A stretch of 63,845 nucleotides of DNA, the filler included, from Craspedostauros australis (Eukaryota), in assembly GCA_030167865.1 (NCBI GenBank). It is 7 parts of 7 records of this genome, joined end to end, with 100 filler letters (N's around TTAATTAATTAA, not from the genome) between each part and the next. Parts side by side here need not be neighbours in the genome. Positions count along the whole stretch, not along the records: positions 1 to 9,186 come from JALAGF010006559.1; positions 9,287 to 39,479 come from JALAGF010006561.1; positions 39,580 to 53,685 come from JALAGF010006565.1; 4 more parts are not named here. One strand, 5' to 3'. Made by a program: the position numbers and the translations under genes. Shown one piece after another: positions 1 through 63,845 of the stretch. Position 1 is the stretch's first letter. Each line of letters opens with the position of its first letter. The notes beneath the pieces were generated by a model. That model was not told the DNA's origin. It searched no databases and saw only the letters and a list, made by a program, of their open reading frames with translations.

Positions 1-475
1 CAATGCATGATAGCCACAGGGTACTTGTTGGTGTTCGCCAACTCTGTCATTGATCTTCCTGAATGGTCCTACCAGTCGAAGAATCTCATCTCCGACGATG
101 CCACAGAAGAGAAGTCTGCGTTGTTCTCAGAACGTGTTTGCTTCCTTTCTTCCTTGTTGTCTGCGCGCATTTTCGTGATGGGTGGCAACAGAAGGATCCA
201 AACCAGAACCCGAGAGGGAGTGCGATCAACAGAAGGAGACCCCCATGCGACCAAGACAACACACAACTCCATACTCGAGCACATCAACAACAGACATCGA
301 ATTGCAACGCATACTACTATTCATCACGCAGTGTATGGTACGTACTCATACGAATACAAGCCATTGAAGACACACCATTGATATCTCTGCCTCGTAGTAG
401 ATAGCTCAGACCACACATTTCCTCGACAGCCAATCCAACGCCAAAAGACCACCAACCATCAACCATCCTCTCAAC

Positions 476-1417
476 ATGCCGAATGTTACGAACGAACAAC
501 TCGTTGATGCTGCCGTCGCAGGTGACATGTCGGTGTTGAAGGAGTGGAAGAAGCAGAACGAGACGCAGAATGAAGGAGTTGATGTCAACATGGTTACAGG
601 CGGCTTTGGTTCCACTCCCCTCCATGTGGCATGCTCCAACGGCCAGCTGGAGTGTGTGAAGTACCTCATCAAATCATGTGAGGCGAACATCAACTGCCAA
701 AACATCGATGGTGCCACTCCCCTTCATTTGGCATGCTACAACGGCCACCTGGGGTGTGTGAAGTACCTCATTGAATCATGTGAGGCAAACATCAACTGCA
801 AAACCAACGATGGTTCCACTCCCCTTCATGTGGCATGCCTCAACGGCCACCTGGAGTGTGTCAAGTACCTCACCGAATCAGGTGGAGCGAACATCAACTG
901 CCAAAGCAATCATGGTTCCACTCCCCTTCATTACGCATGCCACGGCGGCCACCTGGAGTGTGTGAAGTACCTCATTAAATCATGTGAGGCGAACATCAAC
1001 TGCCAAAGCAACAATGGTTCCACTCCCCTTCATTGGGCATGCCACAGCGGCCAGCTGGAGTGCGTGAAGTACCTCATCAAATCAGGTGAGGCGAACATCA
1101 ACTGCCAAGACAGCGATGGTGACACTCCCCTTCATTGGGCATGCATTAATGGCCACCTGGAGTGTGTGAAGTACCTCGCCGAATCAGGTGGAGCGAACAT
1201 CACCTGCCAAAACAACAATGGTGACACTCCCCTTCATTGGGCATGCCACAACGGCAAGCTGGAGTATATCGAGTCCCTCATTAGAGGACTTTCGCCTTCA
1301 GTTCACCCACAACTGCAACAACGCTGGCAACAATACGAGCAAGAGAATGAACACAAACACAGTAGCCACAAGAGGACCAACATCAGCATTGGAGAAGACC
1401 GACTCAGATCTTTCTAA
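476..1417 (+). CDS. Ankyrin-repeat protein, copy 1 (N-cap + 7 TPLH repeats + short Q-rich coil)
   Basis: Seven 34-aa repeats GxTPLHxACxxGHLECVKYLIESCEANINC. The ORF ends at TAA where copies 2 and 3 have CAA (RSF-Q-TENR). Confidence 0.92.
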   Translation: MPNVTNEQLVDAAVAGDMSVLKEWKKQNETQNEGVDVNMVTGGFGSTPLHVACSNGQLECVKYLIKSCEANINCQNIDGATPLHLACYNGHLGCVKYLIESCEANINCKTNDGSTPLHVACLNGHLECVKYLTESGGANINCQSNHGSTPLHYACHGGHLECVKYLIKSCEANINCQSNNGSTPLHWACHSGQLECVKYLIKSGEANINCQDSDGDTPLHWACINGHLECVKYLAESGGANITCQNNNGDTPLHWACHNGKLEYIESLIRGLSPSVHPQLQQRWQQYEQENEHKHSSHKRTNISIGEDRLRSF

Positions 1418-1700
1418 ACTGGGAACAGGACAGACACCATCTTCTTGTGTGGACAAGGCGACGAACAGCAACTAACCAAGGCAACTGCTGAAGTCCTCAT
1501 GATCACCGTCCCACCCATTGAGACACTGATCGACAAAGGAATCCAACATCAGCACACGAATGATGACACCGAAGACGGCGCGGCTCCATCCAAACAACCA
1601 TCCCTCTTCCCAACCTTCAACCAAACCATGTCCGATACGTCCTCCAATGCATCTACGCAGGCGAGATATCCTTCAATGACAGCGCTCATGACGACACTGA
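1418..1700 (+). pseudogene. Disrupted N-terminal part of the BTB/POZ domain following ANK copy 1
   Basis: In frame with the ANK ORF after the stop (TGNRTDTIFLCGQGDEQ..ETLIDKG). A 1-nt deletion at DGAAP shifts the frame, and the sequence then jumps to block B. Confidence 0.75.
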
Positions 1701-1799
1701 TGATGATGACGCAAACCAGCGTCTCTTCATGCAACGCAACTCTGTTCGATGATGGTGATGGCAATGGCGACCACTCCAACGGCGCCGCTTCCCTTCACA

Positions 1800-4169
1800 T
1801 TGATACCATCAATGCAAACACCAACGCAAACACAAACAGTCAGACAAGATGATGAGGCATCAACATCCAAGAGGAACTGCGGGAAGGCTCACCAGTTGCT
1901 CCGCACCTTGACCCACTCGTCGTACGACTACGAGTATTACTATGGAACCTTCCATGAGTACGATCTACTCTGGGAGTTGTCACAGCAAAGCGTCCAGCCT
2001 GATACTCTGTTCGAACCTTCGTGCGGTCATGAGGCCATGACGATCGAAGTTGCTGGAAGAGGACGGTGTCAGACTGATAGCGGAGAAGCACACAGAGACC
2101 AAGCAACCGCAACAGGCCAACACGAAATCGAAGGCGAGCGAGCCCACAAGCGTCGCCAAAGAGGCCAAAGCAGCTGCACATTCAGGTGGTTGTGCGAGTG
2201 TCAGCACAGATACACCAAGCAGTGCCAATAGAAGTACAGCAAAAGATGCGAAAGCTTCGGCTGTGAAACGATCACATGTGAAGAGTCTGGAGATGCTCGA
2301 CATGCAAGCTCATGAGATGTCATTCAGCTCCCTTGATCCCAGCAAGTTCAACGACAACAAATCGATGCCGGCGCCAAACACCCCAGGTGGACTCAGCTTC
2401 GCCACAGCCCCAGCACTTGGCGCAACCCGCGAACGGAGCAGCCAAGACAAGACGAAGCTTTCCCAGAGTCGGAGACGCAGGCCAAGGACACACACGAATT
2501 CCAACGGAACGACCAGCAGCGCCAAATCGAGGAGCAAGAGTTTGAAATCCTTGGAATTTTCGAAGGACGGACACAACATGCCAGGCACAACATACACATC
2601 AGACACATCAGGCGCATTGAGCGCAGCCAGCACCCCGGCTCCACCTCGAGTTGCGACAACGGAGACGTCACGCAGCAAGAGCCTGGAGTCACTGTCCAAT
2701 CTGCCAAGTCTCTACGACGACGACAGCGTCGACGTTGCGACAAGTGCTGCCGTAACGAACGGTGGGAGATGCTCTGTGGCCCCTGTCACGCCTGGAGGTC
2801 GGAGCGCGGCATCTACACCAGCCCCCTTCAGCCACACACATGAATAGAGACAACAATCTTCATTGTTGAACAAGCACAGGTCGACGTTGGAAAACGTCCT
2901 CAAAGCCAAACGATCGTCATTACGCGAAGTGTCGTCAACCAATCCTGGCAAATCGAAGCAACGACCATCTCTCGAATGTCGACCATCGCAATTGGCCGAT
3001 CTTGCCTTGACTGAAGCATCTGCAAAGGCGCCATCATCGCCATCATCATCATCGCCGTCGCCACTGTCATCATCATCACGGTCCAAATCCAAACTCGATC
3101 TTCAACAGTTCGAACGCGAACACAAACATGGAGGCGTCTCGGCCACACACCTCAAGCCTCATCCAGTCCTGGAACCTTGAGTCTTGGAATCGAATTGAAA
3201 TCGAGCAAGAAGGAACAGGTGACTCCTTCTCACAACAGATCCGCACGCAGTTCGTTGCGCCCAAGTGAAGACTCAAAGCAACGACGTTCACGCGAATGAA
3301 GCACGGGTGCTCTGCGCGATGCGATCAAGGAAAGGATCTCCAAGGTGCTTGGCAATGGGCCCCGACATCACCACTCCAGCAAAACATCAGGTGTGTCATC
3401 ACCATTGATATTACCATCGATATCACCATCGATATCACCGTCGCCACGACATCGGCGGAGAAGCGCACAGCACACCAGTGGCAAGCCGCACGCGACATCG
3501 CCAAGATCAAAGAGTGTGGAGCATTCGCCATCATTGCGTCATCGTCGCGACGGAGCAATTCACACTTCCTCCTCTGGAAGAAGCCGCCGCTCGCCATCGT
3601 CGCGGAGTCGTCGAAGCCCATCCGATCGCGGCCGCAGAAGAACTGCGCAAGTATCGATGGACTCATCGCCATCATCACGACGCCAACGAACATGTGGCAG
3701 TTCGGATGATGCGAACGCAGCCTCGCGTTNNNNNNNNNNNNNNNNNNNNNNNNNNNNNNNNNNNNNNNNNNNNNNNNNNCTGGTTTGCACCAACGCAAGG
3801 GCTCACCTTCCCGAACGCATGCCCGGGGAAGTTCGCGAAGACCAAATCAACGTGGCCATAGCCAATCGACACCATGTGGCGAAGATCAGCGAAGGAAGTC
3901 CTCCCATGAACGATCACCATCGGCGCGACAACGAAGTAGGTCAAGAGGATATCGAAATTAGAGTATCGAACGGCACATCAATGAGAGAGATGAGAATGGA
4001 CGGCATTGCAAACAACAACATGGCCAACAACAGCATGGCAACAAACGTTCGTCATCACGCGGGGCCCTTCAATCAAATCGTCGTGGACGAAGCAGATCGT
4101 CAACTCGCGATGCTGCTGTCTACCATGAGAAGATGTCTGGCACAAAGCCACTGCAACTCACACCAATGA
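1800..4169 (+). pseudogene. Block B: fragmented Ser/Arg-rich low-complexity gene of unknown function
   Basis: Consecutive same-strand ORFs 2050-2847, 2863-3180 and 3345-4169. Homologous copies at ~41700-44050 and ~52090-53685 (minus) are broken at different positions. Confidence 0.5.
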
Positions 4170-6110
4170 AGGCTGTCAGGAACAAGATCGCGTCTCAGTA
4201 CCGCGATCACTTGACGAATGGTACCAAAACTCTCACCCTGTGATGCATCACGACACGATGGGATGGAATGAGATGGAGGGGCCGCTCCATATTCGTATCA
4301 TACTGCTTGAGATGTGGTAGATCCATGTCCCTGCATGTAATACACCTACGAATAAACTGTACTTCTCTACGTATGTTTGCAATATTACCGCATGAACTAC
4401 ATCTGCTTGTGCAATAGAACACTGTGATGAAGTCACCGGATGTTTCAAGAGATTGAAGGGCTGGATACTGCTCCCATGCTGCCTCTGCCTTGTCTGCAAC
4501 TTGTCTGGTCCGCTCTCTACAATACATACCCACACAGGGATGTTGCCGATGTCATTCATGAGCAGATTGAACGTCCGTGGTTCCATCTACGCCCCGCCAT
4601 CAACATCGTTGTTGGTTCATTGCGCAGACAAAGGACGCAAGGCAGCACCATTTTCACAAGCCGTGCGGTCGTCGCAGTGCGGTCGTCACCATGCCATCGG
4701 ATTCGCACACAGAGCAATCTACTCCAAGTTACACACTGCCAAGCCGATTCAAAGCTACATTGCCAAAATGCCAGCCGATCCAAGTTTGTGGAAGAGACGA
4801 TCTACAAAGAGCACATGGCGAACAAGGCAGAGGGAAATGATGGGAAACCGCGAGGGGCATGGTTGTTGCACGGTTCCATCGACCGTCCCGTATCACGCTA
4901 TTGTCCTCATCTCACCATGAGTTGCACTCCCACCATTGTGCCAAAACTGCAGTCGAGACCCTCGCCAAGTCCCAGGAGGAGTGATCACTCGCCGTTGAAG
5001 CAACAAATGCCAGGGTCACCATCCATTCCAATCTTCGAAGCGATCAGTGCCAGCGTGGCGGAAAGCCAAGAATTGACGAGCCAGCGCAGTCCAAGCATCC
5101 CGAGAGCTTGACGAGCAACAGAAGAAACCAACCAACCAACAACAACCCCATGCAGAGTGCGAGTGCCGTATTGCGGATCATGGTTGACACAGAGATCCAT
5201 TTTGGTACAAGAAGCACACAGTCAGCGATCCATGGCCCATGCGCACAGTATACCCACATGTCCTCCTTTGTGGTGCTCCCAACTTCGTTGATGAGGCGGA
5301 TGTTCCTGTCCATCGCCTCGGTTGAGCATCGATGCTCTGGAAGTCACGAGCCAAGACAGCGGCGCTTCTGCCTATGGATAGAACACGCATGGTATTGTAT
5401 GTTGGTGGTATGTGCGGCAGGAACAGTGGAGGCGGCACAGTATCACTCCGCCTGATGCTTGCTGAACGTGTCAACTCATCCCAATGCGCAATGTGATGTT
5501 GGTTTGATGTTGGGGATTCTTGTTGCCTGTGCGGATGGTGATGGTTGCAATGCGGTGGGATGGCAACCAGCCAAGTCCCAATGAGATGTGTCGCAACCAA
5601 CAGAGGCAACCAACAAAGGCAGTCACATTGGTGGCTTCATCGGTGGCTTCATGGTTGTTCGAGGCATTGGCTCACACCTCAAGTTGGTGCTTGCGATGGC
5701 AGGCGGACGAGGGTCAGCGGTCTTGCAGATGCCACGATGACGCAAGCAAGCGTGGTTCATGGTGCACATGGTGGTGGCGGCGGTGGTGGCGACGATGACA
5801 GCTGTCTGTGTTTCCGAAGACTTTCACGTTGTTTGCTTCGGATTGGTGTTGCGTTGATTGTGGCCAAACGAGAACTCTGTTGTGATGCTTCTTTCTTGTT
5901 GTTGGTCGCACGCATTTTCGTGATGGATGGGAACAGAAAGATCCAAGCCACACGAACCAGACGCGTTTGATCAAGAGGAGACAAACACAGGCAAACAGAA
6001 GGAGGAGACCATGCGAACAAGACAACAACACACACATCACTCAACCCCATACTCAACCGCGTGAACAACAGACATCGAATTGCCACTCATCCTACTATTC
6101 ATCACACAGC

Positions 6111-6176
6111 GTATGGTACTCATACTCATACTAATACAAGCTGTTGCATACACCACCATCGATATCTCTTCCATAG
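6111..6176 (+). other. Candidate 66-nt 5'UTR intron in the ANK leader
   Basis: GTATGG donor, ACTAAT branch-like motif and CATAG acceptor. GTATGG...TAG is also seen in the leaders of copies 1 and 3. Confidence 0.35.
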
Positions 6177-6258
6177 GCAGCTCCGACCACAGACATCCTC
6201 GACAGCCAATCCAACGTCGATCGTCCATCCACCATCGACCATCCACCATCCTCTCAAA

Positions 6259-6807
6259 ATGCCGAGTGTTACCAACCAACAACTCATTGATGCTGCCAAG
6301 GCAGGTGACTTGTCAGTGTTGAAGGAGTGGAAGAAGCAGAACAAGACGCAGAATGAAGGAAATGGTGTCGACAATGTCACAGACTGGAATGGTCGCACTC
6401 CCCTTCATTGGGCATGCTACAACGGCCACCTGGAGTGTGTCAAGTACCTCATTGAATCATGTGAAGCGAACGCCAACTGCCAAAGCAACAATGATTTCAC
6501 TCCCCTTCATTGGGCATGCATGTACAACCGCCTGGAGTGTGTGAAGTACCTCATTGAATCATGTGAGGCGAACATCAACTGCCAAAACAACGATGGTTTC
6601 ACTCCCCTTCATTGGGCATGCTACAACGGCCACCTGGAGTGCGTGGAGTACCTCACCAAATCAGGTGGAGCGAACATCAACTGCCAAAACAACAATGGTT
6701 CCACTCCCCTTCATTGGGCATGCCGCAACGGCAAGCTGGAGTGTATCGAGTCCCTCATTAGAGGACTTTCGCCTTCAGTTCACCCACAACTGCAGCAACG
6801 CTTATAA
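6259..6807 (+). CDS. Ankyrin-repeat protein, copy 2 (N-cap + 4 repeats), prematurely terminated in the coil
   Basis: The MPSVTNQ start is homologous to the other copies (the ORF track extends it upstream to 6061). CAA>TAA stop at 6805-6807. Confidence 0.85.
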   Translation: MPSVTNQQLIDAAKAGDLSVLKEWKKQNKTQNEGNGVDNVTDWNGRTPLHWACYNGHLECVKYLIESCEANANCQSNNDFTPLHWACMYNRLECVKYLIESCEANINCQNNDGFTPLHWACYNGHLECVEYLTKSGGANINCQNNNGSTPLHWACRNGKLECIESLIRGLSPSVHPQLQQRL

Positions 6808-7798
6808 CAAAACGAGCAAGAGAATGAACAACAACAACAACAGTCGAGACACCAGTTGAAGCGGAAGAAGCAAGATAATGAACACAAACACAGCAGCCAC
6901 AAGAGGACCAAAATCAACATTGAAGAAGACAGCTCAGATCCTTCCAAACCGAGAACAGGGCAGGCACCATCTTCTTGTGTGGACAGGGTGATCAAAAACA
7001 ACCAATCAAGACAAACGCCGAAGCCCTTATGATCGCTGCCCCATCCATTGAGACACTGATCGACAAGGGAATCCAACATCACCACACGAATGATGGCACT
7101 GACGACGGTGCAGCCCCCATCCAAACAACCATCCCTCTTCCCAACCTTCAACCAAAACACGTCCGATACATCCTCCAATGCATCTACACAGGCGAGAAAT
7201 CCTTCAATGACAGCGCTCGTGACAACGCCGCCACACACATCGGCGCTCACTCCAACTCTCACCACGATACAAATGCCTCTCACCAGCCAACTCCCATCCT
7301 CACTGGACAGGATGATCTGCACTAGCTGATCCTTGTGGCCAACGAGTTTGGCTTCAGGTGACTCAAGCTTGTTCTTGAAGCGGAGTTGGCCCACAAATAT
7401 CTCACAGAGGATACCATGATAGATGCGGTGATATTCGCCGATCAACACAACTGCTTGGTGTTGTAGGATGCAGCAATGAGAATGGCAGCTGAAAGTGAGA
7501 AGGATATGTTCACTCATCTAGATTTAAGCAAACTGATTCTACAACCCCAACTGATGACGGAGATCCAGGTGTTTTGCGGTGGAAGAACAGAGAGCGCTAG
7601 TATTGATGATGAGTACAACCACCTGTCCATGATGGACCTGTACAAGGTTGTTGATGAGGATGAGGGTACAGCACAAGTGGATTCATACATGGATTGGGCG
7701 ACATTGGTGGGCTTCGTGCGCTCCATGAGAACCAGCTCTATGAGAACCAATTGATCCGAAGTGATTGTGGCGGACGGCACTGCCGAGGAAGAGGAGTG
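6808..7798 (+). pseudogene. Coil + BTB/POZ (BACK-like tail) remnant of ANK copy 2
   Basis: DTIFLCG..LPNLQPKHVRYILQCIYTGE..LILVANEFG..LKLVLEAEL..IFADQHNC fits a BTB fold plus SPOP-like tail. It carries one frameshift and several in-frame stops. Confidence 0.8.
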
Positions 7799-9186
7799 AA
7801 GCAGTTCACTCCAGCAACAGCGCTTGAGGAGCGAACACATCATGGAGTGGAGTAGCGCAGACGGCAAAGTCTGAGCAATTTGATAGCAATTAGATATTCT
7901 CTATATTACTTATCAAGAGAGCCTTCAGACTCGCATGTCGTGTGACCTGTACGAGTAGTCGCGGTGCGGGCACGGTGCAAAGAGATGACGAGCCATCAAT
8001 CCAATGCCGCATCGCACATGCCAAGTCATGCATCAATTCAATGCCAACGCTCGTGTTGAGTGAAAAGACGAAAGTTGGTTTGCACATGCCGAAGAGAGTG
8101 CCGCAAGCGGAACCACCACGACATCAAACAATCGCTCGATCATTGTGAAGTTCAGTTGCGCGGCGTTTTGATGTGACGGGGAGACGAGATGGTTGTGAGT
8201 GTGAATGTCGGTGGGCGAGGAGCATGGAATATGAGCGCCGTGGAGCCAGCGCCGTGGAGCCTCCGCTGGATTCACATTCATATTCGTCATCTTGACCATT
8301 GGTGTCTTGTGATGCGTGAGCGTTTGCTCTGTTGTTCGGGCCAGGCATTGGGGCAGCAGATGAGCCAAGCAATGAAGCAAGAACCATGCGCCTCGCCAAT
8401 TGCGCTTTGGTCATGCTTCATGCGATCGCTCGCCGCCGGCGGAGTACGCGAGGCTTGATGCGGTCCAACCACTTTGCTGGGATGGCGACTGCTCCAGCAT
8501 CCAAAGCGATGCGTCTCATGCGCAGTGCATTGGTGCCATGCGATGCTTCGCTCCCAAGCCGTTGCTTTCCACACCTCAGAACGAATTCGCCGCAGGGTGA
8601 GAGTCTTGCTCCGTGCTCCAGCTTGACGATTTGACGACTTGGGCATCGGCATCATCTGTCGAAAGATACGCGGAACCGAAGTCGACGCCAAGAGATCGCG
8701 CGCGTCGCCCACATGATGCGTGGTCCGACCTCAGCTCTCTCGTCCATCACCTGCACTTTTCCGCGCAACACGTGTGCCTGCCTAGTTCAGTTGGCGGAAT
8801 TGAAGCAGCGAAGACCGCGGTCATTATCTCAGAGGTGTTTGTACCAATAGTCGTACGAGTAGAGGGCAGTGTGCTCGTACGAGTATCATGGTGGTTGGAG
8901 ACCATGGTGCGCGTAGTTGTTGTGTGCTGTGGTGTTGGGTGAAAGGAGCGCACACGATCTTGGTGGTGTTGGTGATGTCTCCCTCTTCCACGATCTTCTG
9001 CTTCTTGGATTCTCGTTCTCATTTGTTGATGTGGAGGTTGTGCGTGTTTGTCTTGTTGTGACATGCATAGCTCAACGTAAAATATGAAATATCAATACGC
9101 ACTAGCTTGATACCACAATCACAATTTACAAAGGTTGAAGTTGTCGGCGCGACGTGGCCACAGACAGCAAGCCAAAATGATGTTAA

Positions 9187-9286
9187 NNNNNNNNNNNNNN
9201 NNNNNNNNNNNNNNNNNNNNNNNNNNNNNNTTAATTAATTAANNNNNNNNNNNNNNNNNNNNNNNNNNNNNNNNNNNNNNNNNNNN
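9187..9286. other. Artificial contig linker (44N-TTAATTAATTAA-44N); same linker at 39480-39579, 53686-53785, 56136-56235, 58675-58774, 61269-61368
   Basis: Identical 100-bp structure six times; the core gives stops in all six frames. Confidence 0.98.
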
Positions 9287-9553
9287 GCTGTTGCTTGTGG
9301 CGCCCCTCCGGATTCGAACCGCAGAGCAGATACAATCATGGGCGACCCAGGGCAGCATCTCAAGCGTTCTCCTCCCATGACGGGTGCCCATAATAGTCCA
9401 AAGAAGATGAAGTCTCAAGAGATTGTCGAGGACGGCAAGCCTGCAGCAATCGACTTCGCAGTCAACACGACTCTTCCCAGCAGTGACGGCAACAGTGACA
9501 GTGAGACTGAGGATTTTGATGATGAACTCGCAGACTTCTTTTCTCATGCCTAA
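9287..9553 (+). CDS. 3' end of an unknown ORF convergent with the transposase (possible second Harbinger gene)
   Basis: Open from the contig edge to TAA at 9553, with an acidic C-terminus (DSETEDFDDELADFF). It ends 66 nt from the transposase stop. No Myb/SANT motif is visible. Confidence 0.4.
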   Translation, partial: AVACGAPPDSNRRADTIMGDPGQHLKRSPPMTGAHNSPKKMKSQEIVEDGKPAAIDFAVNTTLPSSDGNSDSETEDFDDELADFFSHA

Positions 9554-9619
9554 ACAACCAATTAGTAACATGAAGTATTTGGAACAGTTATCAACTACAG
9601 TTCTCTACCTGCATTACCA

Positions 9620-11784
9620 TTAGATATCGAATATCGGGTGCCCATTGTCGAGCTCATACTGAATCAGAACACAGCATGTCTCAAATAAGCACTGATGCTT
9701 GTGCAGTTGGTTCCGGTAGCCGCCCGCGAGTGCCCTGAAATTCTTTATCCTCCCGTTGAAGCTCTCATGCCGTGCTCTTGCTCTGTTCTTGAACTTCCTC
9801 ACAGCAGCAGAATCGCACGGATTTGGGGCACTGATTGTGGGCTCGTTGTTGTACCCCCCATCTGCAATCACCAGGGCATTTGGTGGGATCTTGGATTTGA
9901 GACCGCCTGGCTTGCGATACATCACAAGATCTGAAGTTGAAGCCGGAAATGGACCATTGATCCACACCAGCTTGCTCTCTGTGAGTGATATCCCAAGCTC
10001 ATATGTCAGTCCGGCCGAGTGCGACTTGTGGGAGTACCACTTTGCTCCTGGGTCCATCCTCGGTTCGTGGATCTTGATATGAACACCATCAACAGTAATG
10101 ATGAAGTGCTTGTCATCTCCTGTGAGCTCCGCTGTATTTGGTGGCCAGATGACCTGATGATGAGGGATCGGAATGAATGGAAAGAAATATTGGAATGAGA
10201 GAATCAGCTCGAGCAAAGCACATGAAATATCTGTTCCAGCATTAGCTTCGTTTCACTTACCTTGTTTGGAAGCAGAGATTGAATGGCCGGCAGGTACGAC
10301 CAAATGAGACCGCGGATGGTCTTCTCATCTAAGCACCAGCGACCAGCCATCACATGCTCTGTGCAGTATGTCTTCAGCCAGTTCAAGACAACAAAGAGAT
10401 CATGTGGACGTGGCTGTTTGAATTGGTGTGTTTGAATGTTAGAAAGATCGACAAAGAGAGAAGCAAAGCTTTCAGGGCACAGACCGTATGTTGCAGCAAA
10501 ACGAGTCTGCTTGGTTCTGCTAGCCATCTTCGTCTGATGAAAACCGGCATACTCCAGGCCAAGCGCAAGCACTTCATCGCTGTCCAAGAATTCCATGTCT
10601 GTTGTTGTGTTGGTTGCCGTACTGCTGTCCGTGCTTCCTCCTCCTCGGCTGCTCGCGATGGTTGCTGTGTCGCTGCTTGCTGTTCCTCTTCGTTGGCTTC
10701 CTCCTCTTCGGCTGCTTGCGACAGTTGCTGTACTGCTGCTCGTGGTTCCTCCTCGCTGGCTTCCTCCTCGGGTGTTTGTGATGGTTGTGATGCTGGTGCT
10801 TGTGGTTCCTCCTCGGCTGCCCGCGATGGTTGCTGTGCCGCTGCTCGCCATTCCTCCTTGTTGGATTCCTCCTCTTCGGCTGCTTGCGATCGTTGTTGTG
10901 CTGACCGAGCCTTCTCCTCCTCGTCTGCTTGCGATGGTTGCTGTGCTGCTGTCCATGCTTCCTCCTGCTCCTCTGCTCGCGACAGTTGCTGTGTCGCTGC
11001 TCGCCATTCCTGCTCGTTGGCTTCTTCCTCTTCGACTGCTTGTGATGGTTGCTGTGCTGCTGTCCGCTGTTCTTCCTCGCCGGCTTCCTCCTCCTCGTCT
11101 GCTCGCGGCGGTTGCTGTGCTGCTGGCCATGCTTCCTCCTCTTCGGCTGCTTGCGATTGTTGCTGTGCTGCTGTCCATGCTTCCTCCTCTTTGGATGCTT
11201 GCAATGGTTGCTGTGCCGCTGATCGTCGTTCCTCCTCGCTGGCTCCCACCTCGGCTGCTTGTGATGGTTGTGGTGCCGCTGCTGGTGGTTCCTCCTCGCC
11301 TTCTTCCTCCTCTTTGACTGTTCAAGATGGTCGCTGCGCTGCTGCGTATGCTGCCTCCACCTCGGCTGCTCGCAATGGTTGTGGTGCCACTGCTCGCTGT
11401 TGCTCCTTGCCAGCTTGCTCCTCCTCGGCTGCTTGCAATGGTTGCTGTGCTGCTGCCCATGCTTCCTCCTCCTCCTCCTCCCTGGCTGCTTGCGATAGTT
11501 GTTGTGCTGCTGCCCATGCTTCGTCCTCGGCTGCCTGTGATGGTTGCTGTGTTGCTGCTCGCCGTTCCTGCTTGTTGGCTTCTTTCTCCTTGGCTGTTTG
11601 CGATGGTTGTTGTGCCACTGCTCGCTCTTCCTCCTCCTCGGCTGCTTGCAAGGAGTGTGGTGCTGCCTGGGGTTCCTCCTCGCCAGCTGACTCGTCCTCG
11701 GTTGCTTGCAATGGCTGCCGTGCTGCTGACCATGCTTCCTCTTTGCTGGCTTCCCCCTCTTTGGTTGCTTGCGATGATTGCCAT
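9620..11784 (-). CDS. DDE transposase (DDE_Tnp_4, Harbinger/ISL2EU-like), two exons; intron 10260-10154
   Basis: Catalytic motifs VDGVH, IADGGY and RHESFNGRIKNF, plus YSHK and WINGPFPAS. Donor AAG|GTAAGT and acceptor CATCAG|GTC join LLPNK to VIWPP in frame. The start is either Met 10596 or further upstream in the open repeat frame. Confidence 0.88.
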
Positions 11785-11990
11785 GCTCCTGTGCCGCGCT
11801 TCCTCCTCCTCGGTTGCTTGCGATGGCTCCTGTGTCGCTGCCTGTGGTTCCTCCTCGCTGGCTTTCTCCTCCTTGGATGTTTGCGATGGTTGCTATGCTG
11901 CTGGTGGTGGCTCTTCCTCCTTGGCTGCTCGCGATGGTTGCTGTGCCACTGCCTGTGCTTCCTCCATGCTGGTTTTCTTCTCCTTGATGT
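10600..11990 (-). repeat. Degenerate minisatellite of ~48 and ~60 bp units upstream of and in frame with the transposase
   Basis: Recurrent GCACAGCAACCATCGCAAGCAGCCGAGGAGGAGGAAGC core. It reads ATIASSRGGGS.. in the transposase frame and AAQQPSRAAEEEE in another frame. Confidence 0.9.
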
Positions 11991-12326
11991 TTCCAACGTC
12001 TTGATTGCTTGATGGATGATCGGTGAAGGGTGATGAAGTGTGACGAACGGCTTGTAATTTATCATGGAGCAGAACACACAGGAAGGCCATCACGTTCGCC
12101 ACAAGTGTTGTGTGGCCGACAAATTTGAATCATGTTTGTAACGGCGCGAAACGATTCTTTGACATAACTGTGATAATTGGGAGACGATGCGTGATGTGTG
12201 TGGGTGTGTGTGTGTGATGTCATTGTTGTGAATATCCCTGACTGAACGGAGGCCGCGAACATGGGAGATTGTTGCTGCACCGTCTGTCATGGGATCGTAT
12301 ACCAACAATAACTACTCTCGATGTGT

Positions 12327-12591
12327 GTTGAGTACTTTCAACGCTTGTTGAGTACTTTCAACGCTTGTTGAGTACTTTCAACGTTTGTTGAGTACTTTCA
12401 ACGTTTGTTGAGTACTTTCAACGTTTGTTGAGTACTTTCAACGTTTGTTNNNNNNNNNNNNNNNNNNNNNAGTACTTTCAACGTTTGTTCAGTACTTTCA
12501 ACGTTTGTTCAGTACTTTCAACGTTTGTTGAGTACTTTCAACGTTTGTTCAGTACTTTCAACGTTTGTTGAGCACTTTCAACGTTTGTTGA
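12327..12591. repeat. Tandem array of ~13 x 20 bp, GTTGAGTACTTTCAACGTTT
   Basis: Directly visible, with no spacers. Each unit has an internal inverted pair GTTGA/TCAAC. Includes a 21-N gap. Confidence 0.97.
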
Positions 12592-14625
12592 CGGGGTACA
12601 TGGTGTTCGGATTTCAAACATTAAACGGTTATATACGTTATCATTGTGGATATACTCCGAGTGTTGAGTCGTTCCAATCAAGTCACGTACGAAGTTGATG
12701 ATTAGTCAGAGTGGTCGAATGCGAACGTGTGACAGTTTCAGCGGAATTCCCGTGCCTTGCTGGTTCGTGCGACTTGGATCCTCCTGTTCCCATCCATCAC
12801 GAGTATGTACTACTACAACTACGACCAGAGTAGTACATGAACAACAACAAGAAGGAAGACAACAGAGGATTCTGACAACAACAGGGTTCTGTTGTGTGGC
12901 ATTGTCGGAAACGAGAATCTTCGACTGATACGACTATGAGTAAGATCACCAAAGAAGACCAATGACCGTGCTGACATCTGTCGAAACACGACACGCAGGT
13001 GGCTCGAAATGGTCGTTGAGTGTTGTCATTGGTCTGAACGGTCTTGTGGTTTGAGCATGGCCTCTGCCTACAACAACTCGAGTTCAGCCATCATCAACAC
13101 AACATCAATTCGAAGCAAACAACGCGAAAGTCTCCGGAGACAGAGAGACAGAGGGAGAGGGAGCTGTCATCATCATCACCACCATGTACACCATGACCCA
13201 CGATTGCTTGCGTCATCGTGGCATCTGCAAGACCGCTGACCCTCGTCCGCCTGCCATCACAAGTACCAACTTGAGGCGCGAAGCAACGCCTCGGACAAAG
13301 ATGAAGCCACCGATGCGACTGCCTTTGTTGGTTGACTTTGTTGGCTGCGACACATCTCATTTGGATTTGGCTGGTTGCCATCCCACTGCGTTGCAAGCAT
13401 CACCATCCGCACGGGCAACAAGAGTCCCCAACATCACACCAACATCACATTGCGTATTGGGATGGGTTGGGGTGGCACCTTCAGCAATCAACAGGCAGAG
13501 CGATACTGTGCCATCGATGCTCAACCAAGGCGATCGACAGGAACATCCACCTCACGAACAAAGTTGGGAGCACCATGAAGGAGGACATGTGGGTGTACGG
13601 TGCGCGCATCGGCCACGGATCGCTGACCGCATGATTCTTGTGCTGTATGGAACTCTGTGTCAACCATGATCTGCAATACGGCACTTGCACTCTGCATGGG
13701 GTTGCTGGTTGGTTCGTTGGTTCGTTGGTTTCTTCTTGTGCTCGTCAAGTTCTCTGGATGCTTGGACTGCGCTGGCTCGTCGGTTCTTGTCTTTCCTCCA
13801 CACTGGCACTGGTAGCTTCGAAGAATGGAATGGATGGTGACCCTGGCATTTGTTGCTCCAACAGTGAGTGATCACTCCTCCTGGGGCTTGGCAAGGGTCT
13901 TGACTGCAGTTTTGGCACAATGGTGGGAGCGCAACTCCTGGAGCGATGAGGTCGATAGCGCGACACAGGACGGTCGATGGAACCGTGCAACAACCATGCT
14001 CCTCGCGGCTTCCCATCATTCCCCTCTGCCTTGTTCGCCATGTGCTCTTCGTAGATCGTCTCTTCCACAAACTTGGATCGGCTGGCATTTTGGCAATGTA
14101 GCTTTGAATCGGCTTGGCAGTGTGTGACTTGGAGTGGAGAGTGCTCTGTGTGTGAATCCGGCGGCACAGCGACGACCGCACAGCTTGTGAACATGCTGCT
14201 GCCATGCGTCCTCTGTCTGCGCAACGAGCCAACAACGATGCTGATGGTGGAGTGTGGATGGAACCACGGACGTCCAATCTGCTCATGAATGACATTGGCA
14301 ACATCCCTGTGTGCGTTTGTACTGCAGAGAGCAGACCAGACTAGTCGTAGACAAGGCGGAGGCAGCATGGGAGCAGTACCCAGCCCTTCCATCTCTTGAC
14401 ACATCCGGTGCCTTTATCACAGCGTTCTATTGCACGAGCATATATAGTGCATGCGGTACTATTGCAAACATACGTACAGAAGCACAGTCTATTTGTAGGT
14501 GTATTACATCCAGGGACATGGATCTGCCACACCTCTATGAGTATGATACAAATACGGAGCGGGCCATCCATCTCATTCCATCCCATCCATCCCATCGTAT
14601 CATTTCATCACATCTATGCACGCAT

Positions 14626-16188
14626 TCATTCAAAATCAAAGCTCTCCGTAGTGAAGCTGTGGCTGTTGCCGCTTTCAAAGCTGCGAATGGAGATGTCCGG
14701 GCTTCCAAGAGATGAAGAGCTCGCGTGGAATTGCAGCGTTGGTAACGACTGGTTGCGCCGCACCACCGGCGTTAGTTTCTTCAGCGCTGTCCGCGTGGCA
14801 CAAGCTGACCCGCTTTCCTCCTTGGTGCTTCTGGTGTCTTTGCCTGGGGCAGTCATAGTGGCAGTCATGGTGGAGCTGGTGTTAGTTCCGTTGGTGTTGG
14901 CCTTGCTGAAGTTGACACCAATGCTCAGTTCGTTGCTGGAATTGCTGAACTCGGGCTTGGCGCTGAAGCCACTGAACCCGCCGAAGCTCGTCATGGAGGC
15001 TTCGCCATTGAAGTTCAAGGCAGACTGGCTGTTGCCGTTGTTGCCGTTGTTTCCGTTGTTGCCGTTGCGTCGCTTGGCAGCGGTGGCCCCCATCGCTGAC
15101 ATCAAGCTCTTGGAACGTTCCAGCTGCTTGCGCTGGAAGTTGAGCTTCTTCGTTGGATCCAGAAGTCTCTCATCGTCAACTGCGGCAGAGGCTTCACTCA
15201 TGGAGCGCTGTGGCATCGACTTGCGGAACAGTGGGCCTGCCGCCGCAGCAATTTTCTCCTCCTCTTGGTCCAATCGATCAAAGAGTTTGCTCTTCAGCGC
15301 ATCCCGTGCCTGCTTCTGCACTTCTTTCTGGCCCTTGCTGGTCCGCTTGGGCATCCTCTCGTACAAATCACTGCCCGGTCCACCTTTGATGCTTCGCTTC
15401 AGCACACCCTGCTTTCCTAACCGTTTCCGCAATCGGTCTACGCTGGATGCACAGGATGCGTCGTCACTGCTCTCGTCCTTCTTGCTGTTGTTTGGATGCC
15501 ACGTTTCATTGCTGAAGTGCTGCTCCAGATCTGGCGTTGCCTTCTTCTCTTCATCCCCGGGCTTCTTCTCGCCATTCTCGACGTTCTTGCCTTTCTTGGT
15601 TGCATCAGTATCTGTGCTTCCATCTGTGTCTGGATTTGCTGATGCTGCCAGTGACGACGTAGATGGCGACGATGATGATGACGATGCAGCGGTGGATTTT
15701 GTTGAGACTGTGGACAGACCACCGCCCTCCTTTGTTGACGACGAATTTGATGAAATCACATCTTGTTCAATAATGGACGCCATGCTCCTTTGTCTCTCGG
15801 CAGTCATGCTTGGACAGCGTTTCAAAGAACGCTTGCTCGGCTTCGTATCGTCAGCGTCCAGGATCCTTGATGGCAGCGTCTTGGTGGGTTTGGGCCGTCC
15901 CATGCTGCTTCGCATCACCTCACTCGATGGCTTTTCTGGTTGATCCAACAGGCGGTTCGATCCGTTGGACTTTGTGCGATGCAGCTGGCGTGGTGGTGCT
16001 TGCTTGGACGATGATGTCGATGACAACGGTGACGGCACCGCAGAAGGCACAGAAGGCGAAGAGGTAGTTGAGCTGTACACCTTCAAAGATGACGGCGATG
16101 ACGACGATGATGCCATTGTGGTAGCAGTAGGAGAAGCAGTAACAGAAGCAGCAGTAGGGCAAACGTCTGATGCTTTCGATTTGCTCAT
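14626..16188 (-). CDS. Ser/Lys-rich, probably disordered 520-aa hypothetical protein (possibly the tail of the upstream ArfGAP-like gene)
   Basis: Long ORF with protein-like composition and no recognisable domain. The frame is closed 17 codons upstream of the ATG. Confidence 0.6.
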   Translation of the reverse strand: MSKSKASDVCPTAASVTASPTATTMASSSSSPSSLKVYSSTTSSPSVPSAVPSPLSSTSSSKQAPPRQLHRTKSNGSNRLLDQPEKPSSEVMRSSMGRPKPTKTLPSRILDADDTKPSKRSLKRCPSMTAERQRSMASIIEQDVISSNSSSTKEGGGLSTVSTKSTAASSSSSSPSTSSLAASANPDTDGSTDTDATKKGKNVENGEKKPGDEEKKATPDLEQHFSNETWHPNNSKKDESSDDASCASSVDRLRKRLGKQGVLKRSIKGGPGSDLYERMPKRTSKGQKEVQKQARDALKSKLFDRLDQEEEKIAAAAGPLFRKSMPQRSMSEASAAVDDERLLDPTKKLNFQRKQLERSKSLMSAMGATAAKRRNGNNGNNGNNGNSQSALNFNGEASMTSFGGFSGFSAKPEFSNSSNELSIGVNFSKANTNGTNTSSTMTATMTAPGKDTRSTKEESGSACATRTALKKLTPVVRRNQSLPTLQFHASSSSLGSPDISIRSFESGNSHSFTTESFDFE

Positions 16189-16249
16189 GTAGCCAGAGTC
16201 CCTGCTTCTGCTCCGATTGTTTCCAGAGATTGCGGCAGATCAACTTCGC

Positions 16250-17115
16250 CCATTCGAACGTCTGTTCTGCGATGACGAAGTCACGTCTCGGTTGGTGGTT
16301 CACATGCGATCCGCTGCGTTTTCTTGGACGAACCGCGTTGTGATTTCCGCTCCCACAACCACCATTACCACTTGCATTGCCGCCCTGGGATGCTACCGAA
16401 CCATGGGACCGATGTCCTTCCGTCGATTTGCTCCTTCTGCTGCCATGCCGTTCTCTGCTTCGATCAGAACGGGCACCTTGTCGTGATGCATCACAGGTGG
16501 GAGTGTTGGTACATATGGAAATGACCCATCATGACCCATTATGATGCAAACCTCCAATCACCAAAAACGAGGCAGCAACTCACATTCATCCAAATGCACG
16601 GATCGGACCTGCGTTGTGGCACCCTTGTCGTCTGCATCGCTGTCTCTGGTGCCCCTTCGATGCGTCGACCGGAACATGATGCGGTGCGCACTGACGCATT
16701 CCAAGCAACAGAACGCGATCATTCGCAGGATGTTGTCCGCATCGCCGTCCAGATCGTTATGCAACGGTCCTGATCGCGTTGTGCGACCTTCGTCGAGATC
16801 GATGTCGAGATCGAGTCGGTGATGCACGAAGACACTCTACGCGGGTCTGCGCGCGTGACAATCCACGCACTTTCCATATTCCAGTTTGCACTGCAAGGTC
16901 TTGATGCGTCTCTTCCAGTCCATATCCGTCGACGATCCTTGCTGTTGCGTTGCTGCTGCGTTCGAGTCGTTGAATTTGGTTCTTCGCATGTTGCTGTTGT
17001 TGGTTCGATTGGCGATGCCAGCGGCGGGATTTTCGTATTTGTTGCTCTTCGATCTGCCAATGGTGGGCTTTCGCAGCGTTGTCTGTTGCAGACTCGTCTG
17101 CGTTGCGGTGATCAT
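16250..17115 (-). pseudogene. ArfGAP-domain-like pseudogene
   Basis: CVDCHARRPA*S..AFCCLECVSAHR..QVRSVHLDE matches the ArfGAP Cys4 finger and VRSxxLD motif. The stop at 16839-16837 sits at the conserved Trp. There is a GTGAGT donor at 16583, then GGN, LWE and RRDFV remnants in shifting frames. Confidence 0.55.
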
Positions 17116-17794
17116 CGCAATTCAATGGCTGCTCGATGTTGTTGGACAATCGGAACTGCTGAATCTGACCCAACGCGCTGCGGGAGATAGATAGATCGGT
17201 AGATGGATGGATGAATGGATGGCCAAGGTAAAGCAAGTCCCCGTGCACTGGCGGAGGAGACGGGTCTGCAGTTCTGCGGCTTGGTCTGTGCGTGCCAACT
17301 GCAACGTCAACGTCAACGGACACAGATGCGGATCGAGTCTGAGAGCAGTGACGGAGACAGGCAGAGAGAGAGAGAGAGATGGATGGATGGATGGAGAGAA
17401 GATGTTGCGATCCTCAAAGTCTGTCGCTGCACTGCCCAATGTCGAGTGTTTGACTGTTGTGTTCTGCCGTTATTACGAGTATGGGATGCTGACGATGTGT
17501 GTGCGTGGGTGCAGCTGTGTGCCTTCCCACGGCAGCGTAGGGATCCGGTGGTCGGACACCATCCTCTTCCAGCAACTTCGATCGTCATGACCTCATGACC
17601 GCACGAAGGTTCGAACAGAGTATCAGACTGGACGCTTTGCTGTGGCAACTCCCAGAGTAGATCGTACTCATGGAAGGTTCCACAGTAATACTCATAGTCG
17701 TACAACGGGTGGGTCAAGGTGCGGAGCAACTGGCGAGCCTTCCCACAGTTCCTCTTGAATGTCGATGACTCATCATCTTGTCTGATTGTTTGTG

Positions 17795-17878
17795 TTGTTG
17801 GTGGTGTTGGTGGTGTTGTTGGTGGTGTTGTTGGTGGTGTTGTTGGTGGTGTTGGTGGTGTTGTTGTTGGTGGTGGTA
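17795..17878. repeat. (GGT/GTT)n low-complexity repeat; (GA)n microsatellite nearby at 18122-18165
   Basis: Directly visible; expanded relative to the U1 and U4 copies. Confidence 0.9.
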
Positions 17879-19495
17879 TCAATGTGAAGGGATGCGGCGT
17901 CCTTGGAGGGGGTCGCCATCGCCATCGTCGAACAGAGTTGCGTTGCACGAAGACAACAGTGAGGTGATGTTCGCCGTGGGTGTTTGTGTGCGCCATCACT
18001 TGAATGAAGCACGGACGGCAGACAGACGAGTACCCACCAAACGCGCCAAAAATTCTTGACGCCACCCGAAACAACAGATCTTCGATTTTTCGACATGATC
18101 CATCAAACGACTTCAACACAAAGAGAGAGAGAGAGAGAGAGAGAGAGTGAGAGAGAGTGAGTGAGATGAAATGGTATGACCATGTTTGCGTTGATGGAGA
18201 TATCAGCCAACAATGAGGCGTTGGCCTTCAAGCAACGAAGCAATGAAGCAATCAAGCAAGCGGCGGCTGCACAAAATATGGCACACCAATAGAATCAACG
18301 AAGGCGGCCATGGCAAGAGACGATGATGATGCCGATGATGAATGACGAGCGGTGACGAACAGCGATCTCAAACTTGTCGCATCGCTCAGCGACATCCGAA
18401 AGGAAGATATCACACAAACTGCTCCGGAGTAGAGAATATCTTGGGACATGGGCAATGGCAGCGCCAACAACAGAACCAACAGCCATGGCAAGACATGTCA
18501 TGGCCCATGGTGCGGTCTGGATTCAAGTCATCAGCAGCCGCGCGCACGCACATAAACGTCCGATGCGCTGTCGGCAACAGAGATTCAGCACATGCTGGAC
18601 GGGTGCATCCGTGAGGTCAAACGCAGCGACTTTTTCCGAGACCTGCAGAGCCATCAGTTCGGTGATGTTCCTCAGTTTCCACAACATGCACCACAACCAG
18701 CCACGCCTGTTCATACCGATGCTCGAAGCGATACGTCGCCGCCACAAACCGCAAACGATGAGACAGAGGCACTGTCTTTTCAGATCGACGAATGAAAGAA
18801 ATTGTGTGCCACTGCATCGGCAACTTCTCCCATTGCTCGTCATCTTTGTCGGCCATACCTATCGAAAACCATGCAACCGCTGGCATGCGCTTGTGCCCTG
18901 CGCGACATCATGCACGAACTACAGCAGCACCAACAACAACAAGCTGACAGTCGCAGTACGCTCCACTTCATCAAGTTGGATTCGATTCCAACAAGCCATG
19001 CAGGATGCCCGCGGGGTCCGCCGTCGTTTCCCACGCAGCTCCTTCCACACCAATGAAACCAACGAACAAACGAACGAACGCGGAAACCATACTATATGAT
19101 CGGCAATGACGACCACGACAATAACAACAGTGGCTGGACTGTCTTCTTCATGTCACATTGGCCAATGGTACTGCCCACCAACGTGCCTTACACCAACCGG
19201 GATCATCTGCAATCCATGCACAGAACATCATGCGTATCTTGCGGCCCAGCCATACTGTGCTGCGAACGACACAGGAGTACATGGAGCAGCATGCTGTGCG
19301 GATCGCCAAAAGCGACGGTCAAGGCATGCCAGACGCACCATTGAATGAATCGATCATAAATTGCTCCAGTTCCTTTCACACAGTTACTGTCCTAATGACT
19401 ATTCTGATAACTATTCTTGTCCATCAACTCAATTCTGTCATGCGTTCACTTCTCGAAGACTGCTGTTATGGTGTGGTATGGCATGGTCTGGCGTT

Positions 19496-20622
19496 TCACT
19501 CCTCTTCTTCAGCAGCACCGTCCGTCTCAATCGTTTTGGATGATTTGGTAGTCAAAGAGCAGACGAAGTCCACCAATGTCGCCCGATCCAGGTATGAATC
19601 CACTTGTGTTGTGCCCTCATCCTCATCCACAACCTTGTGCAACTCCACCATGGACATACGACTGTACTCATCATCAATACCATCACTCTCCATTCTCCCA
19701 CTGCAAAACACCTGGATCTCCGTCATCAGTTGGGGTTGTAGAATCAGTTTGCTTAAATCTAGATGAGTGAACATATCTTTCTCACTTTCAGCTGCCATTC
19801 TCATTGCTGCATCCTTCAACACCACACAGTTGTGTTGATCAGCGAATATCAACGCACCTATCATGGTGCCCTTGGTGAGATGCTTGCGGACCAACTCTGC
19901 TTCAAGAACAAGCTTGAGTCGCCAGAAGCCGATCTCGTTGGCCACCAGGATCAGCTGGTGCAGACTATGCTGTCCATTGAGGGTGGGAGTTGGCTGGTGA
20001 GAGGCATCTGTATCGTGGTGAGCGCTGGTGTGAGCGCTGGTGTGAGCGCCGANNNNNNNNNNNNNNNNNNNNNNNNNNNNNNNNNNNNNNNNNNNNNNNN
20101 NNNNNNNNNNNNNNNNNNNNNNNNNNNNNNNNNNNNNNNNNNNNNNNNNNNNNNNNNNNNNNNNNNNNNNNNNNNNNNNNNNNNNNNNNNNNNNNNNNNN
20201 NNNNNNNNNNNNNNNNGTGTGGTGATGTTGGATTCCTTTGTCGATCAGTGTCTCAATGGATGGGACAGCGATCATAAGGGCTTCGGCGTTTGTCTTGATT
20301 GGTTGTTGTCGGTCGTCCTGTCCACATACGAAGATGGTGTCTGGCCTGTTCTCGGTTTGGAAGGATCTGNNNNNNNNNNNNNNNNNNNNNNNNNNNNNNN
20401 NNNNNNNNNNNNNNNNNNNAGGGATGGTTGTTTGGATGGGGGCTGCACCGTCGTCAGTGCCATCATTCGTGTGGTGATGTTGGATTCCTTTGTCGATCAG
20501 TGTCTCAATGGATGGGACAGCGATCATAAGGGCTTCGGCGTTTGTCTTGATTGGTTGTTGTCGGTCGTCCTGTCCACATACGAAGATGGTGTCTGGCCTG
20601 TTCTCGGTTTGGAAGGATCTGG
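19496..20622 (-). CDS. BTB/POZ + BACK-like domain of ANK copy 3, in the -1 frame relative to the ANK ORF; contains gaps
   Basis: RSFQTENRPDTIFVCG..LHQLILVANEIGFWRLKLVLEAELVRKHL..ALIFADQHNCVVLKDAAM. No stops in the sequenced part; spans N gaps and a gap-flank duplication. Confidence 0.7.
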
Positions 20623-22215
20623 GCTGTCTTCAATGTTGATGTTGGTCCTCTTGTGACTGCTGTGTTTGTGTTCATTCTCTTGCTTCTTTCGCTTCAACTG
20701 CTGTCCCAACTGTTCTTGTGGCTGTTCATTTGCTTGCTCGTTTTGTTGTAAGCGTTGCTGCAGTTGTTGCAGTTGTGGGTCAGCTGAAGGCGAAAGTCCT
20801 CTGATGAGGGACTCCACACACTCCAGCATGCTGTTCCGGCATGCATAATGAAGGGGAGTGGAACCATGGTTGGCGTTGCAGTTGGCATTCGCCCCACATG
20901 ATTCAATGAGGTACTCCACACACTCCAGGTGGTCGAACATGCATGCCTGATGAAGGGGAGTGCGGCCATCGTTGTTTTTGCAGTTGATGTTCGCCCCGCA
21001 TGATTCGATGAGGTACTTGATACACTCCAGCTCGCCGCTGTCGCATGCGAGATGAAGGGGAGTGCGGCCATCGTTGTCTTTGCTGTTGATGTTTGCTTCA
21101 CATGATTCGATGAGGTACTTCACACACTCCAGGTGGCCGTTGATGCATGCCTGATGAAGGGGAGTGTAACCATTGTTGTCTTTGCAGTTGATGTCCGCCC
21201 CACATGATTCGATGAGGTACTCCACACACTCCAGGTGGCCGCTGTAGCATGCCCGATGAAGGGGAGGGAAACCATGGTTGTCTTCGCAGTTGATGTTCGC
21301 CCCACATGATTCGATGAGGTACTTCACACACTCCAGCTCGCCGTTGATGCATGCCCGATGAAGGGGAGTGCGGCCATCCCTGTCTTTGCTGTTGATGTTT
21401 GCTTCACATGATTCGATGAGGTGCTTCACACACTCCAGCTGGCCATATATGCATGCCATATGAAGGGGAGTGGAACCATGGTTGACGTTGCAGTTGGCAT
21501 TCGCCCCACATGATTCGATGAGGTACTTCACACACCCCAGGTGGCCTTCGCAGCATGCCCGATGAAGGGGAGGGAAACCATGGTTGTCTTCGCAGTTGAT
21601 GTTCGCCCCACATGATTCGATGAGGTACTTCACACACTCCAGGTGGCCGTTCATGCATGCCTGATGAAGGGGAGTGTAACCATCGTTGCTTTTGCAGTTG
21701 GCATTCGCTCCACCTGATTCGATGAGGTACTCCACACACTCCAGGTGGCCGCTGTAGCATGCCCGATGAAGGGGAGTGCGGCCATCGCTGTCTTTGCTGT
21801 TGATGTTTGCTTCACATGATTCGATGAGGTACTTCACACACTCCAGCTCGCCGCTGTGGCATGCGAGATGAAGGGGAGTGTAACCATCGTTGTCTTTGCA
21901 GTTGGCATTCGCCCCACATGATTCGATGAGGTACTTCACACACCCCAGGCGGCCGTTCATGCATGCCCAATGAAGGGGAGGGAAACCATGGTTGTCTTCG
22001 CAGTTGATGTTCGCCCCACATGATTCGATGAGGTACTTCACACACTCCAGGTGGCCGTAGATGCATGCCCAATGAAGGGGAGTGAAACCAATCCTGTCTG
22101 TAACCTTGTTGACATCAACTTGTGTCTTCTTGTTCTGCTTCTTCCATTCCTTCAACACCCACAAGTCACCTTCCCCAGCAGCATCAAGGAGTTGTTCGTT
22201 CGTAACACTCGGCAT
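20524..22215 (-). CDS. Ankyrin-repeat protein, copy 3 (N-cap + 13 repeats + Q-rich coil)
   Basis: Thirteen (T/P)PLH repeats. MPSVTNE start at 22215. Reads out of frame into BTB DNA after NIEDS. Confidence 0.92.
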   Translation of the reverse strand: MPSVTNEQLLDAAGEGDLWVLKEWKKQNKKTQVDVNKVTDRIGFTPLHWACIYGHLECVKYLIESCGANINCEDNHGFPPLHWACMNGRLGCVKYLIESCGANANCKDNDGYTPLHLACHSGELECVKYLIESCEANINSKDSDGRTPLHRACYSGHLECVEYLIESGGANANCKSNDGYTPLHQACMNGHLECVKYLIESCGANINCEDNHGFPPLHRACCEGHLGCVKYLIESCGANANCNVNHGSTPLHMACIYGQLECVKHLIESCEANINSKDRDGRTPLHRACINGELECVKYLIESCGANINCEDNHGFPPLHRACYSGHLECVEYLIESCGADINCKDNNGYTPLHQACINGHLECVKYLIESCEANINSKDNDGRTPLHLACDSGELECIKYLIESCGANINCKNNDGRTPLHQACMFDHLECVEYLIESCGANANCNANHGSTPLHYACRNSMLECVESLIRGLSPSADPQLQQLQQRLQQNEQANEQPQEQLGQQLKRKKQENEHKHSSHKRTNINIEDSPDPSKPRTGQTPSSYVDRTTDNNQSRQTPKPL

Positions 22216-23534
22216 TTTGACAGGATGGTCGATGGTTGCTGGACGATTGATGTTGGACGATTGATGTTGGATTGGCTGTCGAGGAAGTGTGCAGTCTGAG
22301 CTATTACACCTATGGCAGAGATATCGATGGTGTGTCTTCAATAGCTTGTATTAGTATGAGTACCATACACTGTGTGATGAATATGAGTGGCAATTCGATG
22401 TCTGTTGTTGATGTGCTCGAGTGTGGGGTTGTGTGGTGTGTTGTTGCTGTCTTGTTCGCACGTGTCCTCTCTCTTTCTTTGCGCACGGTCGAAAATGCCA
22501 GTGCTGACGTGGCTCCCTTTGTTGAGGAGGATGCAGCCTCCCAGAGCCTGAGACGCAGCAACCGCAACCACAAAAGGACTGAGAACTAACGCGCGAGCCA
22601 AACACCATTTGCGCCTTCTTTGGTACTGTAGACGTTTGCCATCGTTGGCACAACACGTTTTCGAGATAGAATTCCGCAGATGCAATCAACCAAACAAGAA
22701 CATGATGCTCGCGCCCATCCGTTCATTCCTTCATTCGTCACCTCATTCATCACACCATCCATCACCTCATCCATTCATCCTTCCATCAACATTCACAACA
22801 CAACCGACAACAACAAGGCTCCACTCACTCACTCACTCTATACGTACATGCACAATCATGTTGGTGCGATTGATGTTTGGTTTCCTTTTGTTGTTTATCT
22901 GTTACTGTTGCTTTAGTTCTTGATGGTCCCCTTGTGCAGAATGATTCGTCGCATCCACCATGAGCGGGGTGCCAACGATGATCCTACGAGATCATGCCAT
23001 GAGGACAGTAGAGAGCAATGAGGAATACGGATAGTCACTTGGGATAGTAGTAGGAGTAGCTGTTGTCGTAGTAATAGTCGTAAAGACTGGGATAATGGTG
23101 ATGACACGGTACTTGGTTCCTCATGGATAGGGGCCTTGCTTGCGCTGTCGTGGCCTGGCGTGTGATGATCTTGACGATCATACGTATGGGCAGTCGATGG
23201 TTGAATGGGTATGGTGTGAAAGTATGTTGGTTTGTTTGTTTTGTTGGAATAAAGGTCGTGGGAAGGGATGTTGCTGTTGCGGATGATTGTTGGATGTTGT
23301 TGCTCCCGTGGATGACGATTGGTCCATCAAATCACGCCATTTGATGTCCCGTCTTCTCGTCTCAGGTGCGTTGCGGTTGTGCTTTTTTCTTGTGAATGCA
23401 TGTGTTGTGATGGACACAAAACAAAACAAGGCAAAGCAGGACAAAGCGATGCGAGGCAAGAGTAACGACGAAAGCGGACTGCCATCCATCATCAATCTCT
23501 CTCTTCCAAAGAGTAGTCATTGGTTGGAACCCAT

Positions 23535-24701
23535 TTAGTTCTTTCCGAAGAAGAAGCTTCCGCCGCCGTTGTCCCAGCTGGAGTCGTTGTCCCAGACGCT
23601 CTCGTTCTCGTCGAGGTGGGAGTCGACGAGGTATGGCTCGACGCTGACGGAGAGCGGGAATTCGACGGTTCCAGTGTTGACGACGCGCACGACGTTTCCG
23701 ACGCCTGGAGTCTCAACGACGGCGAAGAATGGGCGCTCAAGGCCATCCTCGGTGTAGACCTCCATGACCTGCTTGTTGTTGTTTGGTCCCTGGAGGAGCT
23801 CGATGCGGGCGTTCAATGGACGTCCGTCCGTCTTGAGCATGACCTGGACGCTGGAGACGGCCGGGGAGAATGGGTAAGTCTGGATGGCTCCTCCCTGGAT
23901 GGTCTTTGGGATTCCGAGGGCGGCAAGCTTTCTTGGGATCTCGCCGACGGCGTCACCGGCATCTGGCTCGACGCAGGCGGCCATTGGGAACTCGAGGTGT
24001 CCCGTGTTGCGGATGGCAATGGCGTTGTTGGAGCGCGGAGTCTCGATGACGCAGCTGAATGGGCGCAGGTTACCGTCCTCGATGTAGACGGCCATCTTCT
24101 GCGGGGTGTTGTCTGGTCCCTGCCAGAGCTCGACGTTGGAGTTGAGTGGGCGTCCGTCGGTGCGGAGGAGGACCTGCACGCGGTTGGTGGAGGTTGGTGG
24201 CACGCAGGTGCGCAGGGATCCTCCCTGGACGGTGACGGGCTTGAGGGTGGCCCAGTTCTCCTTGACGAGCTGGATGTCGGATGGGAGGTTGTTGGCATCG
24301 ATGGTGAGGGCTGGGTTGTAGGTGACCTTGTCCTCGTCGACGTACTCTCCATCGAAGCGGGAGGAGAAGGAGAAGCTTGGGGAGTTAGAATCGGTGGTGG
24401 TGAATGGGCTGGTAGTTCCGATGGCCGCTGTGGCGGCGGCACGGACAGGTTTGGAGGTGGAGGTGCTGGTGCTGAAGGAGGCGGAGGATGGGGTGGTGGT
24501 GGAGCTGGAGCTGGTGGAGGATTCAACGCGGGTGCTGTTGGTGGTGGTCTCGTCTCCGTTGAGGTAGGAGTAGGAGAAGTCGCTGGACGAGTACAGGGCG
24601 GTGTTCTGGACCTTGGCTGGGGTGTTGACGAAGAAGGCTCCGGCGCCCATGAGTCCGGATTGGACGAGGGAGACGGCGAGGATGTTGCTAGTGAACTTCA
24701 T
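23535..24701 (-). CDS. Hypothetical protein with two tandem homologous domains and a probable bipartite plastid-targeting leader
   Basis: Signal peptide ending GAGA|FF, then an S/T-rich transit-like region. Internal repeat VQVxLxTDGRPLN..EL.QGP.N..Q...Y.EDG..RPF..V.ETP..NTG..EFP. Strong C-ending codon bias. Confidence 0.9.
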   Translation of the reverse strand: MKFTSNILAVSLVQSGLMGAGAFFVNTPAKVQNTALYSSSDFSYSYLNGDETTTNSTRVESSTSSSSTTTPSSASFSTSTSTSKPVRAAATAAIGTTSPFTTTDSNSPSFSFSSRFDGEYVDEDKVTYNPALTIDANNLPSDIQLVKENWATLKPVTVQGGSLRTCVPPTSTNRVQVLLRTDGRPLNSNVELWQGPDNTPQKMAVYIEDGNLRPFSCVIETPRSNNAIAIRNTGHLEFPMAACVEPDAGDAVGEIPRKLAALGIPKTIQGGAIQTYPFSPAVSSVQVMLKTDGRPLNARIELLQGPNNNKQVMEVYTEDGLERPFFAVVETPGVGNVVRVVNTGTVEFPLSVSVEPYLVDSHLDENESVWDNDSSWDNGGGSFFFGKN

Positions 24702-27700
24702 GGTTGTTGTTTGTTGTTGGTTTTGAAGGTTGCTGGCTGGTTGTTTGATGTGTCTTTGTTCTGGAATATGTAGTTATTGTCGGGAGTTGTCATGGAGGGG
24801 GTGGTCAAAGCGGTCATCGATGGTGGAGATCACGATGGCAATTCCAATTTCAGTGATGGTTGATTTGGACATGCGTTTGAGGAGGGTGTCATTGGAGCAG
24901 ATGGAGAGATGAATGAATGAATGAATGGGTAGATGGATGAGTGTGAGAGTGGTTCTGCAATGCATGTGATGGTATGCATCATGATTGTCATAGATGTGGA
25001 GGATGCAAGGGCAGTTGACAGCATCAATCCCATTCCCGACGGCGGAAGATGCCATGGTCGAGATGAATGCCTCCGCTATCACGAGGAATCTCATGACCAT
25101 GGCATCGCTGTTGCCGCTGGCGGCATGAGAGGTCATCCGCCTCTCCTCTCCCGCAGCAGTCTGGTGTCGTTCATGTTCGCGTCACTCGCGCCTCATGTCT
25201 CTCAATCCATCAGTCGATCAGCCGATCAGCCCATCAGTCAATCGATGGATGGCTCTGCTTCAGGTTTCACGTACCGATCAATCAGGATTTGTGTCTGTGA
25301 CAGATGTGAATCTGATGTCTGGTTTGACAGTGATGGCTTCCTGCAGTCGATCAACGAAAGGCGACGAACAACGGACTTCGAGGCAGGGAGGAAGGCATCG
25401 CCACCCGCATGACATGCGATGACATCGACTTCTCTCTCTCTCCGACACGCCTCCCACACCAGGACGATGAGATACGTCGCGACAGTACGATACACTACGA
25501 GCATCATGCCATGCCGCACCGTACAAATCAGCCATACGAATGCGACCGACGACAACACTCCATACGCACTTACGCACACACAGCCGCACGCTCGCACTGC
25601 CCATCAATCCAAACAATCGTTTGCGCTTTCGAAGTCCTCTCACACGCAGCGAGAAAGATAGACGACACCATGGCGAACGCACGCGGATTGGTTGGACAAG
25701 AGACGGCACGCCGCTGCTCGCCTCTCATTGGGCGGATTGTGGACGACGTTGAGGAACGTACTGGATGTGTGGAAAAGATTGACATTCATTCGTTCCACAC
25801 GTCATCGTCCAAACCACGTCGCTGTCATACGTCATGGTTTTTTCTGCGCTTTGTTCTTCGTGGTTAAGTGATTCCGGCGATGCGTCATACATGCGCACTT
25901 ATTGGGTAAACCGCTATTCTCTGTCACAGAATGACGTCAACGCCTGAAAAGGGAGAAGGGAATCTCAAATTCAGGGAATCTTGTTCCAGTCCATCCATTT
26001 TTGTCGCCTCGGACGCAATCATGACACGATCGTGTCACGTATTTCTCGCTTCCTCACATTTTCCAGGTTATTTCTGTCACGCACTTTCCGCGCCCGCTGA
26101 TGTCAACGATCGTCGATTTGCGCGACCGCTTCCTTCGTGTTTGTTGCCCTGATCGTATCTATCCGTTGTTCTTCTTCATTCCCTCATTGCGTGCGCCTGT
26201 GTCAGACAAAGCCGTCGGCGTCTCATGGCCGCGCCGCCCAATGCACTGAATTGTGTTGGATTGCGTTCTTCCGTCTGTTTCGGCACGCTGTTGTCCATCT
26301 CGGAACGGCGGCGAGCGCAACGATGGCAGATCGCCATGGTCACGACTTGCTCTCGTCCATGTATGATGGTTTCCTGTTGCTCGTTCTCTTCTTCTCTCTC
26401 CCAAAATCACCCCACCATGGCGACCATCGATGCATCATCGATGGATCACCTCATCCATCACTCCATGCATCACCTCATGCAATTAAGCATCCATCGGCAT
26501 GCCATCCCATCACATCAACTGCGTCTTCCCTGCCTTCGCGATCATCTCATTCCGAGGTGCTCTGGTGGCTCAGCTTGCGTCTTTTGTTTGTTTTGGCGAG
26601 GACCTCAATTGGGTTCCGAATGTGACTCTGCACCCTTGCTCATTGTGCAGATCGTCTTCAATGCAACAATCGTCGTCACTTGGTTTTGTTTGTCGAAGAG
26701 TCGTAATCGCTGAGACCGAGTGCGCCACCAACGACTAGAACTTCGACAGCAACGATAACAACAACTACAACTGCGACATACCTTGTCCAACGCAACAAGT
26801 GCTGCGCCAACAATACACCATGAACGATCGCGATACTTGCGTCTCTGCATCAGCAATGACGACAGAAATGACGATGCCAACACAGAAAGACGTCCGACGC
26901 ACATTTTCAGCCATGTTCTGTGAAAGCCGCGCATTTCGAACTGCGAACTCCGAAACATGAGGCGACATGTCGCACGACATTTCGACCGGCGTGGATTCCC
27001 GTCACCGCAAATTCCATCCAACAAATTCTGGAACAGACAGACGTCAGAATGCCGACCACACACTGCTAGATAAATCGCACGACGTCATTTCACCAAACCC
27101 TGTCACCCCAATCCGTGTTCCAATTGCAGGCTCGACTGGCGATAACGCTGATTATAGTCCGTTGGAACCACCAATGCGAACCTTTGCTCACGCATGTACA
27201 TCATGTCCAAACGCTTTTTCACAGCCTGCGTTCAAATACCGGTGAGATAACGTCTGCATTTTTGGCGAGTTCTTCATTGGCCATTTTATTCGGATGAGTC
27301 ATAGGATGTCGTGATGTCTACGAAGAAAGCTAGAGAGTTTAATCGAGTTGAACTTGCGATGTTGTGCAGGTGTTCCACTCACGAGGACAGTAACAAGCAC
27401 AACCTACGACCCCAAGAAGCATGTCAAGGCTACAGCGCAATGCACAAACGCGCACGCGCCCACATTCACTGAAAAACGTATACCATATTTGATGTTAATC
27501 TCTTACTTGACTATTGTACATCACGAAACCATCTGTATCACATGTTAGCTTTGGCGCGCATTTGATCATGCGTTTGCTTTGCTGCTTTTGTTGCACTGCT
27601 TTTGTTTTATTCCCCATTCCGATGCTTTGTTGGTGCTCGATGGCCAGATCATGTACCCGCGTCCCTGATGCCCATTGCGCGACTCTGATCTGGCACTGTT

Positions 27701-27780
27701 TCGGTGCAGCATCATCTCGTGAGCAGCCGCCGTTCCAACCAACAAGCATCGGCGTCCACGCAAATTCCATTTTGCTTGCC

Positions 27781-28917
27781 CTATCGTCGTCCCGACTTGC
27801 TCATTCTCGGAAGCTGATGCACGATTACAGTGATCAAAGTGGGGCGTTGCGTTGATGTGTCGGTGCAATGTTAGTGTGAAGGAGAGGGTTGAGAGAAGAG
27901 GAGGACGTGTCAGTGTGAGTCGAAGAAGTGCGATACCGCATTCATAACTTGATGTTGCAATGCCGTACGTTTGGAAGCGTAAACGCATTTTCCGCAATTG
28001 CGATGCAGCTCTCAGTTTGGAGCCAACAAGCAAATGAAGGGACGTACCTTTGCTGTCTTCTTGGTGGTCTTGTTCGAATCTGATGAAGATGATGATTTGG
28101 AGGTCTTGGATGACGTGGAAGTCTTGGACGTCTTCGAAGATTTCATGGCCACCTGTTCGACAGGAGCTGCTGATGGCATTGAAGTCGGAGATGCCGACGG
28201 GTTGGAGGACGTCGACGGCGCGAAGGAATCCGTGGGCGACGAGGATGGATTTTGCGATACCGACGGTGTGCTGGATGGCTTTGCCGATACTGTTGGTGCG
28301 AATGAAACGGATGGCACGGCGGATGGAGAGACAGAGCTCGATGGCGCGTTGGAAACAGTGGGGACGTTACTTGGACTGACACTCGGCGTGTAGCTTGGCG
28401 TGTAACTGGGGCTGCTGCTTGGCTGTGATGTCGTCGGTGAATTTGATGGAGCCTGGGACACTGTTGGCATATAGGAAGGCTGCTGGCTCGCAGATGGACT
28501 TGCGCTTGGTGTGCCGGTTGGGGCCGCTGTACCTGCAGATTTCGACGTCTTCGAACTTTTTGACGTTCCCGAGGACTTGGAAGATCTCTGCTTCATACCG
28601 CCGTTTCCGGCCTTCTTTGCTCCCTTCGCTGACTTGGAGGATGGCGTTGGTGGGGTTGCTGTCGGGGCTGATGTTTGGCCAGGTGTGAGTGCTGTAGGAG
28701 CTGCGGTTATCATGTCGCTGGAGGTGCCTGAGCCCGAGCTGGATTTTGAGCTCTTGAGGCCTCGGACCCGGATCATTTGGTGTGGCGTCTCCACTGTGGC
28801 TCTCACCATTGTCGGCAGTGTTGAGATAGTGATGATCGTTGTCATCCATATCGCCACGAGCAGAAGCGGCTTGGAGCGACCGCCATGAGAGGTGGGAGTT
28901 CGTCTGTTCAATTGCAT
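27781..28917 (-). CDS. Silaffin-like secreted protein 1 (exons 28917-28048 and 27813-27781)
   Basis: Hydrophobic N-terminal signal, RGL|KSSK site, KxxK clusters flanking PS/PT repeats. Donor AAG|GTACGT, branch CACTAAC and acceptor CATCAG give a final exon LPRMSKSGRR*. Confidence 0.82.
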
Positions 28918-30674
28918 GCTGGTATTCTGGTTGATCGTCTCGCGAATGCGCTGCTAATGTGAATGCAGATGTCGCTCACTCGTACGTGCTTGCTGTGATC
29001 CTCTTTCTATCGTTCTGTGCCGCTGTCTTGTCTTCGCCTTTTTGGTTGTTGCTGTGGTATGACGCTTTGTTGGTTCGATGCAATGGTACGCTTGTGTGTT
29101 TGTGCGATGATACGATGGTGCGGAGTGAGATGTAAGCTTGGTGTGATACGTATGATGGAGTGTTGTGAGGTCCGGTGCTGTGTTGTGCTATGGAATTTGA
29201 TGGAGCTTGATGAAATGCAATACAATGCGTACAATGAGATGTCTCGCTCTGTTGTGATGTGCTTGTCTCTTGAGGAAGCCGATCGGATGAGACGTGTTGC
29301 GAAGCCCCTGTATTGCCGATAATGATTGCAGTCTGGTAAAGTCCAATGGGTGCATGTAGCTGCGTGTATGCGTCCGAGTAGATATGTGATTGCATGTGTC
29401 TGCACTGCCCTCGCCTGCGATGCGCTATCAACAGGAGCTGGTCACATGACAGCAGAAGGGATGCAATTGATGCAACGGGAGAGAACCTCCACACGAGGAG
29501 CGCTTCAAGACTTGATTGCACATCAACACAAAATTCGTCCTCGCACTTTGGGCTACTCTACAAGAGTTGGTTGTGCATCTTCACGTCGAGGATTGACTTC
29601 CATTCGTCGACCAACCCAGCACATTCGATCCCCAAATCGAAGCAACAGCTTCGTCGGGTTGTGCGGTCCATTGCAGTTTGTGCTGGACCTGTGATCCATT
29701 CCCTTTGCGGCTGTGTGGGTATCTTGTGAGCATCGCCCATTTTGATGATGGGAACGCGACCCATAACACGATTCCATGCGTTGTGGAGAATTTTTCCTCG
29801 ACTTTTGGTTTCGTCATCGTTCGTTGTTCTTTCAGTTGTTCTCTTTTTCTGTCAGTCGAATCCATTCGTGCAGTGTTTTACACTAATCCACGATTGATGA
29901 ACAAGACGAAATCAACGAAACGGAATGCGTGGTTGTCGTTCCGTTCTGTTGCACTCCAGGCGCCTCCCCCGTCCCTTGCTTCCAACTCATCTCAAACCGC
30001 TCACTGGAGAATGTATGAGTGTTACAGAGCAGAGTGTGTAATAGGAGTGGTGAATGGACTTGAGTACCTGAGAGAGTACTCCAAATGAACCCCTTGGGGA
30101 ACTTAGTATAGTATCTACCTACCATACAGGTCCTTCTTTGGCGGTCCAGTCCCCAATCGAATGCATCGATGTCATTCTCCAATTACATGCCTGCCAGAGA
30201 TGAAGGAAATGGACGTGGATGCGCTGCAACAGGACCGCTGTGTCCAATGTCATCGCATCCATCTTCGCAATACGTGTCAAGTCCGCACCCCAAAGGAATT
30301 GCTCTACGACATTTGCTACTGTGTTTGCGTTTACGAATTTCTATCGTCACGTACGAGTAAATGCTATAATGTTATGCTATTGTACAAGATCAATTGGAAG
30401 GCGATCCATCGATGATCGCCTTTCGAGTATAGTGCCATGGTGCGTGAACACTCCCCTCGCTCGTTGTCCATCATGATTGGGACAGCAAAGAAAGCGATGA
30501 ACCATTGTTGTTATCGTTGTTTCCGCTGACGGAAATCCCGTCTCTGCGTGCACGGTATCGGACAAGCAGAGTGTAGTTTGTTCCCCCCATTCAAGACGAT
30601 CGCAACAGCATCTGTCCCTTGGCATGGGGAGGTATTGCTGAGCTGTCGTCGGTTGCTGCTCGAAGTCGAACAGT

Positions 30675-31701
30675 TTAATCTCGTCGGCTTGCTCCGATCT
30701 TGGAGAGCTGTAGGTGTAAGCGAACGCGCGTTGGCGAGAGTGGTAGAAGTAGGAAGATGAGAAAGAGAATTCTGTGAGGGATGGGCCAGGGAAATTGCGA
30801 CACATGCGGAGGCGCTTTCATTGCCAAGCTTCCGCCTCTTCGATCATTGCATGCTTCATTGCATGATGTTGATCGTACGTACCTTCGACGATCCCTTGGT
30901 GGACTTGGAGGATGAGCTGGGGGACGAGTCCGAGTTGGACTTGAAGATGTTGGATTTGGAGGACTTGCTGCTCGAAGACGATTTGGACGTCTTGGAGGTC
31001 TTGACGCTCGTGGGAGCATTGGACGGAGACATCGTTGGCGTGGATGTGGTTGGCGGGGCGGACGGTGCTCCTGTCGTGGGCGTGGCAGTTGGATTGCTGG
31101 TCGGTGCGCTGGTTGGCATCGAGGTGGTGGGAGAGTTCGATGGCACCTGCGTCGGTGCGCTGGTCGGCTGGTGTGTGGGGTTGCTGGTCGGTGCCGATGT
31201 CGGCAAGGCGGTTGGATTGCTGGTCGGCGCCGAAGTTGGGACGGCGGTCGGACTGCTGGATGGCAACTGTGTTGGAACGGCGGTCGGGGAGCTGGACGGC
31301 AGCTGCGTTGGGTTGCTGGTCGGCTGTCCCGTTGGCTGCGATGTGGTGGGCGAGTTGGATGGTGCCAGACTGATGGACGGTGCCATTGTCTTTGACGACT
31401 TGGCGCTCTTGCTGCCCTTGAATCCAGACGATGTCGTCTTTGTCGTCTTGGTGGTTGGTGACGACTTTGACGATTTCGATGTTGTCGGCGACGTCGGGGT
31501 TGTTGGCGATGACGGCGAAGAGTCGCTGCTGGTGGAGGAGCTCTTGAGCCTACGCGTCTGGACGCTATTGCCTGCGAGCGTGAACGAGGCGTCGGCGGCT
31601 GCCGCCGTTGCTGTGCAGATGGCCAGGATGAGAGCGACGAACAGGAGGAGGGGTGTGGAGCGCAGAGCGCAACGCTTGGATGGTGTGCTGTGGGTGGTCA
31701 T
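30675..31701 (-). CDS. Silaffin-like secreted protein 2 (exons 31701-30883 and 30707-30675)
   Basis: Signal peptide LLLFVALILAICTATAAAADA, RRL|KSS site, KSSK/KTSK clusters flanking PTSAPT repeats. Donor AAG|GTACGT and acceptor CTACAG give a final exon LSKIGASRRD*. Confidence 0.85.
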
Positions 31702-33837
31702 GGTAACTTGTGACTGTGGGTGTGGCTGTGACTGTGGATGCAGGTGATGGTGATGTGATGGTGATGAGATTGTTGGAGCTGATTTTGTGAGAGCGATGAA
31801 TGGGCTGTGTACGTGTGGTGGTGTGTGCGAGAGAGAGTCGATGCTTCTGAAATTGTGAGAAGGAGGATAGCATCGAGGACGGAAAGGACATCCGTGGCAC
31901 CAATGCTGCAACAGCAACGGCTATGTTCGAGGCGGAAAGGACCAAGCAGCTACCATAGCTACGGCAATGAAGCGACCGACACGAAAAAGGCGAGGAGCAG
32001 GAAAGTACCTGGGTCGAACACCGCAACGTCAATCCACATACATGACTCCACGTGCTGTGTTTGTCCGTCTCACAAGATCCATGGTAGGTGGAATGATGGA
32101 GACGGTGCCTTTCATAAGACCAACATGGTTGGTGGCACATGTATGGTGATTGCGGCTGCGGCACTCGCGCCTCGCTCCAGCATCGCCTTGTCTCTAAATC
32201 GCAGTCACATTTTCGGCAAGGGACGATGTTGTGTGGCGCTTGGAGGGCGGAAACGGTTGGGTATCTTGTGGGCGTTCGCCAATTTGGTGTTCCCACGCGT
32301 GACTCTTGACAAGACTTCGCGTCGGGTACGAATCAAATAGTACCAATATACGATACTATATTGATACCATAGTATATCAAAGAAACCAGCTTGTTGGAGT
32401 ACTTGTGCAGTTTGTGGGCCATTTAGTCGTGATTCCACAATCACGACCCAGCAACAGCGTGATAACGGTGACCTCATTGTCGCTCAGGTGCGAGATCGAA
32501 CACTGAGGAAAGGCAACACCAACCAAGAATCAGGAACGTCCACGTGCTATTTCGCTTTCTTCTTCACATCACGGAGTTCTTCATGGTTATCCCTAGCGTG
32601 AAGATGGTTGAAGTTGATTGGTGACATGGTCATTCGCAATGTCGCACAGAACGTGGGCAAAAAGCGAAGAACAGTTTCTCTCTCCTGAACGTTATCGTGC
32701 GTTACCTCGCGAACATGCGCCCAGGACGAACGACAACACGGCGCCGCCACGTGCGCGGGATAATAACGCTGAGGTGAAGTCTCCCATCTGTTGCGACGCA
32801 GTGAGATGTGGAAACCAATCTGGACTGATGAATTCCATGGAACCGTTCGATGGTTCCCGCGAATCCCTCCCGTCCGTGAACGAGTTGTTGGCCGCGCAGA
32901 TGTCAGCGAGTTGGCCATGGCATAATTAGTCTACGCTACGTCACAAGGATGCTCTGAATGATTGGACGGGTAGTTCTTCGCTGAGGCACAATAAACTGCG
33001 CAAACAACACCACACAAAACAAGACAGCACAGCGACGTGACGTGATTTGAGGTGATGTGAGGTGATACTGGGGGAACACAAGGCGCGTGTGTCGTAGCGA
33101 AGTCGTCAGAACAAAGTCGGGAACAACCTCCCCAGCGTACGAGCGCGAGTATGTCTCCAGAGCGGTTATTGTTTCTGTCTCTGCGGCTAACTGGCACGCG
33201 GTTGTTCCTTCGCCGCCGTGCCATTTCGCACTGTGCGGAAAAGGCCCGACACAAGGACGACATCTGGAAAAATCTGGGAGCCATTCGGTTGGCTCGTGGT
33301 TGGAATGTACAAGGAGCGTTATTGTTGACTAGCAACCAACCAGTCACATCGCGGCGAGGTGTGTTCTGTTTCAGTGTTGACCGCCTGTCCAGTCGCTCAG
33401 CTCGGTGATTGCGCTGCTACGCTCCTCTTCCTCTCACTTCGCGCCTCCTTATTCCCGCCTCCACATAAACTCGCAACCATCAAGGAACACTTCTCAAAAG
33501 CAGGCGCTGTTTCCACATCACATCTCAACATCACCGCAACACCACAAACACCGCAAACACCACCTCTGCGCAAGTATCTCTGTCTGAACACAATCCAATC
33601 CTTCAGAGACACACACACACACCCTTCCCTTCTCATCAAAGGAAGGCAAGCACCAATCTCGGACGCATTAACCATAAACGCAACATCGGACCGTCACAAC
33701 AAAGCAAAGTATCAAGCATCACGAGAAGCGTCCTACCTCCAACATCGCCGACTTCCGCACCAGTCCCTTTCATTGAAACAATCTATCGCAACAATCCATC
33801 GCAACAACCCATTGAAGCACTGCGCATCATCCAAGAG

Positions 33838-36018
33838 ATGGCTCCCAACGCAAGCAGCCATCATCACGAGGACAGCGACAGCATGAGCGACGACGACATG
33901 CACAACATGGAGGCCTCTTCCTTCCTGGACAACGCTGAAGGCAGCAGCAGCAGCAACAGCGGCAGGAAGAACCCAAAGAACAAGCACAAGAGCAAGCGAT
34001 CCTGGCTGCGAAAGAAGTACGAAGAACGCAAGATGTTCGGTTCGCAAACGCGGGGTGGATACAGCGGACTCGACACCCACGACAACGCGCACAGCGACAC
34101 GGACGACGAACTCGAGGAGCACGAGAGCCCAGCGCTGCTCATGGCCAAGTCCTCCGACTCTGTCTGCTCTTCCTCCACTTGCTCCTTCACCGAGACCTCT
34201 CGCACCAGCAGCCACGGTCACAGCGACAACGACAGCCACAGCTCCTCTTCACGAACAAGATGCTCGGCTGTGCGCAAATGCTGCAAGACCTTCTGCAAGG
34301 TGCTCAAGGCCCTCTTCCTCGTCGCTTTCGTCTTCTCCTTCTGGGTCGTCGTTTGCGTCGTGCGAAAGACGAACCTGCCCTTCTCCCATTCCAACTTCAT
34401 CCTCATGGGAAAGTTCGAGGTCTCCGATGTCGTGAGGCACTTCGCCGCCCCAACCACCAACAGCGACGGCACCAAGGGAGCCCAGATCATGTACTGGAAC
34501 CGCGTGCACACGCCGCAGGGCCTCATGGACTGCTCCTTCGACTTCTCCTCCATCCTCCACGAGGGTGGTCAGGGCATCCTCTACTCCGGCAACTGCACCA
34601 ACGCCCCCTACGTCCATTCCGGCAAGCACGGCCACAACCACCACCACGACCATCACAAGCACCACAAGCACAACCACGCGCCAGTCCGCACGGATAAGGT
34701 CGTCTTCAAGTACATCAAGGGATGGCGTCCGCTTCTCTGGGAAGGCGTTGCCACCAAGGTCATCGGCGACATGGAGGAGAGCGACTACAAGTTCTACGGC
34801 AGCGGCATCAACTTCATGGTGGCCTCCGAGCTGCAGCACTACAAATCGCTCTGGAAGGAGCTCGACGACGTCCACGATCTGCCGCACTTCCTCCTCCAGG
34901 AACTTCAGCAGGTCTCCAAGCAGGTCCGACACCTCAACGAGCACTTCTTCCATCTCGACATGTGGTGGTACAACGTGCTTTACCGACCAGCCAAGTACTC
35001 CAAGCAGGAACATCAGGAGCAGCAGAAGCAGCTTGACATCCAGTTACCATCTGAATCCTTGGAGGATTCCGGAGACGACGACGAGGACTCCAGCAGCGGC
35101 AGCAGCGGTGACGGTCCCTGGAAAATTGGAGCCCTGCAACACATATTCTCATCAACGACAACGTCTTCCTCCTCCAGTGACAGCGCGGATGGTCACCATG
35201 GACGCCACTTGGCGAGACACTATCTCCGTGCCCGTCATGTCATCGAGGCCGTCGCCCATGGCAAGGCGCCCGCTCATCACCAGAGGCGGCAGCAGCAACA
35301 GGTTCAGGAAGGCACATTGGATGTCGAGGCTGTCAGCGAAGGCGAAGCCGCATTTGACAACAGCGATGAAAGCGAACAGGCCAGTGTCAGCGTTGACAAG
35401 AGTGACAGCGACTCTGATAGCGACTTCGACAGCGATAGCGAAAGCGATTCTGATAACGACAGCGACTCTGATAACGACTCCGACAGCGACAGTGACTCGG
35501 AAGTGGCACCAGCAGCAGAAGTGGAGGCGCCAGAAAAGGAAGAAGAAAAGGAGGACTGGCAATTCCAGCTCATCGACTTCACCATGGCCATGCCACGCTC
35601 GATCCGATTCCAGGCCATCAAGCACCACATCGATGTTGCAAGACGCCGTGCACCCTACGCCGTTTGCTTGCAGAAGAAGCAACACCAAACCCACGAACAG
35701 CGACAGTACTGCTCCTCCGATGACATCTACCCATTCGCCGGCAAGATCTGCGACGGCATCATCGACATCTACCCGCTCGCCGTCAATGCCCTCCGCATCC
35801 TCAACCTCAACACGATCCCGGATGCCGTCGATCCACCGCAATCCGAATGGCACGAGGACCTCGATGTCACGATCGCCCTGCATCAAGGATATCTCGACAT
35901 AATAACGGAGCTGGAGAAGCCGGAATACAACGTCCCCGCGGAGCTCACCACGATGATCCGAAACATGATCGACCTGCAGCATATGGATACGGATCTGGTA
36001 TGCGCCGATCATTCATAG
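33838..36018 (+). CDS. Type II membrane protein with a divergent protein-kinase-like domain on the predicted lumenal side
   Basis: Basic, Cys-rich segment then TM ALFLVAFVFSFWVVVCVV. Kinase motifs appear in order: EGGQGILY, VVFK, HLDMWWYNVL, LIDFTM, DIYPL. Single ORF with strong codon bias. Confidence 0.85.
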   Translation: MAPNASSHHHEDSDSMSDDDMHNMEASSFLDNAEGSSSSNSGRKNPKNKHKSKRSWLRKKYEERKMFGSQTRGGYSGLDTHDNAHSDTDDELEEHESPALLMAKSSDSVCSSSTCSFTETSRTSSHGHSDNDSHSSSSRTRCSAVRKCCKTFCKVLKALFLVAFVFSFWVVVCVVRKTNLPFSHSNFILMGKFEVSDVVRHFAAPTTNSDGTKGAQIMYWNRVHTPQGLMDCSFDFSSILHEGGQGILYSGNCTNAPYVHSGKHGHNHHHDHHKHHKHNHAPVRTDKVVFKYIKGWRPLLWEGVATKVIGDMEESDYKFYGSGINFMVASELQHYKSLWKELDDVHDLPHFLLQELQQVSKQVRHLNEHFFHLDMWWYNVLYRPAKYSKQEHQEQQKQLDIQLPSESLEDSGDDDEDSSSGSSGDGPWKIGALQHIFSSTTTSSSSSDSADGHHGRHLARHYLRARHVIEAVAHGKAPAHHQRRQQQQVQEGTLDVEAVSEGEAAFDNSDESEQASVSVDKSDSDSDSDFDSDSESDSDNDSDSDNDSDSDSDSEVAPAAEVEAPEKEEEKEDWQFQLIDFTMAMPRSIRFQAIKHHIDVARRRAPYAVCLQKKQHQTHEQRQYCSSDDIYPFAGKICDGIIDIYPLAVNALRILNLNTIPDAVDPPQSEWHEDLDVTIALHQGYLDIITELEKPEYNVPAELTTMIRNMIDLQHMDTDLVCADHS

Positions 36019-36744
36019 GTAATCCAATGGCATACATGCCCGATCGGCGGAATTAACTGCACTGTACACTTTAACAATACACTCTACAAATATAAGACTA
36101 TTATACTTCAACTCAACTATGTCAATGTCGTACGATTCGAGTAGAGCAAGGATACAATGATGTGGATGCACAGACAGATGCATGCATCGACATCGACAAA
36201 CATGAGGCGATAAGGAGAGGAAATACGTCGCGAATACTCCATGACAACCGTGCCGATGCAACAGAAGGAACCACAGGCGACGAGTATTTGCATCATGATG
36301 TGGTTAGTGGCTCCATGTCTCCCTCCTGGTTTCAACCAACGACAGACTCCTTCTGACGTTTCTCTCCCACGTTGGAGTCCACGTACATTCCATGATCTTC
36401 CTTGGAACAGATTCTTGGTCGTTCTTGTGATGTCTATTCCATCGTTTTCGTCTCCACAACAGACAGCATCCTCTGCGTGCCTACCCATCGCCGGTGCAGG
36501 TACAAGTGATGTTGGCAAGAATGTTCGTGGAGGCGGTGTCCGCTGGGGCAGCACGAGGCGATAGAGGAGCATGCGCAGTTCTAGCCTCCCTCTCTCTCTC
36601 TCTCTGGGGTCCCCAGTCCGCTTAATACGTAGTGTCTATTCTATTAATATTATATTGACAGCTCAGCGCTCTTTCCAACATCGCACATCTATGTAATTGT
36701 ATCAACAACGAGCCTGGCTTTCATTGAATCATACAATCATACCT

Positions 36745-38502
36745 CTAAAACACGCCGGTCAACGGACACCCAAAGATGATACCTTCCATGCGATGCCACG
36801 ATCGATGCCGTCCCATGGCAATCATCCAACCGTTCTGTGCAATCACCATGCGATCTTCTTCATGCTGCAGATAGTACCGAATTTTGCGACGCAGATCGGT
36901 GATGTTATGGAAGAATACGATGGACTTGCCGTCCTCCACCCCGACTGGCGCCGCCAGCATGGCGTCGTGTATCACCAACGGGCCATGCGCCATGGCCTCG
37001 AACAGTCGGTAATGATCTTCCCATTCATCGCGCTGCGTCACGACGACGATCTTTGCGGAGAGCAGCGCCGTGACGTACCGTTCGTCGACGCCATTGCGCC
37101 CCTTCGATCCCAAGTTTCCCTGGATTTTGGTGGATGCGACGATCGGTCGTTGTGGTGTGAGAGACGGTCCGCGGACGATGGGAGCCGCACTTTGCGTCTC
37201 GTTGATTGGATAGATCATCTTGCCATTCAGCTTGTTCAAGGTCTTGGAGACCATCGATCTGAAGTTCCCCGCGTCGGCAGTATCCTCTGCATTCCACAGA
37301 TGTATGACATCGACAGGCCGATGCGTGTGCGGTGGCGGGTGCTTTGCGAATCCTGTCAGCACCGACGCCTTGCTGAGTTGAGGTGACATGGGTTGATCGG
37401 TGTGGTTGAATGTGGGCAGAACCAGGCGGAGGGCATTGACGATGTCACCTCTTACGGCATACGGAGCCGGGATGGGTGCGCCGCCAGTGTTGTAGGTGTA
37501 TGTATGAATCTTGTGGTCCAATTTGCCAGGGTACACTGCATTCAAGTTGGATTGCCATCGGCGGAGTCTGACGCGAGATCGTACTGCGTAGCGCACATGT
37601 GGGTAGAGGCCCGTTTTGTGGACGTCGGGCGTTGCGTTCGCACTGGCAACAACAACAGGAGCAATCGTTGTCGACATTGTCGCTGACGTTGCAGCTGTTA
37701 TTGGTACATCTCCGACATCCTCACCCTCTGCAACAGCTCCTGCTGGTTCCGTACCGTTGATCACATGGCCACCTGCATTGAGGGATGTCTGCATATCACC
37801 TTTGGGACGTTTCAGACCGTATTCTTTCGCCCATCCGCGGCTATAGAAGTCGCTGTAATCCACCAGAAGCACCTTCCAATGTGGATTGGGCGCCTGGATC
37901 AACCACTTCATCATTTCCATCTTCTGCGGCGGTGGCTCCAAACACCGCGCGATATCGATGATCCATAACTGCACATCCTTGTAGAGGTCATCCTGCGGAC
38001 AACCTTGGTCGCCTTCCATGTAACAGATCGTGCGCAACGCGAGCAGAGACGATCCAATAACGCCATCCAAAAGGATGTGCTTGCCTTCGTGCAGCAGGGT
38101 GGGATTGCGGCTCGTGATGACTCCGACTTGGATGGGATCTTCGACAGTCGCATCGATGGAGTCGTAGACCGGATCATTGTCCGCCGCGTTGCAACCGAAT
38201 TGGCTTGCGACATGCGTCCATGCGAGCGAATGGGATTCTTGCGCATCGCTGCTGTTGCAATTGGACGCGCTCGTGCCTGGTTGATCCGACATGCCCATCA
38301 TCTGGGTGTTCATAACGATGAAGTCTCCGAAACTCCGCATGTTGAGCAATATCGAAATGCCTGCACTCGCGACGACGAACAGAAAGGCACGGGAGTTGGT
38401 CCAACGGCGGCTCCGCCGATCGCCGCCGGGCCTTGTCGTTGCCATGATGTTGGGATCGATGTGAGTGAGTGGGTGGTGTTGCTGTTGATTGTATGGTGGC
38501 AA
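36745..38502 (-). CDS. Type II membrane glycosyltransferase (GT-B, Glyco_trans_1_2/CgeB-like C-terminal domain)
   Basis: N-terminal TM AFLFVVASAGISILLN. C-terminal RLFEAMAHGPLVIHD..EDGKSIVFF..DLRRKIRYYLQHEEDRMVIAQNG..RH signature. Confidence 0.85.
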   Translation of the reverse strand: MPPYNQQQHHPLTHIDPNIMATTRPGGDRRSRRWTNSRAFLFVVASAGISILLNMRSFGDFIVMNTQMMGMSDQPGTSASNCNSSDAQESHSLAWTHVASQFGCNAADNDPVYDSIDATVEDPIQVGVITSRNPTLLHEGKHILLDGVIGSSLLALRTICYMEGDQGCPQDDLYKDVQLWIIDIARCLEPPPQKMEMMKWLIQAPNPHWKVLLVDYSDFYSRGWAKEYGLKRPKGDMQTSLNAGGHVINGTEPAGAVAEGEDVGDVPITAATSATMSTTIAPVVVASANATPDVHKTGLYPHVRYAVRSRVRLRRWQSNLNAVYPGKLDHKIHTYTYNTGGAPIPAPYAVRGDIVNALRLVLPTFNHTDQPMSPQLSKASVLTGFAKHPPPHTHRPVDVIHLWNAEDTADAGNFRSMVSKTLNKLNGKMIYPINETQSAAPIVRGPSLTPQRPIVASTKIQGNLGSKGRNGVDERYVTALLSAKIVVVTQRDEWEDHYRLFEAMAHGPLVIHDAMLAAPVGVEDGKSIVFFHNITDLRRKIRYYLQHEEDRMVIAQNGWMIAMGRHRSWHRMEGIIFGCPLTGVF

Positions 38503-41500
38503 TCCTTGTATTCGTGCTTGTGGCTGGAGTATGGAGTACGATGCACAGATCTATAACACGATCACTTGTGTGATGCACGGGGATGAGATTGGGCCATAGG
38601 CAACGACTCGATTCCGCGAAGCCACCACTCAACCAGCACCCGCCAAACCAACCAACCAATTCAATTGTAGGCTCGTGCGGGTGTGGTATGAGCAAGGTAA
38701 GTGGATCGTCGGGAAGCATGTTGTGCCCCGCTCCAAGCAGAGCACCCCATCAGCAACTTTGTTCTGTTGGTGTGGGGGCAAATGTTCCGCTGGTTTGTGC
38801 AGAATGTCTCAAAGCGAAGCGTTGCGGCGGAAGTACGATCCAAGACAACCAACGCGAATCTTGGACTACATCGATTACATCAACTTAGTTGTCGCCGCGA
38901 TCCCCATCTGCAAAGACAGATAGCGAGGAAAGAGCGAGAGACTTCGATAGTCCATTATCACGATCTAACTGTGATCAGCATGACTTTGTGCTCTCCATCA
39001 ATCGTTCTACACCTGTGATGTCATAGCGTACTCTATCACCGATACGTCCCAGCACATCGGAATGCATAACAGGTTTGCCACTACCGCACAGTTGCTCTCT
39101 TGTTAATACGAGCCCCTCGAGCGAGTCGACCAACTGTTTGAAATGAAGAGTCTAGTCGTTTTTCTGGGATTTTTAAACTAATAACAAATACATAATCCTC
39201 GTAGTATATTTACATATGGTGGACCCTTTCAGATTCTACTTGGTTTCATTTTAAGTTTTATGGAGTGATCTATGTGTGCATTGCAGTCGCGTTGATCCAA
39301 CAGCAGCAAATTCGTTAGTTTCTGCCGAAGGTTCGANAATGTTCTCATGCATTTATCGTGAGGTGATAAGTCACGGACCTGCTTCCGAAGGTGCCGGTCG
39401 TTTGGTACGCGTTAATTACACGTTAGCATGTGGCACCTGATTCCACATTCTGCTCGTCACAAAACACATGACACAAAACNNNNNNNNNNNNNNNNNNNNN
39501 NNNNNNNNNNNNNNNNNNNNNNNTTAATTAATTAANNNNNNNNNNNNNNNNNNNNNNNNNNNNNNNNNNNNNNNNNNNNGGACGTTGGACGTTGGACGAT
39601 TGGCGTTGGATTGGCTGTCGAGGATGTCTGTGGTCGGAGCTGCCTATGGAAGAGATATCGATGGTGGTGTCTGCAACAGCTTGTATTAGTATGAGTATGA
39701 GTACCATACGCTGTGTGATGAATATGAGTGGCAATTCGATGTTTGTTGTTGATGCGCTGGAGTATGGGGTTGAGTGGTGTGTGTGTTGTTGTCTTGTTCG
39801 CATGGTCTCCTCCTTCTCTCTTTGTGTTTGCCTGTGTTTGTCTCCTTCTCTTGATCAAACGCGTCTGNTTCGCGCGGATTGGATCTTTCTGTTCCCATCC
39901 ATCACGAAAATGCGTGCGACCAACAACAAGAAAGAAGCACCACAACAGAGTTCTCGTTTGGCCACAATCAACACAACACCAATCCGAAGCAAACAACGTG
40001 AAAGTCTTCGGAAACACAGACAGCTGTCATCGTCGCCACCGCCGCCGCCATCACCATGTGCACCATGGCCCACGCTTGCTTGCGTCATCGTGGCATCTGC
40101 AAGACCGCTGACCCTTGTCCGCCTGCTATCGCAAGCACCAACTTGAGGTGTGAGCCAATGCCTCGAACAACCATGAAGCCACCAATGTGACTGCCTTGGT
40201 TGGTTTCAACCNNNNNNNNNNNNNNNNNNNNNNNNNNNNNNNNNNNNNNNNNNNNNNNNNNGAGGTGTGAGCCAATGCCTCGAACAACCATGAAGCCACC
40301 AATGTGACTGCCTTGGTTGGTTTCAACCCATCTCATTTGGATTTGACTGGTTGCCATCCCACCGCATTGCGACCATAACCATCCGCGCAGGCAACAAGAG
40401 TCCCCAACATCCAACCAACACCACATTGCGTATTGGGATGAGTTGGCATGTTCGGCAATCAACAGGCGGAGCGATACCGTGCCGCCTCCACTGTTCCTGC
40501 TGCATGGACCACCAACATACAATACCATGCGCGTTCTATCCACAGGCAGAAGCACCGCCGTCTTGGCTCGTGACTTCCAGAGCATCGATGCCCAACCGAG
40601 GCGATCGACAGGAACATCCGTCTCATCAACGAAGTTGGGAGCACCACGAAGGAGGACATGTGGAGATACGGTGCGCGCATGGGCCATGGATCGCTGACCG
40701 TGTGCTTCTTGCGCCATATGGAACTCTGTGTCAACCATGATCCGCAATACTGCACTCGCACTCTGCATGGGGTTGCTTGTTGGTTCGTTGGTTCGTTGGT
40801 TTCTTCTTTTGCTCGTCAAGCTCTCTGGATGCTTGGACTGCGCTAGCTCGTCGGTTCTTGTCTTTCCGTCACGCTGGCACTGTTCGCTTCGAAGATTGGA
40901 ATGAATGGTGACCCTGGCAATTGTTGCTGTAACCGCGAGTGATTGCTCCTCCTCGGACTTGATAAGGGTCTCGACTGCAGTGTTGGCATAATGGTGGGAG
41001 TGCAACTCATGGAGAGATGAGGACAATAGCGTGATACGGGACGGTCGATGGAACCGTGCAGCAACCATGCTCCTCGCGGCTTCTCACCATCTCCCTCTGC
41101 CTTGTTCGCCATGTGTTCTTCGTAGATCGCCTCTTCCAGCAACTTGGATCGACTGGCATCGGCACTGTTGCTTTGCATCTGCTTGGTAGTGTAACTTGGA
41201 GTGGAGATTGCTCTGTGTGCGAATCCGGTGGCATCGTGACGACCGCACGGCTTGTGATACTGCTGCTGCCATGCGTCCTTTGCCTGTGCAACGAACCAAC
41301 AACGATGCTGATGGCGGAGTGTGGATGGAACCACAGATGTCCAATCCGTTCATGAATGACATCGGCAACATCCCTGTGTGGGTATGTACCGCAGAGAGCG
41401 GACCAGACTAGTCGTTGACAAGGCGGAGGCAGCATGGGAGCAGTATCCAGCCCTTCAATCTCTTGAAACATCCGGTGCCTTCATCACAGCGTTCTATTGC

Positions 41501-44500
41501 ATCAGCAGATATAGTACATGCGGTACTGTTCCAAACATACGTAGAGCATTACAGTCTATTCGTAGGTGTATTACATTACAGCGACATGAGTCTACCACAC
41601 CTCTATGAGTATGATACAAATACGGAGCGGCCCATCCATCTCATTCCATCCCATCATGTCGTGATGCATCACGGGGTGGGAGTTTTGGTACCATTCATCA
41701 AGGGATGGCGGTACTGAGACGCGCTCTTGCTCCTGACCGCTTTCTTTGGTGTGAGTTGCAGTGGTTTTGTGCCGGACAGCTTCTCATGGTAGACAACATC
41801 GCGAGTCGATGATCTGCTTCGTCCACGGCGATTNNNNNNNNNNNNNNNNNNNNNNNNNNNNNNNNNNNNNNNNNNNNNNNNNNNNNNNNNNNNNNNNNNN
41901 NNNNNNNNNNNNNNNNNNNNNNNNNNNNNNNNNNNNNNNNNNNNNNNNNNNNNNNNGATCTGCTTCGTGGTCGCGCCGATGGTGATCGTTCATCAGAGGA
42001 CTTCCTTCGCTGATCTTCGCCACATGGTGTCGATTGGCTACGGCCACGTTGATTTGGTGTTCGCGAACTTCCCCGGGCATGCGTTCGTGAAGGTGAGCCC
42101 TTGCGTTGGTGCAAACCAGTACCGGTGGAGTGCGCATTTGAGTTGGATTGGCGTGAACGTGAGGCTGCGTTCACATCGTCCGAACTGCCAGATGTTCGTT
42201 GGCGTCGTGATGATGGCGATGAGTCCATCGATACTTGCGCAGTCTTCTGCGGCCGCGATCGGACGGGCTTCGACGACTCCGCGCCGATGGCGAGCAGCGG
42301 CTTCTTCCAGAGGAGCAAGTGTGAATTGCTCCGTCACGACGATGGCACAATGATGTCGAATGCTCCACACTCTTTGATCTTGACGATGTTGAATGCAGCT
42401 TGCCACTGGCGTGCTGTGCGCTTCTCCGCCAATGCCGTGGCGACGGTGATCTCGATGGTAATATCAATGGTGATGACACGTCTCTTGTTTTGCTGGAGTG
42501 GTGATGTCGGGCCCATTGCCAAGCACCTTGGAGATCCTTTCCTTGATCTCATCGCGCAGAGCACCCGTGCTTCGTCCACGTGAACGTCGTTGCTTCGAGT
42601 CTTCACTTGGGCGAAACGAACTGCATGCAGATCTGTTGTGAGAAGGAGCCCCTCGTCCCTTCTTGCTCGATTGCAATTCGATTCCCAAACTCAAGGCTCC
42701 AGGACTGGATGGGGCTTGGGATTGTGGCCGAGACACCTCCGTGGTTGCGTTCGAACTGTTGAAGATTGAGTTTGGATTTGGACTGCGATGATGATGACGG
42801 TAGCGACAATGATGACGCCTTTGCAGATGCTTTGGTCAAGGCAAGATCGGCCAATTGCGATGGTCGACATTCGAGAGATGGTCGTTGCTTCGATTTGGCA
42901 GGATTGGTCGACGACACTTCACGTAATGATGATCGTTTGGCCTTGAGGATGCTGTCCAACGTCGACCTGCACTTGTTCAACGACCAAGACTGTTGTCTCT
43001 CTTCATGTGTGCGGCTGAAGGGAAAGGGGGCTGGTGTAGATGCCGCGCTCCGACCTCCAGGTGTGACAGGGGCCACAGAGCTTCTCCCACCGTTCATTGC
43101 AGCAGCACTTGTCGCAGCGCCGACGTTGTCATCATCGTCGTCATGGAGACTTGGCAGAATGGACAGTTACTCCAAGCTCTTGCTGCGTGACGTCTCCGTT
43201 GTCGCAACTCGAGGTAGAGCCGGGGTGCTGGCTGCGCTCATCGCGCCTGGTATGTCTGATGTGTATGTTGTGCCTGGCATGTGGTGTCCATCCTTCGAGC
43301 ATTCCAAACTCTTGCTCCTCGATTTGGCGCTGCTGGTCGTTCCGTTGGAATTCGTTTGTGTCCTTGGCCTGCGTCTCCGACTCTGGGCAAGCTTCGTCTT
43401 GTCTTGACTGCTCCGTTCTCGGGTCGCGCCGAGTGCTGGGGTTGTGGCGAAGCTGAGTCCACCTGGGGTGTTTGGCACCGGCATTGGTTTGTTGTTGTTG
43501 AACTTGCTGGGATCAAGGGAGCTGAATGACATCTCATGAGCTTGCATGTTGAGCATGTCCAGACTCTTCGCACATGATCGTTTCACAGCCAAAGCTTTCG
43601 CATCTTTGGCTGTACTTCTATTGGCCCTGCTTGGTGTATCTGTGCTGACACTCGCACGACGACCTGATTTGCAGCTGCTTTGGCCTCTTTGGCTATGATT
43701 GTGGGCTTGCTCGCCTTTGATTTCGTGTCAGCCTGTTGAGGTTGCTTGGTCTCTATGTTCTTCTCTGCTATCAGTCTGACACCGTCCTCTTCCAGCAACT
43801 TCGATCGTCATGACCTCATGACCGAGCGAAGGTTCGAACAGAGTATCAGGCTGGACGCTTTGTTGTGGCAACTCCCAGAGTAGATCGTATTCATGGAAGG
43901 TTCCATACTCATAGTCGTATGACGGGTGGGTCAAGATGCGGAGCAACTGGCGAGCCTTCCCACAGTTCCTCTTGGATGTCGATTCTTTGTCATCTTGTCT
44001 GATTGTTTGTGTTTGCGTTGGTGTTGTTGGTGGTGGTACCAATTGTGAAGGGATGCGGCGCCGTTGGAGGGGTTGCCATCGCCATCACCATCACCATCGC
44101 CATCACCATCGTCGAACAGAGTTGCATTGTGTGAAGATAACAGAGAGGTGATGTTCGTCGCGAGTGTTTGTGTGTGTCATTGGTTGATTGAACGACGGAT
44201 GGCAGACAGACGAGTGCCCCACCAAACGCGCCAACAATTCTTGATACCACCCGAAACAACGAATCTTCGATTTTGCACATGATTCATCAAACAACATCAA
44301 CATCAACACAAAAGAGAGAGAGAGAGATGAAATGGCATGACTATGCTTGCATTGATAGAGGTATCAACCAACACTGAGACATTGGCTGTCAAGCAATGAA
44401 GAAATGAAGCAGTAGAGTAGCCAAACAAGCGGCAGCTGCGCAAAATATGGCACGCCAATAGAATCAACGAAGGCGACCATGGCATGAGACGATGATGATG

Positions 44501-45634
44501 ATGACGCTGATACAGATGATGAATGGCAAGCGGTGATGAACAGCGATATCAAACGTGTCGCATCACTCAGCGACATCCGAAAGGAAGATATCACACAAAC
44601 TGCTCCGGAGTAGAGGAGAGCTTGGGACATGGGCAATGGCAGCACCAACAACAGAGCCAACAGCCATGGCAAGAAATGTCATGGCCCATGGTGCGGTCTG
44701 GATTCAAGTCATCAGCAGCCGCGCGCACGCACAGAAACGTACGATGCGGTGTAGGAAACGGAGATTCAACACATGTTGAACGGGTGCATCTGTGAGATTG
44801 GACGCAGCGACTTTTCCCGAGACCAACAGAGCCATCAGTTTGGAGATGTTCCTCAGTCCCCACTACACGCACCACAACCAGCCACGCCTGTTCATACCGA
44901 TGCTCGAAACGATACGTTGCCACCACAAACCGCAAACGATGAGACAGAGGCACTGTCTCCTTGGATCCACCATTATTGAAATCCTGTGCAATGACGTTGG
45001 CAACTTCTCCCATTGCTCGTCATCTTTGTCGGCCATACCTATCGAAACCATGCAGCAGCTGTTGGCATGCGCTTGTGCCCTGCGCGACATCATGCTCGAA
45101 CTGCAGCACCACCACCACCACCAACAACAAGCTAACTGTCGCAATACGCTCCACTTCATCAAGTTGGATTCGATTCCTACAAGCCATGCATGACACCCGC
45201 GAGGTCCACCATAGCTTCCCACACAACTCCTTCCACACCCGCGAAACCAACGAACGTGGAAACCATATGATCGGCAATGACGACCACAACGATGACAGCG
45301 GTGGCTGGACCATCTTCTTCATGTCGCATTGGCCACTGATGCTGCACACCAACGTGCCTTACACCAACCAGGATCATCTGCAATTCATTCACAGAAGATT
45401 ATGCGTATCTCGCGGCCCAACCAGACCGCGCTGCGAACGATAGGGTGGACGGTGAAGGAATGCCGGACGCACCATTCAATGAATCGATCATAAATTGCTC
45501 CAGCTCCTTTCATATAGTTACTATCCTAATGACTATTCTGACGACTATTTTTATCCATCAACTCAATTCTGTCATGCGTTCACTTGTGGAAGATTTCTGG
45601 TACGGTATGGCATGGTATGAAATGGTCTGACACT

Positions 45635-46470
45635 TCACGCCTCTTCTGCAGCAGCACCGTCCGTCTCAACCACTATGGATGATTTGGTAGTCATAGAGCG
45701 GACGAAGTCCACCAATGTCACCCAATCCATGTATGAATCCACTTGTGCTGTACCCTTGTCCTCATCTATGACCTTGTACAGCTCCACCATGGACATGTGG
45801 CTGTACTCATCATCAATACCATCACTCTCCGCTCCCCCATCGCGGAGGATATGAATGCCTCCCATCAGTTGAGGTTGTAGAATTAGTTTGCTTAAATCTA
45901 GATGAGTGAACGTATCCTTCTCACTTTCAGCTGCCATTCTCATCGCCATATCCTTCAACACCATGCAGTTGTGCTGATGAGCGAATATCAACACATCTAT
46001 CATGCTGTCTTCTGTGAGATGCTTGCGGGCCAACTCCACTTCAAGAACAAGCTTGAGTCGTCAGAAGCCAAACTCGTTGGCCACAAGGATCAGCTGTTGC
46101 AGATCATCCTGTCCAGTGAGGATGGGAGTTGGCTGGTGAGAGGCATCTGTATCGTGGTGAGCGTTGGCGTGAGCACCGATGTGAGTGGCGGCGTTGTCAC
46201 GAGCGCTGTCATTGAAGGATATCTCGCCTGTGTAGATGCATTGGAGGACGTATCGGACGTGCCTTGGTTGGAGGTGGGGAAGAGGGATGGTTGTTTGGAT
46301 TGAGCCGCGCCGTCCTTGGTGCCATCATGTGCGCATTGATGTTGGATTCCAGAGTTGATCAGTGTCTGAATGGATGGGACAGCGATCATGAGGACTCCAG
46401 AGTTTGCCTTGATTGGTTGTTGTTGGTCGCCCTGTCCACACAAGAAGATGGTGTCTGTCCTGTTCTCAGT
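45635..46470 (-). pseudogene. BTB/POZ remnant of ANK copy 4
   Basis: Same TAA and same DGAA frameshift as copy 1. The downstream ELARKHLTEDSMIDVLIFAHQHNCMVLKD portion is open. Confidence 0.8.
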
Positions 46471-48090
46471 TTAGGAGGATTTGAGTCGGTCTTCTCCAAT
46501 GCTGACATTGGTCCTCTTGTTGCTGCTGTGTTTGTGTTCATTCTCTTGGCTCTTTCGCTTCAACTGCTGTCTCAACTGTTCTTGTGGTTGTTCATTTGCT
46601 TGTTCGTTTTGTTGTAAGTGTTGCTGCAGTTGTTGCAGTTGTGAGTGAACTGAAGGTGAAAGTCCTCTAATGAGGGACTCCATACACTCCAGGTGGCCGT
46701 TGTAGCATGCCCAACGAAGGGGAGTTTCACCTTTGTTGTTTTGACAGTTGATGTTCGCCCCACCTGATTCGATGAGGTACTTCACACACTCCAGGTGGCC
46801 ACGCATGCATGCCCGATGAAGGGGAGTGGAACCAGAGTTGTTTTTGCAGTTGATGTTCGCTTCACCTGATTCAATGAGGTACACAACACACTCCAGGTGG
46901 CCACGCGTGCATGCCCAATGAAGGGGAGTGGAACCATAGTTGTTTTGGCAGTTGATGTCCGCCTCACATGATTCGATGAGGTACTTGACACACTCCAGGC
47001 AGCCGTTTATGCATGCATGATGAAGGGGAATGCAGCCATAGTTGTTTTTGCAATGGATGTTTGCCTCACATGATTCGATGAGGTACTTGACACACTCCAG
47101 GTGGCTGTTGATGCATGCCAGATGAAGGGGAATGTCACCATCGTTGTCTTTGCAGTTGATGTCCGCCTCACATGATTCAATGAGGTACTTGGCACACTTC
47201 AGGTGGCCGTTGTAGCATGCCAGATGAAGGGGAGTGCGACCATAGTTGGTTTTGCAGTTGATATTCGCCTCACATGATTCGATGAGGTACTTCACACACT
47301 CCAGGTGGCCGTTGCAGCATGCCCAATGAAGGGGAGTGTAACCATCGTTGTTTTTGCAGTTGATGTTCGCCTCACATGATTCGATGAGGTACTTGACACA
47401 CTCCAGGTGACCGTTGTAGCATGCCAGATGAAGGGGAGTGTCACCATCGTCATCTTTGCAGTTGATGTCCGCCTCACATGATTCAATGAGGTACTTGGCA
47501 CACTTCAGGTGGCCGTTGTAGCATGCCAGATGAAGGGGAGTGCGACCATAGTTGGTTTTGCAGTTGATGTTCGCCTCACATGATTCGATGAGGTACTTCA
47601 CACACTCCAGGTGGCCGTTGTAGCATGCATCATGAAGGGGAGTGTAACCATCGTTGTCTTTGCAGCTGATGTCCGCCTCACATGATTCGATGAGGTACTT
47701 GACACACTCCAGGTGGCCGTTGTAGCATGCATCATGAAGGGGAGTGCGACCAGAGTTGTCTTTGCAGTTGATGTCCGCCTCACATGATTCGATGAGGTAC
47801 TTCACACACTCCAGGTGGCCGTTGTAGCATGCCAGATGAAGGGGAGTGCGACCAGAGTTGTTTTTGCAGTTGATGTCCGCCTCACATGATTCGATGAGGT
47901 ACTTCACACACTCCAGGTGACCGTTGTAGCATGCCCAATGAAGGGGAGTGGAACCACGCCAGTCTGTAGTAACCTCGTTGACATCAACTCCTTCATTCTG
48001 CGTCTTATTCTGCTTCTTCCACTCCTTCAACACTGACAAGTCACCTGCCTCGACAGCATCAATGAGTTGTTGGTTGGTAACACTCGGCAT
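46471..48090 (-). CDS. Ankyrin-repeat protein, copy 4 (N-cap + 13 repeats + Q-rich coil)
   Basis: Thirteen repeats in an intact 539-aa ORF ending EDRLKSS*. Confidence 0.93.
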   Translation of the reverse strand: MPSVTNQQLIDAVEAGDLSVLKEWKKQNKTQNEGVDVNEVTTDWRGSTPLHWACYNGHLECVKYLIESCEADINCKNNSGRTPLHLACYNGHLECVKYLIESCEADINCKDNSGRTPLHDACYNGHLECVKYLIESCEADISCKDNDGYTPLHDACYNGHLECVKYLIESCEANINCKTNYGRTPLHLACYNGHLKCAKYLIESCEADINCKDDDGDTPLHLACYNGHLECVKYLIESCEANINCKNNDGYTPLHWACCNGHLECVKYLIESCEANINCKTNYGRTPLHLACYNGHLKCAKYLIESCEADINCKDNDGDIPLHLACINSHLECVKYLIESCEANIHCKNNYGCIPLHHACINGCLECVKYLIESCEADINCQNNYGSTPLHWACTRGHLECVVYLIESGEANINCKNNSGSTPLHRACMRGHLECVKYLIESGGANINCQNNKGETPLRWACYNGHLECMESLIRGLSPSVHSQLQQLQQHLQQNEQANEQPQEQLRQQLKRKSQENEHKHSSNKRTNVSIGEDRLKSS

Positions 48091-48676
48091 TTTGAGAGTG
48101 TGGTGGATGGTCGATGGTTGCTGGACGATAGACGTTGGACGTTGGACGATTTACGTTGGATTGGCTGTCGAGGATGTCTGTGGTCGGAGCTGCCTATGGA
48201 AGAGATATCGATGTTTGTGTATGCAACAGCTTGTATTAGTATGAGTATGAGTATCATGCACTGTGTGATGAATATGAGTGGCAATTCGATGTCTGTTGTT
48301 CACGCGGTTGAGTATGGGGTTGAGTGATGTGTGTGTTGTTGTCTTGTTCGCATGGTCTCCTCCTTCTGTTTGCCTGTGTTTGTCTCCTTTTGATCAAACG
48401 CGTCTGGTTCGCGCGGATTGGATCTTTCTGTTCCCATCCATCACGAAAATGCGTGCGACCAACAACAAGAAAGAAGCACCACAGCAGAATTCTCTTTGGT
48501 GGGTCTTCGAAAACCCGAATCTTCGACTGATACGACTATGAGTCAGATCACCAAAGAAGATCGATGTCTGTGTTGACATCTGTCGAAGCACAACGAATGC
48601 GAGAGATCAATCATCGTTGCACGCAACTGGTTCGAAATGGTCGTTGGGTGTTTCCATTGGTCTGAACGGTCTCGTG

Positions 48677-50393
48677 TGCCTCAAAGAGCCGGACCCCAAA
48701 AATTGGTTACAATTGGTTACATTTGGTTACAATTGGTTACAGATTTTGGATCCATTTTTCCCGATCTCAGACTTGAATCTGTAGACACTCAATCGAATAT
48801 CTCTTTGCATCTACGTAAACTTAAGAGCCAGGGCTATCCAGGTAAGTAATAACATTATCTTATTGTTACTACTATCTTGTCGATCTTGATGTGTTTATTG
48901 ACCCCCTTGGTGTGGTTTTTCCTTCGGACGACGGACAGACCGGCAATTTTTTTGGATCTCATTGGTTACAGTTGGTTACACGTTGAATTCTACAGGAGTC
49001 CGGTAGGACCTTGCCTCTTTTCTTCGAGAAATTCGACTCTCCATCTTTGAAGTCTCCGGACTTAGCGGTCTTTGGCTCAATCTGTACAATAGATATCATT
49101 TCAGAATCCTCTCTCTGAGGTGGTCACGACCATATGGTCTATATCCCTAATGATTTTGGCCTGGTACTGGCCTACGTACCTTGCGTCCGGACGCAAATTG
49201 GAGGTGCAGTTTGCGTCCCCACGCAAATTGGGCCAATTTGCGTCCGGACGCAANNNNNNNNNNNNNNNNNNNNNNNNNNNNNNNNNNNNNNNNNNNNNNN
49301 NNNNNNNNNNNNNNNNNNNNNNNNNNNNNNNNNNNNNNNNNNNNNNNNNNNNNNNNNNNNNNNNNNNNNNNNNNNNNNNNNNNNNNNNNNNNNNNNNNAA
49401 TAATCATGATTCGTGCTCCACCCTCCTTGTTGTGTTACACCCTTGCCAGGATTTTGGTGTTGTTGTCAGGAGCGTGGTGGATAACATCGAAATCAAAAAG
49501 TAAAAAATCATTACCTCAGATCCCATGACGTCAGAAAAGCAAGACAGGCGCACGAAAAGGAACCCCTGAGACATGACCAATGACGCCGTGCTGCATCGCG
49601 AGGTTTTTTTTTTGAAATCGCCAAATAAATGCGTTACTCGAAGGAGTCAGAAAAAAAACAGCCCATTTTCGGGTTTCGGAGCGAAATCCGTTTTTTTTTT
49701 CTGCAACACGGGACATCGTGGAGAAACATGGGACTTAAGTAGTACAAGTGGTATTTTCGGCGACCTTACATTTGCGTCCGGACGCAAATTGGCCCAATTT
49801 GCGTCGGGACGCAAACTGAGCGTTCAATTTGCGTCCGGACGCATGCTACGTAGAGAAAGTGTCCGGACGCAAGCAAAACGTCATTAGGGATATTGTGTTT
49901 GAGTGCGATGGTATGGAGATATGCTTGCGTTTAGTGCTCCCATGGAGGTCGGAATGATATTTGACCACTCCGATCCACACTTTCGGCAGCAAGTTTGGAG
50001 ATTTCTGGTTCCAATGCTTGCGTCATCATGACGTCATAGACGGTTGGAACACTTCTTTGGAACAACTCGACCAAGAAAATATGCCAACCAGAAGCCAAAA
50101 ACGTCCGTGAATGATGGGGGTGCTTGATGGATCACATCAGTGCTCACCGAGAAAGAGAGCAACAGACACCAAACTTCAGGATTGTATATATAAACGCTAT
50201 ATTATGCTACAATAGGAAGATGAGTACAGGAACACTCACATGAGCTAAGTCCGGAGAGTTTAACTTTTGTTGATGCTGTTTTTTGCCTGTTTTTGTTCGG
50301 GACTTACGTAGAAATCGTACCACGATGTACACGACATTTTTCTTGTAACCAACTGTAACCAAAAAAATTGGTTACAGCCGGCTCTTCGAGGCA
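48677..50393. mobile_element. Non-autonomous TIR element (TGCCTCAAAGAGCCGG ... CCGGCTCTTCGAGGCA)
   Basis: 16-bp TIR with one mismatch, flanked by CGTG on both sides. Subterminal TTGGTTACA repeats. A paralogous empty site lies at ~13030-13055. No transposase ORF. Confidence 0.88.
49145..49889. mobile_element. Nested piggyBac-like MITE with ATAT target duplication
   Basis: ATAT|CCCTAATGA ... TCATTAGGG|ATAT. Repeated 16-bp palindrome TTGCGTCCGGACGCAA near both ends. Contains an N gap. Confidence 0.82.
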
Positions 50394-53300
50394 CGTGGTC
50401 TTGAGTCTGCCTCCAACAACTCGACTTCAGTCACAATCAACACCACATCAATTCGAAGCAAACAACGCGGAAGTCTTCGGAGACAGAGAGAGAGAGGGAG
50501 CTGCCATCATCATCACCACCATGTACACCATGACCCACGATTGCTTGCGTCATCGTGGCATCTGCAAGACCGCTGACCCTCGTCCGCCTGCCATCGCAAG
50601 CACCAACTTGAGGTGTGAACCAATGCCTCGAACAACGATGAAGGCACCGATGAAGCCACCAATGTGACTGCCTTTGTTGATTGCCTTCGTTGGTTGCCTT
50701 TGTTGGTTGCGACACATCGCATTTGGATTTGGCTGGTTGCCATCCCACCTCATTCCAACCATCACCATCCGCGCAGGCAACAAGAGTCTTCAACATCAAA
50801 CCAACACCACATTGCGTATTGGGATGAGTTGGCATGTTCGGCAAGCATCAGGCGGAGCGATACTGTGCCGCCTCCACTGTTCCTGCCGCACGGACCACCA
50901 ACACACAACACCATGCGCATTCTATCAATAGGCATGAGTGCCGCCGTCTTGGCTCGCGACTTGCAGAGCATCGATGCTCAACCGAGGTGATCGACAAGAA
51001 CATCCGTCTCATCAACGAAGTTGGGAGCACCACGAAGGAGGACATGTGGAGATACGGTGCGCGCATGGGCCATGGATCGCTGACCGTGTGCTTCTTGCGC
51101 CATATGGAACTCTGTGTCAACCATGATCCGCAATACTGCACTCGCACTCTGCATGGGGTTGCTTGTTGGTTCGTTGGTTGGTTTCTTCTCTTGCTCGCCA
51201 AGCTCTCTGGATGCTTGGACTGCGCTGGCTCGTCGGTTCTTGTCTTTCCACCACACTGGCACTGGTCGCTTTGAAGATTGGAATGGATGGTGACCCTGGC
51301 AATTGTTGCCCCAACGGTGAGTGATGGCTCCTCCTGGGACTTGGTGAGGGTCTCGACTGCAGTTTGGGCACAATGGTGGGAGTGCAACTCATGGAGAGAT
51401 GAGAACGATAGGGCGATATGGGACGGTCGATGGAACCGTGCAGCAACCATGCTCCTTGCGGCTTCTCACCATTTCTCTCTGCCTTGTTCGCCATGTGCTC
51501 TTCGCAGATCGCCTCTTCCACAAACTTGGATCGGCTGGCATCGGCACTGTAGCTTTCAATCTGCTTGGCAGTGTGACTTGGAGTAGAGTGCTCTGTGTGT
51601 GAATCCGGCGGCATGGCGACGACCGCACCGCGACGACTGCAAGGCTGGTGAAAATGGTGCCGCCATGCGTCCATTGTCTGTGCAACGAACCAACAACGAT
51701 GCTCATGGCAGAGTGCGGATGGAACCACAGATGTCCAATCTGCTCGTGAATGACATCGACAACATCCCTGTGTGCGTTTGTACCGCAGAGAGCGGACCAG
51801 ACAAGTCGTACACAAGGTGGAGGCAGTGTGGGAGCAGTATCCAGCCCTTCCATCTCTTGAAACATCCAGTGACTTCATCACAGTGTTCTATTGCACAAGC
51901 AGATATAGTGTATGCGGTACTGTTCCAAACATACGTAGAGCATTACAGTCTATTCGTAGGTGTATTACATACAGGGATGTGGATCTACCATACCTCTATG
52001 AGTATGATACAAATACGGAGCGGCCCATCCATCTCATTCCATCCCATCATGTCGTGATGCATCACGGGGTGGGAGTTTTGGTGCCATTCATCGAGCGATC
52101 GCGGTACTGAGACGCGCTCTTGCTCCTGACCGCTTTCTTTGGTGTGAGTTGCAGTGGCTTTGTGTCAGACAGCTTCTCATGGTAGACAGCATCGCGAGTC
52201 GACGATCTGTTTCGTCCACGATGATTCGATTGAAGGGCCCCGCGTGATGACGAACGTTTGTCGCCATGTTGTTGTTGGCATGTCGCTCCTTGCCATGCCG
52301 TCCATCTTCATCTCGCTCATTGCTGTGCTGTTCGACGCTGTAATTTCGATATCCTCTTGATCTGCTTCGTGGTCGCGCCGATGGTGATCGTTCATGGGAG
52401 AACTTCCTTCGTTGATCTTCGCCACGTGGTGTCGATTGGCTACGGTCACGTTGATTTGGTGTTCGCGAACTTCCTCGGACATGATTTCGTGAAGGTGAGC
52501 CCTTGCGTTGGTGCAAACCAGTACCGGTGGAGTGCGCATTTGAGTTGGATTGGCGTGAACGTGAGGCTGCGTTCATATCATCCGAACTGCCAGATGCTCG
52601 TTGTCGCCGTGATGATGGCGATGAGTCCATCGATACTTGCGCAGTCTTCTGTGATCGCGATCGGACAGGCTTCGACGACTCTGCGCCGATGACGAGCAGC
52701 GGCTTCTTCCAGAGGAGCAAGTGTGAATTGCTCCGTCACGACGATGGCACAATGATGTCGAACGCTCCACACTCTGTAATTTTGACGATGTCGAGTGCAG
52801 CTTGCCACTGGTGTGCTGTGTGCTTCTCCGCCGATGCCGTGGCGATGGTGATATGGATGGTAATATCAATGGCGATGGTGATGACACGTCTCTTGTTTTG
52901 CTGGAGTGGTGACGTCGGGGCCCATTGCCAAGCACTTGGAGAACGTTTCCTTGATCTCATCGCGCAGAGCACCCGTGCTTCGTTCGCGTGAACGTCGTTG
53001 CTTTGAGTCTTCACTTGGGCGCAACGAACTGCATGCAGATCTGTTGCGAGAAGGAGCCACCCGGTCCTTCTTGCTCGATTGCAATTCGATTCCCAAACTC
53101 AAGGCTCCAGGACTGGATGAGGCTTGGGGTTTTGGCCGAGACACCTCCATGCTTGTGTTGGAACTGTTGAAGATTGAGTTTGGATTTGGACTGTGATGAT
53201 GATGATGACGGTGGCGACGGCGATGATGATGGCGATGATGACGCCTTTGCAGATGCTTCAGTCAAGGCAAGATCGGCCAATTGCGATGGTCGACATTCGA

Positions 53301-53685
53301 GAGATGGTCGTTGCTTCGATTTGGCAGGATTGGTCGACGACACTTCACGTCATGATGATCGTTTGGCCTTGAGGATGCTTGCCAACGTCGACCTGCGCTT
53401 CTTCAACGACAAAGACTGTTGTCTCTCTTCATGTGTGCGGCTGAAGGGAAAGGGGGCTGGTGTAGATGCCGCGCTCCGACCTCCAGGTGTGACAGGGGCC
53501 ACAGAGCTTCTCCCACCGTTCATTGCAGCAGCACTTGTCGCAGCGCCGACGTTGTCATCATCGTCGTCATGGAGACTTGGCAGAATGGACAGTTACTCCA
53601 AGCTCTTGCTGCGTGACGTCTCCGTTGTCGCAACTCGAGGTAGAGCCGGGGTGCTGGCTGCGCTCATCGCGCCTGGTATGTCTGA
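50394..53685 (-). repeat. ANK-BTB repeat unit, partial copy U5 (blocks B and C), tandem with U4
   Basis: Matches ~39960-43260. Contiguous with the U4 leader once the TIR element is removed. Confidence 0.88.
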
Positions 53686-55272
53686 NNNNNNNNNNNNNNN
53701 NNNNNNNNNNNNNNNNNNNNNNNNNNNNNTTAATTAATTAANNNNNNNNNNNNNNNNNNNNNNNNNNNNNNNNNNNNNNNNNNNNTCATGGAGCTCACAA
53801 TTTCATCGCACTCACAAAAATCATCATAGTTGCACGATCACTGCACCCATACTACCATGGTGCCATCTCTAAAACACACACCCAAGCCACCACTGCACCC
53901 TCAATCTTCCAGCCCCCACAAGGAAGCAACAGCAACACCCGAATTGCATCCTGCTTCCAATCCTCCAAAATTCCAAGCAGAGAGCATGCTTGCATATGAC
54001 ATCGGTCACCCATACGTTGTATTCGTCCACGAGTCTCTCATGTCTCCAATGAACAATGACAGCAAAGATCGAACAGCACATCTGCCACCAATGCCCACTT
54101 ACTGTGATTCCTTAGAGAGTGGTCCACCAGTTGAGATTCAATGAGGGACAGACTAGTACCGGATACGGTATCAACCAGATGGGAGAAATTCTTGTTTTGC
54201 CGCGAAATCTTCCGACTTGATCGACCACCAAACCTTTTTCTCCTCCTTTCTCTCCTCCATTCACGAATCCATCATGACTCAAACATGACCGACCTGACTC
54301 ACAATTCACCTTGGGAACTATATGCTCCTCAGATCCTTTTCCTACAACATGCCTCGATTCCCTCCATGCCGATGACTACTGCACCACTGCCGTAGTCTTA
54401 ACGCGTGTATCCAACCTGCTTCAACTCAAGCAATGGAATCCGAGAGCCAGTTCCAACCACAGCCACTGCTTCATGGCCGTCACTGCCATGTGCCATGATC
54501 TACACTGCAGTGTATCTACGTGTGTGGAGAGCAAGGCGCTGTAATGACTGTATACCCTGCAGCACTGAACCAAGTACATCAGTGCAGGGTCTCGCCAAGT
54601 TGTGTGACATCGTTTCTTCACCCTATTAACACCACAAGCTAACTCATAATACACAGACAAGGATTAGCTACAAAGCACTCTACTTCTCATCGTTACAGTA
54701 ACAATTTTTCAATCAGTACACCTCTCTTGAACTGCATCACACGGCTATCCCAAAGCTGGCAGATTCAAGAGACATCCTCCACCGATTCGCGCCGACTACG
54801 CCCGAATCCTAACTGGTAGCTGCGAGTGGTTGCCAAATACTCTCNNNNNNNNNNNNNNNNNNNNNNNNNNNNNNNNNNNNNNNNNNNNNNNNNNNNNNNN
54901 NNNNNNNNNNNNNNNNNNNNNNNNNNNNNNNNNNNNNNNNNNNNNNNNNNNNNNNNNNNNNNNNNNNNNNNNNNNNNNNNNNNNNNNNNNNNNNNNNNNN
55001 NNNNNNNNNNNCACTCAAGAGGACAAAAGTCCCAGCTGAAGGTAAGCGACCCAAGGTCGAACTTCAGTAGCCTCTGCTAAAGCAAGCTATAACCGCACTC
55101 GCTGACAGAGTACGAGCCTCTCAAAGCCTGCATCGAACTTCAGTGCACACCTTCTCAACGAAGTGAAGTCGAGCAAGAGCAAGAGAAGGCANNNNNNNNN
55201 NNNNNNNNNNNNNNNNNNNNNNNNNNNNNNNNNNNNNNNNNCGATTCGCGCCGACTACGCCCGAATCCTAAC

Positions 55273-55290
55273 TGGTAGCTGCGAGTGGTT
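55273..55290 (+). other. Candidate primer-binding site TGGTAGCTGCGAGTGGTT (duplicate at 54814-54831)
   Basis: The complement reads AA-CCACT-CGCAGCT-A-CCA, which fits a tRNA 3' end with U72-A73 and a T-loop ending AA, as in initiator tRNA-Met. It lies upstream of a gag-like ORF. No canonical CA LTR end is seen before it. Confidence 0.55.
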
Positions 55291-55706
55291 GCCAAATACT
55301 CTCAAGTCAAATCAACTCCACCAAGCATCTTCCTCTGCCAACCGATCGCAAGAGTCTCTCTGAGACCAAGCCAAAAGGCACAGCTTGCAGACCGAGCTTC
55401 CAACAAAGGACGAAGTCCTCATCGCATGCATCTGATTTGAAATCAGACTACCAACGCTCGAAAACCGAGCCACTCAAGAGGACAAAAGTCCCAGCTGAAG
55501 GTAAGCGACCCAAGGTCGAACTTCAGTAGCCTCTGCTAAAGCAAGCTATAACCGCACTCGCTGACAGAGTACGAGCCTCTCAAAGCCTGCATCGAACTTC
55601 AGTGCACACCTTCTCAACGAAGTGAAGTCGAGCAAGAGCAAGAGAAGGCAAACAGATCGATCCCCTCGACGTCCGAAGACCACTCGAGAAGTCCCCGCTA
55701 TCCATC

Positions 55707-56135
55707 ATGGCGGAAGAGACAACCCCTGCCACGCTGGAAGAGCTGCAAGCACAGCTCGAAGCGATCACGGTCGAAAACGCCCGCCTCACACAGGCGACGT
55801 TGGCGGCCGAAGCCGCTGCAGAAGCAGCGAACGCGGCTGTAGCTACTGCCCAAGCAGCAGCAACAACCACCGCGACACCAAGCCGCTCCGGTCTCGGGCG
55901 CAGCCGATCAGTCGGCGCCACACGAACCCGGACGGACCAGTCCTTCCTCGATGACAGCCTCTTTGACATAGAAACACCCATGCCCAAGAAGAGCAGAAAG
56001 TCAGGCGAGGACAGCGACGACGACGACGACGACCTCTCTGGGAAACCAACTGTTCCCATCATGGGAGGTCTCCTCAAGCAAGGACGCAACTGGGTACCCT
56101 GGACCGCAGGCGCACCAAACGCGCAGTGGACCGGC
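55707..56135 (+). mobile_element. Probable LTR-retrotransposon gag N-terminus (possibly diatom Copia), truncated by the linker
   Basis: ORF ~420 nt after the PBS candidate, with a coiled-coil start then PIMGG..WTAGAP..W. The resemblance to diatom Copia gag is from memory and unverified. Confidence 0.5.
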
Positions 56136-59100
56136 NNNNNNNNNNNNNNNNNNNNNNNNNNNNNNNNNNNNNNNNNNNNTTAATTAATTAANNNNNNNNN
56201 NNNNNNNNNNNNNNNNNNNNNNNNNNNNNNNNNNNGTCATCGTTTGACCTGTTCGAACACATTTACCTAGCGAGTAACCGTTATTCCACGTTAACCTTCA
56301 ACTTCAAATTTGACCCCGTCACATGTTGCAAATCTCCTCACATTTCGGCACAGAAGCAACCTTTGGTTCTCTTCGGTGGTGTGCTGTGCTTGTTGCATGT
56401 TCACGCAGTGTTTGTATCATCACCTTCTTGCCCTCCAACTGCTCAGTTCACTCCCATCACTAGTGGTCGTCTCCATCAACCCTTCAGTATCAATCAGCAT
56501 CATGCTCGTCTCTACCTCGAAAGCTGCGTCCAAGGACGCCAATCCTCCCCCCTCCAAGAAGCAACGTTTGCCATCCTCTCGATCCATGCGCTCCTTTCCA
56601 TCCGATCCAATTGATTTCAAAGAACTGTTCGCACCATCTATTGTTGAGAAGTTGTTGCCTCCATTGGATATGGATGGTAAGCAGCACAATCGTAATTCTG
56701 CAACAGACAAGCTCCTCCCTCCTGTGCTCGAAGGCGTGACGTTCGACAACGAGTTCGACGTTGAAATCCTAACCAACAATGAACGGAATCGCACACTCCA
56801 GAAATAACACAACCAACACAATGAACATAACAATTACCAAACTACCGACGAACGTAAACAACACTGATGCAGGAATCGTGCCTCCACAACAGACAACAGC
56901 AGAAGAGGAGGAAATCGCGCTGCAACGAGAAGAAACGAAGCATCCGAGCAAATTGTGCAACACACAAATGATGAAGGAAAATACGGAATCTCCGGAGTTG
57001 GTGGAACAAAATGTGAGGACACATTGCTGCAACGAGTCAGAGCCGCAATGGGGGGGGGGGAGCTCAACAAATAGATTCGCGTTGGGGTTGACATCAACGA
57101 TCTTGTTATTCGCGATATCGACCACGGTACGAACACACCACGTCTGGCCGTAGTACGCTAGATTTGTATAGATGAACGTAAAATTGAAGAGTCCAAAAAA
57201 CTGAAAATAAGGACTTAGAGCAAAATTAATGTCGGCTAAGCATCTTATAATTGTATCTAGTTTATTATGATGTAAGTGGTTTGGTGAAATATCTGTATAT
57301 TGCCACTACTCTAGGTCGGACTGCAGGTCCCATCACTCAACCGGGTCTTGTTCATTTTCATCTTGGGTCTTGAGGCTCTTGTTGTTGCGTTTGTCTCGGA
57401 ATGATCTGTCACCAAGCCGTGTGTGGCAGAGAAGAATGGTTGTGTTGGAAAGTCAGTGCGGGACTTTATGACCCCGGTCAGTGAAAATAGTACACCTTTC
57501 TCGGGAAGTCCTCTCAGATTTCCCTATAAATTTAATATGATGTTCCTCTCTATGAGNAAGTGACGGATTGACTTTCCTAGAATTGNTANACTTTATATTT
57601 TATAAGTTATGAGGGCTTGAGTTGAGAAATTCCCCNCAGTAGCCCGTGCTTTAGGTTTTTAGCTTTCGATCGGACATGGATGCGACTCGTCATTGTCTTC
57701 AAGTTGGACGTCGGCGAGCGGCGAAAATGTTCTGTTTTCCTCTCTCAGACGGACTCACAGCAAGGCACTGGAAGCTGAACTCAGACGTGTCTACAGTCGT
57801 GCAAACGGATCAACATTTCGACTGTTTTTGGCCCCAATTGATTGCACGCAGTTTCTTGCGGTGGACTTGGAACAACAGGTGAGGAGAAAAACTGCATCAG
57901 AATGCGATGGTACGTGCGTGCACTGCGCCGTACCATACGACATTAGGATGGGATGAAGGTGCAGAGCTATCAGNNNNNNNNNNNNNNNNNNNNNNGATGC
58001 TACTTTTGCCTTTGCTGATGCTGGTAGTACTTCGTGAGCGCGGGAACTGTGATCACTGCCGGGTTCGTCGCACCATGATCTCGCGCGTTCCACGTGTGGT
58101 CTCTCATGTCATACAAGGGGCACGAGACTCTGTGACAAGATAGGTGCAGGAGGATNNNNNNNNNNNNNNNNNNNNNNNNNNNNNNNNNNNNNNNNNNNNN
58201 NNNNNTCAAAGTCGACCGGTGGCAACTACGGCACATTCCTGATGTACGCTGCTGTGCTCTTCTCGAGTTGCTGAGTTGCCGAGTCGCCGAGTCGCCGCGC
58301 GTTGCGCCTCTCAGACAGGATTTCGGTGTCTCGTTGTTGTTGTTGTGGAAGTTTGTGAGTTCATTTTGCTCTTTTCTTGATCACGTTTCATTCCTTTTCC
58401 TGGTTCTTTTTCATGTCGCACCCAAAGAATCGCTNNNNNNNNNNNNNNNNNNNNNNNNNNNNNNNNNNNNNNNNNNNNNNNNNNNNNNNNNNNNNNNNNT
58501 GGAACAAAACCAAATCAGATACTGCGCTCGCGAATTCTGGACTGCTTTGTGCCTGTTGATACACATTCCCCACGGAATCGTTTCTGGAGTGCCACAAAAC
58601 TGCGGAGTGGCTCTGCGAGAACAGAATGATGTACCGCACTGAACACAGGAAGGAGAGTACAGCAGGAGATCATGNNNNNNNNNNNNNNNNNNNNNNNNNN
58701 NNNNNNNNNNNNNNNNNNTTAATTAATTAANNNNNNNNNNNNNNNNNNNNNNNNNNNNNNNNNNNNNNNNNNNNGGTAACGTAAACCTGTGGCTTACGCC
58801 CGGGAGAGCGAAATAGTTGACTGAGGAAGAATCAGACCGGACCAACTTCATGGGTTCGTTACCACCAACACCTGATTTTCCGAAGCAAAAAGAAGAACAA
58901 CGAGAGAAAAAGTGCAAAGCAACCCGCAGGTGGAACATCGAGACCTGGGAGGGCGACCGCTTGCATCAGCGGTATACGAAAAAGGAACGTGACAACGGTT
59001 TCAAGCAGNNNNNNNNNNNNNNNNNNNNNNNNNNNNNNNNNNNNNNNNNNNNNNNNNNNNNNNNNNNNNNNNNNNNNNNNNNNNNNNNNNNNNNNNNNNN

Positions 59101-62100
59101 NNNNNNNNNNNNNNNNNNNNNNNNNNNNNNNNNNNNNNNNNTAATTCCCGATTGTACGGGACTGAACCAAAATAGAGTACAGAAACAACAAATACCCCCC
59201 TACCGTTAACGTGGCAAGCGCATGACCGATCACTCCTGAGCGTTACAGGAGCACGTTACTTTTGGGACTACGGGGAATTTCGACAGGGAACTATATGACC
59301 CACGCCAGCCAATGACCGTACGGTCGCTACAGGATCCTGAAAAAATGGGCTCCTATAGAGACTATAATTTAATCATATATACTTCAACANNNNNNNNNNN
59401 NNNNNNNNNNNNNNNNNNNNNNNNNNNNNNNNNNNNNNNGACCGTACGGTCGCTACAGGATCCTGAAAAAATGGGCTCCTATAGAGACTATAATTTAATC
59501 ATATATACTTCAACACATTGGTATTAAGGGAAAGGTGCTATACAGTGAGTCCGGGCCTTGGTTATAAAGTTATGAGGTCATGAAAATGGCCAAGCTATCT
59601 CTAATAGGGCCTTTGTGAGTGCGTTTTTCGCGTTGTTCCTCGTATTGTGAGTTTTCGTCAATGAGACTGATTCGGTACATTTCTGGTTGGTTCACGGATC
59701 CGAGACCCTCTCGAACTCGATTTTGGGCCAAACATTCGTGAATGAAACGTACTCACGGGCAGACGACACAATTTCACGACACACTCAACGTCGCGAAACA
59801 AAGCAGCCACCGCGCACAACCGCTCCAAGCGCTTCAGCTACTTTTCCAACGCTCATCTTTGTTTCGGTTGGCTCGATATCGTGCATGGGGGAGGAATAAC
59901 CGCTCATGCACGAGTGGTGGTCCAGTCCAAGCCCTACTCAAAGAGCAAGGCGATGATGGAGAGTGGCGTTGACATCATCACCCTCGTGGATCGCCGTGTT
60001 GGACTGTTGGGAATGTCCTCGTTCACGTTGTACGATCCCAGTGGTTCAATCCAACCCTTGTCGAAGAAACTGTCTCCAGTCTCTGAAGTGGATCATTTTT
60101 GAAGCATACAATGAGATGCAGTCTGCTGGGGAAGAAGCAATCGCGGAGCCCATCCGGTCGTCATCAATCCAAAGCGAGAGTGATCATTTCGAATATCGGC
60201 TCGCGCAACTCCCGAAACGTCCTTCTTCATGTATGGCGAAATTGTACGTAATTTATACTACTGAGTGATGTGAACGTTTCAATTTCAAATTTGAAATTTC
60301 GAGATGGATCTCGTTTTTGTCATTGACATTTGTCGAACGTCATCATCAAAACTCCTTGTCCAATCATTTCGTCTCAGTATCATGACGTGTGTATGATGGT
60401 AGACGGACAGACAGAATCTGATGTTTGCAAAGCCGCAAAACTCCACAAATTCGACGAATCGTTTGGCAAGAGGTGTTGAGTGCACCCACTGATTCGCCCC
60501 AATAACACCGTCAGTAACAGAAACAAGAACAACAACCACAATTACATTCACCACAGGAAGTCAACCAGGTCCACAGGTCACCAATATCACCACCAACGAC
60601 GCCAATGTGCCCATCGACGAAAAGCTCAATGCGCGCTGAGTAGAAGGACACTGCGTAGTTTGGTATCAACAGCATTGTCGATGACCATGGGACTCCACCA
60701 TCACATGAATACACCAGCGGAGACATCCACCAAGGTACTCCGCTAATGCCTTCCACAGACTCATCAGCAGGCGCAGCAACCATTGTCAACAATCTATGCC
60801 AACGCATGAGGAATACGAGTATGGTTGAAGGGAAATAACGCATCTAGAGCTGCATCTCATTGCACTCCCACCATGGGCCAAGTTTGCATCCCACATGACA
60901 GCACCAAGCACAGGCAAAGAGGAGCAGTCAGCGACGCACAACGAGCTGCGAACGCCATGCATCAGGACAACAAAATCCTCAACAACATTGACAGCACAAT
61001 GACAATGACGATGACCAGCGAATTCGTGCATTTGGAACCTTACAGATGGCTGAGCATTGAGGCAGTGGAATGAATATCTCAATACTCTTTGAGAGTCATA
61101 AATTTGGCTGATGGCCAATAGCACAGCATCTGGCAGGAGGCAATCAATGAGCAGAAAGCATGGCACACAACACAGAAGTCTGCAGCACATGTCGTAAGCA
61201 GCAGAGAGCAGATAATACTGCATCCAACTGAGGGTATCCAGCAAAGCATGCACCCAACACCAATACAANNNNNNNNNNNNNNNNNNNNNNNNNNNNNNNN
61301 NNNNNNNNNNNNTTAATTAATTAANNNNNNNNNNNNNNNNNNNNNNNNNNNNNNNNNNNNNNNNNNNNATTCGATAGTGAGTCGGATTCTGCACTATTTT
61401 CCGATGCCTACCCACTGTGGCAAAGGACACTAAATTACATAGGCGCATTGATCGACACAACGCGCTGCTCGTTGCACATTCCATGTTTTGTCAGGCTCGA
61501 CTGAACGACAATGCACCATGCTGCAACATACCAGAATCGTCAAAGGTGTATATGAGGGTGTTTGCTTCCTGCTCGTGCCATCCTTGTCATTTCATCGTGC
61601 TTCATCATGGAGAGCCTGCTAGTTGTTGCTCCCTTGCTCTCCTCTCTGCTCTCCCTCCTGTCTCTCCACACATTCGTACTCACGGTTGCGCCAATGTCAG
61701 TGACAAAATTCATGGCCTAGTGCTGGTCTGTATTCTGTCACAATTCATCCTACTTCATGGTCTCCATCCAATTCATCTGAAATCCATGTGTGAATTGTCT
61801 TGACTGCTGTACCTCATTGTGCTGCTGCCTATTGTACCTATCATTTATATGNNNNNNNNNNNNNNNNNNNNNNNNNNNNNNNNNNNNNNNNNNNNNNNNN
61901 NNNNNNNNNNNNNNNNNNNNNNNNNNNNNNNNNNNNNNNNNNNNNNNNNNNNNNNNNNNNNNNNNNNNNNNNNNNNNNNNNNNNNNNNNNNNNNNNNNNN
62001 NNNNNNNNNNNNNNNNNNNGCGGCTCTCCAGTAGTATGTAAGTTGTATGTGTTTGTGTACTCATGAAAGGAAATCCAGGGACAGCCTCATTCACAATGGC

Positions 62101-62559
62101 CAGCTACTGGCTTCAGCGGAGCCAGGTTTGGACTTCAATGGGAACTTGATCATCTGGTATCTGTAGCACTTGGTGCACTTGTCCAATCCATANNNNNNNN
62201 NNNNNNNNNNNNNNNNNNNNNNNNNNNNNNNNNNNNNNNNNNCCAATTCATCTGAAATCCATGTGTGAATTGTCTTGACTGCTGTACCTCATTGTGCTGC
62301 TGCCTATTGTACCTATCATTTATATGGAACTTATGGATGAAGCTGATTAGTGTGTGCCCAGCTTGTGCCATAGGCACTTTTACATTGTCTGCTTTGATTT
62401 CATGTAGGGCATGAGGCAGAACGGCTATCAAGTCAATATGTATGCATGATCAGGGGATCACAACGGCCTCCACCTATCCTGCTCTCCATTCTTNGCGGCT
62501 CTCCAGTAGTATGTAAGTTGTATGTGTTTGTGTACTCATGAAAGGAAATCCAGGGACAG

Positions 62560-63845
62560 CCTCATTCACAATGGCCAGCTACNGGCTTCAGCGGAGCCAG
62601 GTTTGGACTTCAATGGGAACTTGATCATCTGGTATCTGTAGCACTTGGTGCACTTGTCCAATCCATATTGCGACGGTTCCCATGTCTGTAGCTCCTTTGC
62701 CTGACAGCTGTAGTTGGGCCCACATGGCTGTGCTTGCCCCTCATAGTCGCGCCAAGTCTTCCAGGGCCAAGTCATAGTCCTGCACCATCTGCCTCATGCG
62801 AGCCTCCGGCCCCTCATCAGTGCAATGCATTGCTTGATTGCATTGGTACCAATGGTCCCACACCACCTTCCAGAGCTTGTGTATGATCCGTGCCACCCAC
62901 TNTTCTGTGGACAACCTACAACCAATTTGNGNATGGTACTGCTCCTGTAGTTCTGTCCATGACACCTTGACCATGCCCTCAACCAGCCAATCCCATCCTC
63001 CCTCTTGTTGATCATCCATCAGCTTTGCCTCAATCAGGTTTGCGTGTATGTGTCCAACAGGTCCCAGCCCTCTTGACACTTGCTTGACATTGCTCAACAG
63101 TATTTTTGCAATGGCAGGATGAGTCAACATCTTCTGCATCGTGATCTTCAGCCGTTTCCGCCGCAATTTCCATAGCACCATTGATTCCAGCGAGCAGCAG
63201 ACCCAGAGGTGGCCGTGAGTTTCCGTCTCGCCATGCCTGGGGCAGCTATCACTCATCCTTGCCTTCTACTGAGCCATCTGTGTTCCCACAGCCGCCTCCT
63301 GCATCGTGAGCTTCATGGTGAGCACCCTCTGCGCGTCAGTGAGCTCGCCTGCCGCCCTTTGTTGCGTGGTTTTGTCGGCGTCGCCACCGATCGCCTCCAT
63401 GCCTTGCTAGAGCCAGACCCTCGCCATGTTCACCTCCACCGCATCTCTGACGACACTGGCATACATGATACTTGACCTGCAAACGCCTTGTCTTGGAATG
63501 TACCATGTGCACATCCCTGTGTTCTGGTGGAAGCTCCACTCATCACCCTCTTTGAGCATTTGCCATTGCTNTCCTGCAAGCCGCTATTGTACCTAGCATG
63601 GTTCTGCATGGCACTCCTGGNATTCAATGCAATCATCTTGTCCTTGCATGCTGCAACTTCAGCACTCCTGCAAGATAGACCATCATTTGGATTGTGGTCA
63701 TGGCTGTGTTTCCATATTGGATTCGAGGGTCCTCACCCATGACACACCATGGCCTACATTTGGTCAAGTGAATGAAGAACCACTTCTCATCTACGTTGTT
63801 AGACTTGAGAATTGGCAGTATTGTAGGAAGAACACATCCTTCAGC
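62560..63845 (-). mobile_element. Decayed non-LTR retrotransposon (LINE) C-terminal region
   Basis: Degenerate CCHC knuckle CPRHGETETHGHLWVC, followed by GW..G....W...Q..Y..W...II.KLW..W..W..N..H, the Trp-rich tail typical of diatom Ambal-like LINEs. Contains stops, frameshifts and Ns. Confidence 0.7.

Follow-up and report, generated by a model that had tools for sequence, protein, structure and literature searches.

The stretch of Craspedostauros australis DNA analysed here (the window, 63,845 nucleotides with filler) appears to hold a cluster of duplicated, lineage-specific ANK-BTB-BACK genes under diversifying selection, four copies of which are now uncoupled from BTB-BACK; we give this reading a probability of roughly 70%. 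The cluster would have been built by tandem and inverse duplication of family members. Their arrays would gain and lose whole 102-bp units, a step that points to unequal crossing-over, and amino-acid replacements would pile up on the concave binding face, which is made up of hairpin and inner-helix positions.

Four ankyrin arrays with a nearly fixed framework

Four arrays of period 102 with 0-1% indels were found in the window by Tandem Repeats Finder (Table 1). Translation followed by anchoring on PL[HR] gave 7, 4, 13 and 13 ankyrin repeats in copies A1, A2, A3 and A4 (37 in total), with a spacing of exactly 34 amino acids in 33/33 repeat intervals of the four paralogs. Neither stops nor indels were found across the 37 repeats (~3.8 kb), and all four proteins matched Pfam Ank families (E 1e-44 to 1e-252). 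The paralogs have in common an N-cap (MP[NS]VTN.QL..A...GD..VLKEWKKQN), a divergent C-cap repeat (..LE.[IVM]ESLIRGLSPS) and, after the C-cap, a Q-rich tail.

Table 1. Features of the window, with positions counted along the whole stretch.
Feature	Position	Strand	Description
Duplicated unit with A1	139..5864	+	gene plus ~4 kb spacer; adjoins A2 unit head to tail (self-BLAST)
Related units or parts	5864-7801(+), 22469-17551(-), 48499-40262(-)		self-BLAST
Spacer-only copies	53685-50432(-), 14587-13087(-)		self-BLAST
Start of further repeat unit	39580..40205	-	shared upstream region only; cut by N runs
Copy A1	476..1417	+	313-aa ORF: N-cap, 7 repeats (array 602-1315), shortened Q-rich tail
A1 BTB remnant	1418..1695	+	N-terminal BTB half in frame after TAA, then 1-nt deletion
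Copy A2	6259..6807	+	182-aa ORF: N-cap, 4 repeats (array 6385-6792)
A2 BTB-BACK remnant	6924..7800	+	out of array frame via 1-nt deletion; three in-frame stops
Copy A3	20524..22215	-	563-aa ORF: N-cap, 13 repeats (array 20770-22095), Q-rich tail
A3 BTB-BACK frame	19499..20629	-	fully open, one frame away from array
Copy A4	46471..48090	-	539-aa ORF: N-cap, 13 repeats (array 46636-47961), Q-rich tail
A4 BTB-BACK remnant	45635..46470	-	in frame after TAA, then 1-nt deletion common to A1
Period-102 array	607-1265		6.5 copies, 85% matches (Tandem Repeats Finder)
Period-102 array	6388-6759		3.6 copies (Tandem Repeats Finder)
Period-102 array	20803-22090		12.6 copies (Tandem Repeats Finder)
Period-102 array	46670-47956		12.6 copies (Tandem Repeats Finder)

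Residues were tabulated by position over the 33 non-cap repeats, with numbering that begins two residues ahead of the G. Positions P6, L7, H8, A10, C11, L16, C18, L22, S25 and A28 are invariant, the outer helix (LECVKYLIES), core (TPLH.AC) and loop (ANINC) form a nearly fixed framework, and entropy is high at positions 1, 2, 4, 9, 12, 13, 33 and 34. The residue after PLH is W, L, R, Q, V, D, Y, M or H. Mean identity between repeats is 83.8% at the nucleotide and 71.7% at the amino-acid level, and splits into 84.8% at the 26 framework positions versus 29% at the 8 variable positions. These results reproduce the repeat numbers, 102-bp period, common caps and sets of variable residues (after PLH and, as pairs, after AC) given in a preliminary description of this DNA; its framework 'almost invariant at DNA level' is a mild overstatement at the mean nucleotide identity observed. 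The nearest neighbour of a repeat lies in the same array for 10/12 non-cap repeats in A3 and 10/12 in A4, and in another gene for 5/9 non-cap repeats of A1 and A2.

An ancestral frame shared with BTB-BACK

Directly downstream of all four arrays, on the same strand, lies BTB-like sequence, interrupted in 4/4 copies. The window DNA is colinear with P0127 (...NISIGEDRLKSFQTENRTDTIFLCGQGD...), a transcript-derived relative that is named Craspedostauros australis, is intact and has one ankyrin repeat. On this sequence comparison the BTB is not a separate neighbour: array and BTB come from one ancestral single-exon gene, of which the BTB is the C-terminal half, in the order N-cap, ANK(n), Q-rich linker, SPOP-like BTB-BACK. 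The BTB link of the preliminary description thus stands, as one ancestral ORF rather than as a separate linked domain gene.

An AF2 model of P0127 has a pLDDT of 68.9 overall (moderate), with values >85 in the BTB-BACK helices. Its best Foldseek match was the human SPOP BTB (4j8z; E 4.8e-8, TM by target 0.81), followed by KEAP1, KBTBD2 and KLHL11; as modelled, the attached module is SPOP-like BTB-BACK by fold. The Pfam BTB cut-off was passed by 8/8 ANK-bearing relatives scanned besides P0127, and five more distant relatives scanned were MATH-BTB(-BACK) proteins. Among the representatives at 50% identity are 8 ANK-BTB proteins, those named being all from C. australis or MMETSP transcripts. The closest relatives by sequence that lack ANK are MATH-BTB-BACK proteins, from this diatom and from a related one. 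Contigs of run X1 matched positions 43000-46760 in 702 cases at at least 90% identity, 174 of them at at least 99%. By sequence, these genes belong to a multigene, lineage-specific diatom family of predicted Cul3-adaptor type.

The interruptions differ between copies. A1 and A4 share a TAA, at a Q codon of P0127, which ends their ORFs in frame (1415-1417 and 46471-46473, respectively), and the same 1-nt deletion follows. The A1 tail also has a 63-nt in-frame deletion (alignment), its BTB frame changes near P0127 residue 188/189 and its C-terminal BTB-BACK is deleted; in a tblastn search with P0127, A1 matched in frame 2 over q45-188 and in frame 1 over q189-224, and had no match past q224. In the A4 remnant (BACK_BPM_SPOP, E 0.0023) an in-frame TGA (46061-46063) replaces a W of A3 and P0127. 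A2 carries four stops and a frameshift in total, its ORF being closed in the Q-rich tail by a TAA that stands in place of the CAA of the other copies, and its remnant matched Pfam BTB with E 0.0057. The A3 ORF closes with 35 out-of-frame residues past a 4-nt deletion that adjoins an assembly gap; its BTB-BACK frame (BACK_BPM_SPOP, E 0.0021) contains N gaps (20370-20419 and 20053-20216), and a 153-bp block duplicated at 100% either side of the first gap looks like an assembly artefact. Pfam scores in the window fall under the curated cut-offs (BTB 17.3 vs 20.5 bits; BACK 18.5-18.6 vs 27.4). As assembled, the array is thus cut from the BTB part in 4/4 copies by stop, frameshift or deletion. The recognition coupled to ubiquitination that had been proposed for the window copies is lost with it: none can, as assembled, make an ANK-BTB protein, and such coupling therefore rests on the relatives.

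Replacement excess at hairpin and inner-helix sites

Variable sites were placed on a single-sequence AF2 model of A1 (pLDDT 68, moderate confidence), in which helix 1, the inner helix of the ankyrin fold, spans repeat positions 6-12 and helix 2 positions 16-26. Of the variable positions, helix 1 carries 9 and 12, 13 follows just past it, and 1, 2, 4, 33 and 34 belong to the loop. DARPin libraries randomise positions 2, 3, 5, 13, 14 and 33. Those of the ANK-N5C library are 2, 3, 5, 10, 13 and 33, which the available part of its description (PMC4308713) presents as making up one unbroken binding surface across beta-turn and helix 1. The variable sites are hence, as the preliminary description had it, those randomised in designed ankyrin libraries (hairpin and inner helix in the A1 model).

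The main test used 16 independent nearest-neighbour repeat pairs and the six positions of a designed-ankyrin library, which had been set ahead of the count. At these positions pN was 0.245 and pS 0.107 (ratio 2.30, bootstrap 1.61-3.33, Fisher p 8e-6), with a ratio of 0.62 at all other repeat positions, so that the replacement excess called for by the earlier reader is present in the window repeats. The residue after PLH gave 5.2 (p 8e-10) in the 16 pairs, and all 528 repeat pairs gave 2.16 at variable sites and 0.54 at the framework, with 2/8 variable sites (9 and 34) chosen after the data were seen. Two further counts put the framework at 0.38-0.62, and the whole repeat gave about 1 (1.08 over all pairs, 0.94 in another count), so the case for selection rests on site heterogeneity; the dN/dS values of the repeats are counting estimates on recombining 102-bp units. 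Pairwise differences at codon positions 1, 2 and 3 were 0.53, 0.46 and 0.19 in variable codons and 0.10, 0.07 and 0.11 in framework codons, and the third base is kept in variable-site codon sets such as GAT/CAT/AAT/TAT/TCT/TTT/ATT/CGT. The excess at hairpin and inner-helix sites indicates diversifying selection on the binding specificity of the array.

Plain pseudogene decay, with dead copies in which constraint is relaxed at surface sites known to be variable in every ankyrin protein, would fit both the disabling changes downstream of 4/4 arrays and the whole-repeat ratio. The available part of the literature also describes these positions as high-entropy across ankyrin repeats at large and as chosen in library design for that reason. 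Relaxed constraint cannot, however, carry pN above pS, as seen at the pre-set sites (lower bound 1.6) beside a constrained framework, and the third positions of variable codons are conserved. The ankyrin ORFs are moreover open in all four copies, although 4.7-5.3% of single-base changes in them yield stops. Under neutral drift of 0.05-0.10 substitutions per site, A1 should have gained 2.2-4.4 stops, A3 4.0-8.0 and A4 4.3-8.6, against 0 seen. We consider decay very unlikely.

It is possible, albeit tentative, that the ankyrin-only copies are functional, either as free binders or decoys set against full-length adaptors, or as silent repeat-cassette donors for gene conversion. Their ORFs are open while the A1 and A4 BTB remnants, which contain stops, are near neutral (dN/dS 0.92 for this pair; 0.35-0.51 for the others), uncoupling took two independent forms (the TAA of A1 and A4; deletions for A2 and A3), and the A1/A2 repeats with nearest neighbours in another gene would fit exchange between genes. 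Frames can, however, also be kept open in the absence of function if intact genes have recently converted these copies, and A2 is cut to 182 aa.

Duplicated units and assembly quality

The duplicated units are 79-93% identical (self-BLAST), and the start of a further unit is 91-92% identical to the sequence that lies upstream of A2 and of A4. The window also contains a PF25192 diatom pyrenoid shell gene, and the relatives are named Craspedostauros australis, in agreement with the diatom-like genome proposed earlier.

The window is a gapped draft with 41 N runs, and three pairs of blocks are repeated at 99-100% across gaps (20217-20369/20469-20621, 55012-55191/55471-55650, 62020-62192/62495-62667). 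A duplicated block comes within 1-9 bases of the A3 frameshift, and A4 repeats 5 and 8 differ at 1/102 bases. Repeat counts and the A3 frameshift may accordingly be assembly products. A broader version of this view, in which mixed short reads of many paralogs would account for the repeat numbers, for the near-identical repeats and for some of the disruptions, gains from the hundreds of variant run X1 contigs for the shared part. It is nevertheless unlikely: the arrays themselves are free of N, 32/33 repeats are distinct, and all are in frame and of exact length. A1 and A4 share their TAA and 1-nt deletion within flanks that are 10-20% different, which chimeric assembly would not yield, and the selection signal is independent of repeat order or number.

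Comparison with known systems

In the available part of Dyrka et al. 2014 (PMC4986451), fungal NOD-like receptors are described as having ANK, TPR and WD repeats with high internal conservation; the ANK repeats show positive selection at about five positions per repeat, which lie in the concave face (hairpin and inner helix), and concerted evolution via repeat shuffling is proposed. The diatom repeats resemble these as far as that text goes, being very alike within and between paralogs, variable in number and with a replacement excess at hairpin and inner helix, and the likeness suggested earlier extends to the selection regime. Unlike the fungal receptors, the diatom family has no NACHT or NB-ARC, its partner being SPOP-like BTB-BACK; repeat identity is 72% aa vs the 85% given there as the criterion for highly conserved repeats (PMC4986451), the host is a diatom and the four window copies are disrupted.

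MATH-BTB and F-box adaptors of nematodes and plants are expanded and positively selected, according to the available parts of the sources (Thomas 2006, as cited in PMC8120010; PMC6883508; PMC4091423). By analogy, the diatom genes would resemble SPOP/BPM MATH-BTB-BACK Cullin-3 adaptors in joining a conserved ligase-docking domain to a fast-evolving substrate-binding domain and in tandem expansion. Unlike SPOP/BPM, the putative substrate-binding part is an ankyrin array rather than MATH, N-terminal and ahead of a Q-rich linker, and the modelled P0127 BTB has a ~27-residue low-confidence insert.

DARPins were among the best PDB sequence matches of the arrays, which share with them and with ANK-N5C, as far as described in PMC4308713, a fixed consensus framework and diversity limited to hairpin and helix-1 positions. 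Unlike DARPins, the diatom arrays are natural, have repeats of 34 residues instead of 33, with the additional one following helix 2 (alignment), are Cys-rich (AC, LEC, SC, INC) and reach 13 repeats. Plant NPR1 (7mk3) was hit 49 in the Foldseek search with the P0127 model; as in NPR1 and animal ABTB/BTBD11, the ankyrin repeats would serve a cullin-ligase adaptor as its recognition part, in the order ANK then BTB, unlike NPR1 (BTB then ANK). ASB ankyrin-SOCS-box and poxvirus ankyrin/F-box-like proteins also join ankyrin repeats to an E3-adaptor module. To our knowledge, none of NPR1, ABTB/BTBD11, ASB or the poxvirus proteins has been described with highly conserved, hypervariable repeats.

Among stramenopiles, the brown alga Ectocarpus has repeat-domain families too, fast-evolving LRR and TPR candidate receptors proposed, in the available part of Zambounis et al. 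2012 (PMC3341825), as diversifying pathogen receptors. As described there their repeats are of other types, their partners are NB-ARC or ROCO and they diversify through exon shuffling, unlike the single-exon diatom gene with in-frame unit gain and loss.

A role in the diatom's own biology, with fast-evolving Cul3 adaptors serving, for example, sexual reproduction or mating compatibility while receptor and ligand co-evolve, is doubtful. BTB/POZ families of the benthic diatom Seminavis robusta are among sexual-stage-biased and diversifying genes in the available part of the source, and the window holds no pointer to pathogens; high repeat conservation with positive selection has, however, so far been described mainly for non-self recognition receptors, in the literature as available.

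Proposed model of the family

In the lineage-specific ANK-BTB-BACK family favoured here, the intact form would be one exon encoding an N-cap, 1 to 13 34-residue repeats, a C-cap, a Q/E/K-rich linker and SPOP-like BTB-BACK. By analogy with SPOP/BPM we infer that BTB-BACK would dock on Cullin-3 and that the ankyrin array would replace the MATH domain as the substrate-binding part, with recognition by its concave face; any biological role, such as the pathogen or non-self sensing proposed earlier, is hypothetical. The window copies would encode ankyrin-only proteins or be young pseudogenes in a birth-and-death family, their open ankyrin ORFs kept by selection or by gene conversion from intact paralogs.

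Four ankyrin arrays with a common architecture

The window is a gapped draft (41 runs totalling 1899 N) in which Tandem Repeats Finder detected four arrays whose units recur every 102 bases (82-86% matches, 0-1% indels), one within each of four paralogous open reading frames (A1-A4; see table). All four frames share the start MP[NS]VTN, and anchoring on PL[HR] gave 7, 4, 13 and 13 repeats in A1 to A4, with a spacing of 34 residues in 33 of 33 cases. On these points the preliminary description had the anatomy right. Each array closes with a divergent C-cap repeat, after which comes a tail rich in Q, E and K.

Each of the four proteins matched Pfam Ank families (PF00023, PF12796 and related families; E 1e-44 to 1e-252), and the features that place a protein in the ankyrin class were found in them (TPLH motif, helix-turn-helix, hairpin, scores above the Pfam cut-offs). 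The closest PDB matches of the arrays were ankyrin-1, NOMPC and DARPins; compared with ankyrin-1, one extra residue follows the second helix, giving a period of 34 rather than 33. A single-sequence AF2 model of A1 (mean pLDDT 68.2, pTM 0.66) has two helices per repeat: helix 1 covers repeat positions 6-12 and helix 2 covers 16-26.

Variable positions and selection on the repeats

Residues were tabulated by position over the 33 non-cap repeats, numbering from two residues before the G. Ten positions are invariant, and high entropy was found at positions 1, 2, 4, 9, 12, 13, 33 and 34, corresponding to 2, 3, 5, 10, 13, 14, 33 and 1 in the usual ankyrin numbering; the residues listed for the variable positions in the preliminary description were exactly those seen. 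Mean identity between repeats is 83.8% for nucleotides and 71.7% for amino acids, the latter divided into 84.8% at the 26 framework positions versus 29% at the eight variable ones. Within genes, amino-acid identity between repeats is 70.6-78.3%, and 32 of the 33 repeats are distinct.

With helix 1 spanning positions 6-12 in the A1 model, positions 9 and 12 lie on this helix, which is the inner helix of the ankyrin fold; position 13 falls at its end and the other variable positions lie in the hairpin loop. DARPin libraries randomise positions 2, 3, 5, 13, 14 and 33. In the designed ANK-N5C library positions 2, 3, 5, 10, 13 and 33 are randomised, and its crystal structure is described as having the randomised beta-turn and helix 1 sites make one continuous binding surface (PMC4308713). 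Together with the secondary structure of the model, this description suggests that the variable sites would cluster on one face.

The same positions vary in ankyrin repeats generally, so variability alone is weak proof, and the test used was replacement versus silent change; all pN/pS values are estimates obtained by counting, and the units counted are short and undergo recombination. With all 528 repeat pairs included, pN/pS was 2.16 at the eight variable sites versus 0.54 in the framework, and in 16 disjoint nearest-neighbour pairs, taken to limit saturation and non-independence, it was 2.88 versus 0.38. Because the eight sites had been picked post hoc, the count was redone on six DARPin positions fixed beforehand. 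Here pN was 0.245 versus 0.107 for synonymous change across all codons, a ratio of 2.30 (bootstrap over pairs 1.61-3.33; one-sided Fisher p 8e-6). Position 9 alone gave 5.2 and all remaining positions 0.62, while the repeats overall were near 1 (1.08 and 0.94). Diversification at the variable sites, as proposed in the preliminary description, is supported by these ratios above 1, within the precision of counting estimates.

When repeats were compared in pairs, the three codon positions differed at frequencies of 0.53, 0.46 and 0.19 in variable codons, versus 0.10, 0.07 and 0.11 in framework codons. The third base is kept among the codons found at repeat position 2 (GAT/CAT/AAT/TAT/TCT/TTT/ATT/CGT) and at position 4 (CGC/TCC/TTC/TAC/GAC/GCC/TGC). 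Because invariant codons lie between the variable ones, homogenising gene conversion cannot on its own yield this pattern; the replacement excess is site-specific, falling on the hairpin and the inner helix.

Stop-creating changes make up 4.7-5.3% of single-base changes in the ankyrin frames, and at 0.05-0.10 substitutions per site the expected number of stops is 2.2-4.4 in A1, 4.0-8.0 in A3 and 4.3-8.6 in A4. No stop was found in these three arrays, and no indel across the 37 repeats. The open arrays point either to selection on ankyrin-only products or to refreshment by conversion from intact paralogs.

The BTB-BACK half and its disruption in the cluster

No BTB family was matched at E <=1e-4 in 199 of the 205 stop-to-stop frames of at least 110 aa in the window, the other six being the four ankyrin frames and two overlapping frames. 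At a loose threshold, 15 flanking frames gave one BTB match (17.3 bits versus a cut-off of 20.5) and two BACK_BPM_SPOP matches (E about 0.002). Taken over the window and the relatives, BACK_BPM_SPOP matches had E 0.0015-0.0023 and were below the 27.4-bit cut-off. Using the frame downstream of A3 as query, two proteins, P0127 and P0128, were found among 216 candidates. P0127 (366 aa; UniRef name 'BTB domain-containing protein, Craspedostauros australis') is intact and shares 84% identity with A3 across the module. Its N-cap is the same, a single ankyrin repeat follows, and its tail matches the A3 tail exactly and runs in frame through NISIGEDRLKSFQTENRTDTIFLCGQGD into BTB-BACK; P0127 and the window DNA are colinear. 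This is decisive: array and BTB belong to one single-exon gene, of which the BTB forms the C-terminal half. The BTB link claimed in the preliminary description is thus real, as a domain of the same ancestral gene; it is not a matter of neighbouring genes, and in A1-A4 the two halves have been uncoupled.

The BTB of P0127 scored 20.0 bits, just under the cut-off, and those of eight other ankyrin-bearing relatives scored above it (24-34 bits). An AF2 model of P0127 built on an 11-sequence alignment (mean pLDDT 68.9) exceeded 85 in the BTB-BACK helices and fell under 50 in the linker (82-123) and an insert (219-245). Its best Foldseek matches were the human SPOP BTB (4j8z, E 4.8e-8, TM 0.81 by target) and full-length SPOP, the latter aligned over 231-251 columns and so extending past the BTB core; later matches were KEAP1, KBTBD2 and KLHL11, with NPR1 at rank 49. 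The C-terminal module of the family is accordingly predicted to have a SPOP-like fold, the BTB fold having been recognised on the model of this relative, not on a window copy. A longer search with the BTB-BACK part of A3 returned none of 369 candidates at E <=0.01, and phmmer with P0128 against PDB sequences gave 0 matches at E <=1. The predicted protein of P0128, a JGI record, begins at a Met within the BTB domain (MITVPSIQ...), and here too the gene may have been severed from an array lying upstream.

None of the four window copies has an open frame able to express the BTB. A1 and A4 have a TAA at the Q codon of P0127 (46471-46473 in A4) and, further on, a common 1-nt deletion. A4 carries an extra TGA (46061-46063) at a W of A3 and P0127; the tail of A1 has a 63-nt in-frame deletion, and A1 ends at about residue 224 of P0127, the rest being absent. 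In A2 the tail contains a TAA, the junction has lost 1 nt and BTB-BACK is interrupted by three stops. In A3 a 4-nt deletion at the junction leaves BTB-BACK off frame and without a start codon, otherwise open. Two N gaps interrupt this part of A3, and on either side of one of them stand copies, 100% identical, of a 153-bp block; the block begins 1-9 bases from the deletion, making the disruption of A3 the least certain. The BTB half is disrupted in this cluster.

An intron at the array-BTB junction was considered and rejected, since P0127 is colinear across the junction and the stop has no conserved GT...AG pair around it; at the A3 junction, moreover, an intron would have only about 40 bases. 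A variant genetic code was likewise rejected, as TAA, TAG and TGA all act as disrupters. Between copies, BTB-BACK has dS 0.2-0.3 and dN/dS 0.35-0.51, but the A1-A4 pair has 0.92, which fits a BTB that had already ceased to function when A1 and A4 diverged.

An ankyrin-BTB gene family

An exhaustive HMMER search with P0128 over 1.84 billion representatives gave 117 matches at E <=1e-3 and 19 at <=1e-10, the best being proteins of 434-607 aa with a C-terminal BTB-BACK. Ankyrin and BTB occurred together in 9 of 18 relatives scanned with Pfam (P0127 and the eight above the BTB cut-off), and five of the more distant ones were MATH-BTB(-BACK) proteins, these cousins coming from C. australis and Stauroneis constricta. 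Where names were present, the relatives were from MMETSP transcripts or C. australis. The period of 34 residues holds in the other members as well, apart from one 33-residue spacing in the relative P0129, but their repeats are only 32-61% alike, marking the window subfamily as a recently expanded or homogenised branch.

In a sequencing run aligned to the window (X1, its kind guessed), 702 contigs matched 43000-46760 at >=90% and 174 at >=99%, numbers compatible with many paralogs; the run contains 0.58 of sampled words, and its contigs, drawn from many paralogs, are short (118-168 bases for the listed pieces). A search with the whole A4 protein matched 7742 of 8000 scored candidates, all generic ankyrin proteins at <=51% identity and none bearing a BTB. 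Among metagenome contigs, a protein-guided scan for P0128 gave 64 pattern matches and no relative, and a 20-base framework pattern that matches 18 window repeats gave 0 matches.

Genomic setting

Self-comparison placed the ankyrin gene in a unit of about 5.7-8.3 kb, holding the gene and a spacer, that is repeated head to tail and inverted at 79-93% identity. Carriage of the unit by a transposon was not supported, since adjoining units meet head to tail, the arrangement of tandem duplicates. Spacer frames are of low complexity and match no Pfam family; those of the A1 unit run to 268 and 289 aa, and their lengths vary between copies, making their coding status doubtful. In A3 and A4 the nearest neighbour of most repeats lies within the same array, and repeats 5 and 8 of A4 differ by one base, indicating recent unit duplication; with such near-identity, an assembly from short reads could also have miscounted the repeats.

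Several other features were observed. The sole transposase match lies outside the ankyrin units and adjoins N runs. The pyrenoid shell frame, between the A3 unit and the remaining window, is the clearest taxonomic marker and points to a diatom-like genome, and the Glyco_trans_1_2 frame resembles an ordinary single-copy gene between duplicated blocks. About 1.6 kb of nested tandem repeats has frames open on both strands (526-562 aa) and no Pfam family. A 20-base unit, TGTTGAGTACTTTCAACGTT, occurs 13 times and is nearly its own reverse complement, and short arrays of a 27-base unit with the palindrome TTGCGTCCGGACGCAA lie directly upstream of the A4 unit, either side of an N run. Three pairs of blocks are 99-100% identical across N gaps, and a pattern of 44 N, 12 bases and 44 N recurs; both point to artefacts of scaffolding or masking, so local structure near gaps is untrustworthy.

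Features of the window
Feature	Position	Strand	Basis or remark
A1 frame; array	476-1417; 607-1265	+	7 repeats
A2 frame; array	6259-6807; 6388-6759	+	4 repeats
A3 frame; array	20524-22215; 20803-22090	-	13 repeats
A4 frame; array	46471-48090; 46670-47956	-	13 repeats
BTB match	6924-7322		E 0.0057, under cut-off
BACK_BPM_SPOP match	19499-20629	-	E ~0.002, under cut-off
BACK_BPM_SPOP match	45638-46060	-	E ~0.002, under cut-off
Unit	139-5864	+	self-comparison
Unit or part	5864-7801	+	self-comparison
Unit or part	22469-17551	-	self-comparison
Unit or part	48499-40262	-	self-comparison
Further unit start	40205-39580	-	self-comparison
Spacer-only copy	53685-50432	-	self-comparison
Spacer-only copy	14587-13087	-	self-comparison
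Ser/Arg/Pro-rich spacer frames	2041-4166	+	no Pfam family
Copy of spacer frames	44093-41957	-	no Pfam family
Copy of spacer frames	53685-52359	-	no Pfam family
DDE_Tnp_4 (Harbinger/PIF-type) transposase fragment	9623-10252	-	E 3e-15
Diatom pyrenoid shell family PF25192, 412-aa frame	23538-24773	-	E 3.5e-88
Glyco_trans_1_2, C-terminal in 601-aa frame	36748-38550	-	E 1e-13
Nested tandem repeats	10333-12009		periods 45-219 bases, 72-88% matches
20-base repeat	12326-12591		13 copies
27-base arrays	49181-49253; 49770-49843		palindromic unit
Blocks across gap	20217-20369/20469-20621		99-100%
Blocks across gap	55012-55191/55471-55650		99-100%
Blocks across gap	62020-62192/62495-62667		99-100%

Discussion

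The four paralogs belong to a multigene family with the ground plan ANK(n)-linker-BTB-BACK, in which array length changes by whole units (1, 4, 7, 13 and 13 repeats in P0127 and A1-A4, counting paralogs only). As in fungal NLRs, positive selection falls on a few positions of the probable concave face (pN/pS 2.3 at the pre-set positions and 5.2 at position 9). Unlike them, the A1-A4 proteins, the 199 other frames and the relatives lack a NOD (NACHT/NB-ARC). Fungal highly conserved repeats are described as exceeding 85% internal identity over at least 100 aa; the window repeats have 71.7%, and only their framework gets to 84.8%. In contrast to SPOP/BPM proteins, A1-A4 and the ANK-BTB relatives gave no match to an N-terminal MATH domain, whose place is occupied by the ankyrin repeats, the P0127 model having a SPOP-like fold. 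Lacking a NOD, the family does not qualify as a fungal-type NLR, and lacking MATH it does not qualify as SPOP proper. Of the interpretation in the preliminary description, a receptor family resembling fungal NLR sensors and possibly coupled to ubiquitination, selection at the variable sites and BTB kinship stand, while the NOD that defines NLRs and an expressible BTB in A1-A4 are missing.

The nearest functional logic is that of the positively selected substrate-binding domains of nematode and plant ligase adapters. MATH-BTB adapters reportedly share positively selected substrate-binding domains. Among expanded ubiquitin-ligase adapters of nematodes and plants, positive selection is described for F-box substrate-binding domains (Thomas 2006, as cited in PMC8120010). 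By analogy with SPOP-type proteins, BTB-BACK would dimerise and dock on Cullin-3, and the ankyrin face would pick substrates for ubiquitination. These substrates may be viral or bacterial proteins, caught and marked for degradation by ANK-BTB adaptors in an innate-immunity-like repertoire of this raphid diatom lineage, with BTB-less arrays serving as decoys or as silent cassette donors that supply intact genes with new combinations of repeats through gene conversion; we put the probability of this reading at roughly 0.15. A role in reproduction, with endogenous targets, is a live rival: in Seminavis robusta, BTB families are sexual-stage biased and diversifying (PMC7335047).

Among the titles and abstract openings searched, no paper on such a diatom family, or on any other diversifying receptor family of diatoms, was found. 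The molecular basis on which diatoms recognise viruses, bacteria or mating partners is largely uncharted. The disruption of A1-A4 and a function that we infer temper the value of the finding; a library-like, fast-evolving ankyrin surface on a putative Cullin-3 adaptor is nonetheless a concrete, testable candidate, and the nearest named organism is already in laboratory use in studies of gliding motility. If the immunity-like reading were true, the repertoire would be a counterpart of fungal NLR repeat shuffling in another lineage and with another output domain. The regime of conserved framework, hypervariable sites and gain and loss of units, so far mainly that of fungal NLRs, now appears in a stramenopile, where it would extend to a ubiquitin-ligase adaptor.

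Follow-up and report, generated by a model that had tools for sequence, protein, structure and literature searches.

Two predicted silaffin-like proteins, a candidate lumenal kinase and a glycosyltransferase encoded by neighbouring genes of the diatom Craspedostauros australis

Introduction

Do neighbouring genes of a diatom bring together silaffin-like proteins and the enzymes that would modify them? This question is raised by four genes (g1 to g4) of Craspedostauros australis, for which a first-pass annotation had proposed a biosilica tailoring cluster of two silaffin-like substrates, a secretory kinase and a glycosyltransferase. The genes lie in the part derived from JALAGF010006561.1 of a window of 63,845 nucleotides, which is the whole stretch of DNA that was analysed.

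Results and discussion

Organization of the locus

The ORF listing contains four long, intron-less ORFs side by side (Table 1). Since there is not a single N across positions 20420-39336, the four-gene stretch is gap-free, and the earlier description as four consecutive genes is borne out. Here, consecutive means that no further convincing ORF lies between them; the spacers of 1.9-2.1 kb could hold small or spliced genes. Simple tests (Kyte-Doolittle hydrophobicity and counts of flanking Lys and Arg) predict that all four products enter the secretory pathway, as had also been proposed, with hydrophobic N-terminal cores in g1 and g2 and single anchor spans in g3 and g4. The diatom origin is supported by relatives of g4 in Craspedostauros, Nitzschia and Cylindrotheca, by a g3 ortholog in Stauroneis constricta, by a distant g3 homolog in Phaeodactylum (XP_002177612) and by the upstream neighbour, which encodes a pyrenoid shell protein of diatoms. 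The joint best explanation, which we hold to be somewhat better than an even bet, is nuclear DNA from a raphid pennate diatom in which four single-exon genes of the secretory pathway lie next to each other, with products as set out below.

Table 1. Positions of the four genes and of the domains of g3 and g4 in the window
Feature	Position	Strand	Description
g1	28012-28917	-	301 aa; ORF listing, composition, collinear with g2
g2	30856-31701	-	281 aa; tandem paralog of g1, same layout
g3	33838-36018	+	726 aa; type II membrane protein, divergent kinase domain, predicted lumen-facing
g3 signal anchor/transmembrane span	34306-34362	+	residues 157-175; best 19-mer hydrophobicity 2.56
g3 kinase N-lobe and catalytic loop	34543-34989	+	residues 236-384; invariant columns, HMM alignment to solved kinases
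g3 disordered acidic/Ser-rich insert	34990-35550	+	residues 385-571; between catalytic loop and DFG-equivalent motif
g3 kinase C-lobe	35551-36015	+	residues 572-726; WQFQLID580FT as DFG equivalent, conserved Cys
g4	36745-38445	-	566 aa; type II anchored GT-B glycosyltransferase (predicted)
g4 N-terminal signal anchor	38329-38385	-	residues 21-39; Arg-rich tail before span
g4 GT-B catalytic fold	36769-38139	-	residues 103-559; disordered insert 216-275

Silaffin-like features of g1 and g2

The g1 and g2 products are small, strongly basic and disordered. That of g1 contains 26% S, 13% T, 13% P and 7% K; the corresponding values for g2 are 26%, 19%, 14% and 7%. The N-terminus is basic in both proteins, with a hydrophobic core starting at residue 18 (Kyte-Doolittle 1.8 in g1, 2.6 in g2), and each contains one RxL at an equivalent position with a Lys directly after it (RGL-K, residues 52-55, in g1; the processing-type site RRL-K, residues 50-53, in g2). 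In g1, signal peptide and RxL are followed by Lys/Ser blocks; a PS/PT block occupies the centre, and a further Lys/Ser block lies at the C-terminus. KxxK motifs occur ten times in g1 and nine times in g2, grouped in sets of 2-5 with gaps of at most 10, and more than six of them were found only in these two among the 49 ATG ORFs of at least 150 aa in the window. Windows of 100 aa with at least 10% K and at least 18% S amount to 47 of 202 in g1 and 5 of 182 in g2. The strict pentalysine expression K..K..K.{1,2}K..K matched neither protein, and the match of g2 to the Pfam PT repeat is weak and below the cut-off (E 1.4e-4).

Judged by their sequences, g1 and g2 are tandem duplicates. They find each other in BLASTP with an E-value of 2e-9, and the global alignment is collinear with 43% identity, conserving RS-PLLL, R-LKSS, KTSKTSK and K..KVR around a diverged low-complexity middle. 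No homolog of known function was found for either protein; the eight weak matches (best E 1e-8) align mostly on the PS-rich low-complexity part.

Signal peptide, RxL, grouped KxxK and PT/S repeats are among the criteria of silaffin-like screens as described in PMC5501833 and bioRxiv 10.1101/2021.09.18.460806, and the enrichment of KS.KS, SKS.K and SKA.K-type motifs in silica proteomes is given there as above 20-fold. With the silaffins/SFLPs of Thalassiosira pseudonana and Cylindrotheca fusiformis, as these are characterized in the same two sources and in PMC4557024, g1 and g2 share the ER signal peptide, the nearby RxL and the Ser-rich grouped KxxK. TpSil1-like PT/PS repeats, a strong compositional bias and disorder are common to both sides as well, whereas g1 and g2 lack a strict pentalysine cluster and sequence homology to silaffins/SFLPs, the latter being usual for the class. 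On these features, the silaffin-like label is supported as a prediction. Both proteins would enter the ER by way of a cleavable signal peptide and be trimmed at the RxL site, losing a propeptide of ~15 residues. O-glycosylation would then affect the central PT/S block, Ser and Lys within the KxxK blocks would be modified, and final delivery would be to the cell wall, i.e. to the biosilica, its organic layers or the mucilage.

A less probable reading, which still carries some weight, is that g1 and g2 are mucin-like proteins of the extracellular matrix or adhesive mucilage of a benthic raphid diatom and not silaffins embedded in biosilica; their KxxK blocks would then bind polyanionic polysaccharide by charge and form no silica. 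Such a role would suit the make-up of the mature proteins, which are about half Ser/Thr with 13-14% Pro, and the missing pentalysine cluster. It would also suit the weak look-alikes P0068 and P0063 (Cylindrotheca closterium), which bear no functional name and in which, as in g1 and g2, a K/S/G block precedes a PS-rich one. However, silaffin-like screens select exactly the combination seen here, a signal peptide with a nearby RxL, KS.K-type motifs in groups, and PT repeats, and PT repeats are also reported for TpSil1 and 13 other silaffin-like/KXXK-motif proteins in PMC5501833.

A divergent membrane-anchored kinase

For g3, a Pfam search gave no match at E <=1, a PDB sequence search no significant match, and Foldseek with the g3 model nothing at E <=0.001 (best 3.8e-3). 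The model is mediocre (mean pLDDT 59.8, 7-sequence alignment), with values below 50 at model residues 253-428 and of 78-93 in the C-lobe. Wherever a protein-language-model neighbour of g3 has a Pfam family, that neighbour is kinase-like (first match 0.94), and the homolog P0039 matches Pfam Pkinase (E 9.5e-6). All 51 PDB sequences matched by the family profile are kinases with HxD..N and DFG aligned, at a best E of only 0.0046. Among the matches listed (50) in the VIA-align comparison, all are protein kinases or kinase-containing complexes, with Z 10.3-12.1 and 217-260 residues aligned across both lobes; the best structural matches are CLK/DYRK/CDK-type protein kinases.

The catalytic residues are in place. 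N-lobe and catalytic loop contain the Gly-rich loop GGQGILYSG, VVFK291, E302 and H372-L-D374-x4-N379, with a His-rich loop insert at about residues 260-280. K291, E302, D374 and N379 (columns K142, E153, D225 and N230 of alignment A3) are invariant in six of six family sequences together with D580, as is FQLID, which aligns with LIDFG of solved kinases. Fold and catalytic residues together support g3 as a kinase. The acidic insert is poorly conserved and holds an (SD)n run of ~33 aa, which is absent from the Stauroneis constricta ortholog, although g3 aligns with the latter over its full length (56% identity overall). An exhaustive phmmer search returned only six relatives, and the named sources among them are Phaeodactylum tricornutum and S. 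constricta (via a member of a relative's cluster). The family is very small and fast-evolving, and its known members all come from diatom-like sequences.

Four Lys and Arg on the N-side of the g3 span versus two on the C-side fit an N-in, C-out orientation, and the N-flank exceeds the C-flank in six of six evaluable family members (g3 and five homologs). By the positive-inside rule, the kinase domain probably faces the secretory lumen. The conserved cysteines agree with this placement: g3, P0001 and P0037, which are closest to each other within the family, all have six of them after the anchor. g3 would be a type II anchored, catalytically competent, divergent eukaryotic-type protein kinase with its domain in the ER/Golgi lumen, and would most likely act by phosphorylating lumenal clients.

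Type II anchored or secreted kinases with lumenal clients, as predicted for g3, are FAM20C, POMK and Toxoplasma RON13. FAM20C is described as phosphorylating biomineralisation proteins (PMC3416761) and RON13 as a type II lumenal ePK with HFD replacing HRD (PMC8213820), where g3 has HLD. The silaffin kinase tpSTK1 of T. pseudonana is ER/Golgi-associated (Sheppard et al. 2010, via the review PMC4557024). Compared by its description in that review, g3 is likewise a diatom kinase predicted in the early secretory lumen, its gene adjoining basic silaffin-like candidates, whereas tpSTK1 has an N-terminal signal peptide and g3 a 156-aa N-terminal tail with an internal signal anchor. In contrast to FAM20C, POMK and RON13, the structural matches of g3 are ordinary ePKs and g3 bears a 187-aa acidic insert from catalytic loop to DFG equivalent; a Fam20 Pfam match was found neither for g3 nor for its homologs.

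That g3 is no protein Ser/Thr kinase, but a lumenal glycan kinase working as POMK and Fam20B do in animals, or a pseudokinase/scaffold, appears unlikely. The catalytic loop H-L-D-M-W-W-Y-N, without the Lys typical of HRDxKxxN in Ser/Thr kinases, the missing APE motif after the DFG equivalent and the adjoining glycosyltransferase gene would agree with such a function. Yet the invariance of the ATP-binding Lys, alphaC Glu, catalytic Asp, Mg-binding Asn and DFG Asp argues against a pseudokinase, and the best structural matches, of the CLK/DYRK/CDK type, speak for a protein kinase; no Fam20 or glycan kinase is among the matches listed, which makes one less likely at most. Taken as protein kinases, g3 and its relatives are candidates for a new family of pennate-diatom kinases that act in the lumen, one that lends itself to testing, and we consider this the most useful product of this analysis.

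A GT-B glycosyltransferase

The g4 product matches PF13524 with an E-value of 9.3e-14 (52 bits, cut-off 25), and the domain is present in 35 of 35 homologs found; the best of these, at 41% identity, belongs to Craspedostauros, and Nitzschia and Cylindrotheca are also represented. The AF2 model (pLDDT 77.2, pTM 0.73) has a GT-B fold, with a best VIA-align Z of 17.3 (rmsd 4.7, 286 residues aligned) and 21 Foldseek matches at E <=0.001 (best 1.0e-4). g4 shares the full two-domain fold with PF13524 GT4-like/CgeB-YkvP enzymes and matches PimA, BshA, TreT and SdgB. It differs from solved GT-B enzymes in being a eukaryotic form, in its type II anchor and in a ~60-residue disordered insert; since identity to them is 8-13%, donor, acceptor and mechanism are not readable from these matches. 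Five Lys and Arg before the span and none after it fit N-in, C-out. The g4 product would be a Golgi-type glycosyltransferase with type II anchor and GT-B fold, belonging to the CgeB/YkvP-like group of PF13524.

Physical linkage of the four genes

In a functional tailoring cluster, g3 would phosphorylate and g4 glycosylate g1 and g2, and selection would keep the four genes linked and co-regulated in valve/girdle-band formation. We regard this as distinctly improbable. The predicted routes of all four products converge in the ER/Golgi lumen, and Ser/Thr residues in a basic context are plentiful in g1 and g2; tpSTK1 is described as preferring basic substrates (PMC4557024). Kinases and a glycosyltransferase are listed in silica proteomes (bioRxiv 10.1101/2021.09.18.460806), and about a quarter of the Si-responsive genes of Phaeodactylum are reported in physical clusters of 2-4 (PMC2758714). 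However, adjacency is the sole evidence linking the enzymes to g1 and g2, an action of g3 or g4 on them being no more than possible. No k-mer of at least 8 bases is common to the 800-bp upstream regions of all four genes; these share only six 7-mers, whereas four unrelated control upstream regions share 11. The closest relatives also come from different taxa, g3 from Stauroneis (56%) and g4 from Craspedostauros (41%), with no comparably close g4 relative listed; this argument is weak because the sources are transcriptomes. The adjoining genes are unrelated: the next one upstream encodes the pyrenoid shell protein of diatoms (PF25192, E 3.1e-88), and repeated ankyrin genes follow further out on both sides. 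As a rule, a considerable part of a proteome is secretory, and chance alone should place four such genes in a row several times per genome. A tandem duplicate beside two unrelated secretory enzymes is the more likely explanation of the block.

Of the earlier proposal, the component labels can be kept as predictions, for g3 on kinase fold, invariant catalytic residues and predicted lumenal domain, for g4 on PF13524 above cut-off, GT-B fold and type II anchor; the functional clustering does not follow from adjacency. The accompanying statement that no example had been described needs narrowing, as Si-responsive physical clusters that include KRS-rich/PT-repeat matrix proteins are reported in Phaeodactylum tricornutum (Sapriel et al. 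2009, PMC2758714). As described there, clusters with a common function consist of paralogs or similar genes, and no described cluster pairs enzymes with substrates. The g1-g4 block resembles them as a run of 2-4 neighbours in a pennate diatom with tandem duplicates of putative matrix proteins; those clusters are defined by co-expression, whereas ours is known from sequence.

Finally, it is very improbable that g1 and g2 are no genes but chance long ORFs in low-complexity DNA open on both strands: a 298-aa ORF lies antisense to g2, further frames are open, the frames are not clearly told apart by codon usage and contigs of run X1 cover neither coding region, but a canonical basic-hydrophobic signal peptide opens both ORFs, RS-PLLL, R-LKSS and the C-terminal K..KVR are common and collinear, same-layout proteins occur in other diatom-like data, and strand and frame are backed by length, signal peptides and paralogy. 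In addition, an X1 contig exactly matches positions 27581-27903, just downstream of the g1 stop codon.

Gene arrangement and relatives of g1 to g4

The first-pass annotation had proposed a biosilica gene cluster consisting of two silaffin-like substrates, a secretory kinase and a glycosyltransferase. A standard-code ORF listing bears out the four long reading frames (g1 to g4, see table), which are located in a stretch free of N (20420-39336) of a window with a GC content of about 50%. The silaffin-like genes g1 and g2 are arranged in tandem, g2 and the kinase candidate g3 are divergent with 2.1 kb between them, and g3 and the glycosyltransferase candidate g4 are convergent, with stop codons 727 bp apart. 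Since g3 aligns with its ortholog end to end and without a break, the gene is intron-free. A collection of 15 billion proteins contains none of the four proteins themselves. The nearest relative of g3 clusters with a transcript of Stauroneis constricta, and a distant relative is XP_002177612 of Phaeodactylum tricornutum; the top match of g4 is a Craspedostauros protein with 41% identity, others being named Nitzschia and Cylindrotheca. The window is nuclear diatom DNA, and these relatives together with the pyrenoid shell ORF upstream show the source to be a raphid pennate diatom.

Positions of the four genes and of other features in the window
Feature	Position	Strand	Length	Description
g1	28012-28917	-	301 aa	long ORF, standard code; silaffin-like by sequence features
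g2	30856-31701	-	281 aa	long ORF, standard code; silaffin-like by sequence features
g3	33838-36018	+	726 aa	long ORF, standard code; predicted kinase
g3 insert	34990-35550	+		disordered, with (SD)n run
g4	36745-38445	-	566 aa	long ORF, standard code; predicted glycosyltransferase
Pyrenoid shell ORF	23535-24701	-	388 aa	PF25192 domain
Ankyrin gene	476-1417	+		ankyrin repeats
Ankyrin gene	20524-22215	-		ankyrin repeats
Ankyrin gene	46471-48090	-		ankyrin repeats
Recurring ORF, first set	4440-5111	+		near-identical starting peptide
Recurring ORF, first set	13745-14404	-		near-identical starting peptide
Recurring ORF, first set	41007-41471	-		near-identical starting peptide
Recurring ORF, first set	51389-51865	-		near-identical starting peptide
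Recurring ORF, second pair	41698-42228	-
Recurring ORF, second pair	52088-52630	-
Low-complexity region	10204-12012	both	526 aa and 552 aa	open on both strands
Ser-rich ORF	14626-16188	-	520 aa	opposite strand also open (468 aa)

A small kinase-like family represented by g3

Pfam returned no match for g3 at E <= 1, and the matches of a phmmer search against the PDB were low-complexity noise only. An exhaustive phmmer search with residues 176-390 in 1.84 billion representatives yielded only six proteins at E <= 0.001, one of them from the model species P. tricornutum. The family shares the motifs GG-G--Y-G, V--K, E--A, HLD----N and FQLID[FYL][ST], and in its alignment K291, E302, D374, N379 and D580 of g3 (beta3 Lys, alphaC Glu, HxD Asp, Asn and DFG Asp) are invariant in 6/6 sequences, together with several Cys. 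Using the family profile against the PDB, all 51 matches at E <= 10 were kinases, the best with an E-value of only 0.0046, and the alignments to solved kinases matched HLD..N to the catalytic loop and LIDF to the DFG motif. Weak matches to Pfam kinase families were present in three of the six homologs, none of which reached the gathering cut-off of PF00069 Pkinase (best: P0039, E 9.5e-6, 25.6 bits vs 31.7). Among the protein-language-model neighbours of residues 176-390, all Pfam-bearing ones were kinase-like, with a first score of 0.94.

The AlphaFold model of g3, based on a seven-sequence alignment, is of moderate quality (mean pLDDT 59.8, 78-93 in the C-lobe) and contains long disordered inserts. 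Foldseek found nothing for this model at E <= 0.001 (best: JAK2, 3.8e-3). When it was compared with 48,161 chains by VIA-align, the best 50 rows were protein kinases or kinase-containing complexes (Z 10.3-12.1), and the alignments extended over both lobes with 217-260 residues. A bilobal eukaryotic protein kinase-like fold with a full set of catalytic residues is thus supported for g3 as a prediction from profile and model. Fam20 was found neither by Pfam in g3 and its six homologs nor among the best 50 VIA-align rows.

The single hydrophobic span of g3 (residues 157-175) has four K+R on its N-side vs two on its C-side, a bias shared by the five evaluable homologs; the homolog P0038 was left out of this count because the script had chosen another segment. 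Furthermore, the three closest family members each have six Cys C-terminal to the anchor. Charge bias and Cys together suggest that g3 is a type II protein with its kinase domain in the lumen. As inserts, the domain carries a loop rich in His and an acidic, Ser-rich stretch of 187 residues, the latter separating the catalytic loop from the DFG-equivalent motif.

To be active in silica formation, silaffins must be phosphorylated and glycosylated. In the accessible portions of the literature found, tpSTK1 from the centric diatom Thalassiosira pseudonana was the only kinase of silaffins to be named. The g3 protein defines a very small, predicted lumenal kinase family of pennate-type diatoms that Pfam does not recognize. 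We regard this family as the most interesting single item of the locus and as a candidate for a silaffin kinase of pennate diatoms that lends itself to direct testing; as g3 adjoins two plausible substrates, a cheap and direct experiment is possible.

Silaffin-like features of g1 and g2

Both g1 and g2 are rich in Ser (26%), Thr (13-19%), Pro (13-14%) and Lys (7%), and contain 24-30 basic vs 3-5 acidic residues. As a composition cut-off on the two proteins we used at least 10% K together with at least 18% S per 100 aa, a threshold reportedly that of Scheffel et al. in 2011. An ER signal peptide is predicted in both, with a basic N-region ahead of a hydrophobic core that starts at residue 18, and each protein has a single RxL site (RGL 52-54 in g1, RRL 50-52 in g2), which is directly followed by K-S-S and kept in the paralog alignment. 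After this site, both proteins continue with a Lys/Ser block, then a PS/PT block in the centre and finally another Lys/Ser block. The two proteins are collinear paralogs (BLASTP E 2e-9, global identity 43%), and the conserved pieces include RS-PLLL, R-LKSS, KTSKTSK and the C-terminal K..KVR. Codon usage gave no clear separation of sense vs antisense frames for g1 and g2, and no further paralogs were found elsewhere in the window.

With 10 and 9 KxxK motifs, respectively, g1 and g2 rank highest among the 49 ATG ORFs of at least 150 aa in the window, and g3 is next with six in its entire length. According to the accessible text of PMC5501833, silaffin-like screens select for a signal peptide together with repeated KXXK, pentalysine clusters and RXL sites, where X in KXXK is S or G and the repeats are 1-6 residues apart; PT repeats are noted there in TpSil1 and others. 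The strict K[SG][SG]K occurs three times in g1 and four times in g2, most of the remaining KxxK have T or A, and the strict spacing is approached only at residues 95-104 of g2. A regular expression for the pentalysine cluster (K..K..K.{1,2}K..K) found no match in either protein. The accessible part of a study of silica proteomes describes a more than 20-fold enrichment of KS.KS-, SKS.K- and SKA.K-type motifs and partial silica targeting by two K..K motifs within 10 residues (bioRxiv 10.1101/2021.09.18.460806). Groups of K..K motifs within 10 residues are found three times in g1 and twice in g2, with 2-5 motifs each.

The homology search for g1 and g2 resulted in only eight weak matches, mostly in the PS-rich part (best match: E 1e-8, covering 35% of the query), and a protein atlas gave no usable match for g1. 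That the two genes encode mucin-like matrix proteins is a live alternative. Two of the weak matches, P0068 and the Cylindrotheca closterium protein P0063, have a PS-rich block after a K/S/G block, like g1 and g2. As both proteins of the locus fall within the weaker published silaffin-like definitions, we consider silaffin-like a fair description of g1 and g2 as judged by their sequence features.

g4 is a predicted glycosyltransferase

The domain PF13524 (Glyco_trans_1_2) was detected in g4 with 52 bits vs a cut-off of 25 and in all 35 homologs found. In the predicted structure (pLDDT 77.2), residues 103-559 match two-Rossmann GT-B glycosyltransferases, with 21 Foldseek matches at E <= 0.001 and a best VIA-align match with Z 17.3 and an rmsd of 4.7 over 286 aligned residues; the identity to the solved enzymes is just 8-13%. 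A search of the PDB by sequence, using the g4 profile, gave spurious PI3K matches only (E 0.05). The N-terminal tail is rich in Arg and precedes an anchor at residues 21-39 (K+R 5 vs 0), which fits a putative Golgi type II enzyme.

A weak structural match of g4 is SdgB (Foldseek E 4.0e-4), which glycosylates SD repeats in staphylococci, and within the disordered, predicted lumenal acidic insert of g3 there is an (SD)n run about 33 residues long. This pairing is probably a coincidence, since the Stauroneis ortholog of g3 is without the run.

Linkage of the four genes

As predictions, the four gene assignments of the first-pass annotation are supported; the functional-cluster interpretation placed on them is unsupported, and we consider it improbable. 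The four upstream regions have no 8-mer in common and share six 7-mers, vs 11 in four control upstream regions. Only one public sequencing run contains DNA of the locus; this run is available as contigs of uncertain kind, guessed to be RNA. These contigs are mismatch-free over 27581-27903, 33534-36092 (with small gaps), 36259-36446 and 36610-37485, which takes in g3, the 3' portion of g4 and a segment immediately downstream of g1. No contig covers the 5' half of g4 or the coding region of either g1 or g2, and the contigs are uninformative on absence, strand, expression level and co-expression. A metagenome scan with a six-sequence alignment of the g3 family gave 87 pattern matches and no relative, and a scan with the Phaeodactylum-type homolog P0040 found a single locus (L001), which is too short for context (1784 bp). 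The block is flanked by an unrelated plastid gene and by repeated ankyrin-gene units.

The proposal had come with the remark that its author knew of no described example. In Phaeodactylum, physical clusters of Si-responsive genes, including tandem genes for KRS-rich/PT-repeat matrix proteins, are already described in the accessible part of PMC2758714; an enzyme-plus-substrate module was not found in the cluster descriptions there. None of the five kinase rows in Table S1 of this paper lies on the chromosome that we guessed for XP_002177612, and a literature search on the accession numbers of the Phaeodactylum homolog of g3 found no paper.

A pennate diatom tailoring cluster, in which silaffin-like cell-wall proteins would be linked to a decorating lumenal kinase and a Golgi glycosyltransferase, with g3 founding a diatom-restricted type II silaffin kinase family distinct from tpSTK1, is in our view quite unlikely. 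A functional linkage would be unusual among eukaryotes as an example of tailoring enzymes clustered with their substrates; otherwise, the locus amounts to an ordinary tandem duplicate beside two secretory enzymes.

Other features of the window

The ORF directly upstream of the four-gene block has a targeting peptide at its N-terminus and contains a complete Diatom pyrenoid shell protein domain (PF25192, E 3.1e-88). The low-complexity region has an AT skew of -0.48, and its minus-strand ORF encodes a Ser/Gly/Thr/Arg-rich repeat protein with no Pfam match. The Ser-rich ORF likewise has no Pfam match, and its coding strand is uncertain.

Three long ankyrin-repeat genes with 7-13 repeats each resemble one another at both termini, and their repeat units are nearly identical; many short N runs surround them, which suggests a recently amplified, poorly assembled gene array. 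Two further sets of ORFs recur, four with a near-identical starting peptide and a pair about 10 kb apart; Pfam gave no match for the two tested (41007-41471 and 52088-52630). The recurrence points to a multi-kb repeated unit, which would be a mobile element or the product of segmental duplication.
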